Source: an uncultured bacterium
Lineage (GTDB): Bacteria; Planctomycetota; UBA1135; GCA-002686595
Direction of reading: 5' to 3'
Assembly: GCA_943787795.1 (NCBI GenBank)
Contig: CALSNU010000002.1
Coordinates: forward strand, 160,001 to 224,000
Length of the DNA stretch: 64,000 nucleotides
In this document: positions 1 through 64,000 of the stretch, piece after piece
Position numbering within the stretch: position 1 is the first letter of the stretch
Layout: every line of letters begins with the position of its first letter
The notes under the pieces: model-generated
Database searches by the model: none
Seen by the model: only the letters and a program-made list of their open reading frames with translations
Told to the model about the DNA's origin: nothing
Translations under genes and position numbers: made by a program

Positions 1-1448
1 TGCGGGTAGAGCGCGAGCTCCACCCCGGTGGACTCGGCCAGCGCCGCGAGGTCCGCGAGGAGGCCGAGGGCGACGCCGCGCTCCTCGCGGTCTGTCGGCC
101 ACTCGAAGTCCCGGGGGAAGCTCGACCGAAGCCCGAGCCAGACCATCCCGGGCCCGCCCGTCATCGCGGTCATCGCAGCGCGCAGCTGCTCGACGCCAGA
201 GCCCTCGGGGTCAGCCAGGTCCAGCACGTGGTAGGCACTCCACAGGTCGCCCCCCGCCGCCTCCGCGGCGGCCCGGACCTCGCCCACGCGATCGCTCCCC
301 CAGGCGATGCCGTCAAAGCCGAGCTCGAGGGTCAAGCGGGCCTGGTCCGCGGGCGCGCCCGGTCCCGTCCCGGTGTGCATGGCGACGAACGGACGCCGCG
401 AGCCGTGGGAGCGGCGGTCCGCCGTCGCCGGTCGCCAAGCCTCCACCGACCACACGCCGTCGTCATCGAACGACAGCAGGCACTCGTCCCGACCGATCAG
501 CCGCCCGGAACCCGACGGCGAGGTGAAGCGGGCGCGCACGGAGCGATCCGGGCCGCTCGAGAGCTCCACGCGGGCCGCGCCAGGGAAGGGCGCGCCGCTG
601 CCGCGCATGGTGCTCGCCAGCTCAACCGCCACCTTCTTGGCGGAGCGACGCTCCCCTCCGCCCTCGTCCACGGAGGACGCGAGGAAGGGCTCCACGATAC
701 GCGGGTCCAGTCGAGACATGGCGTCAGCGAAGCCCAGCGCGAGGACCCGCGGCTCCAGCCGTGGATCAGGCGCGGCCACCCGGAAGGACATCACGTGCTG
801 CCAGGGCAGGTCGTCGGTCTCGCGGGCGAGCTCGAAGCCGCCGGCCGCCATCTCGCGAAGGACCTGGGCCTTGCTCATCTTGTGCCGCAGCTTGATGGGG
901 ACGGATCGGTCCTCGGAGCGGAACTCCACGAGCACCACCTCACCGCCCGGCCGCAGCGCCTTACGGATGTGGCCCAGCACTCGCACCGGGTGCGAGAGCT
1001 CGTGGTAGACGTCCACCATCAGCACGACGTCGCAGGAGCCCTCCGGGAGCCGCGGGTCATCCACCGTCGCCTCCACGTACTCGAGGTTCTCGAGGCCCTT
1101 GTCCTCTGCCCGCTCCCGCAGGAGCATCAGCATCTCTGGCTGCAGGTCGACGGCGAAGACCCGGCCCGCAGAGCCCACATCCCGCGCCAGCGGCAGGGTG
1201 TGGTAGCCGTTGCCGCACCCCAGATCACAGATCGCATCCCCAGGCGCCGCCGCCAGCCACGCGCGCAGCGCCGCACCGTTCTCTTCGTCCTCCCGGGTCT
1301 CTCGCAGGAGCCAGGGAGCGCCCGCCCAGTGCATGGTCCTCGCGATCCGTCGACCGAGGTATTCGTCTCGCCCTTCCGGCGATCCCTCGGGATCAGCTCC
1401 GTCCTGGAGGGAGAGGGCGAGGAGGCCGAGGCAGAGCAGGTGAATCAT
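1..1448 (-). CDS. Signal-peptide protein: class I SAM methyltransferase fused to a C-terminal xylose-isomerase/AP-endonuclease-2-like TIM barrel (runs off the left edge)
   Basis: My translation (absent from ORF track because no stop in window): MIHLLCLGLLALSLQ..., ICDLGCGNGYHT, VFAVDLQPEML, LMVDVYHELSHP, then LELGFDGIAW...AESTGVELALYP at the edge. Confidence 0.8.
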   Translation of the reverse strand, partial: MIHLLCLGLLALSLQDGADPEGSPEGRDEYLGRRIARTMHWAGAPWLLRETREDEENGAALRAWLAAAPGDAICDLGCGNGYHTLPLARDVGSAGRVFAVDLQPEMLMLLRERAEDKGLENLEYVEATVDDPRLPEGSCDVVLMVDVYHELSHPVRVLGHIRKALRPGGEVVLVEFRSEDRSVPIKLRHKMSKAQVLREMAAGGFELARETDDLPWQHVMSFRVAAPDPRLEPRVLALGFADAMSRLDPRIVEPFLASSVDEGGGERRSAKKVAVELASTMRGSGAPFPGAARVELSSGPDRSVRARFTSPSGSGRLIGRDECLLSFDDDGVWSVEAWRPATADRRSHGSRRPFVAMHTGTGPGAPADQARLTLELGFDGIAWGSDRVGEVRAAAEAAGGDLWSAYHVLDLADPEGSGVEQLRAAMTAMTGGPGMVWLGLRSSFPRDFEWPTDREERGVALGLLADLAALAESTGVELALYP

Positions 1449-1652
1449 GTCGGGACGCTGCGGGGGTGGGAAGCGCGAGGAGGCGGGAGAGGTGCCGGTC
1501 GAGGGACGAGCGGGGCTGTCTACGAATGTGACACGCTAAGGAATCGCCGACGGACGATCCGAGCGGTGTCTCGAATCGGTCGATGACGGGGCCATGCGGG
1601 CCGTCCCCTCCCGCTCCCCACCATGCGCGATTCGTCTCACCAGCCCTCAGCG

Positions 1653-2225
1653 ATGCCTCCTCTCCTGGAGCGTCCGCTCCAACGCAGCCCGTCCGGCGCC
1701 GGCTTCGCGCTCATCGAGATGGTGATCGCAGCCTCGATCCTGATGATCGGCGCCCTCGGCTTCCTGCAGCTCTTTACCGCCGCCGCCGATCTCAACGGGG
1801 CCAACCGGGAGGGGGCCGTCGCGCGCGAGGCCGCCCAGCGGGCCCTCACACGACTCGCCGCCTTCGAGCCCCGTGAGAGCCTCTTCGCGCTCCACAACGA
1901 GGACCCCGCTGATGACCCTGCGGGCGAGCCCCTCGCGGGCTTCCTGCTCTCGGGCTTCGAGGTCGACGGGCTCTCGCCACGGGCCAACGACCCCGACGGC
2001 CTCGTGGGGCGCGTGATCTTCCCGATCGATCCCATCACCGGCGCCCTGCACCCCGAGTTTCAGTCCTCTGACTTCTCCGTTGCTCCCGCCCTCATTGGCG
2101 CCGGCGTCTCGGCGGAGGTGGCCCAGGCCTATGGCCTGTTGCTCCCCATCGCCGTCCGCCTCGAGTGGCAGCACAAGGGCCGACCCGTCCAGCACGAGAT
2201 CGTCACGCTGATCTCACCTCGATGA
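1653..2225 (+). CDS. Prepilin-type N-terminal cleavage/methylation protein (PilV-like minor pilin/pseudopilin)
   Basis: GAG|FALIEMVIAASILMIG type III signal with Glu5; start could be 1623. Confidence 0.8.
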   Translation: MPPLLERPLQRSPSGAGFALIEMVIAASILMIGALGFLQLFTAAADLNGANREGAVAREAAQRALTRLAAFEPRESLFALHNEDPADDPAGEPLAGFLLSGFEVDGLSPRANDPDGLVGRVIFPIDPITGALHPEFQSSDFSVAPALIGAGVSAEVAQAYGLLLPIAVRLEWQHKGRPVQHEIVTLISPR

Positions 2226-2887
2226 AGCACCTCCCGAAGACGTCCTTCTCCGGGGTTCGCGGGGGCTTCACCCTGCTCGAGGTCCTGATCGCGCTCACGG
2301 TCCTCGCCCTGCTGCTCTCCTCCGTCGGGCTCCTCGCGTCCGGCAGCAAGAACGCCTTCAGCCGCGGCACGACCGTCAGCGCCATGGAGCTGCGAACAGG
2401 GCTCACCAGCAGCGTCATCCGGAGCGAGCTCTCCCTCGCCCTGGCCGGCTCGCTCATGCCAGAGATCCAGTCCGGCCAGCGGGTAACGGAGCTCACCTAC
2501 GTCCGCGCCTTGGGCTGGGAAGGCGAGACCACCATCACGACCGCGCCGCGGACCCTGCGCTTCGAGATCGACCCCACGGAGGCCAACAACGGCGCCGATG
2601 ACGACGGTGACGGGCTCATCGATGAGGGCATCCTCGTGCTGATCGAGGATGTGGGGCTCCCCACCGAGCACCGCCGCGTCCTCGCCCGCGGCCTCGCGGA
2701 GTACGCGGAGGGAGAGGTCTTCAACGGCGTTGACGACAACGGTGACGGCCTGGTGGACGAGTCAGGCTTCGCCATCGAACGCATGGGCGCCGCTCTCGAG
2801 GTCACCGTGACCCTCGAACAACGACCCCCCGGGCGCGAAGAGACCATCCAGAGAACCCTGCGGAGCTCGATCCTCCTGCGAAACTGA
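2222..2887 (+). CDS. Prepilin-type protein (PilW-like) with two NGxDDxGDGLxDE acidic motifs
   Basis: RGG|FTLLEVLIAL; ATGA overlap with upstream gene. Confidence 0.8.
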   Translation: MKHLPKTSFSGVRGGFTLLEVLIALTVLALLLSSVGLLASGSKNAFSRGTTVSAMELRTGLTSSVIRSELSLALAGSLMPEIQSGQRVTELTYVRALGWEGETTITTAPRTLRFEIDPTEANNGADDDGDGLIDEGILVLIEDVGLPTEHRRVLARGLAEYAEGEVFNGVDDNGDGLVDESGFAIERMGAALEVTVTLEQRPPGREETIQRTLRSSILLRN

Positions 2888-4170
2888 TGAAGCTAACACG
2901 CCCCCTGAACCACGATGCGCCGACGACATCACGCGAAGCGAGCCGGTCCGGCTCGGTGCTCGTGACCGTCATCATCTTCGTGATGGTCCTCGCAGGACTG
3001 GGGAGCTCGATGCTCCGCGTTGACCTCTCGATCTCCAACAGTCGCCGCTCCGATGGCGCTGCGCAGCGGGCCTACTTCGCGGCCGAGTCCGGGATCGATG
3101 AGGCGTTCATTCTCCTCCGCTCGCGGCTGCTGGCACCTGAGGAAGGCGACACGGTCACCGTCGGCAGCGAGCAGATCCCGAGGACCCTCGCCAACTCAAG
3201 CTACTGGGCCGAGGTGACGCGGCTGGATGCCTGGCGCTTTCAGGTCATCGCCACCGGCGCCTGCGACGACGAGCGAAAGCGCCAGGAGTGCGTCTTCACC
3301 ACGGCCCCGGACGGCTTCTTCCAATACGCGGCCTTCGCGAGGGACGGCCTCTCCCTGGGCGACGGCTCGGTGACGAACAGCTACGACCCGACGCTGGGCA
3401 CCTTCGCCAGCCAGTCCTCCCGTGGCAACGGAGGCGTGGGAGCCAACGGCAACGTGACGCTGGGCGGGAACACGCTCATCAACGGGGACGCGGTCACGGG
3501 AGAGGGGGGCTCGATCATCGAGAACGGCGCCAATGTGGTCATCACCGGCGACCGAGGCTCCCTCGACGAGGGCATGACGTTCCCGCCCATCGAGCCGCCC
3601 GTGGTCACGTCGAGCGGTCCGCTGGACGCCACGGCGGACTCCACCATCGGGCCGGGTCTCATCGGCTTCGACGAGGTCTCGGCGGAGGGCGGTACGACGC
3701 TGACCATCGAGGGTCCCGCGCAGATCGTCATGTCGAGCTTCACCCTCGGCGGGGGGAGCTCGCTGGTCATCGACAGCTCCAACGGGCCCGTCGAGATCTA
3801 CACCGCGGGCGACTGGGACATCAGCGGCGACTCGGCGGTCCGGACCACCAGCGAGTCCGCGCGCGAGTTCCAGCTCTTCATCGGGGGTGACACCGACAGC
3901 GGCGCCGACCCCGCTACGGTGAGCTTGAACGCCAACACGGTGCTCCACGGGGCGATCTACGCCCCCGACGCTTCCATCAGCGTGCCGGCTGACTTCGAGC
4001 TCTTCGGGAGCCTGATTGCGCGCAGCCTCACCTTCGGCGAGGCCGCTCGCCTGCACTTCGACGAGTCGCTCCTCTACGAGTCTGACGAGGAGACCCTCTC
4101 GCTCGAGACGCTGATCTGGCGCCCCGTCTCCTCAGACGGGACCCCCGAGTCAGGCACGCCAGGCGCCTGA
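2887..4170 (+). CDS. PilX/GspK-like minor pilin with large beta-rich C-terminal domain
   Basis: RSG|SVLVTVIIFVMVL (no Glu5), AYFAAESGIDEA PilX-N motif, GAIYAPDA; TGATG overlap. Confidence 0.75.
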   Translation: MKLTRPLNHDAPTTSREASRSGSVLVTVIIFVMVLAGLGSSMLRVDLSISNSRRSDGAAQRAYFAAESGIDEAFILLRSRLLAPEEGDTVTVGSEQIPRTLANSSYWAEVTRLDAWRFQVIATGACDDERKRQECVFTTAPDGFFQYAAFARDGLSLGDGSVTNSYDPTLGTFASQSSRGNGGVGANGNVTLGGNTLINGDAVTGEGGSIIENGANVVITGDRGSLDEGMTFPPIEPPVVTSSGPLDATADSTIGPGLIGFDEVSAEGGTTLTIEGPAQIVMSSFTLGGGSSLVIDSSNGPVEIYTAGDWDISGDSAVRTTSESAREFQLFIGGDTDSGADPATVSLNANTVLHGAIYAPDASISVPADFELFGSLIARSLTFGEAARLHFDESLLYESDEETLSLETLIWRPVSSDGTPESGTPGA

Positions 4171-4216
4171 CGGAGGCTCGCGGTCCCAGCGTTGGGCCCC
4201 TTGCCCCAAGGGTCCC

Positions 4217-4888
4217 CTACGCGCTGGGTTCTTCAGCGCCGGATTGTTCAGAGTCCGATTCTTCAGAGTCCGATTCTTCAGAGTCTGATTCTTCAGGGTC
4301 CGATTCTTCAGGGTCCGGAGCTCGCATGAACCAGAGCCCCGAGTTCCCGTAGACCCGCGGCTTCTCCTCGTCCGACAGTCCCAGATCCTCGGGTCGCAGG
4401 TCCTTGGGGTGGGTGTGAAGCACGAGGACCCCACCGGGAACCACGGCCTCGGCGAGGACGGCCCGGACCACGGCCAGCATGGTCGCGCGGTCCCCGGGAG
4501 CCCGCCAGATCGGATAGGGCGGGTCCAGGAAGGCCACATCCGCCCACCGACTGCCGTCAGGGCGACGCCAGGCGTCCCCGATCAGCGCGTCGCCGGGGGC
4601 ATGCTCCACCTGGTCGTCGGAGACGCCGCAGGCCTCACAGTTCTTGCGGAGGACCCTCCGTGCCGAGCTCTCTTGCTCCACGAAGCGGACCCGACGCGCC
4701 CCCCGGGAGAGCGCCTCCAGGCCGAGGCCCCCCGAGCCGCTGAACAGGTCGAGCACCTCCGCGTCCACGATCTCGTCTCCGAGGATGTTGAACAGGTTCT
4801 CCTTCACCCGGCCGAGCATGGGCCGGGTGTCCTCGCCCGGGGGCGCGGCAAGCCGCCTCCCCTTGAATTCTCCGGTGATGATGCGCAC
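4217..4888 (-). CDS. rsmD: 16S rRNA m2G966 methyltransferase RsmD with acidic repeat tail
   Basis: VRIITGEFKGRRL...TRP...VKENLFNIL, VLDLFSGSGGLGLEALSRGA, FLDPPY; GTG start at 4888. Confidence 0.9.
   Translation of the reverse strand: MRIITGEFKGRRLAAPPGEDTRPMLGRVKENLFNILGDEIVDAEVLDLFSGSGGLGLEALSRGARRVRFVEQESSARRVLRKNCEACGVSDDQVEHAPGDALIGDAWRRPDGSRWADVAFLDPPYPIWRAPGDRATMLAVVRAVLAEAVVPGGVLVLHTHPKDLRPEDLGLSDEEKPRVYGNSGLWFMRAPDPEESDPEESDSEESDSEESDSEQSGAEEPSA
4247..4321. repeat. 15-bp tandem repeat x5 (TTCAGAGTCCGATTC) encoding [P/S]EESD repeats at the RsmD C-terminus
   Basis: Read directly from sequence. Confidence 0.95.
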
Positions 4889-4948
4889 GAGCGGAAGAGT
4901 AGCAGGCCCCCCGTTGGAGCAGCCCCTCCCGGCACCTAGGATTCGTGG

Positions 4949-5695
4949 GTGAGCAATTCCGTTCCGGCCCCCATCCCCCGCCTCCACGTCAACATCGACC
5001 ACGTGGCCACCGTCCGGCAGGCCCGCCGGGAGGCGTTCCCTGACCCGGTCGAGTGGGCGCTGCGCTGTGAGACCGCCGGAGCCCACGGCATCACCTGCCA
5101 CCTCCGCAAGGACCGCCGCCACGTTCAGGATGCGGATATCCACCGGCTACGCGAGGCCGTCACGACCCTGCTCAACCTCGAGTGCAGCCTCGATGAGTCG
5201 ATGCTCACCATCGCCGAGAAGAGCGGCTCCGAGGCTTACTGCCTCGTCCCGGAGAACCGCCTGGAGATCTCCACGGAGGGCGGGCTTGACGTCATCCGGG
5301 AGACGCCCCGCCTGAGGGACGCCGTCCCGCGCCTCACCGAGGCCGGCGGGGTCGTGTCGATCTTCATCGACCCGGACCCAAGGCAACTCGACGCGGCCGC
5401 CGCCCTGGGAGCTCCCTTCGTCGAGCTGCACACCGGGGCCTACGCCAACGCCCGCGGCGCCGTCCAAGAGGCTGAGCTCGCACGGCTGGCGGAGGCGTCG
5501 CGCTACGCCCGTTCGCTCGGGCTGAGGGTCAACGCAGGGCACGGGCTCGACTTCGAGAACACCGCCCCCGTGGCCGCAATCGGGGGAATAGAGGAGCTGA
5601 ACATCGGCTTCGCCATGGTCGCTCGTTCGCTCTTCGACGGCGTGGACCGCTGCGTGAAGGACATGCTGCGCCTCATCGAGGGAGCTCGAAGTTGA
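4949..5695 (+). CDS. pdxJ: Pyridoxine 5'-phosphate synthase
   Basis: LHVNIDHVATVRQAR, GITCHLRKDRRH, STEGGLDV, VELHTGAYA, VNAGHGL, EELNIG. Confidence 0.95.
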   Translation: MSNSVPAPIPRLHVNIDHVATVRQARREAFPDPVEWALRCETAGAHGITCHLRKDRRHVQDADIHRLREAVTTLLNLECSLDESMLTIAEKSGSEAYCLVPENRLEISTEGGLDVIRETPRLRDAVPRLTEAGGVVSIFIDPDPRQLDAAAALGAPFVELHTGAYANARGAVQEAELARLAEASRYARSLGLRVNAGHGLDFENTAPVAAIGGIEELNIGFAMVARSLFDGVDRCVKDMLRLIEGARS

Positions 5696-6606
5696 GCTCG
5701 GAGGACCTCGCCTACCTGCGCGGCGCGATCACAGCGCTGCCGACGCCCTTCCGCGACGGGGTCATCGACCTCGAGGCCCTGGACCGACTCGTGCAGCATC
5801 AAGCTCGCCAACGGACGACCGCGGTCGTGGTCGGCGGCGCGACGGGTGAGGGTTGGTCCCTCGAGGTCGATGAGGTGGGCCAGCTCGTGGCCCGCACCGT
5901 GGCCAGCGCGGAGGAGAGCTCGGACTATCGGCTGCGCGTGATCTTTGGCGTGACCGAGGTCAGCTCGGAGCGAGCGGCCAGGGTCGCACGGAACGCCGCC
6001 CTGGCGGGCGCCGACGCCCTCCTCGTGAGCGCTCCCCCCTTCGCCATGCCGGACGTCAAGGGGGTCATTGCCCACCTGCGCCAGATCCTCGATGCGCTCC
6101 CCAGCGATCTCCCGCTCATCACGATCAACGAACCGGAGCGGACGGGAACAGACCTCGACCCCGAGGCGCTCAAGGAGATCCTCGAGAGGGTCCCTGAGGT
6201 CGCCGCGCACTGCGAGGCCGGGGGTCGCCCCACCCGGGCCCGGACCCTGGCGGCCGAGCTCTCGATCCCCCTGCTGGCCGGCGAAGATCGAATGATCGGC
6301 CCGATGATCCGCAACGGCGCCCAGGGCGCCATCACGGTCGTGGGCAACCTGGTGCCCGGCGAGGTGGCGTCCTTCATCGAGGCCACCCGCGCGGACGATC
6401 CGGAGGCCGACGCGCTGGAACGCAAGCTCGCGCCGCTCATCGACGCCCTGCGCATCACGACCAACCCCGTGCCCATCAAGGGTGCCCTCGCTGCCCTCGA
6501 GGCGGCGCGGAACGACGTGCGAGCGCCCCTCCTGCGCCTCGACACCCGCCAGCGCACCGCCTTGGAGCGGTCTCTGACCCTGGCGCGGCTGCTGATCCCC
6601 ACCTGA
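5692..6606 (+). CDS. DapA/DHDPS-family protein lacking catalytic residues (probable pseudoenzyme)
   Basis: ALPTPF, GATGE, NEPERTG, LLAGED, NPVPIK; Schiff-base Lys position is Cys. Confidence 0.85.
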   Translation: MSSEDLAYLRGAITALPTPFRDGVIDLEALDRLVQHQARQRTTAVVVGGATGEGWSLEVDEVGQLVARTVASAEESSDYRLRVIFGVTEVSSERAARVARNAALAGADALLVSAPPFAMPDVKGVIAHLRQILDALPSDLPLITINEPERTGTDLDPEALKEILERVPEVAAHCEAGGRPTRARTLAAELSIPLLAGEDRMIGPMIRNGAQGAITVVGNLVPGEVASFIEATRADDPEADALERKLAPLIDALRITTNPVPIKGALAALEAARNDVRAPLLRLDTRQRTALERSLTLARLLIPT

Positions 6607-6644
6607 GCGAGGCCCTCTCGGGTCGGCGCCCCTGACAGTTAGGC

Positions 6645-6680
6645 GCGCCAAAGTGGCACCCATGGATGCCAAAAGGGCGT
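6645..6680. promoter_or_regulatory. Two imperfect palindromes 21 bp apart; candidate enhancer-binding-protein sites
   Basis: GCGCCA-AAG-TGGCAC (6645-6659) and ATGCCA-AAA-GGGCGT (6666-6680). Confidence 0.5.
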
Positions 6681-6742
6681 CAATGGGCAGCCTGACCCGG
6701 CCTGAGGCTGCCCCGGGGGGGCAAAGAGCGCGATCGGGGGCA

Positions 6743-6757
6743 TGGCATGCCCGTTGC
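6743..6757 (+). promoter_or_regulatory. Sigma54 (-24/-12) promoter upstream of clpB
   Basis: TGGCATG-CCCG-TTGC, one mismatch to TGGCACG-N4-TTGC, exact GG-N10-GC spacing. Confidence 0.7.
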
Positions 6758-6808
6758 CTTCTGGAGTGTCCGGTCCGCGTTCTGCGGGCCGAGCAGAGGT
6801 ACTCCAAC

Positions 6809-9361
6809 ATGCAAGCTCAATACACCCACCGCTCCCAGGCTGCGCTCGCAGCCGCACAGGAGCTCGCCGTTCGCTCCGGGCACCCGGAGCTGACCCCCGC
6901 GCACCTGGCTTCGGCGCTCCTCGAGGAGCCCGAGGGGGTCACGTCCGCGGTCCTCGACAAGCTCGGGGTGGACCCCCGCGCCCTCCAAAGAGAGCTCGAA
7001 GAACAGCTCCAGCGGCTCCCCCGCATGAGCGGCGGCCAGGTCGCGGGGTCACGCGCCCTCGCGGAGGTGATCGCGGAGGCGAACGCCGCCGCGGGTCAGC
7101 GCGGCGATGAGTACGTCTCCACGGAGCACCTGCTGCTCGCGCTGGCGGCGAAGGGATCCCCCGAGGTCGCGGCCCTGTTCACCAGCCGCGACGCGGGACC
7201 CGATCGCATCGAGGCGGCCCTGGAGGACGTACGCGGGAACCGCAAGGTCACCTCCCCCGACCCCGAGGCGACCTTCGAGGCCCTGGAGAAGTACGCCCGC
7301 GACCTCACGGCCGACGCGAAGGCCCAGAAGCTGGACCCCGTCATTGGCCGGGACGGCGAGATCCGCCGCGTGATCCAGGTCCTCTCCCGGCGCCGCAAGA
7401 ACAACCCTGTGCTCATCGGCGAGCCCGGGGTTGGCAAGACGGCCATCGCCGAGGGGCTCGCCAACCGCATCGCGGTGGGCGACGTGCCCGACGGGCTCAA
7501 GGACAAGCGCGTCATGTCCCTCGACCTGGGCGCGCTCCTGGCGGGCGCGAAGTACCGCGGTGAGTTCGAGGAGCGCCTCAAGGCGGTCCTCGAGGAGATC
7601 AAGGAGGCAGAGGGCGAGATCGTCCTCTTCATCGACGAGCTCCACACCCTCGTGGGTGCAGGTGGCTCGGAGGGCGCTGTGGACGCCGCCAACATGCTCA
7701 AGCCCGCGCTCGCGCGAGGCGAGCTCAAGTGCGTGGGCGCGACGACCCTCGACGAGTACCGCAAGTACATCGAGAAGGACGCTGCCCTTGAGCGCCGCTT
7801 CATGCCAGTGACGGTCGACGAGCCCTCGGTCGACGACACCGTCGCGATCCTGCGCGGCCTCAAGGAGCGCTACGAGGTGCACCACGGCGTGCGGATCCTC
7901 GACAGCGCCCTGGTCGCGGCCTCACGTCTCGCGGACCGCCACATCACCGACCGCTTCATGCCCGACAAGGCCATCGACTGCGTCGACGAGGCCGCGGCGC
8001 AGCTGCGCACGGCCATCGACTCCCTGCCGCAAGAGCTCGACGAGATCGAGCGACGCCAGCGACAGCTTGAGATCGAGCGCACCGCCGCGTCAGGCGAGGA
8101 CACCGAGCGCAACGCCGCCCGCATCGGGCTCATCGGGGAGGAGCTCGCGGACCTCGAGGAGCGCGCCAGCGCCCTGCGGACCCGCTGGACCACCGAGAAG
8201 GACCTGATCCGCTCCATCCGAGCGGGTAAGGCCCTCCTGGAGGAGCTGCGGGCCGAAGCCGAGCGCGAGGAGCGCGCCGGCGACTTCGAGCGCGTGGGCC
8301 AGCTGCGCTTCGGCGAGATCCCCGAGACCGAGGCTGACATCGAGGCCTCCTCGGAGGAGCTCGACAGAGTCCAGGCCGAGGGCGCCATGCTCCCCGAGGC
8401 GGTGGATGACGAGATGATTGCCAGGGTCGTCGCCCGCTGGACAGGGATCCCTGCGGACAAGCTGCTCGAGACCGAGCGGCAGAAGCTGCTCCAGATGGAG
8501 GACGGCCTGCGCGCCCGCGTGGTCGGCCAGGACGACGCCCTCGCCTCGATCAGCCAGGCGGTCCGACGGGCCCGCGCCGGGCTCGTGGAAGAGACGCGTC
8601 CCCTGGGCGCCTTCCTGATGCTCGGGCCCACCGGCGTCGGCAAGACGGAGACGGCCAAGGCCGTCGCGGAGTTCCTCTTCGACGACGAGCGAAACATGAT
8701 CCGACTCGACATGAGCGAGTTCATGGAGAAGCACTCGGTGAGCCGCATGATCGGCGCGCCTCCCGGCTACGTCGGCCACGACGAGGGCGGCGTCCTCACC
8801 GAGGCCGTGCGGCGCAAGCCCCACAGCGTGATCCTGCTCGACGAGGTCGAGAAGGCCCACCCCGACGTGTTCAACGTGCTGCTGCAGGTCCTCGACGACG
8901 GCCGCCTCACGGACGGTCAGGGTCGCACCGTGGACTTCACGCAGACGCTGGTCCTCATGACGAGCAACCTGCGGGGGGAGGGCGCGGTGAAGGACTACTT
9001 CCGACCCGAGTTCATCAACCGCCTCGACGAGGTGCTGACCTTCAAGGCCCTTGAGAGGGACCAGATCCGCAGCATCGTGGATGTGCAGGTGCAGCGCCTC
9101 TCGCGCCAGCTCACGGACCGGGACATCGAGCTCGTCCTCACTGACGGCGCCCTCGAGGCCCTGGCCGAGGAGGGCTACGACCCCGAGTTCGGCGCCCGGC
9201 CGCTCAAGCGCGCCCTCCAGCGCAACGTGCAGAACCTGCTGGCCGAGGCGATCCTTCGGGACGACATCCGGCCGGGGCAGACGGTGACCGTGGACGTGCA
9301 TGAGGGCCTCTTCGGCATCTCGGCCAGGGAGACCCTGACGCCGACCCTGCTCGCCTCCTGA
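6809..9361 (+). CDS. clpB: ATP-dependent disaggregase ClpB
   Basis: Clp N repeats, [23 protein letters not shown], middle coiled coil, [22 protein letters not shown]. Confidence 0.97.
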
Positions 9362-9400
9362 CCGAGGTGAGCTCGCCCCTGGGAGGCGAGGGGAGTGGTG

Positions 9401-9436
9401 GCGGCGCGCCGATCGCAGGAGCGATCGGCGCGCCGC
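9401..9436 (+). terminator. Perfect 16-bp stem-loop downstream of clpB
   Basis: GCGGCGCGCCGATCGC-AGGA-GCGATCGGCGCGCCGC; no immediate U-tract. Confidence 0.6.
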
Positions 9437-9516
9437 GCTCATGACGCCTTTGGTCTGCGGCCGGCGCGGTCCCATACTCGGGGTCCACCCAGACCTCCTC
9501 TCCACCACCCAGAACC

Positions 9517-9915
9517 ATGCTCCGCCTCCTGCCCGCCACCCTCCTGCTCCTCACCGCCTGCGCCGGCCCGGGCCCCGCCCAACACTCCAGCGCGGACCTC
9601 CAGCAGACCCAGGTCGTCCACGACGTGTTCTTCATCCTCGAGGATGGCTCCCCAGAGGCCTGCGAGGCACTGGCCCAGGCGTGCTTGGCGCTGAGCAGCA
9701 TCCCCGGGGTCCTCCATTTGACCGCGGGGATCCGCGACGAGAGCCAGCAGGGCCGCGCGAACCGGCAGGACTTCCACGTGGGCCTCCACGTGGAGTTCGA
9801 CAGCCCGGAGGCGTACGCGGCCTACGGACCCCATCCCACCCACCAGACCCTGATCGAGGCCTTCAAGGACAACTGGAAGGCCGTGGAGGTCTTCGACTAC
9901 TTCCCCAGTCGCTGA
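9517..9915 (+). CDS. Dabb (stress-responsive A/B barrel) lipoprotein
   Basis: Lipobox LLTAC; VVHDVFF, IPGV, FHVGLHVEFDS...YAAYGPHPTH, VEVFDY. Confidence 0.85.
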   Translation: MLRLLPATLLLLTACAGPGPAQHSSADLQQTQVVHDVFFILEDGSPEACEALAQACLALSSIPGVLHLTAGIRDESQQGRANRQDFHVGLHVEFDSPEAYAAYGPHPTHQTLIEAFKDNWKAVEVFDYFPSR

Positions 9916-10069
9916 GCGGTCGCGCCCCGCCGGACCCCTTGCGCGGATGGGACCCCATCCGTGGCCCCACCACCGGCCTCGATCGAGGCTGCCCCAGGGT
10001 GGGGCGAGGTCTCGGTGCCCTGGTGGCCCCCGGTGCCCCCCCGCCGGGTACCCTTCCGCAGCCTCCCAC

Positions 10070-11311
10070 ATGCTCTACCTGCTCAAGTCCATCGCGCAGC
10101 ACAGCGCGCTGCTCAAGGATCTCATCGCCCGGGATCTGAAGGCGCGCTACGTGGGCTCGAGCATGGGGTTCTTCTGGTCGATCCTGTTCCCGGTGATCAA
10201 CCTCCTGGTCTTCACGTTCGTCTTCCGCGTGATCCTCAACACGCGCTGGGGCGACGAGCAAGGGGCGCTCGAGGTCTCCCTGGTGATGCTCGCCGGCATC
10301 ATCGTCTGGACCGCCTTCGCGGAGTCGTTGAGCCGGATCACCAACTGCCTGGTGGATAACTCGAACCTCATCCAGAAGGTCGTGTTCCCGTCCCAGATCC
10401 TGCCGACCTACATCACCACTTCGGCGGTGATCAACATGTGCATCGGGCTGCCCATCGTGCTCGGCGCGGTGGTCTGGTTCGGCTTCCTCTCCCCGCCCCA
10501 GGCGGCCATCGAACGCGAGCATGCCTTCGCCGAGATCTGGGAGGGCTACGACCCGGGCGCTGAGGGCGCGACGCCGCCCCCGCGGGTCTTCGTCTCCACC
10601 GAACGGTCCTGGCACAGCTCCACCCGCTACCGCCTCGAGTTCTCAGGCACCGCGACGCGGGGCGTCGACTACGCCGCCCCCACCGACATCGTCGAGCTCC
10701 CCGCGGACCGCTCGCGGATCTACGTCCCGATCATCCCGCTGCGTGACGCGGAGGCCGAGGGGGACGAGACGATCGAGGTGCGGCTCATCGCCGAGTCAAC
10801 GGTGGAGCTCTGGCAGCGCCAGGTGGTCCTGGTCCTCAAGGACAACGCGCTCCCTCCGACCGAGGTGCGAGACCTCGGCCTGTCCACGGCCCCCTACACG
10901 AGCGATTCCCTCGGACGGAGCCGCGCGCTCTCGCTGGGCGTCTCCCTGCTCGCGCTCCCTGGCCTGCTCCTGCTCTTGATCGGCTTCACCACCGGCCTCG
11001 GCGCAGGCCTCGCGACGCTCAACCTCTACTGGCGGGACACCTTCCACCTCGTCGGCGTGGGCACCACGGTCTGGATGTTCGCCACGCCGATCTTCTACCC
11101 CGGCCCGCTGGTGGAGCGGACGCCCTTCTGGTGGCTGCTGGACATCAACCCCATGCACTGGTTCATCGCCATGTTCCGGCAGGTGACCCTGTACGGCGAG
11201 TGGCCCGCCACGGGCGACCTCGTCAAGTTCACCGCAGCCACGGTGATGATCATGTGGCTGGGCTTGGGTCTCTTCAGGCGCCACCAGAGCCGCTTCCCCG
11301 ACCTCCTCTGA
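10070..11311 (+). CDS. ABC-2 (Wzm/TagG-type) permease with inserted Calx-beta-like domain
   Basis: RDLKARYVGSSMGFFWSILFP, NSNLIQKVVFP, WRD, WMFATPIFYP, INPM; long hydrophilic insert. Confidence 0.85.
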   Translation: MLYLLKSIAQHSALLKDLIARDLKARYVGSSMGFFWSILFPVINLLVFTFVFRVILNTRWGDEQGALEVSLVMLAGIIVWTAFAESLSRITNCLVDNSNLIQKVVFPSQILPTYITTSAVINMCIGLPIVLGAVVWFGFLSPPQAAIEREHAFAEIWEGYDPGAEGATPPPRVFVSTERSWHSSTRYRLEFSGTATRGVDYAAPTDIVELPADRSRIYVPIIPLRDAEAEGDETIEVRLIAESTVELWQRQVVLVLKDNALPPTEVRDLGLSTAPYTSDSLGRSRALSLGVSLLALPGLLLLLIGFTTGLGAGLATLNLYWRDTFHLVGVGTTVWMFATPIFYPGPLVERTPFWWLLDINPMHWFIAMFRQVTLYGEWPATGDLVKFTAATVMIMWLGLGLFRRHQSRFPDLL

Positions 11312-11318
11312 GGCACCG

Positions 11319-12008
11319 ATGGCTGACCCGACTCCGAGCGTGCTGATCGTCGACGACTTCCTCGACGAGGAGGCATGGACCGAGGTCTGGACCCACTTCC
11401 AGTTCGCCGACCTCTCGCCGGTCTCGCGCACTGCCGGTGCTTGGAAGCTCGGGGACGGCGTGCCGCTGGGCGGCGACGAGATCGTGACCCCCGCGCGCGA
11501 CGCCGAGATCGACGGCGACCAGCCGAAGGAGGGCGTCTACCCGAGCGGCACCGCCCTGGACCGGGTCGTGGAGGCACTCCTCGGCGAGGCGGCGGGCTTC
11601 ACCCCCCTCGTGGGCGAGGACTGGGCCCACGTCACTGCGCGGCCCTACGTCTACCCAGCCGGCGCCGGGCTCTCCTGGCACGGCGACGACAGCGCGGTCT
11701 ACTCGGGCGCCTACATCTACTACGCCCACCCCCACTGGAACGCCCACTGGGGCGGTGAGCTCCTGGTGGCCGACGCCGACGTCTCGGCCGACCTCCCGAT
11801 CATGGGGCACCGCTTCGACGACGAGGGTTACTCCGCCGCCCTGATGGAGCATGGCGAGGGACGGTTCGTCCTCCCGCGGCCCAATCGACTCGTGATCCTC
11901 GGCGGCGCACCCCACATGGTCACGCCCGTCCGACCGGCCGCGGGATCCAACGTCCGCGCGTCCGTCAGCGGCTTCTTCCTGCGCGAGCCGCTCCCCGAGG
12001 GCCGATGA
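11319..12008 (+). CDS. 2OG-Fe(II) oxygenase (prolyl-hydroxylase-like)
   Basis: LSWHGD, YYAHPHWNAHWGGEL, PRPNRLVI, PHMVTPV, RASVSGF. Confidence 0.85.
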   Translation: MADPTPSVLIVDDFLDEEAWTEVWTHFQFADLSPVSRTAGAWKLGDGVPLGGDEIVTPARDAEIDGDQPKEGVYPSGTALDRVVEALLGEAAGFTPLVGEDWAHVTARPYVYPAGAGLSWHGDDSAVYSGAYIYYAHPHWNAHWGGELLVADADVSADLPIMGHRFDDEGYSAALMEHGEGRFVLPRPNRLVILGGAPHMVTPVRPAAGSNVRASVSGFFLREPLPEGR

Positions 12009-12775
12009 CCGCCGAGTCCGTCCACGCGGCGCTGCTGCTGTCCTACGACGGCCGCTTCTTCAACGGTTGGCAGCGTCACCCGGGCAAGCGCACGGTCCAG
12101 GGCGCCGTCGAGGACGCGGTCGCCTCCGCGTTCGGCGCGCCCGCGCTGATCGAAGGCGCCGGTCGGACCGACCGCGGGGCCCACGCGCTCGGGCAGGTCG
12201 CCACGGTGGAGCTCCCGGGCGCCGCCAGCGAGGACGAGATCGTCACCCGCCTCAACGAGGCGATGGAGGGCGACGTGATCGTCGAGGAGGCCCGCCATGT
12301 CCCCCCTGGATTCCACGCCCGCAAGGACTCCGTGAGCAAGGTCTACCGCTTCGCCCTCTGGAACGAGGAGGAGCTCCCGCTCGAGCTGGAGCGACGGGTA
12401 TGGCACGTGCACGGCAAGCTGGACGTGGACGCCATGGCCTTCGCCCTCGGGGCTCTGGAGGGAGAGCACGACTTCTCCTCCTTCGCCTCCAGCGGCGGCT
12501 TCGACCGCAAGAACAGCGTGCGGCACCTGCGCACCTGCACCCTCGGCGCCGAGGGGCCCCTCGTGGAGATGTCCTTCGAGGCAGACGGCTTCCTCTACAA
12601 GATGGTCCGTAACATGGTCCGCGCCGTGGTCCGCGTGGGCGAGGGCAAGCGGCGAGCCGAGGACATGCTCGATGTGCTCGCGGCCCGGGATCGCAAGGCA
12701 GCCCCTGGGTCCGCGCCGGCCTCCGGGCTCTACCTGGACCAGGTCCACTACGAGCAGCCCCTCTTCAACCGATGA
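12005..12775 (+). CDS. truA: tRNA pseudouridine(38-40) synthase
   Basis: SYDGRFFNGWQ, AGRTDRGAHALGQV, FHAR, GEHDFSSF, FLYKMVRNMV, APASGLYL. Confidence 0.95.
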   Translation: MTAESVHAALLLSYDGRFFNGWQRHPGKRTVQGAVEDAVASAFGAPALIEGAGRTDRGAHALGQVATVELPGAASEDEIVTRLNEAMEGDVIVEEARHVPPGFHARKDSVSKVYRFALWNEEELPLELERRVWHVHGKLDVDAMAFALGALEGEHDFSSFASSGGFDRKNSVRHLRTCTLGAEGPLVEMSFEADGFLYKMVRNMVRAVVRVGEGKRRAEDMLDVLAARDRKAAPGSAPASGLYLDQVHYEQPLFNR

Positions 12776-13398
12776 GCGCCGCGCCGGAGCGATTCACGAC
12801 CCTGGCCGCGGCCTCGCGCTACGAGCCAGAGAAGATCAAGGGATCGCGCTTCATCGCCTGCGTCGCCCCGGCCGCCACGTCCGAGGAAGCGTCCGGCTTC
12901 GTGGAGTCCGTGCGAGCAGACTTCTCGGACGCCCGACACGTGTGCTTCGCCTGGCGCCTCGGCGCCGCCGGCGACGTCACGCGCTCGAACGACGACGGCG
13001 AGCCCAGCGGATCCGCCGGCCGCCCGATCCTGATGCAGATCGAGGGGCACGAGGTGTCGAACGCCGTCGCCGCGGTGGTCCGGTACTTCGGCGGCGTCAA
13101 GCTCGGCGTCGGAGGCCTGATGCGCGCCTACGGCGGCGCTGCGGGACAGGCCTTGGACCGCGCGGAGCTCCTCGAGGTCGAGGTCCAGGTGCGCCTGCGC
13201 TGTGTCCACTCCTACGGCGACTCCGGCGCCGTCCAGGGCGTCCTGGCCGCCTGGGACCTGACCGCCCAGGATGAGGAGTACGGGGAGGCCGTCTGCTTCT
13301 CGATCGATGTCGGGCTGCGCGCCGTGGAGGCCGTCGAGACCGCCCTGAGAGACGCCACCGCCGCTCGCGCGACCACCGAACGCCTCGAGGGAGCCTGA
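12772..13398 (+). CDS. yigZ: YigZ/IMPACT family protein
   Basis: IKGSRFIA, ARHVCFAW, NDDGEPSGSAGRP, VVRYFGGVKLGVGGLMRAY. Confidence 0.92.
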   Translation: MSAAPERFTTLAAASRYEPEKIKGSRFIACVAPAATSEEASGFVESVRADFSDARHVCFAWRLGAAGDVTRSNDDGEPSGSAGRPILMQIEGHEVSNAVAAVVRYFGGVKLGVGGLMRAYGGAAGQALDRAELLEVEVQVRLRCVHSYGDSGAVQGVLAAWDLTAQDEEYGEAVCFSIDVGLRAVEAVETALRDATAARATTERLEGA

Positions 13399-13403
13399 GC
13401 GCC

Positions 13404-13874
13404 ATGGCCCATGACCCATCCAAGAAGAGCGCGGCGCTGGTGAGCGCCTGCCTGCTGGGGCGAGAGTGCACCTACAAGGCCTCCCACAACGGAGACGGCG
13501 AGCTGTCCCGAAGTCTCGCCGCCGCGGGGATCGAGGCGGTGCCCTTCTGCCCCGAGGAGCACGGGGGCCTCGGCACGCCGCGACCGCCAGCCGATCTCAC
13601 CGCCCCCTCCGAGGATGTCCTGGACGGCAACGGGCAAGTCCTCACGAACACGGGCGAGGACGTGACCCTCGCCTTCGCCCGGGGCGCCGCGGGCGCCCTC
13701 GAGGTCTGCCAACGGCTCGGACTCACGCGCGCCTTCCTCAAGGAGCGGTCCCCCTCCTGCGGCTGCGCCACCACCCACGTGGACGGCGAGGTCGTCGAGG
13801 GCCCCGGGCTGACGGCGGCGCTCCTGCGCAGGCACGGCATCGAGTGCACTGGCGTAGAAGGTCGCAGGAACTGA
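13404..13874 (+). CDS. DUF523 / TudS-type thiouracil desulfidase
   Basis: VSACLLG, FCPEEHGGLGTPR, LKERSPSCG, GPGLTAALL. Confidence 0.88.
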   Translation: MAHDPSKKSAALVSACLLGRECTYKASHNGDGELSRSLAAAGIEAVPFCPEEHGGLGTPRPPADLTAPSEDVLDGNGQVLTNTGEDVTLAFARGAAGALEVCQRLGLTRAFLKERSPSCGCATTHVDGEVVEGPGLTAALLRRHGIECTGVEGRRN

Positions 13875-13981
13875 AGGGGGCTGGCCACAGCGCGGCGCGG
13901 CGCGGGGGAGATTCGGTCGAGGTCCTGTAAGGGCTGGCCTCCGGGCAGCGGTACCGGCCCCGACCCGGTACCTTCGGCCCC

Positions 13982-15466
13982 ATGGCCATCCACCGTCTGA
14001 CGACCTACTCGCTCGCCCTCTCCGTCCTGCCCCTCTTCGCCGCCTGCTCGGAACGCAGCAGCGGGAGCCTGCCGTCCATCGAGGGCGGCCCAGGCACCGA
14101 GGAGTCCGCCGCCCCCGCTGGCGCGACCCCGAAGCCGAAGATGCCCAAGCGGGGTGAGACCCCCGCCATGACGGCGGCCAAGGTCCCCGGCTCATCCTCC
14201 ACCGCCGCAGCAGCGTCCGCCGCAGCAGCGTCCGCCGCAGCAGCACCCGCCCCGGGGACGCCTGCCCCCAGCGCGGCCGCGCCGCCCAAGTTCGTGCCTC
14301 CGGCCGAGCTGAGTCGCTTCGCGGATCCGAACCAGATCGCCGACGAGGACCTCGGCAAGTACCACGTCAAGTTCCGCTGCTCCGTGAACGGCGAGGACGT
14401 GGGCACCATGACCTTCGCGATGTGGACGGACCTCGCCCCCATCACGACGCGGAACTTCCTCAGGCTGTGCGACGAGGGGTTCTACGACGGCCTCACCTAC
14501 CACCGCATCATGCGCGACTTCATGGTGCAGGGCGGCGACCCGACCGGGACGGGCGGAGGCAACGGACCCTACGGCACGATCCAAGGGGAGATGTCCGACG
14601 ACACAGAACGCGCCCACGGCTACGGCGTGCTGTCGATGGCCCGCATGGGCAATGACCTGAACTCGGCCTCGAGCCAGTTCTTCCTCTGCTGCGACGAGTC
14701 CCCGTCGGTCTGGGGCCTCGACGGCAAGTACGCGTCCTTCGGCCGGCTCACCTCGGGCGTCGAGACCCTCGAGAAGATCGCCAACGTCCCCACGCGCGCC
14801 GTCCGGTCCCGGGAAGCCTCGACGCCGCTCCAGACCGTCACGATCGAGGACGCCGAGGTGGTCGAGGGGCCCGCGCCCACGGGCGAGACCATCGCTCGCC
14901 CGGATGAGGGCCCCGACCTCGGCGGCGAGGCGCGCAAGATCGTCGTCCAGCACGTCCTGATCTCCTTCGACGGTTGCAACATCCCGGGCGTCACCCGCAC
15001 CAAAGAGGAGGCAGAGGCGCTCGCGAAGGAGATCGTCGCGAAGGTCGAGGCGGGCGAGGACATGGACCAGCTCGCGCGCGAGTACTCCGACGACCCCGTC
15101 GCCGACGCGGATCAGACCCCTGGCTGCTACACGCTCCTCAACACCGGCGTGCGGGATCGAGCGGGAGACCGCCTCGCGCTCAACCTCCAGAAGGAGCTTC
15201 AGGCCGAGTTCATGGAGAAGAGCACGGACTTCCAGGCGCAGCTCGCGGCGAAGACCCTGACCCAGGAGGAGTTCAACGCCGCCCTCGAGTCGCTGCAGGA
15301 GAGCCTGCAGATGAGGATGATGGACGCCGTCGCGAATCCTCGGGAGAAGATGGTGCCTGCGTTCGGCGACGTCGGGTTCAGCCTCGCGCCCGGCGCCGTA
15401 GGGCTCGCCATGTATGACACGAGCACGTCACCCTTTGGCTATCACGTGATCCGTCGCCTGGAGTGA
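13982..15466 (+). CDS. Lipoprotein PPIase: cyclophilin domain + parvulin domain
   Basis: Lipobox FAAC; APITTRNF, FYDGLTYHRIMRDFMVQGGDPTGTG, LSMAR, SQFF; VQHVLIS, LAREYSDDP, MVPAF, SPFGYHVIRR. Confidence 0.9.
   Translation: MAIHRLTTYSLALSVLPLFAACSERSSGSLPSIEGGPGTEESAAPAGATPKPKMPKRGETPAMTAAKVPGSSSTAAAASAAAASAAAAPAPGTPAPSAAAPPKFVPPAELSRFADPNQIADEDLGKYHVKFRCSVNGEDVGTMTFAMWTDLAPITTRNFLRLCDEGFYDGLTYHRIMRDFMVQGGDPTGTGGGNGPYGTIQGEMSDDTERAHGYGVLSMARMGNDLNSASSQFFLCCDESPSVWGLDGKYASFGRLTSGVETLEKIANVPTRAVRSREASTPLQTVTIEDAEVVEGPAPTGETIARPDEGPDLGGEARKIVVQHVLISFDGCNIPGVTRTKEEAEALAKEIVAKVEAGEDMDQLAREYSDDPVADADQTPGCYTLLNTGVRDRAGDRLALNLQKELQAEFMEKSTDFQAQLAAKTLTQEEFNAALESLQESLQMRMMDAVANPREKMVPAFGDVGFSLAPGAVGLAMYDTSTSPFGYHVIRRLE
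14202..14251. repeat. 15-bp tandem repeat x~3 (CCGCCGCAGCAGCGT) encoding an Ala-rich linker
   Basis: Read directly from sequence. Confidence 0.85.
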
Positions 15467-15485
15467 CGGGGCGCCGCCGCCCCGC

Positions 15486-17009
15486 TCAGCGGACGGCCCG
15501 CGGGGCCTCTTCGTTCCACCCGCCCTCGAGGCGCGCGAGCTCGGCGAGGGAGAGGTTGGACGCGCTCCCGTCCCTGGCCTGGCGGAACCGCTCGAAGGCG
15601 CCGTCCACCGCGGCGTCTTGCTCGTCCACAGCCAGGAAGGTCGCGCGGGTGGAGTCGAGGATGGAGTCTCCCTTCAAGGCGTCGAGGACATCCTGCATGT
15701 GAATCATCGAGGGGTCGGCCGCCAGCACGTAGCAGAGCTCGCCGTCGCCCGACTCGAGCTGGGCGAGCACGTGCGCATGCTCGAGGCTGCGGGCGACGTC
15801 CCCCACCACGCGCTCGGGACAGGCGAGCTCCTCGGCGAGCCCGGGGACCGTCCGGGGCGGCCGCGCCCCGATGAACGCGCGGGTCACGCGCACGGCGAGG
15901 CGCAGGGCGACCACCTCCTTGAGCGCCAGGTCGTAGTCACGGCTGAGGACCAGTTGGCCGTGCCGCTCCTCGTTCTGATGGGCGGAGGCGGCCTCCGCGC
16001 CGAGCAGGACGGCCATCCACGAGGACTGGACCCACACGAGGAAGATCGGGAGCGCGGCGAAGGTCGAGTAGATGGCGTTGTAGTTGGCGACGCCCATCTG
16101 GAGCTTGAGGAGCGCGACCTGGAAGAGCTGCCAGATCGTCCCGCCGACCACGCCCCCGAGCAGGGCGGAGGAGAGGCGCACCTGGGTGTTCGGCATGAAC
16201 ACGTAGGCGACCGTGAAGGCGGCCCACACGATGGCCTGGGAGCCGAAGAGCGCCAGCCCCGGACTCGTGGACCAGGGCCCGTCGATGATCTCGGTCCGCA
16301 CGACGCTGAGCGCGCCGGTCCCAGCCACCAGCAGCAGCGGGACGAGCACCACGGTCGAGAAGTAGTCCGCGAGCTTCCTGGGTAGCGAGCGGGCGCGCTG
16401 GACGCCCCAGATGTCATTGAAGGCCTGCTCGATGGAGCTCAACAACCGGATCACGGTCCAGAGCACGACCAGGAAGCCGACGATGCCGAGCTTGGAGACG
16501 TTCGTGCTCTGGACGAAGCCGAGCACCGTGTCGATGGCTTCCCTCACCTGGGACACCGGGGCCCCGTCAGCCGCGGCTCCCGCCTCCCCGAAGGTCGAGT
16601 CGAGGAAGGGCTTGATGGTCTGCTCGAGCAGCGTCTCGTAGGCGCCCATGCCCTTGGCCACGGAGAACGCCAGGGCGAGCAGGGGCACGAGGGAGAGAAC
16701 CGAGATGTAGGTCAGCGCCGAGGCTCTCCAGGTGCAGCGATCCTTGACGAAGTTGACGCAGGTGAGCTGGAGGACCCGCGCCACCGCGTACAGACCGCGC
16801 CGCATGGTCGGGAGGGTCGTGATCTCCATCGCCCACAGGTCCCTCGCGAAGAACCTCTGCACGGCCGCAGCCCGTGAGACGTCTTCCGACCCGCCGTGGC
16901 GCACTCCCCGCGGCCTGCTCGAGGGCGGCGCCTTGGGGGTTGGGCCAGGGCTCCCAGCCGACTCGGCGGGGCGCACAGGGGGCTCGGGTTGGTCAGTGGG
17001 ATCAGACAA
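15486..17009 (-). CDS. YihY/BrkB family inner membrane protein with C-terminal wHTH-like extension
   Basis: RASALTYISVLSLVP, IEQAFNDIWGV, YVFMPNT, YNAIYSTFAALPIFLVW, LLGAE; start uncertain. Confidence 0.88.
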   Translation of the reverse strand: MSDPTDQPEPPVRPAESAGSPGPTPKAPPSSRPRGVRHGGSEDVSRAAAVQRFFARDLWAMEITTLPTMRRGLYAVARVLQLTCVNFVKDRCTWRASALTYISVLSLVPLLALAFSVAKGMGAYETLLEQTIKPFLDSTFGEAGAAADGAPVSQVREAIDTVLGFVQSTNVSKLGIVGFLVVLWTVIRLLSSIEQAFNDIWGVQRARSLPRKLADYFSTVVLVPLLLVAGTGALSVVRTEIIDGPWSTSPGLALFGSQAIVWAAFTVAYVFMPNTQVRLSSALLGGVVGGTIWQLFQVALLKLQMGVANYNAIYSTFAALPIFLVWVQSSWMAVLLGAEAASAHQNEERHGQLVLSRDYDLALKEVVALRLAVRVTRAFIGARPPRTVPGLAEELACPERVVGDVARSLEHAHVLAQLESGDGELCYVLAADPSMIHMQDVLDALKGDSILDSTRATFLAVDEQDAAVDGAFERFRQARDGSASNLSLAELARLEGGWNEEAPRAVR

Positions 17010-17475
17010 GGCGGGAGGGGTGGGCGGTCGGAGGGTCGACGGTTGATTCGGCCAAAGCCGGCGCGGGCCTGAGCCTCCCCCATGGAATCCGCAGGTGACC
17101 GGAGTATGGGGCAGATTCCAGCGGGTCGCCGCTCGATCCGGCGGTGACACCTACAGCAGGCGCCAGTCCCGCGTCGCATAGGCCCTCCACCACTGCCCGC
17201 GGGCGACATCCACTCAGCTCCACCGCGGCAGGGACCACCGCGGCAGCTCCGGGGCGCCGCCGCCGCAAGGGGATCAACACCCCGGTCTCCGGGAGCGCGA
17301 CGCGGGCTCGCCCGGGCGGAGTCTCCGCTGCTGGAGTCCGCTTCGCCGAAGTCGCGATCGCCCTCGTCGCGGTCGCTGACGTGACCGTCGATCGAGGTCC
17401 GCCCACCCCGAGACCGCGTTGCCCGGCAGCCCCGGCCCGATCAGGACGTGAGCAGCGTCGCCTGAGCTCACCAAT

Positions 17476-17515
17476 CTCAGGTCGCTGGGTCCTCAGGTCG
17501 CTGGGGCCTCAGGCG
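17476..17515. repeat. 16-bp tandem repeat (CTCAGGTCGCTGGG[T/G]C) at the decarboxylase stop codon
   Basis: About 2.5 copies read directly. Confidence 0.75.
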
Positions 17516-18903
17516 ACGAGGGCCGCCCGGACGTCCTTGGCGATCATGCGGAGGCCCTCGAAGAGGCGGTCGAGCTCGGCCTCGTCCGCCTGTGCGTTGA
17601 CCAGGGCCAGCCGGACCACGGCCTCGCCGTCGACCATCGCATATCCGACCATGGCGAGGCCGCGCTCGGTCAACTCGGCGCAGAGGTCCTCGGCTCGGAT
17701 GCCGTCCACGCGAAAGCAGACGGTCAGGAACTCGGGGTCCCTCACGAGGTGCAGGTCGGACGCCTTCTGGACCAACCGCGCAGCGTGCAGGGCAAGCCGC
17801 CGCAGGCGAGCGACGCGTCCCGCCATGCCCTGATTCCCGAGCGACTGCCACAGGGTCCAGAGCTTGAGGGCGTCATTGCGGCGACCACACTGCAGGGAGC
17901 GCGTCCCCGGGTTCAGCTCCTCCTCGTCTCCCTGGAAGAGGTAGCTGGCGTTCTCGTCGAGGCTGGCGGAGAGCAGCCCGCGCTCGCGCACCAGGACCAC
18001 TGAACAGGAGAGCTGGGCGCCCATCACCTTGTGAGCGTCCCATGCCACAGAGTCCGCGCGCTCGCACCCCGCGAGGAGGTGCGCCTGATCCGGATCGAGC
18101 ACCGCGGAGCCGCCGAAGGCGCCGTCGACGTGGAGCCAGAGGCCCCGCCTCTCGCACACATCGGCGATCTCCTCGAGGGAGTCGAAGGCGCCGAGCACGG
18201 TCGTCCCGGCGGTGGCGTTGACCATCATGGGCTGATATCCCTTCGCGAGATCAGCGCAGATGACGGCGTCGAGAGCCACCGGATCCATGCGGCCGCGCTC
18301 GTCCACCGGGACGCGGACGAGGTTCTCTAGCCCGATCCCGATCAGACCGACGGCCTTGGTCACCGAGTAGTGGCTCTGACTGGAGGTGTAGACCCTCAGG
18401 CGCCGGCCGCCGACGCCCTCCTCGCGTGCCCGCGGGCGAGCGCGGTCACGGGCCAGGAGCAAGCCGGTCAGGTTGGACAGCGACCCACCCGGAGTGAAGA
18501 CGCCATCGGCGTGCTCGAATCCGATTCGGCGGCCCATCTGGCGCAGGAGCTCGAGCTCGACCAGCACCTGTGCGCCACCCACCTTGTAGGTGTACATCGA
18601 GCTGTTCAGCGCGGACGCCACCACCTCGCCGAGCAGCGACGCCGGCTCACGGCCGCCATAGAGCTGGTTGAAGAAGCTCCCCGACGCGGTGATCGGCGTG
18701 TGCCGGACGAGCTTGCGGAGGCGCTCGCCGACCTCCTTCAGCTCGAGCCCTTCTTCGGGGACCTCCAGATCCAGGAGCTGTCGCAGCTCCGCTGGGTCCT
18801 CGCGCGGCAGGACTCGCTCTCGAGTCTCCTGGTCGCTGCGCTCCAGCAGGATCTGGGTGAAAAGGTCGGCGACGTCTTCGAGCGGGGCGCTTTCGAGTGC
18901 CAT
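17509..18903 (-). CDS. Group II PLP-dependent decarboxylase, CSAD/GADL1-like
   Basis: FFNQLYGG, GVFTPGGSLSN, SHYS, NATAGTTVLGAFD, WLHVDGAFGG, WDAHK (PLP Lys), QCGRRNDALKLW; start ATG 18903. Confidence 0.9.
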   Translation of the reverse strand: MALESAPLEDVADLFTQILLERSDQETRERVLPREDPAELRQLLDLEVPEEGLELKEVGERLRKLVRHTPITASGSFFNQLYGGREPASLLGEVVASALNSSMYTYKVGGAQVLVELELLRQMGRRIGFEHADGVFTPGGSLSNLTGLLLARDRARPRAREEGVGGRRLRVYTSSQSHYSVTKAVGLIGIGLENLVRVPVDERGRMDPVALDAVICADLAKGYQPMMVNATAGTTVLGAFDSLEEIADVCERRGLWLHVDGAFGGSAVLDPDQAHLLAGCERADSVAWDAHKVMGAQLSCSVVLVRERGLLSASLDENASYLFQGDEEELNPGTRSLQCGRRNDALKLWTLWQSLGNQGMAGRVARLRRLALHAARLVQKASDLHLVRDPEFLTVCFRVDGIRAEDLCAELTERGLAMVGYAMVDGEAVVRLALVNAQADEAELDRLFEGLRMIAKDVRAALVA

Positions 18904-19152
18904 AACACCAAGGAGAGCTGGACGGCGGGCGGGGAGGCGCCTCGGGAGTAATGGCCGCTTCCGATCCTTGGAAGGGCAGGTTATCAGGTCCTGCCCCCAT
19001 GTCCAGTGGGGCAGGATGTATCGGGCCAGCCCCCCCACGACACGGCGTGCGATCGCGTGAGTAAGAGGAGGGTTGGCGCTCGGAGAGGGGCCTGACGTTG
19101 GTTCGCATCGGCACGACCCCCTCAACCTCAAGCGCAGCTCGCTCGAATCCAC

Positions 19153-20703
19153 ATGACGCCTGAACTCGCCATGAAGCTCCTGGCGGTCGGACTCTACGCC
19201 GCCGTCCTGATCGTGATCGGTTACCTCGCCTCCAAGCGTGTGAAGACGATCCGCGACTACTTCGCCTCCGGCAAGACCCTCGGGTTCTTCAACGTGGCCT
19301 TCTCTGCCCGCGCGACCGGGGAGAGCGCCTGGCTCCTCCTCGGGCTGACCGGGATGGGGTTTGCGGTTGGTGTACAGGCCTTCTGGGTCGTCCTCGGCGA
19401 GGTGCTTGGGGTCTGCGGCGCGTGGATGCTCATGGCCCGCCGCTTCAAGCGCCTGACCGACCGCTATGACTCCATCACCGTCCCGGACTACCTGGAGAGC
19501 CGCCTGCGCGACTCGGGTCACACGCTCCGACTGATCGCCGCCTTCGCGCTGGTGGTCTTTGTCCCGATCTACGCCGGCGCACAGGTCTTCGCCACCGGCA
19601 CCGCCTTCCACGCCTTCCTCGGCTGGAACCACTATGCCGGGGCCACGGTCGGCTTCGCGGTGGTCTTGCTCTACATCACCCAGGGCGGGTTCACCGCCGT
19701 GGTCTGGTCGGATGTCTTCCAGGGGAGCCTGATGGTGATCGGCCTCGTGGCCCTGCCCCTGGTCGCGCTCGCCCACGCAGGCGGATGGACCGAGATCGAG
19801 GCGGCCCTTCAGGCCATCGACCCGCACCTCTTGGCCTGGCATGGCCCCGGCGAAGACGGGCCGAGCAGCGGCACCTGGAATACGGCGAGCATCGTGACCG
19901 TCGTCGGCATGGCCGCGATTGGAATCGGCTTCCTGGGCTCGCCCCAGGTGTTCGTGCGCTACATCTCGATGAAAGACGAGAAGCAGATCCTGCCGGGCAC
20001 GATCACAGCGGGCGCCTGGACAATCCTCGCGGACTCCGGGGCCGTCCTGGTGGGCCTCTTCGGGCGCGCGCTCTACGAGCCGGCGGCGCTGGGCGGGAAC
20101 CCCGACAACATCCTGCCGGAGATGGCTCAGGGCCTGCTCCCCGCGTTCTTCGCGGGCCTCTTCATCGCGATGGTCCTCAGCGCCATCATGTCCACCATCG
20201 ACTCGCTGCTCCTCGTGGCCTCGAGCGCCGCCGTGCGCGACTACTGGCAGAAGTCGAAGAACCCGGGCATGGCCGACGAGCGCCTCATGAGCCTGACGCG
20301 CAAGGTCACCCTGGGGCTGTCCCTGGTCTCCTTCCTGATCGGCATCGGGATCATCATGGTCGACAGGGAGAACGGCGTCTTCTGGACCATCATCTTCGGC
20401 TGGTCGGGTATCGCCGCCACGTTCTGCCCGACCGTCATCCTGAGCCTCTGCTGGTCCCGCCTCACCGCGCTGGGCGCGAAGTGCGCCATGATCGCGGGCT
20501 TCGTGGGAGTGCCCGTCTTCAAGTGGCTCGTCCCCGCGCTGCTCGACCGCGCGGAGCTGCAAGAGTGGTCGGGATACCTCGCGTCCCTGGACGTGCTCCT
20601 CCCGTCCTTCGCCCTTGGCTTCATCGTCGCCATCGCGGTCAGCCTCTGTGACCGCAGCGGACAGGCACAGGTCGCGGGCGCGCTCGAGGAGCTCCGCGGG
20701 TGA
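19153..20703 (+). CDS. Sodium:solute symporter (PutP-like)
   Basis: SARATGESAWLLLGLTG, GGFTAVVWSD, GFLGSPQVFVRY, SAIMSTIDS. Confidence 0.9.
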   Translation: MTPELAMKLLAVGLYAAVLIVIGYLASKRVKTIRDYFASGKTLGFFNVAFSARATGESAWLLLGLTGMGFAVGVQAFWVVLGEVLGVCGAWMLMARRFKRLTDRYDSITVPDYLESRLRDSGHTLRLIAAFALVVFVPIYAGAQVFATGTAFHAFLGWNHYAGATVGFAVVLLYITQGGFTAVVWSDVFQGSLMVIGLVALPLVALAHAGGWTEIEAALQAIDPHLLAWHGPGEDGPSSGTWNTASIVTVVGMAAIGIGFLGSPQVFVRYISMKDEKQILPGTITAGAWTILADSGAVLVGLFGRALYEPAALGGNPDNILPEMAQGLLPAFFAGLFIAMVLSAIMSTIDSLLLVASSAAVRDYWQKSKNPGMADERLMSLTRKVTLGLSLVSFLIGIGIIMVDRENGVFWTIIFGWSGIAATFCPTVILSLCWSRLTALGAKCAMIAGFVGVPVFKWLVPALLDRAELQEWSGYLASLDVLLPSFALGFIVAIAVSLCDRSGQAQVAGALEELRG

Positions 20704-20855
20704 CAGCGACCTCGCTCCCCTGAAGGGGCGCCCGGCCCAGCGATCCGCTCGGAGCCGGGGTCTCAGCGGAGCGGCCTGGGAGTAGGAGTGGCGAGCCAGC
20801 TCCTTCCCAGCGCCCGCGTACTCCGAGGCGCGGCCGCCTTGAGCGTGCACCGCGC

Positions 20856-21698
20856 CTAGCGGAAGAGCAGCAGCGGCGCGTGGCAGCGCTGCATCATCTG
20901 GGTGGTGGTACTGCCGACGATGAATCGTCGCAGGGGAGAGTGGCCATAGGCGCCCATGACCACCAGGCCCACGTTGGACTCGGCGACGAAGGCGGGGATG
21001 GCCTCGTCCGGCGCCGCGTCCAGGTGGCGAGCGTGGGCCTGGGGCAGGTGCCCCTTCGCCCAGGCGAGCTGCTCGGCCTCGTCCGACGAGTGCCGCCCGG
21101 CCATCACGATGTCGATCTCAAGGCCGCTGAACAGCGGGGAACGGCCGGCAAACTCGATGGCCTTTCGGGAGCTCGCGCCCCCGTCAAAGGCGATGAGTGC
21201 CCGCTCGGGAGTGCTGAACTCACGGGACGCCATCAAGACGGGTCGAATGCTCTCGCGGATCACGCGCTCGACGCGGCTCCCGAGGTGGTTGGTGGCGAAC
21301 TGTGAGGAGGCCCCCCGCTTCCCGAGGATCACCACGTCTGCGTCAGCCTCTCGCTCAATGATCGTCTCGACGGTTCCCCCGTGGCGATGGGTGGTCTCCA
21401 CGGCCACCACGCCGGCCTCCAGCAGGTGCTCCCGCGCAGCAGCGAGCATGATCTTGCCCCGCTCCCGGGCGTGCTTGGCCTCGGCCTCCTCGATCTGGAC
21501 CAGCTCCTCGAGGAGCGAGCTCTTGGCCCCCAGCCCCACCGCGCCGCTGAGGTCATGCCGTGCGGAGACCGCGTCCTTGCGCTGGATGACGTGCAGGATC
21601 TCCACCGACGCCTCCAAGCGGCCGGCCGCCCAGGCGGCGTGCTCCGTGACGCTCGCGGAGTAGGACGAGGCGTCGATGCAGGCGAGGATCTTCTTCAT
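20856..21698 (-). CDS. Tandem universal stress protein
   Basis: ILACIDAS, VILGKRG...LGSRVERVIR, VVMGAYGHS...VGSTT. Confidence 0.92.
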   Translation of the reverse strand: MKKILACIDASSYSASVTEHAAWAAGRLEASVEILHVIQRKDAVSARHDLSGAVGLGAKSSLLEELVQIEEAEAKHARERGKIMLAAAREHLLEAGVVAVETTHRHGGTVETIIEREADADVVILGKRGASSQFATNHLGSRVERVIRESIRPVLMASREFSTPERALIAFDGGASSRKAIEFAGRSPLFSGLEIDIVMAGRHSSDEAEQLAWAKGHLPQAHARHLDAAPDEAIPAFVAESNVGLVVMGAYGHSPLRRFIVGSTTTQMMQRCHAPLLLFR

Positions 21699-21741
21699 GT
21701 GGAGGGGAACGGTGGAGGGGAGCCCGGCGGCGAGCTCCGGT

Positions 21742-23226
21742 TCAGTGTGCGGCAAGGGGAGCGTCGCTGGCCAGCTTGTCGTGCTCCGCGAACTGATCAA
21801 TCATGGTCGCGCTCGCCTCCGAGAGGCCCACGAGCTCCACCGTGGTGCCCTCGCGTCGGAACTTGACCACCACTCGGTCCAGCGCCGCGACGGCAGAGAT
21901 GTCCCAGAAGTGAGCCTCGCTGACGTCGATCTCGACGTGCTCGACGACCTCCTTGAAGTCGAAGGCGTTGATGAAGCGCTCCACCGAGGCGAAGAAGACC
22001 TGGCCCTGGACGATGTAGCGACGGCCCAGGCCGTCCAGGGTCGGCCGCGTCTTGACCCCGAAGAGCCGCCGGACCTTGCTGGCGAAGAACACCCCGCTGA
22101 GCAGGACACCGACGAGCACGCCCTGGGCGAGGTCATGGGTCCAGACCACGACCACCACGGTCGAGACCATCACGATCGAGGAGTGCGAAGGATGGCTCCG
22201 CAGCTTCTTGATCGAGGTCCAGCTGAAGGTACCCACGGACACCATGATCATCACCGCCACCAGCGCTGGCATCGGGATGCGGGCCACGAAGGGACCCAGG
22301 ACCACGATCAGGAACAGCAGGACGCTACCGGCGACGAGGGTGGAGAGCCGGGTGAATCCACCTGACTTCACGTTGATGACGGACTGGCCGATCATTGCGC
22401 AGCCGCCCATCCCGCCGAAGAAGCCCGTCACGAAGTTGGCGACCCCCTGCCCCATGGCCTCCCGGCGCTTGTTGCTCGGCGTGTCCGTGAGGTCGTCCAC
22501 GATCTGTGCCGTCAAGAGAGACTCGAGCAGCCCCACCGCGGCCATCGTGGCCGAGTACGGCAGCACGATCCGCAGCGTCTCGAGGGTGAAGGGCACCGAC
22601 GGGAGGGCGAACCAGGGCAGCGCCGAGGGCAGCTCCCCCATGTCGCCCACCCGGTTGACCGGGAGGTCGAAGCCGATGGCCACGGCCGTGAGCGCGACGA
22701 TCGCCACCAGGGGCGAGGGGATCGCGCGGGTCAAGAGCGGAAAGAGGTAGATGACGCCGAGGCCCGCAGCCACGAGCGCATAGGTCACCCACGTCACCCC
22801 CGTCAGCTCGGGGACCTGGGCCAGGAAGATCAGGATCGCGAGGGCATTGACGAAGCCGGTGATCACCGACCGCGACACGAATTGCATCAAGCGGTTGATC
22901 TTCAGCAGCCCCGCCGCGATCTGGATCAACCCCATCACGACCGTCGCGGCGAACAGATACTCCACGCCGTGGTCCCGCACGAGCGGCCCGATCAGCACCG
23001 CGATCGCCGCGGTGGCGGCCGAGATCATGCCCGGACGTCCGCCCACGAAGGCCGCCAGGACCGCGATGGTGAATGACGCGTAGAGGCCCACCTGCGGGTC
23101 CACACCCGCGATGACGGAGAAGCCAATGGCCTCGGGAATGAGCGCGAGCGCGACGACGATGCCCGCGAGCACATCGCCCCGGACGTTGGAGAGCCAGTCG
23201 CGGCGAAGCGACGTAGTGGTGATCAT
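21742..23226 (-). CDS. SulP/SLC26 anion transporter with STAS domain
   Basis: [54 protein letters not shown]. Confidence 0.93.
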
Positions 23227-23460
23227 CGGATCGGGGCAAGCGCCCACAAAACAGCGGCGCGCCGCCCCCGGGGACATCCCCCAGGCCGTGCCCGCCGCGA
23301 AAAAGCGCGGGGAGACTACGCGCGCGGCATCCCGGCCCGGGCCAGCAATCCGGTGGAACTGCGCGCTGCGGCAGCGCTGATCGAGAACGGGACCGGGCAC
23401 ATCGGAGCCCAAGCTCGGGAGCTGAACGGACTCCCTCGGTGGAGACTCACTCGCAGGAGA

Positions 23461-23550
23461 GGCCCGCTCAGCGGCCCTATTCACCGCTCCCATTCAGCGG
23501 CCCCATTCAGCGGCCCCATTTGCTGGCCCCATTTGCTGGCCCCACTCACC
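23461..23550. repeat. Degenerate 13-bp tandem repeat x~7 (GGCCCCATTCAGC / GGCCCCATTTGCT)
   Basis: Read directly; intergenic, upstream of sulP. Confidence 0.85.
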
Positions 23551-23667
23551 GGTCCGAGACCGAGGGCCGCTTCGAACCCATCCTGGGGGACTCCGCAGCG
23601 CGTTCCCGAGGGAGGCCCGGTCAGCGGGTCGGCGGGCCCAAGCCGTGCCTGGCCTGATGAATAGCCG

Positions 23668-23758
23668 CGGGGCGAGCACCGCAAAGGCGCTCGCCCCGTC
23701 CAGGCGGTATCAGCCGCTCAGCCGGTTCCCGCTCGCACCCCGAAGAGGCGCGAGGGGT
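23668..23758 (-). terminator. Two stem-loops 3' of the 23775-24755 gene (one with a cUUCGg loop)
   Basis: CCCCTCGCGCCTC-TTCG-GGGTGCGAGCGGG and CGGGGCGAGC...GCTCGCCCCG. Confidence 0.55.
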
Positions 23759-23774
23759 CGGGCTCGAGGTTGGC

Positions 23775-24755
23775 TCACTGGAACATGATCTCGTAGCCGT
23801 CCGTGAAGTTGCTCGTCGCCGTCCCGGCCACAGCGTCCCGGTACCACGCCTGGAAGCTCCAGGTCTCGCCCGCCGACACGGCGACGAACCCGTTGGGTTG
23901 CGGGATCTGGGTGTTGTCAGCGGCGAGGGAGATCTCACCCGTCGCACCCGAGTTCTGGATCTGGCCAGCGCCGACGTAGCGGCCGATCGATCCGCCAAGG
24001 CAGAGGTTGCCCTGGCTCCCCCCCGGGTTTGCAACCGCACCCTGGGTCAGGGACGTCAGAAAGAAGCCGAACGAGTTCAACGGGAGGTCGCTCGCCTCGA
24101 GGACCAGGTCGTTGCTCGCCACAGAGTTGGAGCCTGAGGCGCTCATGGTCCCGGCGACTCCGGTCGAGTTCACCACCGCCGTGCAGTAGTTGGTCCCGAC
24201 GCTCGGCGCCGACCCCGTGCAGAACGATCCGTTCCAGACTCGCGGGGTGAACACGCTCCCCCCGACGAAGGGGGCCGAGCAGCTCGACCCCAGCTCGATG
24301 GTCATGTTGCCGTCCGTGAAGAGCTGGTTGGCTCCGGTGCCGTTGGTGTAGGGGTTGCCTCCAACGGTGTAGACGATGGCGACGCCCGCGACACCGCCAG
24401 GCATGAAGTCAAAGGGTGCGACGAGCGGCACAGGCGTCGGAGTGCCCTGGCCCGCGGCCAGCGCGGTGCCGTCTCCCTGGGCGACCAGGGTCCATCCCGT
24501 CGGGTCCTGCTCGAAGCCGGCATAGCTCCCTGATCGGGTCCACACCTCCAGGTTGACCGGCGACCCGGCCGCCACGTTGAAGTTGGCCTCGAGGCTCACA
24601 ACCGTGGTCGGGTTGAGCACCGTGACATCCATGTAGTTGGCCCAGCCGGTGGCACCGCCGTTGTTACTGACGAAGGTGGTCTCGAGGCAGGTCTGGGCGC
24701 TGGACGCTGCGCTGCAAAGCACAGCGGCGGAGATCGAGAGGAGCAGTCGCTTCAT
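23775..24755 (-). CDS. Secreted protein with shared C-terminal NSTG/FQAWYRD domain (copy A)
   Basis: Sec signal MKRLLLSISAAVLCSAASSAQ; C-terminal ~145 aa homologous to 28454 and 39784 genes. Confidence 0.9.
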   Translation of the reverse strand: MKRLLLSISAAVLCSAASSAQTCLETTFVSNNGGATGWANYMDVTVLNPTTVVSLEANFNVAAGSPVNLEVWTRSGSYAGFEQDPTGWTLVAQGDGTALAAGQGTPTPVPLVAPFDFMPGGVAGVAIVYTVGGNPYTNGTGANQLFTDGNMTIELGSSCSAPFVGGSVFTPRVWNGSFCTGSAPSVGTNYCTAVVNSTGVAGTMSASGSNSVASNDLVLEASDLPLNSFGFFLTSLTQGAVANPGGSQGNLCLGGSIGRYVGAGQIQNSGATGEISLAADNTQIPQPNGFVAVSAGETWSFQAWYRDAVAGTATSNFTDGYEIMFQ

Positions 24756-25086
24756 GATTGGATAGACAGGTTGGGGTAAGGAAGACTCGTTTCACCACTC
24801 TAGGTACTTCCCACCACCTCGCTCGCTGGGCGGGCAACGAACCCGCAGCGATCGCTGCTCAGGCTCCTCAGAGCAGCTAACGCGGCGTGCTCACTGCCGC
24901 TGACCGGGGTCTTGATTCGGAGCACCCGCTGCCGGCTGAGTCCCCCGCTCGGGCCCTTGAAGGCCTTTGCATTCCGTTCCTGGCGAATTCCGGACGGGGG
25001 GGTACCGAGCCCCATGAGACTCGGAGTCCTGGGCGGTCGGATCCGTCACCTCGGTCGCGGGAGCAGCGTCATGACCCCGCGATCCG

Positions 25087-25710
25087 ATGACCCGAGCCCA
25101 GCAATTCCAGGACCACCTCTTCACGGAGCTTGCGTTCCGCGCGCGACACCTCAGCCCCCTGCGCCGGCTGTATCGCCAGATGCTCTCCGACTGCCTGGGA
25201 GAGCAGTTCTCGTTTCATGCCTCCCCAGGCCTGCACGCCAACATGACCTGGCACTACGCGACGAGCCCGCCCACGCTCGCCGCGTTTCATCGGTGCCTGA
25301 CGGACAGCGATCTCGGCGAGAGCCTCTCCATCGTCCACGGTGATTCAAGACTCCTCGCGGCCTGCTTTGTCGTCGTCGAGGGCGACACCCCTGTCCTCGA
25401 CTATCACGTCGACTACGGACAGGCCGAGATCCCTGCGGGCGTCACGGGGACCATGCTGACTCCCCTCATCGCCTTCGAACCGCCGTTTGGCCACCTCGAC
25501 TGCCGAGACGGCACGCGCGACTTCGAGTACCGCTACAAGGTCGGCGACGCGATCCTCTTCGACGGCAAGTTCGAACACCGATCACAGGCAGCTGGATCCG
25601 TCGCCAATCAGGCGCGGGTCCTGGTCTCCTGGAGCATCGCGACCGAGGACACCCGGTACAGCTTTGCCATCAAGCGGGTCATCGACAGTCAGATGCCCCC
25701 CCTCGACTGA
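25087..25710 (+). CDS. Hypothetical protein, possible 2OG-Fe(II) dioxygenase fold
   Basis: YHVD, TMLTPL, YKVGDAILFDGKFEHRS, RVLVSW. Confidence 0.6.
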   Translation: MTRAQQFQDHLFTELAFRARHLSPLRRLYRQMLSDCLGEQFSFHASPGLHANMTWHYATSPPTLAAFHRCLTDSDLGESLSIVHGDSRLLAACFVVVEGDTPVLDYHVDYGQAEIPAGVTGTMLTPLIAFEPPFGHLDCRDGTRDFEYRYKVGDAILFDGKFEHRSQAAGSVANQARVLVSWSIATEDTRYSFAIKRVIDSQMPPLD

Positions 25711-25807
25711 TCCTGAATCGGCGGCCGCCGCGGCCAGGCGCCGCTCCGATGGGGCCTCCCTCCGCAAAACGAGACCAGCCCCTCGAGCGCGGCGAGAGCC
25801 GCGCCCA

Positions 25808-25840
25808 GAGAGGACGCGGAGAGGACGCGGAGAGGACGCG
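25808..25840. repeat. 11-bp perfect tandem repeat x3 (GAGAGGACGCG)
   Basis: Read directly; between convergent genes. Confidence 0.9.
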
Positions 25841-25872
25841 CCCGCGCAATGAATCATCCCCCGTCCCCTCGC

Positions 25873-28305
25873 TCAGAGCGTCCGCCGCGCGCGTACGCGG
25901 CCGCTACGATCTCGAAGAAGAATGGTCTCGCCGATGGCGAGGTTGCCGTCGAAGGGTCCCACGACGAAGTGCCCCTCACCGCCCGTTGGCGCCACGGCGC
26001 GGCTGCGGAAGTCACCCGGGCTCGCGCTGATGAAGACGCGGCCCCCCGCCTCCACCACCGTGCCCGGGGGCAGCGTCATCTCCACGCCACCCTCCACGCG
26101 ATAGCCCGAGAGGTCCGTCGACCAAGGGGCGTCGTTGGTGATCTCGATGAACTCCTCGTCGTTGTTCCCCGACACCGGTGAGGCATCGAAGGCCGTGATC
26201 CGAAGGCGCGTCCGGCCTGACTCGGGCCCAGGAACAAGGCCCCCGTTGGCCTCGAGCTGCGACCCGTAGAGGTGAAGCCGTCGGTTGGCCACGTAGTCGG
26301 TGAGCAGCCGATCCTTGGCCTGCTGGAAGTTCCTGGGTGTTCCCCAGGTGGGCACCCCCCAGCGGGCCTCATCCAAGGCGACGTCCGCGGCCATCAGCGC
26401 GTAGGCCTCGTTGACCAGATCCTCGAGGTAGCGATCGGCGGCGGGGGTCCCCGGCTCCTGCAGGAGGTCGTCGCAGACCGTCCGCAGCCGGCGAACGTAC
26501 ATCTCCCGCAGGCGCGGGCTCTGGTAGATCCGATTGATCAACCGGTTCCAGAAGTTGTCCGAGGTGCGGTGCGCGCTGTCCCCGAACAACACGTGGCTGT
26601 ACTGAGGGTGGTTGTACGTGATCCGGTCGTTCAGGACCCCGCCCGACGGGTTGTAGTTACGGCCCCAGGTCAGGTCCTTGTCCCAAGGGATGAACTGCCA
26701 CTCGCCGTCCCCGTCCGAGTCCCTGTACAGGAAGTGATTCTTGTGGAGGTGATCGTTCTCGTGGATCAACCAGCACCCGACCAGGTAGCTGATCACCCGC
26801 GGCACATCGAGCACGTCAAAGAGGTAGTCCTCGATCCCCGCACCCCCCTGAACCACCGTCGAGACAAACGCCGTGAGGTCCGCGTTGTTCTCGTTGGTGC
26901 GGGTCACCTTCTCGACGCTGGAGGTCCCGCTGGTGAACGGGTTGTACATCTTGTACAGAGCCCCGTCCGGGTCCTCTCCCACACGCTCCAGGAAGAACCG
27001 GTCCAGCTCCTCCACGAAGGTCTGGACGGAGAAGAACTCGCCGTTCTGCTGGAGGCGCACCGGGAACGACTTCGAGACCAGCGCGCCCACCTCCTCGTAC
27101 ATGCCGTAGCCCAGGTATTGCCGCAGGTGAGCCTTGTCGGCCCAGTGAGTGTTGAGGTTGGCCTCGTCGATCGGCGCATCGAAGATGGCCAGCTCCGGGC
27201 GGTCGTCCGGGTTGAAGTCAAACTTGTAGCTCTTGCGCGGATACCCCGCCGAGCTCTGCCCGCGCCGGTTCACCTTGACGTTGTCGTAGAACTCGCCCTC
27301 GATCCAGACGGAGCAACGCGTCCCGTTGCCCGTGTTGGCGGCCCCGGGGTTCTGCACAAACCACTCCCAGACGTCCAGCGGGCTCGCCGCATGGCTGGGG
27401 TCCGCGACGACCGTCCCGAACCACTCGGGCGAGCCAAGCGGCTCGAGGAAGAGCGGTAGCGCGGTCGAGCTGATCCCGTCCGCCACCGTGACGCGGTAGC
27501 GGACCATGTCCCCGGGCCCACTCACGCCGGCGGGGATCACGCCCGTGTACACACCGTCGCCAGCCACGAGGTCGGGGGCCACGCCGCCATCGGTCATCGG
27601 CGCTGTCTGGACCCCGCCGTACATGACGCGGTAGTCCAGGTCCACGATGGGCGCCGAGGAGGTCGTCGTCGGCGCATGCACCGACACGACGAGGTCCTCT
27701 TGGTCAGTGGGTTGCTGGGGCGTGTGGGTGACACCCCAGACCGGCGGCGCGCCGACCGAGTTGGCGCCGCCCGGAGTCGGTGCGGTGAAGAGTCGCTCCA
27801 CGGCGAGCGGGCCGGGGTTGAAGGACAGCCCGTAGGAGACGTCCTCCTCCTGGGGTGGGTACTCCGGGGCGTACTCCGTGACGATCGAGCCTGTCGAGTT
27901 CACCAGGGCGAGGTACTCCCCGCCGCCAGAGAGCTTGAAGTTGGTATGCAGGGGGCCGGCAGGGTCCCGGCGATCCTTGTCCGAGGCGAAGACCACGAGG
28001 TACCCCCCGTCCGGGAGCACGGTCCCGGGCCCAAAGACCCAGAGGGCGAGATCGCCTGAGTCGTCGGTCAGCGCCCAGCCAGACAGGTCCACCGCACCGG
28101 CCCCGGGGACGTTGTGGATCTCGATCCAGTCCGGCCGGTCACCATCCTCGTCCTCGAGCCCGCCGTCGTTGCGGGCGAGAAACTCGGTGAGGGCAGGGCC
28201 CGCTCCGAGCGCGGCGCCAGACGATTGGCTGAAGGCCAGAGCCTGGTCGGAGAAGAACGAGACGGTCAGGAGGCCGACGGCGAGGAGCGTTTGGATGAGG
28301 CGCAT
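25873..28305 (-). CDS. Secreted CotH-kinase-family protein with N- and C-terminal lamin-tail domains
   Basis: TEFLARN...DWIEIHN, HTNFKLSGGGEYLAL, RGQSS...RKSYK, DHLHKNHFLYRD, IPWDKDLTWG, EFIEITN. Confidence 0.88.
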   Translation of the reverse strand: MRLIQTLLAVGLLTVSFFSDQALAFSQSSGAALGAGPALTEFLARNDGGLEDEDGDRPDWIEIHNVPGAGAVDLSGWALTDDSGDLALWVFGPGTVLPDGGYLVVFASDKDRRDPAGPLHTNFKLSGGGEYLALVNSTGSIVTEYAPEYPPQEEDVSYGLSFNPGPLAVERLFTAPTPGGANSVGAPPVWGVTHTPQQPTDQEDLVVSVHAPTTTSSAPIVDLDYRVMYGGVQTAPMTDGGVAPDLVAGDGVYTGVIPAGVSGPGDMVRYRVTVADGISSTALPLFLEPLGSPEWFGTVVADPSHAASPLDVWEWFVQNPGAANTGNGTRCSVWIEGEFYDNVKVNRRGQSSAGYPRKSYKFDFNPDDRPELAIFDAPIDEANLNTHWADKAHLRQYLGYGMYEEVGALVSKSFPVRLQQNGEFFSVQTFVEELDRFFLERVGEDPDGALYKMYNPFTSGTSSVEKVTRTNENNADLTAFVSTVVQGGAGIEDYLFDVLDVPRVISYLVGCWLIHENDHLHKNHFLYRDSDGDGEWQFIPWDKDLTWGRNYNPSGGVLNDRITYNHPQYSHVLFGDSAHRTSDNFWNRLINRIYQSPRLREMYVRRLRTVCDDLLQEPGTPAADRYLEDLVNEAYALMAADVALDEARWGVPTWGTPRNFQQAKDRLLTDYVANRRLHLYGSQLEANGGLVPGPESGRTRLRITAFDASPVSGNNDEEFIEITNDAPWSTDLSGYRVEGGVEMTLPPGTVVEAGGRVFISASPGDFRSRAVAPTGGEGHFVVGPFDGNLAIGETILLRDRSGRVRARRTL

Positions 28306-28453
28306 GGTGGTTGATCCAGGGATGTCTCGATCATGGCACGGCCAGGTCGAGAGCGCCGCGCTGAAGGCCACTTCCGAGCGAGAATGAGAGGTCCCGTGCT
28401 ACCTTGGGAACAAGCCGAGCGGACGTCTTCGATCCCCCCCCGCCGCTGATCCC

Positions 28454-29533
28454 ATGCGCGCCTCCACCAACATCATCCTGTGGGCCTGCGGCCTCTTTGT
28501 CGCACCCTCGGCCACCGCACAAGTCGGGCTCAACCTCGACTTTGGACCGTCCGACGTGCACGGCACCCCGGGCCCAAGCGAGGGCGCCGCGGCCCAGGTC
28601 GGTGGCGCGTGGAACGGCGTCGACACGGACGCCCTCTCCGGCGGCACGTTCCCGGTCACGATCGCAGGGCTCGTGGACACGAGCGGCGTACCGACCCCTG
28701 TCACCCTGGTCATCAACGACCTCGGCACCGGGCTCCAGAGCTTCCTCTACGACGACCCCGCCACCGTCGGAGGCGACGACGCGCTCCTCGACGACCTCGC
28801 CTTCTTCGGGGGCGCGGCCACCCTCGAGATCCGGGGGCTCGCCGCGGGCCAGTACGACATCTTCACCTACGCCGCCGTCCCGAGCGGCGCCGACCACCGG
28901 ACCCGCGTCCGGATCCCGAGCTCGTCCGACCCTATTCAGACGGTGGGCGGCGACTTCTCTGGCGGGTACCAGGCTGGGGTGACTCACGCCCGGCACGCGG
29001 TCAACGTCGCGCCTGGCAGCGCCGTCACCCTCCAGCTCAACGTCGCGGCAGAGTTCATGTCACTCAACGGGATCCAGGTGGTTCCGTTCGGTGCCACGGG
29101 CGACCTCGGCGCCCGCTACTGCACACCGGGGGCGACCAACTCCACGGGCTTCCCCGGCGAGGTCTCTGCCTTCGGGAGCCCCCGCCGCGTCGACAACGAC
29201 GTCGCGCTCACCGCGAGTTCGCTCCCGACCAACACCTTCGGCTTCTTTCTGACCAGCCAGGATCAGGGCTTCACCGCCACCCCTGGCGGGAGCCTGGGCA
29301 ACCTGTGCCTGGGAGGCGCCATCGGGCGCTACGTCGGAGCGGGTCAGATCCTCAACTCCGGCACCAACGGATCCTTCACCCTCCCCCTCGATCTCGCGGC
29401 CACGCCGACACCCACCGGGCTCGTGTCCATCACCGCGGGCGAGGCCTGGAACTTCCAGGCCTGGTATCGGGACTCGCTCCTCGGCATCCCGCTCTCCAAC
29501 CTGACGGACGCGCTGGTCCTCACTCTGCTCTGA
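28454..29533 (+). CDS. Secreted protein with shared C-terminal NSTG/FQAWYRD domain (copy B)
   Basis: Sec signal ending ATAQ; YC...NSTG...GFFLTS...NLCLGGAIGRYVG...WNFQAWYRD...SNLTD. Confidence 0.9.
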   Translation: MRASTNIILWACGLFVAPSATAQVGLNLDFGPSDVHGTPGPSEGAAAQVGGAWNGVDTDALSGGTFPVTIAGLVDTSGVPTPVTLVINDLGTGLQSFLYDDPATVGGDDALLDDLAFFGGAATLEIRGLAAGQYDIFTYAAVPSGADHRTRVRIPSSSDPIQTVGGDFSGGYQAGVTHARHAVNVAPGSAVTLQLNVAAEFMSLNGIQVVPFGATGDLGARYCTPGATNSTGFPGEVSAFGSPRRVDNDVALTASSLPTNTFGFFLTSQDQGFTATPGGSLGNLCLGGAIGRYVGAGQILNSGTNGSFTLPLDLAATPTPTGLVSITAGEAWNFQAWYRDSLLGIPLSNLTDALVLTLL

Positions 29534-29542
29534 CCCCTCCCC

Positions 29543-29675
29543 CTGAGGACAGATCGACACTGAGGACAGATCGACCCTGGGGCCAGATCGATCCTGCGGC
29601 CAGATCGATCCTGCGGCCAGATCGATCCTGAGACGAGGTCAACCCTGAGAGGTCAACCCTGAGGCGAGGCCGACC
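29543..29675. repeat. 17-bp tandem repeat x~8 with drifting units (CTGAGGACAGATCGACA to CTGCGGCCAGATCGATC to CTGAGACGAGGTCAACC)
   Basis: Read directly; between convergent genes, no spacers. Confidence 0.9.
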
Positions 29676-29693
29676 CCGGACGAGCAGCTGGCT

Positions 29694-30779
29694 CTAGCGC
29701 GAGGCCGACTCGAGCGGGAGCTCGGCCGCCCGGGGAACCGTCAGGATCCCCTGGGTCGCCAGGGCGCAGCGGATCACGACCGCGTCGTTCTCCGCCTGCT
29801 GCAGCTCGACCAGCTCGGTCTGCAGGCCCACGTTGGCAAGCTCGATGTACCCCTGCAGGAGGCGGCCCGCCCCCGCGGTGGTGGGCTGGACCGCGACGGG
29901 ATCCCCCGAAAGGGTCGTGGCGGCGTAGCCGTTGCTCTCGCCCTTCAGGTCCGAGGGGTTGCGGAAGACGTGCAGGCGGATCAGGCCGATCTGGTTCTGG
30001 ATGTTCCCCTCATCGAGGGAGTACACCTCACCGTCGGCGGAGATCGAGATGCCCTGGCTGTCCGGGGGGATCTGGACCTGGTCGCTGAGCAGGTAGCCCT
30101 CGGCGGTCACGAGGCGACCGTTGGCGTCCTGCCGGAACGTGCCGTTCCGGGTGTAGCGCTGCTCGCCGCTGGGGAGCTCGATCTCGAAGAAGCCAGCCCC
30201 CTCAACCCCGAGGTCGAGGGAGTTCCCCGTTAGCTTGAGGGCGCCCTGGGTCACGTCCAGCTGCACACCAGCGGACCGCGGGTGACGGACGTCGTTCATG
30301 GTGTCCGCGCTGGAGATCGGCAGCGGCCTGCGCCGCTTGTAGCCAGGGACCCCGAGGTTCGCGATGTTCTCGCAGTGCAGAGCGCACTGCTCATCGAGCG
30401 CAGCCAGCGCTCCCTTGAGTGACTCGACGCCAGCGCCCACCTCGACCCCATGGCTGGCCTCCACCGGCTGTGCGGTGGCCCCCGCCAGCGTGGCCAGGCG
30501 AAGCTGTTCCACCGTGCGGCTCAGCCCCTCGATTCGAGCGGCCAGCTGGATACCCCCGGCCGAGTCGACCTGCGAGGCCAGGCTCGAGCGCTCCAGGAGC
30601 GCCGCCCTGGCCTCTGCCTCCACAAGACGCATCTCGAGCTCCTGGATCTGCTGCTGCAGCTCGGCCCTCGAGGGTTCGCCCGTGTCCACCGGGTGCGCGG
30701 TCGTCGAGGGGCTGCTGGACCTCCCCTGGCAAGAGGCCAGCAGGAGAACGGCGGTGAGGGCAGTGGCACGCTGGATCAT
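29694..30779 (-). CDS. Lipoprotein with coiled coil fused to an FlgG/FlgF-like flagellar rod domain
   Basis: Lipobox LLASC; ENIANLGVPGYKR, QGALKLTGNSLDLGVEGAGFF, YTRNGTF...GRLVTAEGY, LQGYIELANV. Confidence 0.85.
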   Translation of the reverse strand: MIQRATALTAVLLLASCQGRSSSPSTTAHPVDTGEPSRAELQQQIQELEMRLVEAEARAALLERSSLASQVDSAGGIQLAARIEGLSRTVEQLRLATLAGATAQPVEASHGVEVGAGVESLKGALAALDEQCALHCENIANLGVPGYKRRRPLPISSADTMNDVRHPRSAGVQLDVTQGALKLTGNSLDLGVEGAGFFEIELPSGEQRYTRNGTFRQDANGRLVTAEGYLLSDQVQIPPDSQGISISADGEVYSLDEGNIQNQIGLIRLHVFRNPSDLKGESNGYAATTLSGDPVAVQPTTAGAGRLLQGYIELANVGLQTELVELQQAENDAVVIRCALATQGILTVPRAAELPLESASR

Positions 30780-30826
30780 GGTGAGTTCCTGGCTGGGGCG
30801 GGCGGCGTTGGCCGGGCGTGCCTGGA

Positions 30827-30854
30827 TCATCGGCCGGGTCCCTCCATTCCTTGA
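30827..30854 (-). promoter_or_regulatory. Sigma28 (FliA/SigD)-type promoter
   Basis: TCAAG-N15-GCCGATGA, about 48 nt upstream of ATG 30779. Confidence 0.55.
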
Positions 30855-30995
30855 CGCCTGCCCGCGGCTCGATGGGGTTCAACCGAGGCCCGGTGCCCCA
30901 GGCCCCTGGGCCGGGACGACCCAGGGCGAGGCTCGCCCCGACGGGGCTGGATGGAATCCCCTGCGGGTCCACATTCCGGACATAGACTGGAACCC

Positions 30996-33900
30996 ATGAG
31001 CGCCCCCCTCGCCTTCATGGTCCTCGCCCTCACCGCATGGCCCTCCGGCTCCGCCGGACCTGAAGACCGAGTCGAGGACAAGGCGCCCGTGGACTTCGCG
31101 CGTGAGGTGCGGCCGATCCTCTCGGACAAGTGCTTCCAGTGCCACGGCCCCGACCCCGAGACGCGCGAGGCGGGCCTGCGCGTGGACTCCCTCGAGGGGA
31201 TCACCGCGGAGCTCAGCACCGGCGGGCACGCCGTCGTCGCGGGGGACGTCGAGGACAGCGAACTGCTCTACCGGATCGCCCCGGAATTCGAGGACGACCT
31301 GATGCCGCCCGAACGCTCGGGCAAGTCCCTCTCGGAGTCCGAACGCTCGGTGCTGCGGCGCTGGATCGAGGAGGGCGCGCCCTGGGATGAGCACTGGTCC
31401 TTCCAGCGCCCGGTCAAGCCGACGGTCGCGCAGGGTGGAGAAGACGGCGACGCCATCGACGCGCTGCTCGACGGGCCCATGGCCGCCGCCGGGCTCGCGT
31501 TCCAGCCCGAGGCCGACGCCGCGACGCTCCAGCGTCGGGTGAGCCTGGATCTCACCGGCCTCCCCCCGGCCCCGGAGGAGTCGGCCGCGTTCCACGCCGA
31601 CGTGGCGCTCCGCGGGCTCGACGCCGCCTACCGCGCCGAGGTGAAGCGGCTGATGGCCTCCGAGCGCTACGGGGTGCACATGGCGCGGACCTGGCTCGAC
31701 GCCGCCCGCTACGCCGACACCCACGGCCTCCACCTGGACAACCGGCGGTCCATGTGGCCGTACCGGGACTGGGTCGTGCGGGCGCTGAACGACAACAAGC
31801 CCTTCGACGAGTTTGTCATCGAGCAGCTCGCCGGCGACCTGCTGCCGAACGCGACCCTGGACCAGCAGGTCGCCTCGGGCTTCAACCGGTGCAACCCCAC
31901 CAGCGCCGAGGGCGGGATGATCGCGCAGGAGTACCTGTCGATCTACGCCAAGGACCGCGCCGACACCACGGCCAAGGTCTTCCTGGGTCTGACGCTCGAG
32001 TGCGCCCAGTGCCACGACCACAAGTTCGACCCGATCAGCCAGCGCGACTACTACGCGATGTACGGGTTCTTCAACTCCATGACCGAGGAGGCGACGGACC
32101 GGAACATCGAGAACCCGGTCCCCTTCCTGCGCGTCCCGCTCCCCGAGCAGGCGGGCAGGCTCGAGGAGATCTCCGCCGCGACCTTGGCGCTGACAGAGGA
32201 GCTGGACCGACCCAACCCGGAGCTCGACGAGCGCGAGCGGCGCTGGATCGAGAGGACCTCCCAGGAGGTCCTGGGCCGCTGGAAGACCGTCATCCCCGAG
32301 CGGGTCGCGGCGACCGAGGGCGTGGAGCTCACCGTCGAACCGGAGAGCGGCGTCGTGGTCGCGGGCGGAGCGAACCCCCACAACACCACCTACACCATCG
32401 ACGCCTGGGTGCCGCCAGGACAGATCGAGGGGCTGCGGCTCGACGCCCTGGTCCCCGAGGGCCGGGCCCTGCCCGGCCGCGCGAGCAACGACAACTTCGT
32501 GCTCACCTCCGTGGAGGTCCTCGCCGCCCCCGCCGACCGGCCCGAGGAGCTCCAGCCGATCGGCCTCGGCGCCGCCGTCGCCACCCACAGCCAGGATCGC
32601 TTCCCCATCACCGGCGTCCTTGACCCCTCCTCCGCGAGCGGCTGGGCGGGACTCGGGAAGACCGGAGACCGGTCGGCGCTGCTGGTCCCCACGCGCGGCT
32701 TCGGGTGGGCCGAGGGCACGGAGCTCCGGGTCAAGCTGGTGTACGCCTCCGTCCACTCCCAGCACGGCCTCGCGCGCTTCCGCCTCGCCGTCCGGCGCTC
32801 CGACGACCTCGAGCCGGCCCTGCGCACGGGCACCTGGCACCGCGCCCACTTCCCCGCCTCCGCGGCCGCGGGTCTCTACGACGAGCCACACCCGCCCCAG
32901 GACCAGATCGCCGGAGGCGTGGACCTCTTCCGCGAGGCGGCCCCCGGCGTCCCGTGGACGGCCCACCCCGAGTACTCCGAGGGTCGCCGCCACCTGTTCG
33001 AGAGCGGCCTCGGCGTGCACTTCCTGGTACAGCGCATCGAGGCCCGTGAGGCCCGCAGGATCGAGCTGCTCCTGGGCAGCGACGACGGCGTTGAGGCCTG
33101 GCTGAACGGCGAGCTGGTGCACTCCAACCGCGTGGCCCGCGGGGTCAACATCGATCAGGACCGGGTCCCGCTCTCCCTCGCGGCCGGCGACAACGAGCTC
33201 GTGCTGAAGGTGGTGAACACCGGCGGCGCGGGGGGTTTCTCCTGGCGGCTCGTGGACGGCGGAAGCGCGGACGGCCTGCCCCCGGCCATCGAGCTCGCCA
33301 TGCAGACCCCGCTCGCCGAACACACCCAGGCGACCCGCGACCTGACGCGGGTCTTCTGGCGCCGCAGCCACGCCGAGGAGTGGGCCGCGGCCTTCGACGA
33401 GCGAGAGGCCCTGGCCGCCGAACGAGCCACCATCGAGGGGGCGCTGCCCAGCACCATGGTCTCCGAGGAGCGCTCCGAGCCCCGGCCCGCCCACGTCCTG
33501 ATGCGCGGAGCCTATGACAAGCTCGGGGAGGTGGTTGAGCCCGCGACCCCCTCGGCGCTCCCGCCCCTCCCCGCGGACGCACCGCGCAACCGCCTCGGGC
33601 TCGCGCGGTGGATCGTCTCCGGCGACAACCCGCTCACCGCCCGGGTCTGGGTCAACCGCGCCTGGCAACACTTCTTCGGGGCCGGCATCGTCGCGACCCC
33701 CGACGACTTCGGGAACCAGGGCAAGTGGCCGAGCCACCCCGAGCTGCTGGACTGGCTGGCCGTGACCTTCGTGGAGAGCGGCTGGGACATGAAGGCCATG
33801 CACGAGCGGTTGGTGCTCAGCCGCGCCTACCGCCAGGACTCCAACGTCCGGCCCAACGAGCTCGAGGTCGACCCCGACAACCGCCTGCTGGCCCGGAGCT

Positions 33901-34538
33901 CGCGCTTCCGCCTCGACGCGGAGGTCCTCCGAGACCAGGCCCTGCACGTGGCCGGGCTCCTCGACGAGACCATGGGCGGCCCGGGCGTCCGGCCCTACCA
34001 GCCCGAGGGGATCTGGTTCGCCGTGGGTTACAGCGGCAGCAACACGGTGCGCTACGCCCAGGGTCCGAAGGAGGACCTGCACCGCCGGTCGCTCTACACC
34101 TTCTGGAAGCGCACCGCGCCGCCCCCCAACCTGACCACCTTCGACGCGCCCATGCGCGACGCTTGCACCGTCCGCAGGGAGCGCACGAACACGCCGCTCC
34201 AGGCGCTGGTCATGCTGAACGACCCCACCTACGTGGAGGCGGCCCGCTTCATCGCGGCCCGCGTCCTGCGGGAGGCCGGACCGTCGCACCTGGAGCGCGC
34301 GGGGCACCTGTTCCAGCTGGTCGCCAGCCGGACGCCCACCGGTGAGGAGGCGGACCGTATCGCCCGGCTCGTCACCGCGCTCTCCGCGGACTTCGAGGCG
34401 GACCCCCTCGACGCCGTGGAGCTGGTCGCGACCGGGGACCTGGAGGTCCCGGCGGACGTGGACACCATCGAGCTCGCGACCTGGACGCTCACGGCCAGCG
34501 CCATCCTGAACCTGGACGAGGTCCTGACGAGGAACTGA
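30996..34538 (+). CDS. Planctomycete cytochrome c + DUF1549/DUF1553 domain protein
   Basis: [73 protein letters not shown]. Confidence 0.95.
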
Positions 34539-36016
34539 TGCAGCACCCCCTCCACGACTCCCCCATCGCCGAGCGCGCCGCGCACCTCACCCGCCGCCAG
34601 TTCTTCGGCAGGACCGCCACGGGCATCGGCACCGCCGCCCTGGCCTCGGTCCTCGGGCCGCGCGCCCTCGCGGCGCCGGCCATGGGCGACCGGACCGGCG
34701 GCCTCCCGGGTGTCCCCCACTTCGCCCCCAAGGCCAAGCGGGTCATCTACCTGTGCATGTCCGGCGCCCCCAGCCAGTTCGAGACCTTCGACTGGAAGCC
34801 GCGCCTGCGGGACATGTTCGACCAGGAGCTCCCTGACTCCATCCGCAACGGCCAGCGCATCACCACCATGACCTCCGGTCAGACGCGCTTCCCCATCGCT
34901 CCCTCGAAGTTCGACTTCGCCCGCCACGGCGAGGCGGGGACCGAGGTCTGCGAGACGCTCCCCTGGACGGCGAAGATGGTGGACGACCTGTGCGTCATGC
35001 GCAGCGTCCACACCGACGCCATCAACCACGACCCCGCCATCACGTTCATGCAGACGGGGTCCGAGCAGCCCGGCCGGCCGAGCTTCGGCGCCTGGCTCTC
35101 CTACGGGCTCGGCTCCATGAACCGAGACCTGCCGAGCTTCGTGGTCATGACGCCGCGCTGGAAGGGACGACGCGAGGCCCAGGCCCTCTACCAGCGCCTG
35201 TGGGGCTCAGGCTTCCTCCCCTCCGAACACCAGGGTGTCGCCCTGCGCGCAGGCGGCGACCCGGTGCTGTACCTGAACGATCCGGACGGCGTCGACCGCA
35301 AGAAGCGGCGCGAGATGCTCGACCTCGTGTCCGAGCTGAACTCGAAGCGAGCCGACGAGGTCGGCGACCCGGAGATCCGGGCGCGCATCGAGCAGTACGA
35401 GATGGCCTTCCGTATGCAGTCGGCGGTGCCCGAGCTCACCGATCTCTCCGGCGAGCCGCAGTCGGTGCTGGACCTCTATGGCCCCGACGCCAACGTGCCG
35501 GGCACCTTCGGCGCATCGTGCCTCCTGGCGCGCCGCCTGGTGGAGCGCGACGTGCGCTTCGTCCAGATCTACCACCGGGGCTGGGACCAGCACGGCAACC
35601 TGCCCAATGACCTGGGCAACAACTGCCGGGACATCGACCAGCCCGCCTACGGGCTGATCCAGGACCTCAAGAACCGCGGGCTCCTCGAGGACACCCTGGT
35701 CATCTGGGGCGGCGAGTTCGGCCGGACCACCTACTGCCAGGGGGCCCTCTCCAAGGAGAACTACGGGCGGGACCATCACCCGCGCTGCTTCTCCATGTGG
35801 ATGGCCGGAGCCGGCGTGAAGACGGGACAGACCTACGGCACCACGGACGATTTCTCGTACAACATCGTCGAGGACCCCCTGAGCGTGTACGACCTCAACG
35901 CCACGATCCTCCAGCTGCTGGGCATCCAGCACGACCGCCTCACCTTCCGCCACGCTGGCCGGGACCACCGGCTGACCGACGTGCACGGCGAGGTCGTCCA
36001 GGCCCTGCTGGCCTGA
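34538..36016 (+). CDS. DUF1501 (sulfatase-like) Tat-exported protein
   Basis: TRRQFF Tat motif, [38 protein letters not shown]. Confidence 0.95.
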
Positions 36017-36030
36017 CCCCAGTCTCGAAG

Positions 36031-37206
36031 ATGCCCCGACCCAACCCCCGCCGTGCCGCTGGCGCGACCCTCCTCCTCCGCACCTCGCCGCTCTGGATTC
36101 CGCTGGTGGTGGGCGCCTGTAGCACCGGCGCCGACCTCGTCCAGGCGGAACAGGCCGCCGAGCAAGCGGAGATCCGGCAGGCCGGGCTCGACGCGCTGGA
36201 GGCGGCGGCCGCGGCAGGCGACCTTGCCTCGCAGATGCGGCTGGCCTCCATGTACTACGACGGGCGGACCGTCCCCCGGGATCGCGGGAGGGCCGCCGTC
36301 TGGTACCGGGCCGCCGCCGACCAGGGGCTGGCCGAGGCCTACTACTCCCTCGGGATCATCCTGGAGGACGGCGACGGCCTCCCCCAGGACGCCGCGGCCG
36401 CGGTGGCCGCGTACCGCGTGGCCGCGGAGGCGGGGGTCGCTGAAGCTCAGACCAACCTTGGGCTGATGGCGCTCCGCGGAGAGGGGATGGAGCCCGACCT
36501 GAAGGTGGCGTACCTCTGGCTCTCACGAGCCGCTGAGCTCGGCGTCGCCAGGGCTCAGTTCATGCTCGGGTCCATGATCGCCAACGGCAGGGGCGCGAGC
36601 CCCGACACCGCGCTCGCGGTCCAGTGGTACGAGCGCGCCGCCAGGCAGGGCCTCGGTCCCGCCCAGGAGGTCCTCGCCGCCGCGCTCCTCACGGGAGACG
36701 GAGTGCAAAGAGACCCGAGCCTCGCGGCTCGGTGGCTCGAGCTCGCTGCGGACCAGGGATCAAGCAGAGCACAGGAGCGGCTCGGCCTGCTCCTCGTCGC
36801 AGGGGCCGATGGGATCCCCAAGGACGCTCCCGCCGGCGCCGCCTGGCTGCTCAAGGCCGCCGAGGGGGGCACTCCCACGAGCCAGTTCAACCTCGGATTG
36901 CTCTACATCCGTGGCGACGGCGTGGAGGCCAACGATCGCGAGGCCTTCCGATGGTTCTCCGCCGCGGCAGAACAGGGGCTGAGTGAAGCCCAGACGCGGG
37001 TGGGCGCCATGGCCGAGGCCGGCCGCGGCGTTCGCAAGAACGTTGTGGTCGCCGCGAGCTGGTACATGGTCGCCGGCCGGGAGGGGAACCTCGGCGCCCT
37101 GCGCCGGCTGGAAGCCCTCGACCAGAACCTGTCCGCGTCCCAGCGCCAGGCCGCCCAGGAGCGCGCCCTCGCCTGGGAGCAGGCGCGCGCCGGAACAGCC
37201 CGCTAG
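36031..37206 (+). CDS. Sel1-like repeat protein (probable lipoprotein)
   Basis: VVGAC; repeated AxxWYxxAAxQG.AEAQxxLG. Confidence 0.9.
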   Translation: MPRPNPRRAAGATLLLRTSPLWIPLVVGACSTGADLVQAEQAAEQAEIRQAGLDALEAAAAAGDLASQMRLASMYYDGRTVPRDRGRAAVWYRAAADQGLAEAYYSLGIILEDGDGLPQDAAAAVAAYRVAAEAGVAEAQTNLGLMALRGEGMEPDLKVAYLWLSRAAELGVARAQFMLGSMIANGRGASPDTALAVQWYERAARQGLGPAQEVLAAALLTGDGVQRDPSLAARWLELAADQGSSRAQERLGLLLVAGADGIPKDAPAGAAWLLKAAEGGTPTSQFNLGLLYIRGDGVEANDREAFRWFSAAAEQGLSEAQTRVGAMAEAGRGVRKNVVVAASWYMVAGREGNLGALRRLEALDQNLSASQRQAAQERALAWEQARAGTAR

Positions 37207-37329
37207 AGCCCTCGGGTGGTGGTGCAGCCCCGGCGCCCGGGCTCGAGACTGTCCTCGATGGAGACCGGCCCGCCATCTTGATGTTCTGGGCCTCAGGGCG
37301 CGTCCCTGGTTCAGGTCGATAGCAGCCCC

Positions 37330-38379
37330 ATGGCTCGCACGACGCTCCCCCTGCTCACCACTCTCTTCCTCTCGGCCTGCGCCACGACACAGTCCGGGCT
37401 CCGGGCGTACCACGGGGGGGACTACTCGGCCGCCATCGGGGCCTGGACGCCCCTCGCCGAGGCAGGTGAGCCCGCCGCTCAGTTCTTCCTGGGGACGATG
37501 TACGACGATGGGATCGGCGTCGAAGAGGACAAGCTCGAGGCGCTCGAGTGGTACCTGTTGGCGGCGGGCAGCGGCCACCCCAAGGCCCAGACCAACCTGG
37601 GCCTCCTGTACTTCCACGGTAACGGCGTCGCGCGCTCCCACGAGCGCGCGCTGCGGTGGTTCCAGCGCGCGGCAGAGCAGGAGTTCCCGGAGGCGGAGAG
37701 CAACCTGGGCGTGCACTTCCTGCTCGGCATCGGCGTCGACCCCGACGCCGAAGAGGCCCACAGGTGGTTCACTCGAGCCGCCGCGCATGGCCACGCCAAA
37801 GCCCAGCGGATCCTCGGGACCATGTTCGAGGAGGGGACCGGATGCGAGACCGACGACCGCGCCGCAGCGAGGTGGTACGAAGAGTCTGCGCGCAGCGGCG
37901 AGTCCGACGCCATGCTCCGGCTGGGCGTCATGCACCTGGAGGCGCGCGGGGTCCCGCTCGACGAGGGCCGCGCCGCTGAGCTCCTGACGGGAGCCGCCAA
38001 GGCGGGACAGGTGGACGCACAGGTGCTGATCGGGTGGATGCACTTCACCGGCCGAGGCGTCCCCAGGAACCCCGCGAAGGCGTCCGCATGGCTCGCCGCC
38101 GCCGCCCATCAGGGCGACCGCGGGGCTCAGGCGAGCTTCGGGCGGGCTTGCATTGAGCAGGCCACGACCGATCAGGCGCTGACCGAGGGGGTTCAGTGGA
38201 TCCAGCTCGCGGCGACCGAAGGCCTCGCTCACGCACAGTACGACCTCGCCCTGCTCTACCTGCGTGGGACCGGCGTGGAACGCTCCAGGGAGCAGGCCCT
38301 CCGGTGGATGGAGCGTGCCGCCGCCGCGGGTCACGCCGGGGCCATCTCGCGGCTCGCGGCGCTGAGTGACGGGGACTGA
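37330..38379 (+). CDS. Sel1-like repeat lipoprotein
   Basis: LSAC lipobox; AQFFLGTMYDDGIGV, AQTNLGLLY, AQYDLALLY. Confidence 0.9.
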   Translation: MARTTLPLLTTLFLSACATTQSGLRAYHGGDYSAAIGAWTPLAEAGEPAAQFFLGTMYDDGIGVEEDKLEALEWYLLAAGSGHPKAQTNLGLLYFHGNGVARSHERALRWFQRAAEQEFPEAESNLGVHFLLGIGVDPDAEEAHRWFTRAAAHGHAKAQRILGTMFEEGTGCETDDRAAARWYEESARSGESDAMLRLGVMHLEARGVPLDEGRAAELLTGAAKAGQVDAQVLIGWMHFTGRGVPRNPAKASAWLAAAAHQGDRGAQASFGRACIEQATTDQALTEGVQWIQLAATEGLAHAQYDLALLYLRGTGVERSREQALRWMERAAAAGHAGAISRLAALSDGD

Positions 38380-38397
38380 CTCACCGCACGCCACCCC

Positions 38398-39654
38398 TCA
38401 CCACGGCTCACCGAGCGAGCGGGCGACCCGCTCCAAGGCCTGCTCCAGGGAGGCGTCCGGGGTCAGGCCCGAGGCGGCGATGGCGATGCTCGTCTTCACA
38501 AGGTCCTCGACTCGAGGCCTCGAATTCGGGTTCAGCTGGGCCTCGACGAGAGCACGCTCGAACAGGTCCCCGGCGATCATCTCCTTCCCCAGGACCTGAT
38601 AAGCAGCCGCCAGAGGACGCAGTGCGCGGCCCCGCCAGATGCTGTTGATGGCTTCCCGCAACTCGTCGTACTTCGCCAGGGCCTGATCCGCCATGGCGCG
38701 CCCAGCCTCCATCTCTCCCGCCAGGCCCCGCAGGCGGGCCACCCGCGCGCGGAGCGCGACCTGGTCCTCGAGTAGGACCTTGCTGCCCACGACGAGGGCC
38801 TCCATGCGATCGATCTTCTCGCTGGCCAGTGAGGTGGCCTCATGCTCCAGGTCGCCCCCGATGAAGCCCTCCAGGATCTCGATCCTCGGGACGAGGGGAA
38901 TCTGACTCCAGCTCCCGATCGCGCGCTCGTAGAGCCGGTCTCGAAGCTCGCTGTCCCCGTGCACCCTGCCGTAGAAGCGCGTGACCCCCTCGAGCGCGAA
39001 GCGCGCCTCCTCGGACGTGCCCTCACGAGCGATCCTGAACAGCAGCTCTGCCTGAGGCTCGATCAGGCCGGGGTCAAGGACCCCGGCGGCATGAACCGTG
39101 AGCACCCCACCCTCCGTCGGGTCGATCCGGGCCTGGATACGCGCTGCCCGGACCTTGTCGCCCAGCTTCGCGTGGGCGAGGCCGATCCGCGCCCGCACCC
39201 GGTCCCTGCGCCAGCCCTGCTCGCTCGGTTCGGTGAGCGCCCGCTCAAACTGCTCCGCCCGTCCCAGCGCCGCCTCGGCCGCCGCGGCCTGACCGGCGTC
39301 GGCGTGGTGCACTGCAATCGCCGCAGCCCCGAGGGCCCGCCGCCAATTGGAGATCTGCTCCACCCACACCCAGGCCTCTTCGACCGGGCCCCCCGCGTCG
39401 AGCCAGGCCTCGACCAGGTCCTCCTTGAGCCGAGCGCGAGTCTTCAGGTGCGGAACCTCGGGCATCTTGGAGACCGCCGTGAAGGCGCGCCCAAGCAGCA
39501 CCTGCGCTGCTGGCAGGTCGGGAAGCGAGCGCGCCGACACCTCGCTGACAACCTCATCGGCGCCCTGGAATACCAGGCCGTGGTCGGGCGGAGTGGAGAC
39601 CGCCACGGAGGACGAGAGGGCTCCGGTCAGGAGGGTCGTGAGGATCAACAGCAT
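38398..39654 (-). CDS. Secreted helical (TPR-like) hypothetical protein
   Basis: Signal peptide, amphipathic helices, same strand and downstream of the TonB cluster. Confidence 0.7.
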   Translation of the reverse strand: MLLILTTLLTGALSSSVAVSTPPDHGLVFQGADEVVSEVSARSLPDLPAAQVLLGRAFTAVSKMPEVPHLKTRARLKEDLVEAWLDAGGPVEEAWVWVEQISNWRRALGAAAIAVHHADAGQAAAAEAALGRAEQFERALTEPSEQGWRRDRVRARIGLAHAKLGDKVRAARIQARIDPTEGGVLTVHAAGVLDPGLIEPQAELLFRIAREGTSEEARFALEGVTRFYGRVHGDSELRDRLYERAIGSWSQIPLVPRIEILEGFIGGDLEHEATSLASEKIDRMEALVVGSKVLLEDQVALRARVARLRGLAGEMEAGRAMADQALAKYDELREAINSIWRGRALRPLAAAYQVLGKEMIAGDLFERALVEAQLNPNSRPRVEDLVKTSIAIAASGLTPDASLEQALERVARSLGEPW

Positions 39655-39707
39655 GGTTCGTGGGAGCGTGTTGGGCTGCGCCGCGCTGGCACATTGAAGG
39701 ACGGGGC

Positions 39708-39772
39708 GGGGCCCCCCCGCCGAGATTCGGCGAGGGGGCCTCCTGAGACCGCGCCGCCCGGACGGCGCGGCG
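39708..39772 (-). terminator. Two GC stem-loops 3' of the 39784 gene
   Basis: GGCCCCCCCGCCGA-GAT-TCGGCGAGGGGGCC and CCGCGCCG-CCCGGA-CGGCGCGG. Confidence 0.5.
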
Positions 39773-39783
39773 ATCCAGTTCGA

Positions 39784-41724
39784 TCAGTTGAAGGTGACCG
39801 AGAGACCGTTGGTGAAGTTGGAGACCGCGCCGGCGGTGCCGACGTCCCGGTACCAGGCCTGGAAGTTCCAGCTCTCGCCGGCCACCGCGGACACGAAGCC
39901 CGTGGGCTGGGGGATCTGATTCAGGTCCAGGGCCAGGGAAATGATCCCGTTGGAACCGGCGTTCTGAATCTGACCCGGGCCCACGTACCGCCCGATGCTC
40001 CCGAGCAGCAGAAGGTTGCCCTCGGAGCCGCCCGGGTTCGGGACGAAGCTCTGCGTCTGGCTGGTGAGGAAGAACGCCGCCGAGCTCTGCGGGAGGCTCT
40101 GGGCGTGGATCGTCACGTCATTGTCCGAGGCCGTCAGTGAACCGGAGGCCGACATGCGCGCCACCGACCCAGTGGAGTTCGCGTTGGCCTCGCCGAAGCC
40201 CTCACCGATGCAGTCGCCGCCGGTGAAGCCGAAGGCGTTGGCCGCCGACCATCCGCAGAGCCAGTTGTTGGCCGTATCCGGCGAGAAGGCCCCACGGTAG
40301 GGCGCGAACTCATAGAACCCATCGGCGGGCGCCGAGGCGGTGGTGCTCGCCGCGTCGTTGATCGGCGTCGGATCGAGGCTCACCACGGGGATCATGATCT
40401 TCCCGCCGCGGCTCACCGGCGTGGAGCGGGTGATGCTGGCGATGGGCGAGCTGCTGGCGAGGACGTTGCTGTTGGTCGGCGCGAAGACGCCGCGGGCGTT
40501 GGCCTCGTCGTAGGCGTTCCCCGCGAGGTTACGGAAGAAGACCGTGTCCGTGATCTCGATCAGCTTGCCGCTGGGGTCCTGCGACCGGTAGAAGTCTGCG
40601 GGGTCGACGGGCGCATTGATGGTCGAGAACGTGCTCGCGGGGGTGTTCCAGCGGTCCTCGAAGGAGAGCGTCCCTCCAGCGCCATAGCCCGACGCGCCGT
40701 CACCGTCGTCGCCGTCCGCCCGGACGACCTTCTCGCCGCAGTCCATGATGATGGAGTTGCGGATCTGCACGTTAGCGTTGTCCCGCCAGGCGGTGGCGCC
40801 GTCGCCGTCTACCGGCTGACCGATGACGGTCATGTTGTAGAGCGAGGCAGTGGTGACGGGCTGATAGAAGGAGTCCTCGGCGCCGTCCATCTCGATGCAG
40901 TTGTCGCCGACACCGGAGCCCTGGTTGGCGTTGAGGCTGTAGCCCTGGACGATGAGGCCGAACTGGGCCTTGCCGCGCCAGCCCTGGTCGATGTCGAGGC
41001 TGTCGTCGCCGATGTTCCAGATGCTGAAGTGCTTCAGGTTGACCGTGCCGCCCCAGATCTCGATGCCGTCGTCGACGTTGTTCATGATCTCGACGAAGTC
41101 GATGTCCGTGCCGCGTCCAATGCCGCCAAGGGAGAGGCCGTTGAGCTCGTTGTTGAGACCGATGACCCTGCCGCCGTAGCGAAGAGAGACGTAGTTCAGC
41201 GTGCCCGAGTCGTCGTCGTCGTTGCCGCCGCCGTACTGGGCGATCGTGCTGCCAGCCGGAGGCTGGAGGCCCTCCATGTTCCCGTAGTTCGAGCCCTTGG
41301 GCTCAGGCGAGTTCGAGGGGATCGCGTTCTCGGAGATGTAGGCGTCACCCATGATGGTGATGTTGCCCCACTCGTTGGCGGACTCACGCCAGGTGCCGGT
41401 CTTGGGGTCACCGCCGACCCACGTCGCGACGTCGGCCTTGGAGGTGAAGATGACGGGGTTGCCCGACTCGCCGAGGACGAAGAGCTGCGCGCCCTTCGCC
41501 ACCGCGAGCGAGCCGCCGACCCCGGTGTCGCTGGCGATCACCGTGCCAGCCTGAATGGTCAACGTGGCGCCGGGCTCCACGTAGACCTGGGTCTGGATGT
41601 TGTACGTGTTGTTGGCGGTCCAGGTCGTCGAGGTCGTGATGTTGGACGCGACGATGATCTCCGCAGCGCTCGACGAGGAGGCCGCAAGCGCGCCAAGAGC
41701 CAGGGTCGAAAGAGCTTTCTTCAC
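39784..41724 (-). CDS. Secreted beta-helix-like, TBDR-associated protein with shared C-terminal domain (copy C)
   Basis: GTG start VKKALSTLALGALAA; TWTANNTY, LTIQAGT, GGGNDDDDSGTLNYVSLRYGG, NELNGLSLGGIG, DDGIEIWGGTVN; C-terminal NSTG...WNFQAWYRD...SNFTN. Confidence 0.88.
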   Translation of the reverse strand: MKKALSTLALGALAASSSSAAEIIVASNITTSTTWTANNTYNIQTQVYVEPGATLTIQAGTVIASDTGVGGSLAVAKGAQLFVLGESGNPVIFTSKADVATWVGGDPKTGTWRESANEWGNITIMGDAYISENAIPSNSPEPKGSNYGNMEGLQPPAGSTIAQYGGGNDDDDSGTLNYVSLRYGGRVIGLNNELNGLSLGGIGRGTDIDFVEIMNNVDDGIEIWGGTVNLKHFSIWNIGDDSLDIDQGWRGKAQFGLIVQGYSLNANQGSGVGDNCIEMDGAEDSFYQPVTTASLYNMTVIGQPVDGDGATAWRDNANVQIRNSIIMDCGEKVVRADGDDGDGASGYGAGGTLSFEDRWNTPASTFSTINAPVDPADFYRSQDPSGKLIEITDTVFFRNLAGNAYDEANARGVFAPTNSNVLASSSPIASITRSTPVSRGGKIMIPVVSLDPTPINDAASTTASAPADGFYEFAPYRGAFSPDTANNWLCGWSAANAFGFTGGDCIGEGFGEANANSTGSVARMSASGSLTASDNDVTIHAQSLPQSSAAFFLTSQTQSFVPNPGGSEGNLLLLGSIGRYVGPGQIQNAGSNGIISLALDLNQIPQPTGFVSAVAGESWNFQAWYRDVGTAGAVSNFTNGLSVTFN

Positions 41725-41931
41725 AGCGATAGTTGGGTTGGTTTTTTTTGGCCGTTCGGAAGCGTTCGGCCGGGGGGGTATGTCGGTTCGACGCGAGGAA
41801 TCTACGGCGGCCCCGGGCGGCAAGCCTCAAGCCGGTGTGAAGCGTCCTAGAAGCGCTTGTTAGCCGATCGAAACCGGCCTTGCTGGCCACTTACGGGCCG
41901 TTTCTCGCTCTCCTGGCTGTCCCGATGATCC

Positions 41932-41976
41932 AAAAAAAAGCCGCGCGCCAGGCCCAGAACGGGCGCGGCGCACGGC
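41932..41976 (-). terminator. Rho-independent terminator after the TonB operon
   Basis: GC hairpin followed by T8 on the minus strand, just past the 41999 stop. Confidence 0.75.
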
Positions 41977-41998
41977 GTCTCCCCTGAACCCCTGGCGG

Positions 41999-43597
41999 TC
42001 AGCGCGCGCTCTGGCGGGCCGCCTTCTCCACGAGCTCGAGGAACCGCGCCACCTTCTCGTCGCTCTCGTATTGCAGCGACGCCTTCAGCAGCGGAATGGC
42101 CTCCGCGTAGCGCTTGCGGCTGACCAACAGCTCCCCGTGGAGCTTGGTGGCCTTGGCCTCGAAGCCAGTGATCTGCGCGGCCGTCCCATAGCGCAAGAGG
42201 GCCTCTTCGAGGCGCTCCGCATCGGCCAGAGCCTGGGCGAGGAGGATCAGCGCGTCGCCGTCCATGGGGTTCTCCGCCACGATCTGCCCGAGGGTCTCGA
42301 TGTTGGTGGCGAGGTCGCCCTCACGGACCGAGACCTTGATCTTCGCCATGCGCAGGCGATAGCGCTCCTGGTCGGAGAGGCCGTCCGCGCGGAGGCGCTC
42401 GATGCCCTCCATGAGCTCCTTGGCCGGCCCCAGCTCACCGCGCCGGATCATCTTCTCCAGCGACGTGATGGCTCGACCGGGGCTGGCGGAGGCGAACCCG
42501 TCGAGGGCTTGCAGGTAGTGCTCGACCGCGAGCTCCACCTGGCCCTGGTTGCTGTAGATGTCCGCGAGCAGGTTCAGCACGCCCTCATCCGCCTCACCCA
42601 GGCGCGTCATGATGGCGAAGCACTCCGCGGCCTTCTCGAAGTCCTGGAGACCAGACTGACACCGGCCCATCTTGCGCCAGTGCAGCGCGTTGCCCGGATC
42701 GTTCTCCGCGGCACCGGCGAAGATCCGGTAGGCCTCGGTCCAGCGCTCCTGACCCATCAGCGAGTCGCCGAGCGCGAGGCGCCACTGTAGCCCCTCGTCC
42801 GCCAGCATCATCGCCGAGCGGAAGGCGGTCTCCGCGCCCTCGAAGTCTCCGGCGCGCAGCAGGCAGCCCCCGAGCAGCCCGTAGGTGAGGCTGTCCACCC
42901 GGCCGAGCATGACGCTCTGCTTGAGCGCGCTGGCCGCCTTGTCCCACTGCTCGAGGTCGTAGTGGCAGAGGGCCAGGTTGAACCAGGCCCGCTGGAACCG
43001 CGGGTAGCCCTCGAACTCGTCGAGAGCGCGCTCGAAGGCGGCGATGGCCTGCTCGTGCCGGACCGGGTCCGCCTGATAGTGAACCTGTCCCTCCAGGAAC
43101 GGGAGCAGCGCCGAGGAGACCTTGGTCGTCTTCCTGGCGATCAGCTGGAGGGCCTTCTCCTCCTCTCCAGCCCCGATGAGCTCGATCACCTTCTGGAGGT
43201 CCTTGACATCCTCGGGGTCCACGGGCGGCTCGATGTCAGTGACCGCGAGCAGGCCGGTTGTGAACCGGCGCTGGAACGCTGTCGACGAGATGTACCCCTC
43301 CGCGATGGGCCGGTAGCGGTCGGCTCCGCTCGACGCGACCGAGGCCGTGGGCACGTCCAAGACGACCGCCTCTCCGTCCGCCTCGCCGTCCGCCGCAGGG
43401 GACTCGTCCCCCTCCTCGGCGAGGGTCGCTGAGGCCACAGCCGGGACGGCCGCGCTGACCGCGGCCGCGATGCCGAAGCGGTCGCTGGACGGGTTCGTCG
43501 GGGCCTCCGGCGCCACCGGAGCGCTGCTCGCGCAGCCGGCTGCGGCGAAGATCGCGGGAACGAAGAGGGTGAGAACGAGGCGGTTCGTGGTCGTCAT
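41999..43597 (-). CDS. TPR lipoprotein (TtpD-like position)
   Basis: AAGC lipobox; multiple TPRs (AWFNLALCHY, YGLLGGCLL). Confidence 0.85.
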   Translation of the reverse strand: MTTTNRLVLTLFVPAIFAAAGCASSAPVAPEAPTNPSSDRFGIAAAVSAAVPAVASATLAEEGDESPAADGEADGEAVVLDVPTASVASSGADRYRPIAEGYISSTAFQRRFTTGLLAVTDIEPPVDPEDVKDLQKVIELIGAGEEEKALQLIARKTTKVSSALLPFLEGQVHYQADPVRHEQAIAAFERALDEFEGYPRFQRAWFNLALCHYDLEQWDKAASALKQSVMLGRVDSLTYGLLGGCLLRAGDFEGAETAFRSAMMLADEGLQWRLALGDSLMGQERWTEAYRIFAGAAENDPGNALHWRKMGRCQSGLQDFEKAAECFAIMTRLGEADEGVLNLLADIYSNQGQVELAVEHYLQALDGFASASPGRAITSLEKMIRRGELGPAKELMEGIERLRADGLSDQERYRLRMAKIKVSVREGDLATNIETLGQIVAENPMDGDALILLAQALADAERLEEALLRYGTAAQITGFEAKATKLHGELLVSRKRYAEAIPLLKASLQYESDEKVARFLELVEKAARQSAR

Positions 43598-44280
43598 GAG
43601 TTCTTCATGTCCGGAATTTCGAAGGGGCAGCTGACCTTGTACTCCACCGGCACACCCTTCACGGTGCCCGGGAAGAACCGCCAGCCCTTGACGGTTCGCA
43701 GCACGGCGCTCTTGAGGCCGGGGCTGTTGATCTTCTTGACGCGCGGGTTCACCACCCGTCCGTTCTTGTCCACCTTGAAGATCACCACCGCGAGGGCCGG
43801 GGTGAGCTTCTTCTCCGCGGGGGACAGCTTCGCGGAGTCCTGCCGCTTCGGCTGCGGCCTCTGGTCGAGCTCGCTCGCGTCAAACAGCTGGTCGAGCCCG
43901 CCCCCCCCGCCGAGGGCCTTGGAGAGGTCGATGCTGAAGTCGCCGGCCACGGCGCCGAAGCCGGTGGCCGCGTTGGCCGCCGCCTCGAGCTGGGAGAGCG
44001 TCAGCTCCTCCACGGCGTCCTGCTCGAGCTCCGGAGGGGGCTCCTCTGGCTCCTCGGGCTCTTCTGGCTCAGGCTCCGGCTCATCCAGTACGTCCTGGGG
44101 AGGCTTCTCGGCCAGCGTATTGGCCGACCGGATGTCGGTGTCCGGGCGCTCGCCGCCCGCGATCTCGTTGATGACCGAAAGGGCGAAGAACAGCAGCACC
44201 GTCGACGCCAGGGCGCAGATCGCCACGAGCGTACGCTGGAGGGCGGCCTTCGCCGCCGCAAGTGCCTTGCGGTTCCCCAT
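43594..44280 (-). CDS. tonB: Energy transducer TonB
   Basis: N-terminal TM, EPEPEP spacer, FKVDKNGRVVNPRV...WRFFPG...GVPV. Confidence 0.85.
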   Translation of the reverse strand: MGNRKALAAAKAALQRTLVAICALASTVLLFFALSVINEIAGGERPDTDIRSANTLAEKPPQDVLDEPEPEPEEPEEPEEPPPELEQDAVEELTLSQLEAAANAATGFGAVAGDFSIDLSKALGGGGGLDQLFDASELDQRPQPKRQDSAKLSPAEKKLTPALAVVIFKVDKNGRVVNPRVKKINSPGLKSAVLRTVKGWRFFPGTVKGVPVEYKVSCPFEIPDMKNS

Positions 44281-44288
44281 GGGATCGT

Positions 44289-44708
44289 TCAGGCGCCCCC
44301 TTTGGTCGTCGCGATGTTCACGGTGACATTGTCGCCTGCCCGCTCGGCCTCGTCGATGACCCTGACCATCAGCCCCGCGCTCGCCTTGCGATCCGCCTGG
44401 ATGATGACGGGCATGGTGCTGTCCTCCTTGAGCTTGCGCTTGACCGTGGCCTGAACGCGGTTGACCCCGATGTTCTCCTTGTCGAAGACCACCTCACCGC
44501 TCTCGGTCACGGCGATCAGGATGCTGTTGCTCGGCAGGTCCTTGGACGAGGCAGCCTGCGGCTTGTCCACCTCGACGCCGGTCTCCTCCACGAAGACGGT
44601 CGTGACGATGAAGAAGATGAGGAGAATGAAGACACAGTCAATCAGCGGCGACATGTCGATCGTCGTCTCGGCCTCGTCGTCGCTTCCGGCGTCCTTGAAT
44701 CGTCCCAT
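44289..44708 (-). CDS. exbD: Biopolymer transport protein ExbD
   Basis: IDMSPLIDCVFILLIFFIVTT, VIIQAD, VRVIDEA. Confidence 0.95.
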   Translation of the reverse strand: MGRFKDAGSDDEAETTIDMSPLIDCVFILLIFFIVTTVFVEETGVEVDKPQAASSKDLPSNSILIAVTESGEVVFDKENIGVNRVQATVKRKLKEDSTMPVIIQADRKASAGLMVRVIDEAERAGDNVTVNIATTKGGA

Positions 44709-44759
44709 GGTGGTTTTGGTAGTGGCTCGGCGGGGTGCTCATTGCAGCCCGCCGATGGT

Positions 44760-45527
44760 TCAGGGCGTGGTCGATGCGGCCGCGGCGGCCAGGCGCTCGC
44801 GGAGCCGCCCGGCGACCTCGCCGCGGGCAGACGCGCGCACGATCTCGCGGACCACGCGCTCGTGGTCCTCGAGCGACTTCTGGTGCCAGACCGTCTCGGC
44901 GTGGGTGAGGAAGTCCTTGTAGCGGCCAAACTTCCTCGAGAGGTAGTAGTGGAAGAAGAGGCCGGGCAGCGCGACCACGAGCCCCGTCTCCGTGGTGTAG
45001 AGCGCCTCGGAGATGCCCTCGGCGATCATGGCCATCGTCTTGTCCCCGCCGCTCCCCGCCGCCAGGGCCTTGAAGGTGGAGAGCATGCCGGTGACGGTCC
45101 CGAGCAGACCGACCAGGGGCGCCGCCCCCACGGCGATGTTCATGAGCCGGAGGTCGCGGATGAAGGGCTCGACCTCATGGGTCCTGAGCTCGTCGAACGC
45201 CGCGCTGGCGTCGACCTTGTCGGCCGCGGTCAGGCGCTCGACCTCGTCGAAGACCTCTCCGACCGCTCCCCGGCGGCCCTCCGGCTCGTGGATCCAGCGC
45301 CGCCAGGTCGCCTCGCTGATCCCGCGGAAGCCCTTGGAGCGGAGTCGGATCAGGACGCCGAAACCCAGGGCGAAGATGAACAGGGCGATCGCGGCGAGGA
45401 CGATCATGGCCCAGCCGCCCGAGAGCCAGATGTACAGGCTCGACTCCAGGGTCGACTCGGAGTCGATCCTGGCGGCGCGGGCGGCCTCCTGCAGCCGCAG
45501 GAGGAGGTTCTGGATGTGCTGGACCAC
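44760..45527 (-). CDS. exbB: MotA/TolQ/ExbB proton channel
   Basis: AAPLVGLLGTVTGM, GISEALYTTETGLVVALP. Confidence 0.9.
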   Translation of the reverse strand: MVQHIQNLLLRLQEAARAARIDSESTLESSLYIWLSGGWAMIVLAAIALFIFALGFGVLIRLRSKGFRGISEATWRRWIHEPEGRRGAVGEVFDEVERLTAADKVDASAAFDELRTHEVEPFIRDLRLMNIAVGAAPLVGLLGTVTGMLSTFKALAAGSGGDKTMAMIAEGISEALYTTETGLVVALPGLFFHYYLSRKFGRYKDFLTHAETVWHQKSLEDHERVVREIVRASARGEVAGRLRERLAAAAASTTP

Positions 45528-45541
45528 CTCGGTTGTGCTCC

Positions 45542-47158
45542 TCAGGAGGCGAGCTCGGGCGCGGCGGGGTCGGTCGACGGGGCCACGTCATCCTCGGGTT
45601 CGGCAGCCGCGCTGGTCGCGGGCTCCTGCACGGGGCCGAGCATGTCACTGAGGACACGGGTCACCTCACCGCGAATCGCGTCCGGCGTCGCCGGCCCGCC
45701 GCGGTCGCCCGTGGCAGCCGCAGCTGGCCCGAACTCGTCGGACATGGCGACCTCGTTGGCGAAGCGCACCGCCGCCGACTCCATCTTCGTGGTGATCGAG
45801 CGCGCCTTGCGGGAGAGGTAGGCGTGCAGCAGCAGCGAGGGGATCGCGACGACCAGGCCGAACTTCGTCGTGATCAGCGCCTCGGAGATGCCCCCCGAGA
45901 GCTGCTTCACGTCGCCGGACCCGAAGAGCGTGATCTGCTTGAAGGTGTTGATGATGCCCGTGACCGTGCCGAGGAGGCCGAGCAGGGGCGCCGACGCCGC
46001 GCAGATCGCGATGAACGGCAGCGCGGCCTGCAGCTTGGTCTTGGTGATCAGGAGGCGCTCGTACATCACCTCCTCGATCAGGTCCCGGGACCGACCGAGG
46101 CTCGCGACACCCGCCGTGAGCATCTTGCCTGCGGGCCCGCGGAGCTCCTTCACCCGGCGCTGGGCGCTCTCCGCGTCGCCGTCCGCCACGGCGGACATGA
46201 GCGCGTTCATGGCCTTGCGACTTGGCGTCCGCACGAAGAGCAGCGTCAGCCACTTGATCACCGCGACGAGCGCCGCGAGGGCCGCCATGCCGAGGATCGG
46301 ATAGATGATGACGCCGCCCTTCTGGACGTGCTCGAGCAGCGTCTCGCGGGTGGCCTCCATCTTGTACGCGTTCCCGAGCGTGGCGTCGAAGGGGGCCATC
46401 CCGGCGCCCTTGGCCACCAGCTCCGCTGCGGCCTCCAGGTCCCCAGGCTCTGCGAACCCGCGGACGGTCGGCTCAAGGGAGCTGGCCGGGGCGCTCACCG
46501 TGCCGACGGCGAGGCCGTCCTCGGAGGCGAAGTAGGCCGTCGGCCCGAGGAGGACGAAGGTGCCGTCCTTGACGAACCCGGCGCCGTCGATGGCCTGCCC
46601 CTGCATCCGGAGGCCGCCGGCCATGTCGGTGAGGCGCTTGAAGGAGGCGTCGAGCACCCGCAGCTGCTCCGCGAAGACCTCGGCACCGCTGAGGTCCGAG
46701 GACTCCTCGGCGGCCGTGATCTCGCGCAGGAGATCCTCGTACGCCGCGAGCTCGGAGATGTGCAGCCGCGACTCGAAGTTGCGGCGGTACTCGGCGAACT
46801 GGGCGCCCAGGAAGGCGACCGCCTGCTTGCGCGCCGCGATCGAGTTACCGAGCCGGGCGAGGGCCTTGGCGCCCGCGTTCTTGTCGTTCCGCAGGGCCTG
46901 CCGCTCGGCCTCCGCGTCCAGGAGTTGGCGCTGGAGCTCGGAGACCTGCCGGCTGAGGGGGAGCTTCTCGTCGAGCGCGCGCTGGCGCAGGGCCTCGAGC
47001 TCTGCTTGCGCTGCGTCCAGGTCCTTGAGCACCCCGGCCGCGACCTCGTCGAATCGAACGTCTCGGTCCGGAGCCTCCTGGGCCTGGGCGGGAGATGAGG
47101 GCGGGGTGACCGCGACCAGGGCGCCGACGGCGACCCACTTGTTGATGTGGTGGAGCAT
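45542..47158 (-). CDS. TtpC-like long ExbB with periplasmic coiled coil
   Basis: Signal peptide, coiled coil, APLLGLLGTVTGII, GGISEALITTKFGLVVAIP. Confidence 0.88.
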   Translation of the reverse strand: MLHHINKWVAVGALVAVTPPSSPAQAQEAPDRDVRFDEVAAGVLKDLDAAQAELEALRQRALDEKLPLSRQVSELQRQLLDAEAERQALRNDKNAGAKALARLGNSIAARKQAVAFLGAQFAEYRRNFESRLHISELAAYEDLLREITAAEESSDLSGAEVFAEQLRVLDASFKRLTDMAGGLRMQGQAIDGAGFVKDGTFVLLGPTAYFASEDGLAVGTVSAPASSLEPTVRGFAEPGDLEAAAELVAKGAGMAPFDATLGNAYKMEATRETLLEHVQKGGVIIYPILGMAALAALVAVIKWLTLLFVRTPSRKAMNALMSAVADGDAESAQRRVKELRGPAGKMLTAGVASLGRSRDLIEEVMYERLLITKTKLQAALPFIAICAASAPLLGLLGTVTGIINTFKQITLFGSGDVKQLSGGISEALITTKFGLVVAIPSLLLHAYLSRKARSITTKMESAAVRFANEVAMSDEFGPAAAATGDRGGPATPDAIRGEVTRVLSDMLGPVQEPATSAAAEPEDDVAPSTDPAAPELAS

Positions 47159-47172
47159 GGCTGGGTCTCGCC

Positions 47173-47991
47173 TCAGTCGACCTTCACGGGGAGCTGGACG
47201 AAGGCGGCGGCGGTGTCGCCCTCCTTCATGGCAATGGCCGCCTGAATGGCCGGCGCCGCGGCGTCGTCCTGACGCCAGACGTACCCCTCGGGGCCCGGAC
47301 GCCCGGTGCCCCCGATGGTCCCGTCCTGGTTGACGTAAAAGGCAGCCGAGACGCCGAGGTACAGGACGTCGACGTTGACCGATTCGCCGTTCCCGAGCTC
47401 GCGGTTCTCGTTCGCCACGTGCACGTCCGCGTTGAACTTGTCCGCGGCGTCGAGGATCCCGGTCACGTTGACGAAGCGGCTGGAGAGGCTGAGCTTGGTC
47501 TCTGCTGGGTCCTTTGGGAGGCCCGAGACGAGCGCCGAGAAGACGTCGTTCTCACGGAGCGGCGCCGGCATCAGCGTCACCAGCCCCGCCGCGCGCTCCT
47601 CGAGGTCCCCGATCACTGCCTCGAGGGAGGCGGTCGCTGCCTTGAGCTCCCCCTCCTCGGCCTCGAGCTCGGAGGTACGCGCCGACGTGTCGTCAATCTC
47701 CCCCTTCAGAGCGTCGACGGCTGCGCGCTCCATCGCCACCTGCTCGGTGAGGATCGCGATCTGGTCGGCGAGGAACTCCTTGTCCTCCGCGAGCCGCGCC
47801 TTCTCCTTGCCGATCGCGCCCCGGAGGGTGACGTACTTCTCCATGGCCGCCCGGGTGAGCTCGACCTTCGAGTCCTGGGGCTCCTGCACCTGGGGTTGGG
47901 CCACGAGGGAGCTCGCGAGGAGCGCCGTCGCGCCGGCAAGGACCAGGGCGCCGAGGGCCCGCGGGGTGTGGTTCTGTCTGATTCGGTTCAT
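47173..47991 (-). CDS. DUF3450 (TtpB-like) coiled-coil protein
   Basis: Signal peptide, coiled coil, VDVLYLGVS, FVQLPV; canonical position before the TtpC-like gene. Confidence 0.8.
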   Translation of the reverse strand: MNRIRQNHTPRALGALVLAGATALLASSLVAQPQVQEPQDSKVELTRAAMEKYVTLRGAIGKEKARLAEDKEFLADQIAILTEQVAMERAAVDALKGEIDDTSARTSELEAEEGELKAATASLEAVIGDLEERAAGLVTLMPAPLRENDVFSALVSGLPKDPAETKLSLSSRFVNVTGILDAADKFNADVHVANENRELGNGESVNVDVLYLGVSAAFYVNQDGTIGGTGRPGPEGYVWRQDDAAAPAIQAAIAMKEGDTAAAFVQLPVKVD

Positions 47992-48026
47992 CGCACATGT
48001 CCGCCGTCCAGGCGGTTCGACTGCAT

Positions 48027-51000
48027 TCAGAAGCTGAAGTCCGCGCTGAGGCTCAGGGCGTACTCGATCCCGCGCGTGTAGGAGGTATTGGTGACGTCAG
48101 GCCCGGTGAAGTCAGATCGATAGACCTCTTCGATCGTCGGGTTGGTCAGGTTCTTCGCCTGGAGCTTCAGCGACAGGTGCTGAGAGAGCCGCTGGGTGAG
48201 GCTGAAGTTGAGGGTCCCGAACGCCTTCTGGTAGACGGCGGGGATGTAGTTGCTGATCTGGCCGACGCTGTCCCCCGTGACGAGCGTGTCTCCTCGCACC
48301 GTGTAGAACAGGCCCATCTGGGTCCCCGTGTCCGGCACCTGATAGGTGAAGTACAGGTTGTAGAGGTACTCAGGCGCGTTGGTCGCGTCGCGGGAGGTCA
48401 GGTTGACACCGAGACCGCTGAACACGTCCACCTGGTCCTGCGGGAGCTGCACCGACGAGTCGATCAGCGTCGCGTTGGCTCCGACGGAGAGGCCCTCGAG
48501 GCGCTCCCACAGGGGTTCGAGCCGCTGCCGGACCTCGAACTCGACCCCGCTCAGGCGGCCCTTGGGGTAGTTGACCGGCGTGGTAAAACCGAAGTCGAAG
48601 ACGCGCTGGATGTACTCGATGGGCTGGTCGATGTCCTTGTGGAAGTACGACAGTGAGACCAGCGATTCCGCCGTCGGGCGGTAGTCCACCCGCAGGTCGT
48701 AGTTCGCGAGCCCCACCAGCTCGAGGTTGGGGTTACCGATGAAGACCGGCCCCCCGAGGAACTCCTGCTGGAGGATCGGGACGAGCTCCTTGAACGTCGG
48801 GCGCGCCACGGTCTGGCTGTAGGCCGCGCGAACGGACCAGTTCTCGTCCACGTCATACACCGCAGCGATGGACGGCAGGACGTCGTCCTCGGTGTAGGGC
48901 TCCGCGATCTCAGCCAGGATCTCCGGCGTGAACTCCGAGACCGCGGTCCCGTCCGGATCGAAGTACTGGGCGTCCGCTCCCGGGTCGAGGCGCGTGACGA
49001 TCTCGGTGCCCTCGAGCCGGACGCCCCCGATCAGTGAGAGGGAGGCATTGATGGGCACATCGAGCATCCCGTACCACGCGTCGACGTTGAACTCGCCCTC
49101 ATAGTCGACGTCGAGATCAAACTCCTGGCTGATGGGGTGGTTCTCATTCCCCCAGTTGGAGCTCCAGAACTCATTGAAGCCGCCGGAGTAAGTGATGAAG
49201 GGCTCACCGTAGTTGCTGAAGCTCTCCTGATCGAACTCCCGGTCGACCTGGTCATCGAAGTAGCCGACCTTCAGGTAGCCCTCGTCGCCGCTCCACTGCT
49301 CGAAGGGGAGCTCCCCGTTGAGCTGGATCTGGTTGCTGTCCTCCTCGATCGTCTTGAAGATCCGCTGCAGGTTGCCCAGCGTGAAGTTGGCCGCCGGCTT
49401 GAAGGCCTCGAAGAAGGGATCGTTGACGCCCGGCGGGATCCCGAAGGTCGGGTTGCCCGGGTCATAGCTGGGTGGCCGCCAGAGGGAGCCGAACAGTCGC
49501 TTGTCGGGTTGATCGAGGTCCGCGAAGCTCGACGCGAGCTTCCAGTCGAGGATGGGCGCCTTCAGCTTGATCGAATCACCGAGCGAGACGGACTCCATCT
49601 CGAGCTCGTGGCGACCGCTGAGCTGGAGCGTTCCGGTGGTGCGCTCCGTGTACTCAAGGGACTCCGTCCTCAGGTAGGGCGCCGCGTCCGTCTCGCTCCC
49701 GTAGTTGCCCGGCCCCGCGGGGTCGTTCGGGTCGTAGCCCGGGAAGAAGTACTCCTTGCCGCGGGTGTCCTCAGCGAGGGTCGCGCGATCTTCGGCCGTA
49801 TGGGAGTAGAGGTAGTCCAGCCCCACGCTATGCCCGTCCCACTCAGCGCCGAGAGAAGCAAGCCCGCCCCACTGGACCAGCTGAGAGGCCTGGGTGACAT
49901 CGAAGAGCGACGTGACGAACTCTCCCTCGTTGACGCCGCCCTGCCCGGTTTGCGGGGTCAACCCCGGCCCGACCACGCTGTTCACCCACCAGCTGTCGTC
50001 GACGCCGTTGTCGAAGAAGGAGCTGTCCTTCTCGTAGAAGAGGCTGAGGAAGCCGCCCACCTCCACGCCGCTGTCGAGCTCGCGCCCTCCGCCGAGGGCA
50101 GTGCTGAACTTGTAGTCGGTAGGAGCGCTGGAGGGGGAGACCCCCACGGCTCCCGACCAGTTCTCCCCGAGCGGCTGGATCGGACGCTCGTCGGCCTCGA
50201 GACCGAGCGCGCCGACGCCGCCGCCGCGGTACGAGAGGAACCCGGCCTCGTTGGTGGCCTGGGTGTTGTAGCTCGTCTGGGCCGAGAAGTTGAAGATCGG
50301 CTTGTCGGGGATCCGGTTCAGCACCAGATTGACCGCCCCGCCCGAGGCGTCTCCCTGCTGGTCGGGAGTGAAGGTCTTGGAGACCTGGATGCTCTCGATC
50401 ACCGCCTTGGGAAACTGGTCCAGCTCAACGGCGCGCTTGTCCTCGTTCGCGGAGGGCAGCCGCACGCCGTTCACCTGGGAACTGACGTAGCGGTCCGGCA
50501 AACCTCGAATGACCGGGGTCGAGTCCGCCGACACCGTGGCCCCCGAGACCAGTCCGAGCGCCTCATCCGCGCTGCCCACCGAGGCCTGAGAGAGCAGCTC
50601 GCTCCCCACGGAGTCGATGAGCGAGGGCGCATTGAAGCGCAGGTTCAGCAGCCCGATCTCGCCCGCGCCGCCGAAGCTCATGGGCGGTTCGAAGACGAAC
50701 TTGTCAATCTCGGTGAAGTTGTTGGTGAGCTCCGCATCGACGATCTCCAGGGCGCCCTCCTCGAGCACGACCTCCACGACCTCGCTGCTGAAGCCGGGTC
50801 CGGAGAAGACCACCGTGTAGCTACCCGCCGCCAGGCCAGAGAAGACGTAGGCCCCGCGGGCGTCCGCCTGGGCGGACTTCCCAAGCTCGACAATCTCCGC
50901 CCGGGCGCCGGCCGCGGGCTCGTCGAAGTCGACGTCGCGGATCGTGCCCTGGATCGAAGCTGACTGCTGACCGAACGTGAAGGCTGCGGTTAACTGCAGC

Positions 51001-51044
51001 AGTACGACGGCCACCATGCAGCGGTGGGCGATGCGTTGGAGCAC
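48027..51044 (-). CDS. TonB-dependent receptor with N-terminal carboxypeptidase-regulatory-like domain
   Basis: IRGLPDRYVSSQVNGVRLPS, LDQFP, SKTFTPDQQGDASGGAVNL, RAAYSQTVARP, GNPNL, C-terminal ADFSF; start 51044 (ORF open to 51143). Confidence 0.93.
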   Translation of the reverse strand: MLQRIAHRCMVAVVLLQLTAAFTFGQQSASIQGTIRDVDFDEPAAGARAEIVELGKSAQADARGAYVFSGLAAGSYTVVFSGPGFSSEVVEVVLEEGALEIVDAELTNNFTEIDKFVFEPPMSFGGAGEIGLLNLRFNAPSLIDSVGSELLSQASVGSADEALGLVSGATVSADSTPVIRGLPDRYVSSQVNGVRLPSANEDKRAVELDQFPKAVIESIQVSKTFTPDQQGDASGGAVNLVLNRIPDKPIFNFSAQTSYNTQATNEAGFLSYRGGGVGALGLEADERPIQPLGENWSGAVGVSPSSAPTDYKFSTALGGGRELDSGVEVGGFLSLFYEKDSSFFDNGVDDSWWVNSVVGPGLTPQTGQGGVNEGEFVTSLFDVTQASQLVQWGGLASLGAEWDGHSVGLDYLYSHTAEDRATLAEDTRGKEYFFPGYDPNDPAGPGNYGSETDAAPYLRTESLEYTERTTGTLQLSGRHELEMESVSLGDSIKLKAPILDWKLASSFADLDQPDKRLFGSLWRPPSYDPGNPTFGIPPGVNDPFFEAFKPAANFTLGNLQRIFKTIEEDSNQIQLNGELPFEQWSGDEGYLKVGYFDDQVDREFDQESFSNYGEPFITYSGGFNEFWSSNWGNENHPISQEFDLDVDYEGEFNVDAWYGMLDVPINASLSLIGGVRLEGTEIVTRLDPGADAQYFDPDGTAVSEFTPEILAEIAEPYTEDDVLPSIAAVYDVDENWSVRAAYSQTVARPTFKELVPILQQEFLGGPVFIGNPNLELVGLANYDLRVDYRPTAESLVSLSYFHKDIDQPIEYIQRVFDFGFTTPVNYPKGRLSGVEFEVRQRLEPLWERLEGLSVGANATLIDSSVQLPQDQVDVFSGLGVNLTSRDATNAPEYLYNLYFTYQVPDTGTQMGLFYTVRGDTLVTGDSVGQISNYIPAVYQKAFGTLNFSLTQRLSQHLSLKLQAKNLTNPTIEEVYRSDFTGPDVTNTSYTRGIEYALSLSADFSF

Positions 51045-51315
51045 AGGAGGTGGGAGATTGGATGCGTCGGACCCTGACCAGGTCGCGGTGCCCCGCCGGT
51101 GACCTGCTGACACCACATCAAGCGATGGAGCGGTCCTCAGCACGCGGTGGGGAGGATTGGAGGCGGCCTTTTGTGGCCACGGGGGGGACGCTATGGCTGC
51201 CGCCTAAAGGAAGTGCAAAGCCGACCCTGCCTTCGCATCAAGCGCTCATTCAGATCGGTTCACAAACCGCGCCTGGGCCCAACAAGGGCCCCAGGCCATC
51301 CGGCGATCGCCGCGC

Positions 51316-52845
51316 TCAGGCGACGCCGGAGCGTCGAACTACCGGCGCAGCGGCCTGGCTCAGTTGCCGGTCGCTGGCGCCCAGTCCACGAAGGATCTCC
51401 ACGGCCACTCTGCGCCCCCCGGCTGCCACGGCGAGCGTGCTCTGCCCCGGGAAGACGCTGTCCCCCACCAGGTGGAACCCCTTCGGGAGGCGCTCGCCGA
51501 GGACGCCCGCGTAGACACCCAGCCCAGCCCGCCTCGGGATCCCACCAACCAGGCCATCCGACCGGCCGGTCCAGCGCTTGAAGGTGCGCGCGGAGCCCGT
51601 GAACTCACGCACGACCCCGCACCACTCCGGCGCGAGCTCCGCGACCGTGCGGCGCATCCGGTCCTGGATCTGCTGGACGTACGCCCTGCCCCCGTCTTGG
51701 TCTCCTCGGATCCGGTCGACCGAGATGTGGGTGGAGAGCGTGGCCCGGCGGAGGGCAGGGTTGCTGACCCCCTCCTGCTCGGCGCCGATGGACATGAACA
51801 CGTGGTTCCCCTCCAGGAACGGCGCCCCGGGATCGGCCACCATCTCGAGGTGCTGGGCGCCGGGGCCGCAGCCCTCGGGCGGCCGCACCGTGCGGAAGAT
51901 CATCCCCGCGCTCCAGCCGCCAGACACCCGCCTCGACAGCCTCTTGAGCACCGGGTCGTCCAGCCCGGCGATCCGCGCCGCGTCCTGGGGCAGGGTGTTG
52001 AAGACGATGTGCGGTGCGCTCACCTCCTCACCGCCGCCGCTCGCGCTCCAGAGCCCGCGCGGGTCACGGTCCACGCCGCGAATCGGAGCACCGAAGTGGA
52101 CGCGCCCGCCGAGGGCCTCGATGGCGTGCACCATCCCCCAGGCCAGCTCGCCGATGCCGCCCTTCACGTGGACGGCGCCGCGGTGGTGATAGTCGAGGGC
52201 GGCCAGGGCGAAGGGCGCCTCTGCTTCCCTCACCCCGCACTGGACGGTGATCTGGCACTGGGAATCGAGCCAGTGCACGAGGGGGTCAAAGCCGGTCAGG
52301 CCGTAGCGCTCCAGGACTCGCCACAGGGGCCGGCCGACGAGCCCGGCCAGGGGCAGGTATGAGCCCAGCCGCGCCGCGTGCCGCGCGAGCGCGCGCGCGT
52401 TGAACGGAGGCAGGAGCTCGGCGTCATCGAGGAGCGGCCAGAGGGCCGCCGCCACGCGCTCCTGGAGGCGAAAGAAGCGACGCAGGCCGCGGACAGGCGC
52501 GCCGTCCATGCGTTCGAATTGCGCGAGCAGCGCGTCCCGGTCCCGATGCGCCAGGATCGAACGCCCTGGTGTCCGGAGCTCCAGGGCTGGGTCGAGGCGC
52601 TCGAACTCCACGGCCATCCCGTGACGCCTGATCCACTGGCCGAAGATCTGCTCGTCATCGAAGCCCGAGAACAGCGTCGCGCCGCCCTCGAATCGATCGC
52701 CGTCGTGGTCGAAGGTGCAGGCGCAACCGCCCGGATAGGTCAGCCGCTCGAAGAGGCGGACCTTGGCCCCGCGCTCGGCGAGGGAGAGCGCCGTCCCCAG
52801 CCCGCCGAACCCGGCGCCAACGACGATGGCGTCCGCGCGGCTCAT
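51316..52845 (-). CDS. FAD-dependent carotenoid desaturase/isomerase family (CrtD/CrtISO-like)
   Basis: IVVGAGFGGL, PGGCACTF, FEGGAT, HVKGG, GLVGG, LVGDSVFPGQST. Confidence 0.8.
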   Translation of the reverse strand: MSRADAIVVGAGFGGLGTALSLAERGAKVRLFERLTYPGGCACTFDHDGDRFEGGATLFSGFDDEQIFGQWIRRHGMAVEFERLDPALELRTPGRSILAHRDRDALLAQFERMDGAPVRGLRRFFRLQERVAAALWPLLDDAELLPPFNARALARHAARLGSYLPLAGLVGRPLWRVLERYGLTGFDPLVHWLDSQCQITVQCGVREAEAPFALAALDYHHRGAVHVKGGIGELAWGMVHAIEALGGRVHFGAPIRGVDRDPRGLWSASGGGEEVSAPHIVFNTLPQDAARIAGLDDPVLKRLSRRVSGGWSAGMIFRTVRPPEGCGPGAQHLEMVADPGAPFLEGNHVFMSIGAEQEGVSNPALRRATLSTHISVDRIRGDQDGGRAYVQQIQDRMRRTVAELAPEWCGVVREFTGSARTFKRWTGRSDGLVGGIPRRAGLGVYAGVLGERLPKGFHLVGDSVFPGQSTLAVAAGGRRVAVEILRGLGASDRQLSQAAAPVVRRSGVA

Positions 52846-53294
52846 GCCATCGCCTCGCCGTCCAGCAGCCGCACCATCACCCAGCCGACCAGCACGCCCC
52901 GCGCGGTCCACGCGAGCGTGCGGACGAGGTTGCCCGCCATCAGCGCGCGGTGGGTCGATTCATCAAAGCCCTGCTCGAGCCGACCGTGCTGCGGGACGGC
53001 GAAGAGGGCCGTCTCCAGCCACACCAAGCCCAGCAGCGCCAGGCCGACGATCCACACCCGGCCGTCGATCCCCGCGGGAGGCGAGAGCCAGAGTGTGATC
53101 GCGGTCAGCAGCTCCACGAGCATCAACGGTCCCACCACGAGCGAGATCCGCTGCATGTGTGACTCGTGGTAGGCACGGAAGCCCGAGCCCACGGATGCGA
53201 AGAGCGGATAGTGCACCACGTGGATCGTCCAGATCAGCCCCACCAGCGCCCAGGTGGACGCGGCGTGCGTGGCGAGGAGCAGTCCACCTGACAA
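52842..53294 (-). CDS. 4-TM membrane protein
   Basis: GLIWTIHVVHYPLF, YHESH, LMLVE, VPQHGRL, NLVRTLAW; ATGA overlap with desaturase. Confidence 0.8.
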   Translation of the reverse strand: MSGGLLLATHAASTWALVGLIWTIHVVHYPLFASVGSGFRAYHESHMQRISLVVGPLMLVELLTAITLWLSPPAGIDGRVWIVGLALLGLVWLETALFAVPQHGRLEQGFDESTHRALMAGNLVRTLAWTARGVLVGWVMVRLLDGEAMA

Positions 53295-53304
53295 GGCCGA
53301 TCCC

Positions 53305-54039
53305 TCAGCGCGTCCGCGCAGAAGAGAGGCCGCCGTCGACGCCGAGGATCTGCCCGGTCACCCAGCCCTGGCTCGGGTCGAGCATCCACTCGATGGCGCT
53401 GGCGACCTCGTCGGGCTCGCCGATCCGCCCGAGGGCGTGCATGGCGCGGGACGTCTCGAGCGCCTTCTCGGAGCTCGTGATCGGCGCGGCGAGCGGCGTG
53501 TCCACGAGGCCGGGGGCGACGACGTTGACGCGGATCCCCTGGGGGGCGTAGGTCGCGGCGGCTGAGAGAGCGAGCCCCTGGACGCCAGCCTTCGCGGCGG
53601 CGATGGCCTCGTGGTTGGGGAGGCCCGTGCGAGCGGCCGCGGTGCTGACCAGGACGATCGAGCCCCCACCGCGGCGCAGGGCGGCGGCGCCGGCGTGGAC
53701 CGTGGCGAAGGCCGAGCGGAGGTTGGTCCGGACCGTGGCGTCGAAGTCCTCGACCTTGGTCATGTGCGCGGGACGGAGGAGGATCGATCCCACGCTGTTG
53801 ACGATGCCGTCGAAGCGGCCGTGGGCCTCCTTACAGCGCTCGATGGCCGCCTTCACGTCGGCGGGCTCGGCGGCGTCGAGGGCCATGTGAGGCGCGTCGA
53901 GCTCCTCACCCAGGGCGGCGAGCTTGGCCTCATCGCGGGCGGCCAGCAGCAGGCGACCGCCGCGTCCTGAAATGCGACGGCAGAGCGCGCTGCCGATGCC
54001 CCCGGTCGCGCCGAGGATGACGTATGCATGGTCCTTCAC
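53305..54039 (-). CDS. SDR family oxidoreductase
   Basis: ILGATGGIG, HEAIAAAKAGV (I in place of catalytic Y), IRVNVVAPGLVDTP, WVTGQILGVDGG. Confidence 0.9.
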   Translation of the reverse strand: MKDHAYVILGATGGIGSALCRRISGRGGRLLLAARDEAKLAALGEELDAPHMALDAAEPADVKAAIERCKEAHGRFDGIVNSVGSILLRPAHMTKVEDFDATVRTNLRSAFATVHAGAAALRRGGGSIVLVSTAAARTGLPNHEAIAAAKAGVQGLALSAAATYAPQGIRVNVVAPGLVDTPLAAPITSSEKALETSRAMHALGRIGEPDEVASAIEWMLDPSQGWVTGQILGVDGGLSSARTR

Positions 54040-54136
54040 AGGGCGAAGTTCGCGCCGCCAGGCCCCCGGGATGCGGGGCAACGGGCTCTCTGGGGTGCCC
54101 GGGGGCCCCATGCCAGCGGCCCGGAGATGCGGTTCA

Positions 54137-54200
54137 CTGGGATCAGAGATCTGCTGGGATCACAGATCTCTGGGGATCACAGATCTCCTGGGATCACAGA
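54137..54200. repeat. 16-18-bp tandem repeat x4 (CTGGGATCACAGATCT), seven GATC sites
   Basis: Read directly; between photolyase stop and SDR start. Confidence 0.9.
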
Positions 54201-54236
54201 GGGGGGAGGCGCCGACACCCGCCGCTCCCGCTCCGG

Positions 54237-55868
54237 TCACTCCTCAGCGGCTGCGGCGACTCCCTCGGGCGTGAGCCGCTCGCCGGCCTCGAGGACCTCT
54301 CGAACGTGGTCGAAGATTCGCCCGTCCGCGGCCCGCTTCTCGGGAGCTCGCTTGGCCAGGGAGCGCAGCGGCATGGAGACCCGCTGGTTGCCCTCGAGCG
54401 AGCCCGCGTGCCGCTGGAAGTAGGCCCAGTAGAGTCGCGTGATCGGGCAGGTCTTCTTGGGGTGGAAGGCGCAGCCCCCGCAGAAGTCACTCATCCGGTC
54501 GATGTAGGCGGCGCCCGAGATGTAGGGCTTGGTGGTCATGGCCTCGCCGACCCCAAAGGTGCCCATGCCGAGCACGTTGGGCTCCACCACCCAGTCATAG
54601 GCGTCCACGTAGCAGGCCCAGAACCAGTCCGTCAGCTCACGGGGCGACACGTCCAGGAGCGTCCCCAGGTTCGCGAGCACCATCAGCCGCTCGATGTGGT
54701 GGCCGTAGCCGTCCCGCAGGACGCGGCCCGCCGAGACGTCGAGGCAGTCGAGGCCGGACGCCTGGCCCCAGTACGCCTCCGGGAGCGAGCGGGACGCGCC
54801 CAGCGCGCTTGGAGCCGCCCCGCGCAGCTCCGCCGGCGGCCGCTCCAGCCGGACGTTCTCCGGCAGGTCGCGGAAGCCGTCCGTGGCGCGGTGCACGTGC
54901 CGCACGAACTCGCGCCAGCCGAGGATCTGGCGGATGAAGCCCTCCCGGGACGCGATCGGCGCGTCCATGGACGCGACGTCGTCGACGACTTCCCGGGGCA
55001 GGAGCCGGTGCAGATGGAGCAGCGGGGAGATGCGCGTGTGGAAGAGGTTGTCCTCCTCCCGACTCATGGCGTCCTCGTAGGGACCAAAGGAGTCCATGCA
55101 CTCGGCCTGCGCCCACGCCCACACCTTGCTGGCGTGGGTCGCGCGGGTCGGTATCGAGCCGGGGTCAAGCGTTCCGGGGTGGTCCGCGTAGCGCTCCTCG
55201 ATGAGCTCGGCGACCTCGCGCTCGATGTCCCCGTGCCGGAAGCGGGGCACGGCGGGGGCGGGGGGGTCCCCCGGCCAAGGGAGGCGGTTCTCCCCGTCGA
55301 AGCTGGCCTTGCCGCCCTCGTACTTGCCAGCGCTGTCCATCAGGATCCCGGTGCGCTTGCGGACGTGGCGGTAGAAGCGGTCCATGCGCCAGGGAGCCTC
55401 GGCGCCGGTCCCCTTGACGAAGTCGTCGGCGGTGGTGAGCCACCCCTCGTGAGGCCGGGTCTCGAGGAGCCCCTCCACCACGAGGGCCTCGAGCTCCGCC
55501 CGGAGCTCCCGCTCGGCGGGCTCCATGTGCAGGAGCGGCCCGAGCTCGGTCGCCGCGGCCCGCAGGGGCTCCGCGTATCCCTCGCCCTCGCCCGCGACCA
55601 GGTAGCGCACCTGGACCCCGCGCCCCGCCTGCTCGAGGGCGAAGCGCCGCTGGTTGGCGAGCACGAGGAAGAGCTTCTGCTTGTGGTAGGGGCGGCGGCT
55701 GGCCTTGCCGGGGCACTCCACCATCACGATCCCCGCCTCGGTGGGCTTCAGCGCCGCGAGGGGACCGATCCCGTGGCTGAGCTGGTCATAGGGCACGTAC
55801 ACCCAGGACCGCTCGGGGCCGTCGCCCGCGGGGTTCGCCTTGGCGAGCTGCTCGAGGAAGGCTCTCAA
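54237..55868 (-). CDS. FeS-BCP cryptochrome/(6-4) photolyase (PhrB/CryB clade)
   Basis: DQL, YHKQKL, WRMDRFYR, FGPYEDAM, EGFIRQILGWREF, HHIERLMV, DAYDWV, KPYISGAAYIDRMSDFCGGC...CP; four Fe-S Cys. Confidence 0.92.
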   Translation of the reverse strand: MRAFLEQLAKANPAGDGPERSWVYVPYDQLSHGIGPLAALKPTEAGIVMVECPGKASRRPYHKQKLFLVLANQRRFALEQAGRGVQVRYLVAGEGEGYAEPLRAAATELGPLLHMEPAERELRAELEALVVEGLLETRPHEGWLTTADDFVKGTGAEAPWRMDRFYRHVRKRTGILMDSAGKYEGGKASFDGENRLPWPGDPPAPAVPRFRHGDIEREVAELIEERYADHPGTLDPGSIPTRATHASKVWAWAQAECMDSFGPYEDAMSREEDNLFHTRISPLLHLHRLLPREVVDDVASMDAPIASREGFIRQILGWREFVRHVHRATDGFRDLPENVRLERPPAELRGAAPSALGASRSLPEAYWGQASGLDCLDVSAGRVLRDGYGHHIERLMVLANLGTLLDVSPRELTDWFWACYVDAYDWVVEPNVLGMGTFGVGEAMTTKPYISGAAYIDRMSDFCGGCAFHPKKTCPITRLYWAYFQRHAGSLEGNQRVSMPLRSLAKRAPEKRAADGRIFDHVREVLEAGERLTPEGVAAAAEE

Positions 55869-56007
55869 GATCTCTCACCCAGGGTCAGGGAAGCACTCCG
55901 GATGCCTCCAGGCTGTTGCCCGCACCGAAGACCGGGCTGATGAAGGACTCGATTGGAATGGCGCACGGCGGGCTCTTCGAGTCGCGCCCTCGCATGGAGG
56001 CGCGTCG

Positions 56008-56748
56008 ATGAGCCGCGGCCCCCTCGTCCTCGGCGACATGGGCCACTCGCTCTCGCGCCTGAACCGGGCCCGGGCCACGTGCCGCGGCCTGGGCTTTGAC
56101 CTCAAGGAGGTCCTCTACCCCGGCTTCGAGGGACGGCCGCTGGCGCCCAACTTCGACGCCTTCATGGAGCAGGTGGAGCTCCAGGTCGACGTCTACCGCC
56201 TCTCCCACTCGCGGCCCCTGATCTACGCGACGGGGTTCGGGAGCCTCGTGCTCCTGGCGCTGAGGGCCCGGGCCAAGGTCCCCGACCTCCCCTCCATCAT
56301 CCAGGGCGCCGTGCCCTGGGAGACCGTCCGCGCCCGCGGGTCCGGGGACGCCAGCAGCGGCGTCCAGGATCAGAGCCGGTTGGCGGACCCGGAGGAGCAG
56401 GAGCGCTTCATGCAGGAGCACTTCTTCTCCCCCCTGGACGCCGATGAGCGGCGGTCATTCTTCTCAGGCATCGCCACGTGTTCTGCCTACCCTCACCTCT
56501 ATGAGTGGGTCGACGCGGGCTGGCTCGCCTCGTTGGAGGGCACCCTCGCCGGCCGCCCTCCGGCCATCGACGACATCCGAGTCTGGCTCTGCGGCCAGGA
56601 CGAGCTGACGGACGAGGAGGAGCACGACGCCGCCCTGCGCGCGCTGGGGGCCGAGTGGCCCACGGAGCGGGCCGAGCACTGGGGCCACTTCCCCTACATC
56701 GATGACCCCGGCCCATGGATCGGGGCAATTCAGGCCGCTGGAGTCTGA
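56008..56748 (+). CDS. Alpha/beta-hydrolase-fold protein with atypical nucleophile elbow
   Basis: YPGFEGR, IYATGFGS, CGQDE, WGHFPYID; GGAGG RBS. Confidence 0.7.
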   Translation: MSRGPLVLGDMGHSLSRLNRARATCRGLGFDLKEVLYPGFEGRPLAPNFDAFMEQVELQVDVYRLSHSRPLIYATGFGSLVLLALRARAKVPDLPSIIQGAVPWETVRARGSGDASSGVQDQSRLADPEEQERFMQEHFFSPLDADERRSFFSGIATCSAYPHLYEWVDAGWLASLEGTLAGRPPAIDDIRVWLCGQDELTDEEEHDAALRALGAEWPTERAEHWGHFPYIDDPGPWIGAIQAAGV

Positions 56749-56771
56749 GGCCCGGGGCGTATCCTCTTTCC

Positions 56772-58148
56772 ATGACCGTCGGAGGGGAGCCAGAGTTCAT
56801 TGGACGACAGGGCGAGCTCAAGGTCCTGGAGGAGCTCGCGGGCTCTGGCCGGCCTGAGTTCTTCGTGCTCTACGGCCGCCGCCGGGTGGGCAAGACCGAG
56901 CTCCTGCAGCGCCTGTGCTCCGGAGAGCACCGCGCGGTCTACTTCCTGGCGGCCCAGGTCCGCGAGAAGGACAACCTGCGGTCGTTCAAGGAGGCCCTGA
57001 AGGACGGGCTGGGCGGGGACTCCTTGCTGGACGGGATCGAGCTCCCCGACTGGAGCGCGGCGCTCGGCTTCGCGGCCGAGCGCGCAGGCGACGAACGCCT
57101 GATCCTGGTGCTCGACGAGTTCCCCTACCTGTGCGACTCGACCAAGGGGCTCCCGAGCCAGCTCCAGCAGTTCTGGGACACGCGCGGCAAGCGCTCATCC
57201 CTGATGCTCGTGCTGTGCGGGAGCCAGGTGTCCTTCATGGAGAAGGAGGTCCTCGCGGAGCGGTCGCCGCTCTTCGGGCGGCGCACGGGCCAGCGGCGCC
57301 TCGAGCCCCTGCGCCCCACCGAGGCGCTGAACTTCTTCCCGGGCTGGTCGGTACGCCAGCGGATCGAGGCCTTCTCGATCCTCGGCGGCATGCCCGCCTA
57401 CCTGCGGCGCTTCGACGACAGCAAGAGCGTCGAGGAGAACATCGTCACGGAGATCCTGCGACCGGAGGGGTACCTGTTCGACGAGGTCCAGTTCCTGCTG
57501 CGCTCGGAGCTCACGACGCCGCATACATACAACTCGATCCTCGCGGCGGTGGCCAAGGGCGCCAGCCGCATCGGCGATATTGCGGTCCGCGTCGGAGTCG
57601 ACTCGCCCACGGCCAGCAAGTACCTGCACGTCTTGCGAGAGCTGCGGCTCGTGGACCGCGAGGTCCCGATCACCGACCCGGATCCGCTCCGCTCGAGGAA
57701 GGGCCGCTATCGCATCTCGGACCGCTTCCTCGCGTTCCACTTCCGCTTTCTCCAGCCCCACCTCTCCCTCGTCCATGCGGGTCGAGGAGAGCGAGTCCTC
57801 TCCGAATTCGTCCGGCCCCAGATGGACGCGCTCTTCGACGACGCCCGGGTGGACTTCGTCATGGATCACCTGCGGCGGGAGGCCGCCGAGATCGTCGGCT
57901 CCGAGCTCGTCGAGGTGGGCCGCTTCGAAGGCAAGTACGTGCGAGCCGTCGGGAGGACCTCCGACGAGCGTACGGTCGCGGCGGTCGTCGTCCCCGGGGG
58001 CACCCGCTCCACCGCCACCCTCGAGAACGAGCTGGGCGGCCTGAGGGCGGTCTTCGGGGATGACCCGATCAAGCTGGTCTACGGCATCACCTCGCGCGCA
58101 GATCGCCCCCTCGAGGTGGAGCGGGTCCCCGAGGGAGAGCTCCTCTGA
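56772..58148 (+). CDS. Archaeal-type ATPase (ATPase_2) + wHTH with degenerate DUF234 region
   Basis: FIGRQGEL, LYGRRRVGKTEL, LVLDEFPYL, LCGSQVSFM, PLFGRRT, GGMPAYL, YRISDRF. Confidence 0.88.
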   Translation: MTVGGEPEFIGRQGELKVLEELAGSGRPEFFVLYGRRRVGKTELLQRLCSGEHRAVYFLAAQVREKDNLRSFKEALKDGLGGDSLLDGIELPDWSAALGFAAERAGDERLILVLDEFPYLCDSTKGLPSQLQQFWDTRGKRSSLMLVLCGSQVSFMEKEVLAERSPLFGRRTGQRRLEPLRPTEALNFFPGWSVRQRIEAFSILGGMPAYLRRFDDSKSVEENIVTEILRPEGYLFDEVQFLLRSELTTPHTYNSILAAVAKGASRIGDIAVRVGVDSPTASKYLHVLRELRLVDREVPITDPDPLRSRKGRYRISDRFLAFHFRFLQPHLSLVHAGRGERVLSEFVRPQMDALFDDARVDFVMDHLRREAAEIVGSELVEVGRFEGKYVRAVGRTSDERTVAAVVVPGGTRSTATLENELGGLRAVFGDDPIKLVYGITSRADRPLEVERVPEGELL

Positions 58149-58190
58149 GGACGGGCCCCGCCGGTAGCTCGACGGGGGTAGACTCCCGCC

Positions 58191-58526
58191 GTGTCTCTGG
58201 AGGATGAGTTTCAGCGCTACTTCGACTCCGTCGGCGACGGACAGGACCGCTGCTACCTGTGCCGTCGGTCGCCCAAGGAGGTGAAGCTGTTCTTCGGCTT
58301 CGACGAGGACGGAGTGCCCCTGAAGGCCGCCGCGCACGGGATCGAAGACGTGGTCCTCGAGGAGATGGACATCATGAGCTACCGGGGCCCGCGCCCCGTG
58401 TGTGCCGTTTGCCAGCTCAACGTGGACGCGATCAGCGCCCTGGGCGAGGAGGCGATCTTCAGGCAGGTGGTGGCCCGCATGCGTGAGAACCGCGACGACC
58501 TGTGGCCAGGGAACTCCGGCTCATGA
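58191..58526 (+). CDS. Small CxxC...CxxC zinc-binding protein
   Basis: CYLC...PVCAVC; ATGA overlap with CLC gene. Confidence 0.7.
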   Translation: MSLEDEFQRYFDSVGDGQDRCYLCRRSPKEVKLFFGFDEDGVPLKAAAHGIEDVVLEEMDIMSYRGPRPVCAVCQLNVDAISALGEEAIFRQVVARMRENRDDLWPGNSGS

Positions 58527-60400
58527 AGGGGAGCTCCGACGAACCCGACTCCGAGCCGATGCGTACCGAGAGCACGCCGGGCCAACGGTCGAGCGCCGGC
58601 GAGTGGCTTCAGCTGCGCGGCTTCACCAAGTGGATCGCCCTCGCGGCGCTCATCGGCGTCCTCGGGGGCGTGGCGGCCTCAGCCTTCACCGAGCTCGTGG
58701 ACGCGGCGAAGGAATACGGCTTCGGCCGCATCGCGGGAACGACCGAGGGCGGCGTGCTGCGGACCGCCAACCCGCTGCTGGTCCTCGCCCTGCCGGCCCT
58801 CGGCGGCCTGCTCGTCGGCCTGACGATCCACCTGACAGGGACGGAGCGAGATGGGGCCGGCACCGACGCGGTCATCCGGGCGTTTCACCGGATGAAGGGC
58901 CGGGTCCGCGGGCGCGTCGCCGCCGTGACCGCCGTGGCGTCGACCCTGACCATCGGCTCGGGCGGCTCGGGCGGCCGGGAGGGTCCGGTCTCCCAGATCG
59001 GAGCGGCCATCGGCAGCACCATCGCGGACCGCCTCAACTTCTCCGATCGCGACCGACGCCTGATGCTGATGGCGGGCGGCAGCGCGGGGGTCGGCGCGAT
59101 GTTCGCCTCCCCCCTCGGCGGCGCGCTATTCCTCCCCGAGGTGATGTACCGCCGCGGGGAGTTCGAGGGCGACGCGATCATCCCCTGCGTCGTGTCCTCC
59201 TCCGTGGCCTACGCCACCTTCGCCGCGATCCTCGGGGAGGAGCGGGCGGTGATGATCCCCCGGGAGGTGGTGGAGCACCTCTCCTTTGGAGGGCTGAAGC
59301 AGATCGGCGGCTACATCGTCCTCGGCGTCCTCGCCGCAGCCGTGGGCTGGCTCTTCGTCCACGGGATTCGCGCCGTGGAGCGGCTCTTCCGGAGCATCCC
59401 GCTGGTCCCCGGGATCATGCGGCCCGCCCTCGGGGGGCTGCTGGTGGGCGCGATCGCCCTCGCGCTCCGCCCCGTCGTCGAGGGACCGGGCGTGGCCTTC
59501 AGCGGCTACGCCCTGGTGGAGTCCGCGCTCTCCGGAGCGCTCGGCCTGAAGGTGCTCACGCTGCTCATCGTGGCCAAGGTCCTGGCCACCGCGGTCACCG
59601 CGGGGTCAGGCGGTGCGGGCGGCCTCTTCGCCCCAGCCCTCAGCCTCGGTGCCGTCCTCGGCGCCGCTGTGGGCATGGGTGCGGACACCATCTTCCCGGG
59701 CCTCGACCTGGACCCCGCCGAGTTTGCCCTCGTTGGAATGGGTGGGTTCTTCGCAGGCGTGGCCAAGGTCCCCATCGCAGCCGTCGTGATGGTCAGCGAG
59801 ATGACCGGCAACTACGACCTGCTCGCACCGCTCATGATCGTGGCGGTCGTCCACATGACCCTCTCCACGCGGTGGTCTCTGTACCCCTCTCAGGTCGGCG
59901 GCCCCGTGGACTCCCCGGCCCACGTGGGGGAGTACATCGTGGACGTCCTCCAGAGCCTGAAGGTCTCTGACGTGCTGGATCCATCCATGCAGCCCACCCT
60001 CATCCACGAGACCACGACCCTGCGCCGGGCCATGCGGATCGTGAGCGACTCCCGGGAGACCCACTTTCCGGTCGTGGACGACGACGGCAACCTCGTGGGG
60101 ATCTTCTCCCTGAGCGACCTGCGGCGGATCTTCCTCGAGCACGAGGTCCAGGACATCGTCGTGGCCCGCGACTTCATGCGGGAGCAGGTCGCCACCGTGA
60201 CCGCCGATGACTCGCTCCACGACGTTCAGAGGCTGTTCACGCGACGTGGGGTGAGCGCCCTCCCGGTGGTGGACGGCTCCGATACGAGGCGGGTGGTGGC
60301 GTTCCTGAAGCGAAACGACGTGGGCAAGGCCTACGCCGAGCGTCTCAAGGAGTTGAAAGGCGCCTCCAACGCGGTTTCAGGTCCGCGCCCGGGGGCCTAA
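58523..60400 (+). CDS. CLC chloride channel/antiporter with two CBS domains
   Basis: GAGTD, GSGGREGP, PLGGALFLPEV, GGLFAP, VSEMTGNYDLL, FPVVD/LPVVD. Confidence 0.93.
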   Translation: MKGSSDEPDSEPMRTESTPGQRSSAGEWLQLRGFTKWIALAALIGVLGGVAASAFTELVDAAKEYGFGRIAGTTEGGVLRTANPLLVLALPALGGLLVGLTIHLTGTERDGAGTDAVIRAFHRMKGRVRGRVAAVTAVASTLTIGSGGSGGREGPVSQIGAAIGSTIADRLNFSDRDRRLMLMAGGSAGVGAMFASPLGGALFLPEVMYRRGEFEGDAIIPCVVSSSVAYATFAAILGEERAVMIPREVVEHLSFGGLKQIGGYIVLGVLAAAVGWLFVHGIRAVERLFRSIPLVPGIMRPALGGLLVGAIALALRPVVEGPGVAFSGYALVESALSGALGLKVLTLLIVAKVLATAVTAGSGGAGGLFAPALSLGAVLGAAVGMGADTIFPGLDLDPAEFALVGMGGFFAGVAKVPIAAVVMVSEMTGNYDLLAPLMIVAVVHMTLSTRWSLYPSQVGGPVDSPAHVGEYIVDVLQSLKVSDVLDPSMQPTLIHETTTLRRAMRIVSDSRETHFPVVDDDGNLVGIFSLSDLRRIFLEHEVQDIVVARDFMREQVATVTADDSLHDVQRLFTRRGVSALPVVDGSDTRRVVAFLKRNDVGKAYAERLKELKGASNAVSGPRPGA

Positions 60401-60485
60401 GATCCCATGCCAGCGCGCGGCTGCCCTAGCCCCCCCTGGATCAGACTTCCCTACCAGCCCGAACCCAGCCAACCCCGAGAGCCCC

Positions 60486-60899
60486 ATGTACGACCCGCAG
60501 ATGGTCCAGCCTTTCCGCGACGAACTCACCTCGATCGGAGTCAAGGAGCTCCTGACCTCCGAGGATGTCGACACCGCGGTCAAGGCCGCGGGGACGACGC
60601 TCGTCTTCGTCAATTCCGTGTGCGGCTGCGCGGCGGGGTCGGCCCGACCGGGCCTGCGTCTCTCGATGATGAGCGAGGTGAAGCCCGACAACGTCGTCAC
60701 GGTCTTCGCTGGCATGGAGCGTGAGGCCACCGAGCGCGCGCGCGAGTACTTCAAGCCGTACCAGCCCAGCTCCCCACAGATCGCGCTCATGAAGGACGGC
60801 CAGCTCGTCCATATGATCCAGCGCCATGACATCGAGGGGCAGCAGGCCGACGCCGTCGCGAAGAACCTCTCCGAGGCGTACGCCAAGCACTGCGAATGA
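60486..60899 (+). CDS. Bacilliredoxin BrxA/BrxB (YphP/YqiW) family
   Basis: MVQPFRDEL, VNSVCGCAAGSARP, TVFAG, PSSPQIAL.KDG, RHDIEG. Confidence 0.92.
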   Translation: MYDPQMVQPFRDELTSIGVKELLTSEDVDTAVKAAGTTLVFVNSVCGCAAGSARPGLRLSMMSEVKPDNVVTVFAGMEREATERAREYFKPYQPSSPQIALMKDGQLVHMIQRHDIEGQQADAVAKNLSEAYAKHCE

Positions 60900-61348
60900 G
60901 GGAAGAGTCAGGACCGGGCAACGAGCGCCTCGCCCAGGCCCGGTCCTTTCTCCAGGAGGCGGTCTACAGATCGCGCGGCGACCAGGCCGGTGCCGCGCTG
61001 CTCGCCGCCCGAGGGTCGGTCGACGGGAGCTGCGGGCTCGGCGAGGGGCCGAGCGTGGTGCTCGACCTGACGCCCCGCGCCCAGGCGCTCTTTCTGGAGA
61101 TGGGCGCCACGGAAGCGACCGCTCTCGAGCCCGTTCAGGCGTGCATGGCCGACTGGGTCCGTCGCCAAGATGCCCTCGACCGAAGGCGCAACCACTTCCT
61201 GAAGGCCTTCAGGGGAGAGCACGGCGCCGACCGTCGCGGCTATTCGGAGGACACCCTGAGGGCCTTCGAGGAAGGCCTCGAGGCGGTCAATGCCCAGGTG
61301 ACCTCCGCTCTGGATGAGGCCGCCGAGGCTCTGCTCCTCCTGGTCTGA
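60896..61348 (+). CDS. Hypothetical helical protein
   Basis: ATGA overlap with brx gene; QDALDRRRNHFLKAFRGEHG. Confidence 0.65.
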   Translation: MREESGPGNERLAQARSFLQEAVYRSRGDQAGAALLAARGSVDGSCGLGEGPSVVLDLTPRAQALFLEMGATEATALEPVQACMADWVRRQDALDRRRNHFLKAFRGEHGADRRGYSEDTLRAFEEGLEAVNAQVTSALDEAAEALLLLV

Positions 61349-61569
61349 CCCGATTGACTCGCTCGACCCGACGGACTCAACTGCCGGGCCGCCGAGCTTT
61401 ACGCCGCCGGAGAGGCCGGCGAGAGTGGGCGCTGGACCTGGCCAGCCGCAGCCCACGGCTCTGAGACCGTTGCCGAAGTGGGCGGGTCCCGGGGGCGAGC
61501 TCATTCAAAGCCGCCGGGGCTCAACCGTAGGACCGATCTGTCTGGGCCCAGGGCATCAGTGCCCTTGGC

Positions 61570-61717
61570 GCGGGGTTCCACGGTGCGGGGGTTCCACGGT
61601 GCCAGGACCCAATCATCAGGGGCCGTGACGCGAGGTCCCGTTCATCCGGCCGGGGACACCTGGTCGGGGTCACTTGGTCGGGGTCACCCGGGCGGAATCA
61701 CCCGGGCGGAATCACCG
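61570..61717. repeat. Intergenic tandem repeats: 15/16-bp x2 (GCGGGGTTCCACGGT) and 14-bp x5 (GGTCGGGGTCACTT to GGGCGGAATCACCC)
   Basis: Read directly from sequence. Confidence 0.8.
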
Positions 61718-61767
61718 GCCCAGGCGCTGCGGGAAGGCAGGTACGAGGCGTGGCCCGTCGGGAGCGG

Positions 61768-61887
61768 TCAGCCGCTGAAGCCGATGAAGAGCGTCAGGAG
61801 GCAGGCGGAGAGCAGCACGAACTCGGGGAGCCAGTGCTTCGCGGCACGGGTGCTCCCCGACCCATATACGAGGGTTCGGGACGGCAT
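61768..61887 (-). CDS. Possible 39-aa single-TM small protein
   Basis: MPSRTLVYGSGSTRAAKHWLPEFVLLSACLLTLFIGFSG; hydrophobic C-terminal helix. Confidence 0.35.
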   Translation of the reverse strand: MPSRTLVYGSGSTRAAKHWLPEFVLLSACLLTLFIGFSG

Positions 61888-62073
61888 ATGAAAAGGGCGC
61901 AGGAAAGGAAGGAGAGGGAGCCCGTGATGGGCCTCCGATAGAAGTGTGCATCGCTCAGCGCACAACGCCATTCGGGTCTTCCCGTGGGCCCGGCCCTCCC
62001 TGGCTTCAACCCCTCCCAGATGAAGCCAGCGGGGCTCCAGAGCCGCCCAACCTGCCTCAGATCAGGACCCGAT

Positions 62074-62343
62074 TCATCCCCTTTCCAGGTGAGGGCAGTG
62101 CCGGCAGCCGTTGTCGCAGCACGCTCGCTCCCAGAGCGTGGCCGCAGTCATGACCCAAAGCCCCGACTCTGGGTCCAGATAGAGCGGCTCGCCGCCGGCG
62201 ATCGCCGCGCGGTGGGCCTCGATGATGGCGCCACGGAAGGGATGGTCGCTCGCGAGCCTGGCGGGGTGCGGGTCGACCAGGTGCGCCGGGAGCGGGCCCT
62301 TGCCCGGCCGGGGTGAGCCGGGTTCTTGGATCGGTTGTTCCAT
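62074..62343 (-). CDS. DUF5522-like small Cys-rich protein
   Basis: AHRAAI...YLDPESGLWVMTA..LWERACCDNGCRHCP. Confidence 0.8.
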   Translation of the reverse strand: MEQPIQEPGSPRPGKGPLPAHLVDPHPARLASDHPFRGAIIEAHRAAIAGGEPLYLDPESGLWVMTAATLWERACCDNGCRHCPHLERG

Positions 62344-62685
62344 CGGAGGTGCGTCGGTCCGGATGAGCCCATGGGCCCACCGCCGAGGTACACGGGAAGA
62401 TCGGCCAGGCGCCAGGAGATCGAAGAGCAAAGTCAGGCTTCTTCCTGAAGGTCGCCCAGATCAGGCCACCCCCCGGCACGCCATGGAGGCCCGACCCGTG
62501 GAGCCGCCGAGGGAGACCTTCAGATCAGACCCCTTGGGCCCTGGAACGAGGGGACGCGGCTGCGAGCCGCCCGGCCAGGGTTCACGCTCCTGGGGCATCC
62601 CCGAGGCCGCCGCCAACTGGCCGGCACAGCCCGGGCAGACGATGGGTTAGCCTGAACCAACCGAAGACCCTCGTCTGACCAAGCC

Positions 62686-63144
62686 ATGACCTCGTTGATT
62701 CGCCTCGCCCTCCTCTGCCTCGCCGCCGGGCTCTCGCTCTCGTGCGCCGCCACGACCTTCCAGAACCGCTCCGTGCCGGACACCACGGCCCCTCCTGCCG
62801 AGGACATGTGCCGGGTCTACGCCGCGCGCTCCGCGCAGATGATGGGACGCGTCCGGACCGTCGAGATCATCGTCGACAAGCAGACCGTCGGCGAACTCGG
62901 AGAGGCGGGCTACCTGTGCTGGGATCTGCCGGCTGGACGCACCGTGGTGCAGGCGATGTTCCGCGGATCCGTGCTCGACGGGAAGCCCGTCGAGACCGTG
63001 TTCGGCTTCGACGGCGAGGGTGGAGAGACCTACTACTACGAGCTGCACGTGGACTTCAGCTCGAGGAAGGCGGTCGCCACCCCGCTCGACGACGTCGCGG
63101 GCAAGGCCCTGATGGCGGACCGCAAGCCCCCGGAGCTCCGTTGA
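62686..63144 (+). CDS. Lipoprotein, DUF2846-like
   Basis: LSLSC lipobox; RVYAAR, IIVDKQTVGELG..GYLCWDLPAG, GETYY. Confidence 0.7.
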   Translation: MTSLIRLALLCLAAGLSLSCAATTFQNRSVPDTTAPPAEDMCRVYAARSAQMMGRVRTVEIIVDKQTVGELGEAGYLCWDLPAGRTVVQAMFRGSVLDGKPVETVFGFDGEGGETYYYELHVDFSSRKAVATPLDDVAGKALMADRKPPELR

Positions 63145-63229
63145 GCTCGTTGATGTCGGCATCGATGGACCCCCACTCCTCCAAGGACACGGGGCGTCGC
63201 CGGTCGGGTGCGGAGGCCCTCCGTCCGTG

Positions 63230-64000
63230 ATGCTCCTCGCCGCCGCCTCGGTGCTCGCGCTCGCGCCCGCCGCCCAGGGGCTCGCCCCCCCCGCGAGCGC
63301 CCCTCCGCCGAGGATGAGGGTCCTCGTGTGGAACATCGAGCGAGGAGCCAACCCATACACGGACGGAGCGGAGAAGGCCCTCGCGCAGATCCGCGCGCTT
63401 GACCCTGACGTGTGTCTCCTCCAGGAGAGCTACGACATCGACGGGGAGCGGCCCAAACTCGGCGCCTGGATGGCGAAGGAGCTCGGCTGGAACAGCTGGC
63501 AGGGCGACAGCACCCACCTCTGCGTGCTGACCCCGCTCGAGATCCGTGACCGCTACTTCCACGCGACCTGGCACGGCGTCGGCGCCCGTCTCGAGGACCG
63601 CGCGGGCCGGGCGTTCGATGTCTACAGCACCTGGATCGACTACCGCGCCTACATCGCCTACGCCTTGCGAGACAACCCGGCCATCGAGGACGCCGAGTTG
63701 CTCCGCTGCGAGTCCGAGGGTTCCAACCGGCTGGCGCAGGCCAACGCGCTCCTCGCGCACCTGGAGGAGTCCGGCCGCTTCGACGGCTCGGTCCCGCTGC
63801 TGGTGGGCGGCGATTGGAACTGCCCGTCTCACCTCGACTGGACCGACGACACGGCGCGGGCGTTCCGCTTCAAGCGCCCCCTCGAGCTCCCCGTCAGCCG
63901 CCGCATGGCCGCCGAGGGCTTCATCGATACGTTCCGAGAGGTGCACCCCGACCCCCTGCGCCGCCCTGGGTTCACCTGGACGCCCATGACACGCGGGACC
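63230..64000 (+). CDS. Secreted endonuclease/exonuclease/phosphatase (EEP) family protein (runs off the right edge)
   Basis: My translation: signal MLLAAASVLALAPAAQG, RVLVWNIERG, DVCLLQES, LVGGDWNCPSHLDW, GFIDTFREVHPDP...PGFTW. Confidence 0.88.
   Translation, partial: MLLAAASVLALAPAAQGLAPPASAPPPRMRVLVWNIERGANPYTDGAEKALAQIRALDPDVCLLQESYDIDGERPKLGAWMAKELGWNSWQGDSTHLCVLTPLEIRDRYFHATWHGVGARLEDRAGRAFDVYSTWIDYRAYIAYALRDNPAIEDAELLRCESEGSNRLAQANALLAHLEESGRFDGSVPLLVGGDWNCPSHLDWTDDTARAFRFKRPLELPVSRRMAAEGFIDTFREVHPDPLRRPGFTWTPMTRGT

Follow-up and report, generated by a model that had tools for sequence, protein, structure and literature searches.

Three unrelated, presumably secreted proteins encoded in the window (the whole 64,000-nucleotide stretch of DNA that was analysed) end in a common domain, and our results support its assignment to a large family that is restricted to one lineage and found at the ends of exported proteins. 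Judged by sequence, the results also support that the domain is none of the catalytic or carbohydrate-binding modules already catalogued. The domain may act as an uncleaved envelope anchor, probably on the outer face of the outer membrane and via a putative lineage-specific partner, a reading to which we give about an even chance. Anchoring is better supported than a cleaved signal for crossing the outer membrane because components of the T9SS and PEP-CTERM systems were not found and because a cytochrome c family carries the domain at its N-terminus.

The window genes and their terminal domain

The initial annotation had described the same ~145-residue C-terminal domain on three unrelated proteins with signal peptides (Table 1), and our analysis agrees. 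Copies A, B and C share 54, 56 and 53% pairwise identity over the last ~145 residues, all of the motifs listed for them are present, and the three passengers gave no mutual match at E<1e-5. The signal peptides were judged by eye and with a crude hydrophobicity heuristic. Neither passenger A nor passenger B matched a Pfam family, and passenger A is related to parts of four other domain-bearing proteins in the genome. The plasmid collection contained no match for the terminal domain, passenger A or passenger B. Metatranscriptome coverage was rejected as evidence of expression, since the four runs come from one study, are even over the window and yield contigs of up to 71 kb, and thus look like DNA.

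Table 1. Positions of the three genes, their parts and the gene C context within the window
Feature	Position	Strand	Composition or basis
Gene A, 326 aa	23775..24755	-	ORF real; signal peptide, ~160-aa passenger, terminal domain
Gene A predicted Sec signal peptide (~residues 1-20)	24696..24755	-	Sequence and heuristic
Terminal domain copy A, 145 aa, Cys10 and Cys71	23778..24212	-	Alignment, AlphaFold2 model
Gene B, 359 aa	28454..29533	+	ORF real; signal peptide (~residues 1-22), ~190-aa passenger, terminal domain
Terminal domain copy B, both Cys present	29093..29530	+	Alignment
Gene C, 646 aa	39784..41724	-	ORF real; signal peptide (~residues 1-20), ~480-aa conserved passenger, terminal domain
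Terminal domain copy C, both Cys lost	39787..40221	-	Alignment
Gene C context: TonB-dependent receptor, DUF3450, two ExbB, ExbD, TonB, TPR protein	41999..51017	-	Directly upstream, same strand

A disulfide had been suggested from the two cysteines of copies A and B and their absence from copy C. Among 97 aligned copies, 94 keep both cysteines, two have neither and one has a single cysteine, and this joint retention and loss fits a disulfide. It would be dispensable, because many relatives lack both residues. The last strand follows the pattern hydrophobic-x-hydrophobic-Thr-Phe-x with no conserved Lys, and the domain is acidic, with a mean net charge of -4.2.

The AlphaFold2 model of copy A (pLDDT 96.9) is an all-beta, Ig-like beta-sandwich that displays conserved aromatic and polar residues. 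Its fold matches include the Fn3 domain of PelI/Pel3 (Z 8.1), which we take to be type II secretion substrates, and residues 1004/1005-1156 of PorU, which matched both models (Z 7.6, rmsd 2.7, 99 aligned; Z 7.4, rmsd 3.0, 98 aligned) but were tied with many unrelated Ig folds, CBM56 among them (Z 7.1-7.2). According to the available text of PMC11285876, the PorU CTD comprises residues 1054-1158, which overlaps the matched region, and true T9SS CTDs match one another at Z 6-10. No T9SS CTD (PorU aside), cohesin or dockerin entry occurred among the top fold matches listed. Sequence searches of Pfam, NCBIfam and the PDB gave no match to the domain, and 66 members searched against Pfam at E<=10 matched no T9SS CTD, dockerin or CBM family. 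Nothing was found of what the initial annotation had named as evidence against its reading (a match to a characterised catalytic or carbohydrate-binding module, frequent internal or cytoplasmic occurrence, or rarity in the genome). In the ESM Atlas, all 30 of the nearest clusters lack a name, and CHRD clusters, at 0.80-0.82, lie below the level that would count as a lead.

Several other likenesses were considered. Entries for neocarzinostatin apoprotein were the top Foldseek rows (E ~0.01, TM 0.3-0.5), but there was no sequence match and the structural alignment ranked 47 (Z 6.8, rmsd 3.4, 103 aligned). Antibody light-chain matches (E>=0.009) reflect coincidental short Gly/Ser motifs, and ester-bond adhesin domains and NPC2/Der f 2 appeared as weak Foldseek rows only.

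Number, position and cargo of the family

The large genomic family anticipated from the three window copies was found. The genome, in an assembly that is 85% complete, holds 104 copies at E<1e-5, and 102 of these end 0-2 residues before the stop, so the shared domain is not a chance likeness. With eight further divergent copies, domain genes total 110 of 3520 (~3%). The domain was also terminal in 148 of the 150 best library matches, none of which carried two copies, and in all 94 matches from 79 loci. Signal peptides are usual: the heuristic was passed by 83 of 102 domain genes vs 1095 of 3418 other genes, and once starts had been checked by eye, a signal-peptide-like start was present in 91 of the 92 intact ORFs of the family. 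A hydrophobicity scan predicted a transmembrane segment in only two of 102 domain proteins. The linker before the domain is Gly/Pro-rich and shows no conserved motif that could mark a cut site. The C-termini otherwise shared among 683 exported proteins are the ends of enzyme families, not tags.

The passengers are diverse, with 95 of them falling into 48 sequence clusters. Pfam matches were obtained for 45 of 96, mostly to extracellular types: M12B, M43, S8, M14, trypsin, endonuclease I, GH16, FG-GAP, lectin and eight GBD_T9SS_assoc. In addition, choice-of-anchor B was found above cut-off on two passengers and choice-of-anchor L on one. Possibly periplasmic cargo includes two Pfam-confirmed di-haem cytochrome c peroxidase-family proteins, an N-acetylmuramoyl-L-alanine amidase and a sulfatase. 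The domain is placed N-terminally in a conserved family of signal peptide, domain and cytochrome c-like region (six of eight loci) and likewise in the unrelated protein P0130. Such placement speaks against a C-terminal signal that must be cleaved and is expected of a binding module.

Across Planctomycetota, the domain is present in 64 of 301 genomes, and in Saltatorellus ferox, a cultured strain, its copy number is 150 or more. Its relatives in public data form 20,157 sequence clusters. A domain of this abundance, which marks ~3% of the genes here, has no Pfam or NCBIfam name, and a single profile would predict much of the surface proteome in a deep, mostly uncultured branch of the phylum. A dedicated translocon or receptor, if one exists, would constitute a new route of protein display.

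Tails of passenger C and the search for a partner

Passenger C is the one passenger for which the terminal slot was tested in depth, by a survey of tails in 89 full-length orthologues. The tail belongs to the terminal-domain family in 46 (29 by the own-genome profile alone), is dockerin-like by motif in 20, is of a short FYR type in nine and is Big_1 in four, with other tails or none in 10; in three of the 89 the tail is nearly absent, at 22-29 aa. Of 44 scanned tails, four scored above the cut-offs for Dockerin_1 and dockerin_GC. All three scanned Big_1 tails match the last ~110 positions of the model for Kustd1514 (E 1e-21 to 7e-17), the anammox S-layer protein which, in the available text of PMC5088730, forms the outermost layer.

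The initial annotation had expected passenger C to occur with a T9SS CTD in Bacteroidota. This was not confirmed, as none of the 44 scanned orthologue tails matches the T9SS CTD model and the three Bacteroidota homologues inspected (of five matches, a small sample) are lipoprotein-like and have no T9SS CTD. All three have a lipobox-like Cys and adjoin a TonB-dependent receptor. Passenger C homologues adjoin TonB-dependent transport genes, as does gene C, which adjoins a TonB-dependent receptor cluster and has no lipobox; the tail therefore takes the place that a lipid anchor has in the other lineage. Because one passenger comes with five or more different tails, or with a lipid anchor, depending on the lineage, the display of proteins on the planctomycete surface becomes a testable question.

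The T9SS sorting HMMs TIGR04183 (NCBIfam) and PF18962 (Pfam) gave no match at E<=1 to the three proteins or their domains. PorV was found neither in the own genome (85% complete) nor in five near-complete genomes, while the positive control matched. SprA, PorP/SprF and PorU (C25) had no match in the genomes searched, and the control genomes gave none either. Exosortase (PF09721) was not found in the own genome, 85% complete, with a positive control matched in one, and cohesin (PF00963) was found in none of five other domain-rich genomes, with positive controls matched in two. No scaffoldin-like exported protein with repeats of an uncharacterised module was found. Among genes up to two positions away from the 102 domain genes, no family stood out clearly; the highest counts were seven sulfatases (5.2 expected) and three HEAT-repeat-like proteins from two loci (0.4 expected). 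The genome does encode six secretins, one in a gsp-like cluster and two clustered with genes for TPR, ExbB and ExbD proteins. Of the proposed sorting or anchoring signal with an uncharacterised pathway, the part that stood is that the domain occupies the slot of known anchors and sorting signals; no dedicated pathway was found.

A Big_5 lipoprotein, used as a single query, was found in 17 of 30 domain-positive genomes (one of which, G024, was counted as a family member with no domain match of its own) and in none of 25 domain-negative genomes. With a profile, it was found in 62 of 301 genomes: 49 had both, 15 the domain only, 13 the lipoprotein only and 224 neither. It is only a candidate partner, because shared ancestry explains the co-occurrence.

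Competing readings and known systems

Copy number, position, cargo types, anchor swapping and distribution are the evidence directly in hand. As a mechanism for the anchor, we propose that proteins with signal-peptide-like starts would be exported by Sec and would fold in the periplasm, where co-loss of the cysteines points to a Cys10-Cys71 disulfide in this subfamily. They would cross the outer membrane, probably by the genome-encoded type II secretion system, and could then dock non-covalently through a conserved surface to an envelope protein or glycolipid, with Gln121, Asp126, Ser/Thr137, Asn/Asp138 and the Gly68 hairpin as candidate docking residues. Several observations count against the anchor: the cohesin, scaffoldin and neighbourhood searches found no partner, the PorU C-terminal region was matched, some cargo could be periplasmic, and three passenger C orthologues are nearly tailless. 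In addition, a secretion signal would also explain why the domain almost always ends at the last residue and occurs once per protein.

A folded secretion signal of the T9SS CTD kind, recognised by a translocon in the outer membrane (undescribed or type II) and possibly then cleaved, is possible although rather unlikely. The domain is nearly always last, occurs once and ends in a beta strand 0-2 residues from the stop, its cargo types match those of T9SS substrates, and the six secretins, including the gsp-like and TPR-ExbB-ExbD clusters, could serve such a route. The Ig-like fold, the Fn3 match of PelI/Pel3 and the PorU match, which falls inside the range among true CTDs in the available text of PMC11285876, are consistent with it, but numerous unrelated Ig folds match equally well. 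The failure to find PorV in the six genomes searched, the Gly/Pro-rich linker with no conserved cut-site motif, the conserved N-terminal placements, the acidic charge and the missing terminal Lys motif all argue against it. On a bolder and unlikely proposal, the domain would direct cargo to an undescribed system of the Saltatorellus clade for secretion and display at the outer membrane, a functional T9SS analogue built from other parts that handles 100 to several hundred proteins per genome. Candidate parts of such a system are the secretin-TPR-ExbB-ExbD cluster, which has no ATPase gene, or conserved large Big_5 lipoproteins beside prepilin peptidase.

Binding to an extracellular target (polysaccharide, particle or biofilm matrix) in the manner of a CBM, bringing enzymes to their substrate, seems improbable to us. 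The beta-sandwich with its aromatic and polar residues, the tied CBM56 match and a CBM49 match in copy C, one of the three proteins (E 0.18, 12.6 bits vs a cut-off of 23.4), would suit a binder, but the 48 passenger clusters address unrelated substrates (protein, DNA, peroxide, sulfate esters), tandem copies are missing from all 150 proteins, and the 66 members matched no CBM family. Periplasmic retention, with peptidoglycan and the inner face of the outer membrane as possible sites, would account for the haem c proteins, the amidase and the sulfatase. We consider it very improbable, as the slot elsewhere holds the tail of an S-layer protein that is outermost in the available text of PMC5088730, and the polymers that many cargo proteins would act on should not fit into the periplasm.

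Compared with known systems, the domain shares with PEP-CTERM, MYXO-CTERM and GlyGly-CTERM the use of one C-terminal tag on many diverse exported proteins. However, it is soluble and folded, whereas PEP-CTERM-type signals consist of a short motif, a transmembrane helix and a basic tail in the available text of 10.1101/2023.06.07.544157, and exosortase was not found in the own genome. With the T9SS CTD (type A, TIGR04183 / PF18962) it shares a signal peptide, variable cargo, a single terminal domain with a predicted Ig-like fold and the cargo families choice-of-anchor B and L, GBD_T9SS_assoc, M12B, M43 and S8. It differs in length (125-170 vs 67-108 aa) and in being acidic with no conserved last-strand Lys, which is CTD motif C-t. 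(both CTD features from the available text of PMC11285876), and also in its putative disulfide in this subfamily, its N-terminal position in some proteins and the failure to find PorV in six genomes. Type I (PF00404) and GC-type (NF041540) dockerins occupy the same slot on passenger C orthologues as one terminal copy, and M12B and M14 peptidases, which are among the cargo here, bear dockerins in the planctosome hypothesised for other planctomycetes, as outlined in the available text of PMC6461901. In contrast to the ~65-aa EF-hand pair of a dockerin, the planctomycete domain is an all-beta sandwich of 145 aa with no Ca-loop motif and no PF00404 or NF041540 match, and cohesin was not found in five domain-rich genomes. 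The C-terminal Big_1 domain of Kustd1514 (NF052345, positions ~1487-1596) has no sequence match to the planctomycete domain and is basic with a Lys-rich final strand, but it is likewise a terminal Ig-like domain that caps passenger C orthologues.

Size, position and distribution of the domain family

The initial annotation described one C-terminal domain shared by three unrelated secreted proteins in the window, and this description was borne out. The three ORFs were recovered at the positions it had assigned (Table). Each begins with a signal-peptide-like stretch, and the aligned C-terminal ~145 residues share 53-56% identity, whereas the passengers (the bodies upstream of the domain) have no mutual match at E<1e-5. 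A Pfam and NCBIfam search, suggested in the same annotation, returned no NCBIfam match and no significant Pfam match for genes A, B and C and their domains, and no Pfam match for 66 diverse members. A PDB sequence search gave no significant match, and the 30 nearest ESM Atlas clusters have no Pfam family in common.

Table. Features of the window and of its own genome (G000)
Feature	Position	Strand	Description
Gene A	23775-24755	-	ORF, 326 aa
Gene B	28454-29533	+	ORF, 359 aa
Gene C	39784-41724	-	ORF, 646 aa
Pilin genes	1653-4170	+	Three pilin- or pseudopilin-like genes (N_methyl, DUF7305)
CotH kinase	25873-28305	-	Exported; lamin-tail domains, choice-of-anchor X match; without the domain
Odd fusion	29694-30830	-	378-aa ORF; flagellar hook/rod FlgE/F/G D1 domain (E 1e-22) joined to a coiled-coil-like region and a lipoprotein-like start
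Genes between copies B and C	30996-38379	+	DUF1549/1553 + DUF1501 pair, then two exported Sel1-repeat proteins
TonB cluster	41999-51017	-	Receptor-DUF3450-ExbB-ExbB-ExbD-TonB-TPR, directly upstream of gene C
CotH-like gene	G000:C1:317971-320055		By eye like the window CotH kinase; continues into the domain across a frameshift
Domain genes split by frameshifts (n=8)	G000:C1:317486, C1:288822, C1:865013, C2:552350, C2:664740, C4:678416, C6:7518, C6:155450		
Cytochrome-like gene	G000:C6:243720-244898 (L021:10224-11051, -)		Order signal peptide, domain, cytochrome-like domain with one CxxCH; the last has no Pfam match
Big_5 genes	G000:C4:10768-19787 (L274)		Three large proteins of 624-1168 aa, two of them starting like lipoproteins; adjoin prepilin peptidase, OmpA-family and pilus genes
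Secretin cluster	G000:C5:96451-109817 (L277)		Pair of secretin genes around TPR, ExbB/MotA and two ExbD-like genes; no ATPase gene among neighbours listed

The expectation of a large genomic family also held. An iterated profile, run to convergence over all six-frame ORFs of the host genome (4.71 Mb, 85% complete), found 104 copies at E<1e-5, and a broader profile added eight divergent copies (E 3e-11 to 0.028), every one C-terminal. In all, the domain genes number 110, or 3.1% of the 3520 predicted genes. The suggested check on whether the domain is always C-terminal showed 102 of the 104 copies to lie 0-2 residues from the stop; the two exceptions are a remnant and an intact protein with the domain directly behind its signal peptide. 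By a crude heuristic, a signal peptide is predicted in 83 of 102 domain genes vs 1095 of 3418 other genes. A clear signal-like start was seen in 86 of the 104 copies. The other 18 comprise five that were resolved by an alternative start or a long n-region, eight with the N-terminus in another frame, four orphan fragments and one unresolved case. Thus, with the five resolved starts counted and the frame-split genes and orphan fragments set aside, 91 of 92 intact ORFs have a signal-like start. The split genes and orphan fragments may be assembly indels or decaying genes (pseudogenes).

A profile search of public data gave 20,157 clusters at E<=0.001 and 12,739 at 1e-10. The domain is terminal in 148 of the best 150 matches, none of which has two copies, and in 94 of 94 matches at 79 genome loci. 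The host genome lies in Planctomycetota, near Saltatorellus ferox, a placement to which the DUF1501/1549/1553 genes of the window contribute. In this phylum, a single-query search found the domain in 23 of 24 genomes of the same family and in none of the 16 from the order's other families. Matches of the own-genome profile in other families were weak, and all 20 inspected were also terminal domains. Using the broad profile, the domain was found in 64 of 301 genomes, and the families listed mostly had it in every genome or in none (8/8, 4/4, 3/3, 2/2, 6/6 and 6/6 vs 0/16, 0/17, 0/11 and 0/8). In Saltatorellus ferox the copies number at least 150 (all 150 that were scored, out of 399 candidates), and we infer that the positive families represent the wider Saltatorellus clade. 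The family is real, very large, terminal and unnamed. No description of such a domain was found in the literature searched, which takes in few subscription journals; supplementary orthogroup tables could include it. The available part of the Saltatorellota preprint (10.1101/817700) contains none of the terms secretion, C-terminal and signal peptide.

Cargo and exchange of tails

Pfam was used to scan 96 of the 104 passengers, leaving aside four beyond the fetched loci and four of insufficient length; 45 of the 96 had a match. The cargo includes peptidases (M12B, M43, S8, M14, trypsin, S9), endonuclease I, GH16, sulfatase, amidase, PQQ dehydrogenase, NIDO, lectin, FG-GAP and GBD_T9SS_assoc (n=8). 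The 95 passengers compared form 48 sequence clusters. Choice-of-anchor families, which owe their name to their occurrence with different anchors, were also present: B (twice) and L (once) above the cut-off, Q and J slightly under.

Homologues of passenger C, the conserved ~480-aa body of gene C, were found in 47 of the 301 genomes and at 80 metagenome loci. Among 89 homologues complete to the stop codon (46-70% identity, near-identical strains aside), the tails were the domain family in 46, dockerin-like in 20, short FYR-type in nine, Lys-ending Big_1 in four and other or none in 10. The count of 46 is from the broad profile, built partly from these tails; the own-genome profile alone gives 29. 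The Dockerin_1 and dockerin_GC cut-offs were passed by 4 of 44 scanned tails. All three Big_1 tails scanned match the end of the S-layer model of Kustd1514 (E 1e-21 to 7e-17), the outermost layer of Kuenenia according to the available part of its report (PMC5088730). Two tail types on passenger C matched neither Pfam nor NCBIfam in the cases scanned: a ~92-aa two-Cys tail (L172, L182, L185, L257) and a ~78-aa tail of the FYR type, ending in a FYR/FYK-like strand (L192, L199, L214, L218, L219, L225, L232, L236, L242). The latter is a type of tail known from Verrucomicrobiota.

The initial annotation named passenger C as occurring with a T9SS CTD in Bacteroidota, which was not confirmed: none of the 44 scanned tails matches that CTD. 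Distant homologues (28-36% identity) are found in 23 plasmid records, five of them Bacteroidota, and the three of these inspected, a small sample, each carry a lipobox-like Cys, lack a T9SS tail and adjoin a TonB-dependent receptor. Among the 39 orthologue loci that span 5 kb or more, 33 hold genes of the TonB-receptor-cluster type found beside gene C. These recurring neighbours suggest that a protein with passenger C needs to stay close to its receptor, which a lipid achieves in one phylum and a terminal domain likely achieves in another.

Predicted structure, export machinery and role of the domain

AlphaFold2 models of copy A (pLDDT 96.9) and of a Cys-less 125-aa relative (pLDDT 95.6) are all-beta. 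Foldseek gave no match at E<=0.001 for either. In fold comparison both match Ig-like sandwiches with no clear winner, the best Z of 8.3 and 9.0 being within the described background of the tool. The pair Cys10 and Cys71 is complete in 94 of 97 copies, absent from two and reduced to a single Cys in one. The most constant positions in the wider family are Gly27, Gly68, Gly92, Gly115, Gln121 (98%), Asp126 (88%), Ser/Thr137 (98%) and Asn/Asp138 (87%).

We favor, with moderate confidence, an uncleaved envelope anchor that would bind a lineage-specific partner. That the domain is instead a secretion signal seems doubtful. PorU residues 1004/1005-1156 align across the whole domain model (Z 7.6 and 7.4), and the PorU CTD comprises residues 1054-1158 in the part of the report available (PMC11285876). 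This alignment is compatible with a T9SS-CTD-like fold, yet unrelated proteins tie. N-terminal placements argue against a strictly C-terminal signal: the order signal peptide, domain, cytochrome-like domain occurs in 6 of the 8 loci where this cytochrome-like domain was seen (four genomes; one locus frameshifted) and in library protein P0148, and in P0130 the domain follows the signal peptide with a different partner. No conserved motif was found upstream of the domain, which also argues against such a signal. The cytochrome-like domain itself also terminates other large proteins (L309, L310). Binding of an external substrate is an improbable role for the domain, and tethering within the periplasm a slightly more improbable one.

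Neither PorV nor exosortase was found in the own genome (85% complete), with positive controls matched for both; SprA and peptidase C25 gave no match there in searches whose positive controls gave none either. In five near-complete domain-rich genomes PorV and cohesin were not found, with positive controls matched, and PorP/SprF and SprA_N gave no match, and neither did their positive controls. A search for a scaffoldin found none, and no enrichment was found in the neighbourhood of domain genes. Six secretins are encoded in the own genome. One belongs to a gsp-like type II cluster, one to a pilus-like cluster and one to a tad-like cluster; two flank TPR/ExbB/ExbD genes, and there is one other. 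The cluster with the flanking pair could be a proton-motive-force-driven secretin system; nothing was found on this arrangement in the literature searched. The Big_5 gene order is conserved across the order and beyond, and a Big_5 profile matches 62 of 301 Planctomycetota genomes, including 49 of the 64 with the domain, although related genomes are not independent counts.

The domain resembles both dockerin and the T9SS CTD in its position and its cargo, but it is a member of neither family.

Follow-up and report, generated by a model that had tools for sequence, protein, structure and literature searches.

The window, by which we mean the whole 64,000-nucleotide stretch analysed here, from the genome (G000) of an uncultured planctomycetotal bacterium, carries on its minus strand, at positions 29694-30779, an open reading frame (ORF) encoding the 361 aa protein P0001. 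The lipobox, linker and rod-core motifs named in the first-pass annotation are all present in this ORF, and each motif quoted there was found: VLLLASC with Cys17, NIANLGVPGYKR, QGALKLTGNSLDLGVEGAGFF, YTRNGTF, QGYIELANV and TELVELQQAEND. P0001 matches the D1 family PF22692 with an E-value of 1e-22 and scores 147 bits with the FlgEFG subfamily model TIGR03506 (cut-off 70); its score with the FlgG equivalog TIGR02488, 145.8 bits, is below the cut-off of 252.75. The Pfam scan yielded no match in P0001 to the canonical terminal motifs PF00460 and PF06429. Among the 59 aligned family members, all 59 carry the D1 domain (PF22692/TIGR03506), 25 match PF06429 and two match PF00460. The start codon at 30779 is preferred, since the alternative upstream ATG (30830) falls within a conserved -10-like box (Table 1).

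Table 1. Features of the P0001 gene and its upstream region (positions in the window).
Feature	Positions	Strand	Basis or remark
Sigma28 (FliA/WhiG)-type promoter motif, TCAAG-N15-GCCGATGA	30827..30854	-	ends 47 nt upstream of ATG
Predicted SPII-type signal peptide and lipobox, Cys17, Gln at +2	30729..30779	-	sequence pattern
Tether: linker 18-37 (low confidence), predicted helix 38-100, linker 101-114	30438..30728	-	AF2
Re-shaped N-terminal D0 helix, residues 115-148, NIAN..GYKR at its end	30336..30437	-	AF2 and structural alignment
Short L-stretch hairpin, residues 149-177, without the 18-residue FlgG-specific segment	30249..30335	-	NIAN-to-QG spacing
D1 domain, apparent gene-conversion tract common with flgG, residues about 178-316	29830..30248	-	identity, trees, AU tests, quartets
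Re-shaped Gly-capped C-terminal D0 helix, residues 317-345	29745..29831	-	conserved residues, length
Low-confidence tail of the close subclade, and stop codon	29694..29744	-	missing in 28/33 copies; pLDDT 47-62

Pfam scans of the 47 ORFs of the window recognised no second flagellar gene, as claimed at first pass: its two MotA/ExbB matches belong to a TonB-ExbBD cluster, and the Pfam families of the neighbours include DUF1553, DUF1549 and PSCyt1, which, along with the names given to homologues, assign the organism to the Planctomycetota. The canonical flgFG genes lie elsewhere in the genome, in a flgD-E-F-G-A-H-I-J-K-L cluster ~277 kb away on the same contig (C2), and a second flagellar cluster is located on contig C7. 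ORF lists of 13 family loci, read by eye, revealed no flagellar neighbour, and the gene neighbourhood varies among copies, being conserved in the close subclade only. The sequencing runs that contain DNA of the window are marine. An 810-nt contig from an independent study is identical to 30041-30850 (0 differences) and spans the promoter, the N-terminus and the D1 junction. Contigs from RNA runs of two studies cover parts of the gene; these may derive from DNA and were not counted as expression.

Two further features of the region were observed. Short tandem repeats (GAGGACAGATCGAC x2, GGCCAGATCGATCCTG x3 and GAGGTCAACCCTGA x2) occupy 29548-29661, between convergent gene ends, and are absent from the downstream DNA of close relatives. 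The ORFs at 23775-24755 (minus strand) and 28454-29533 (plus strand) encode signal-bearing proteins with a common C-terminal domain of ~140 aa (W.FQAWYRD motif) and no Pfam match; this domain, possibly a lineage-specific sorting or surface domain, occurs in dozens of copies in the genome and its relatives.

Architecture and distribution of the family

The lipobox cysteine is found at residue 15-21 in the 34 genome-derived copies, with Gln at +2 in 23 of them. Of 38 candidates taken from genomes, 34 fit the lipobox pattern and one more has a lipobox recognised by eye (35 in total), the rest being one sequence cut by a contig end and two ambiguous ones; the count of 59/59 Cys in alignment A3 is circular, as its members were picked by lipobox. 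The SPII features, i.e. a basic n-region, a hydrophobic h-region and the conserved lipobox Cys, were seen by sequence pattern. The genome possesses lspA, and no match to LolA (PF03548) was obtained in this 85%-complete assembly. Homologues of the same architecture exist down to about 25-45% identity and keep the lipobox, so the N-terminal extension is conserved. The first-pass view of a rod homologue with a conserved lipoprotein architecture, encoded outside the flg operon of a genome that has flgFG, is hence borne out.

The AF2 model of P0001 (59 sequences; overall pLDDT 87) consists of a flexible linker and a 63-residue helix (pLDDT 72-95 across residues 41-100), followed by a D0 helix, a short hairpin, D1 and a second D0 helix (pLDDT 81-98). 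Comparison with FlgG, as proposed at first pass, revealed a full rod fold: residues 113-346 superpose on residues 1-253 of Salmonella FlgG with a Z-score of 26.9 and an rmsd of 1.7-1.8 over 232-233 aligned residues, and Foldseek is in agreement with a FlgG-like fold. A homo-trimer prediction for residues 34-346 scored 0.02, which is not evidence either way. The reported coiled coil stood in part, in that the predicted 63-residue helix has leucines at its a/d positions, but some 40% of copies (14/34) have a short tether instead. Indeed, tether length from Cys to NIAN is bimodal (55-81 aa in 14 copies, 110-135 in 19 and 231 in one), which suggests that the long helix is dispensable.

The terminal helices, described as degenerate in the first-pass annotation, turned out to be conserved in a family-specific form. 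The FlgG-invariant residues Y6, V19, D20 and N24 are kept in none of the 34 copies, and the C-terminal D0 helix has residues of its own (G344 and L/M340 each in 33/33 copies, Q327 in 28/33). The C-terminus extends 31 residues past SNV in 28/33 copies, as compared to 38 in 37/37 FlgG proteins, and is thus seven residues shorter. On these residue patterns, the D0 helices are best read as rebuilt, not decayed, and the fact that the D0 hairpin is retained in full, with invariant residues specific to the family, suggests an axial-type contact over a bare D1 module. The L-stretch is short, with a NIAN-to-QG spacing of 40 in 13/13 copies measured, against 58 in FlgG, 41 in FlgF and 57 in FlgE. The missing stretch matches the 18-residue FlgG-specific segment as defined in the accessible part of PMC13737085; this segment is described there, and in the accessible part of PMC6681337, as stiffening the rod and aiding P-ring loading. 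The latter text also reports that the Salmonella L-stretch locks adjacent D1 domains and that polyrod mutations are concentrated at its tip.

In the genus of the window genome, 15 copies occur in 12 of 18 genomes, the gene not being found in the other six, and in the sister family 21 verified copies occur in 16 of 75 genomes, with up to three per genome. Confinement of the family to the genus was considered and rejected as the effect of a narrow profile, a wider profile having reached the sister family. With 7-12 candidates scored in each genome, the search of the other genera in the window's family yielded no copy, nor did 300 genomes of the phylum yield a full-length copy outside the order; as only seven candidates per genome were scored in the latter, the gene is to be regarded as not found, rather than absent, outside the order. 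All verified carrier genomes possess flgG or flhA. The cultured strain Poly30 has two members (P0021 and P0039), both named 'FlgG' at NCBI; the accessible part of its preprint (bioRxiv 10.1101/817700) states that no flagella were observed in this strain.

Whole-gene dN/dS values of 0.36-0.54 in six pairs of close species indicate purifying selection where decay had been looked for, and flgG is far tighter (dN 0-0.03). The notion of a decaying pseudogene, or of an assembly chimera between flgG and an unrelated lipoprotein gene, draws on P0010, P0012 and P0013, which are chimeric on short contigs, and on assemblies that break within the shared tract; it is nevertheless highly improbable, given frames intact in two families, a conserved promoter motif and a dN/dS below 1, as well as the identical 810-nt contig across the N-terminal/D1 junction and the two copies on the single-contig genome G156. 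The window gene is therefore a real and maintained gene and not a pseudogene.

Several related sequences were noted alongside the family. P0005, P0008, P0010, P0012 and P0013 are lipoprotein/FlgG mosaics with differing breakpoints, of which the latter three are full chimeras on contigs of 1.2-1.9 kb and represent either assembly cross-overs or real recombinants. A 261-member Planctomycetota cluster in the Atlas is a lead only. Signal-bearing FlgG-like proteins of other types occur in Tepidisphaerales and Gemmata; P0174, P0176, P0187, P0221, P0230, P0233 and P0244 (one from Tepidisphaerales) have different termini and are perhaps independent Sec-exported rod derivatives. P0150, P0151, P0159, P0160, P0162 and P0165, one of them from Gemmata, are large or carry a signal and contain tandem arrays of 3-12 FlgE/F/G D1 domains, in some cases together with Ig, PKD or DUF11 domains or a weak T9SS tail. 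Non-flagellar use of the rod D1 domain has arisen at least twice.

Promoter motif and regulation

A motif of the form [CT][AC]AG-N15/16-RYCGA ends 32-65 nt upstream of the start codon in 30/34 copies, against a background of 38/3032 ORFs in the window's genome. The motif was derived from 13 copies, and its spacer was widened to 15-16 post hoc, after inspection of the sister-family copies; at spacer 15 it is present in 2/2 held-out genus copies and 7/19 sister-family copies, and at spacer 15-16 in 15/19 of the latter. The sigma28 (FliA/WhiG) consensus has boxes like TAAA-N15-GCCGATAA, and the family motif resembles it. Genome-wide scans were less informative, a weight matrix being noisy (133 matches) and the strict pattern showing no enrichment at spacer 15 (19 sites, versus 3-19 at other spacers), and the promoter claim consequently rests on positional conservation.

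The spacer-15 motif also lies upstream of motA in 16/17 genomes of the genus. In the window's genome, a sigma28-type motif is absent upstream of flgFG, the three flagellin genes and flgM (the flgM-like gene itself being borderline, at 25.3 bits versus a cut-off of 25). Since the motif is common to motA and absent before flgFG, the gene is probably regulated together with the stator genes and independently of the rod operon. A late flagellar timing is uncertain, as the flagellin genes are devoid of the motif and the genome encodes three FliA/WhiG-like sigma factors. A second FliA/WhiG sigma gene follows apt (G000:C2:30850-32305), with a sigma28-type motif upstream in 13/17 genomes of the genus, and it is possible that this apt-fliA/whiG operon is autoregulated. 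The three tandem flagellin genes (G000:C7:64067-67211) have a common upstream CGTGAACGG motif.

Relationship of the D1 domain with flgG

The D1 segment of the window gene is 81.4% identical at the nucleotide level to flgG of the same genome (G000:C2:467899-468320; 425 alignment columns), and nothing comparable is seen outside this tract. When 34 copies are compared with 37 flgG genes, D1 is on average 62% identical to FlgG of the own genus and, in the sister family, 61% identical to FlgG of the own family, as compared to 37-39% across groups (to the FlgG or the copies of the other group). D0 behaves in the opposite manner, with 36% copy-to-copy identity across groups and 22-28% to FlgG. The best FlgG match of D1 lies in the own group for 34/34 copies, and the FlgG of the own genome ranks first of 37 in 10/29 copies and among the top three in 21/29.

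Phylogenetic trees agree with these identities. In D1 trees the copies are nested with flgG of the host lineage, and D1 monophyly is rejected (AU p 8.5e-5 for DNA, 7e-55 for protein), whereas the D0 tree places 34/34 copies on one side of a branch with a support of 100 (69 columns, with FlgG as sole outgroup). Quartet sites from 45 non-independent genome pairs delimit the tract: concerted sites outnumber orthologous ones by 630 to 274 (138 synonymous) in residues 178-275, the signal is mixed in residues 276-316 (278 versus 337), and the orthologous pattern prevails in the two D0 helices (19 versus 1525 and 26 versus 1068). Taken together, these sequence comparisons indicate recurrent gene conversion with flgG of the host lineage that is limited to the D1 region, its direction, from flgG into the family gene, being putative.

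Exact runs of 46-92 nt with the own flgG occur in 8/29 copies (including 92, 80, 60, 55, 53 and 51 nt), and the own flgG is the source of the longest exact run in 10/29. For the window copy, the longest run (93 nt) is with flgG of genome G170, against 46 nt with its own, and for the G051 copy it is with flgG of another species (91 nt, against 47). Many copies have no long exact run with flgG, and some have drifted, with D1 identities of 49-57% and a dS of 1.0-1.8 to their own flgG that is saturated in one subclade. The longer runs with foreign flgG, the many copies without a long run and the saturated dS speak against conversion acting purely within each genome and suggest that it is episodic. 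Short-read assembly could lengthen single runs; it could not create the pattern at group level.

Gene conversion can be neutral, and the match of D1 with FlgG may therefore not be necessary for function. Neutral recombination between paralogues, the protein having a minor flagellum-associated role that does not involve a match with FlgG (e.g., capturing rod or hook subunits that have leaked, or reinforcing the envelope), would fit with conversion being limited to the region whose similarity still permits recombination, with the several copies that have escaped (dS 1.0-1.8) and with the moderate dN/dS. It leaves aside that the tracking of host FlgG persists across two families, between which FlgG D1 identity is just 41%, and we consider it unlikely.

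Proposed function and comparison with known systems

The first-pass annotation had proposed either an envelope protein or a rod-assembly regulator. The motA-type promoter motif and the apparent overwriting of D1 from flgG favor the flagellum-related option over a generic envelope protein, although the role would be a late one and not one in early rod assembly. The lipobox, tether and rod fold, the remodelled D0, the converted D1 and the motA-type motif all point to a functional lipoprotein of accessory role that evolved from a flagellar rod gene, a reading to which we assign a probability of about 0.9. It may be an accessory part of the flagellar motor; the full axial fold, host-matched D1 and motility promoter suggest that it acts on the motor from the periplasm.

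As to mechanism, a tethered, non-polymerising end-cap or chain terminator of the rod is the reading that we favor, tentatively. In the Salmonella paradigm, late genes are made once FlgM leaves, and the protein would likewise be synthesized late in flagellar development, after FlgM exit. A T3SS route is implausible for a signal-bearing protein; export would proceed by Sec and LspA, leaving the protein lipid-tethered in the periplasm. There it would dock, through host-matched D1 contacts, on an exposed rod end, be it the tip of a growing rod, a rod whose assembly was aborted or a stub that remains once the flagellum is lost. The truncated Gly-capped helix, the missing FlgG-specific segment and the N-terminal tether would leave the next subunit no landing site, so that the docked protein would act as a membrane-tethered terminator or cap. 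The tether, clipped helix and missing segment also argue against ordinary incorporation into the rod.

A more specific version, which we hold to be somewhat unlikely, is that of a new class of flagellar component, a lipid-anchored, Sec-exported mimic of an axial subunit that normally uses the T3SS. Acting from the periplasmic side, the mimic would cap the ends of rods or plug the pore of the rings, its fit to the host rod being kept by selected conversion from flgG. If true, such selected, domain-limited conversion would mean that the mimic is templated by the gene of its own target. The capping reading is tempered by patchiness (12/18 genomes of the genus), by a selection (dN/dS 0.36-0.54) that is loose, unlike that of a core assembly factor, by the flagella-less Poly30, and by the rod tip normally being under the FlgJ cap (according to the accessible part of PMC13737085).

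Two other roles have to be weighed against the cap. The tethered D1 could imitate the rod surface as a plug or decoy for the L/P-ring, either sealing the PL-ring pore after shedding or absorbing surplus Sec-exported FlgI, FlgH or FlgA so that no more motors are finished. The plugs of gammaproteobacterial relics are, in the accessible part of PMC6424402, not yet identified and thought not to be T3SS-secreted, and the lipobox and motA-type promoter are consistent with this role. P-ring binding, however, is non-specific, multivalent and aided by the very segment that is absent here (PMC13737085, accessible part), the net charge of D1 is not conserved (-2 to -8), and a lineage-restricted gene cannot serve as a general plug; hence, we regard this role as rather improbable. 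The second is a self-assembling or surface-displayed, adhesin-like envelope protein that is made in motile cells and has no action on the motor. The 3-12 D1 repeats in large secreted proteins with Ig, PKD or DUF11 domains (P0150, P0151 and P0159) imply that D1 can serve outside flagella, and a copy number of 1-3, the bimodal tether, the variable neighbourhoods and the family's own invariant D0 residues would suit such a protein. The lasting match with host FlgG in two families is left unexplained by it, unless that match is neutral, and the adhesin-like role also seems unlikely.

Axial flagellar proteins are regarded as T3SS substrates that lack a signal and polymerise. The present family as a whole has moved to a predicted Sec lipoprotein route and rebuilt its polymerisation helices, and has kept a motility-type promoter motif. 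If the cap or ring-pore plug is true, the family provides a named candidate for the questions of rod termination and relic sealing, and Poly30, with its two copies, is a cultured strain for testing. In the literature searched, parts of which were accessible in excerpt, no account was found of a FlgG paralogue that is a lipoprotein, or of gene conversion involving flgG (supplements of the Saltatorellota preprint may list copies), and the family is apparently undescribed.

Compared with FlgG (TIGR02488; PDB 7CBM, 8WKI), the family has the same D0-L-D1 fold over residues 1-253 and a D1 that is ~81% identical to that of the host. It differs in its lipoprotein signal and tether, the remodelled D0, a C-terminus seven residues shorter and the lack of the 18-residue segment, as well as in its location outside the flg operon, its own sigma28-type motif and a score below the equivalog cut-off. 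By these features the family belongs to the FlgE/F/G fold superfamily and is not FlgG, and some of the genes annotated as 'FlgG' in these genomes are misnamed. With FlgF it has the short L-stretch in common (a spacing of 40, versus 41 in FlgF), but its D1 is FlgG-type (71%, versus 34% to the own FlgF) and it has a signal peptide.

FlgH of the Salmonella basal body is likewise a Sec-exported flagellar lipoprotein (PMC13737085, accessible part), of a fold unrelated to the family protein. The FlgH encoded here (G000:C2:466222-466845; loci L133-L178) has a cleavable signal of the AxA type. A conserved lipobox Cys is missing at 46/46 FlgH loci read in the taxonomic family of the window genome, 12 of which have a Cys inside the signal only, in contrast to the lipoprotein FlgH of Salmonella. 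Replacement of a missing FlgH lipid anchor was rejected as a role for the family, since FlgH is without a conserved lipobox even in genera that are devoid of the family gene. The PL-ring relic plug, in the accessible part of PMC6424402, resembles the family in being proposed as non-T3SS-secreted and in occupying the place of the rod, and differs in having been observed in gammaproteobacteria.

The family also invites comparison at the level of the gene. Duplicate flagellins, tuf genes and pilin cassettes are bacterial paralogues that evolve in concert, and the tract-wise conversion seen here is similar. Unlike in those cases, homogenisation affects a single domain, and the two partners, a T3SS substrate and a predicted lipoprotein, differ in their route of export. 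Whatever its function, the family is a clear example, in bacteria, of concerted evolution restricted to one domain of proteins that leave the cytoplasm by different routes.
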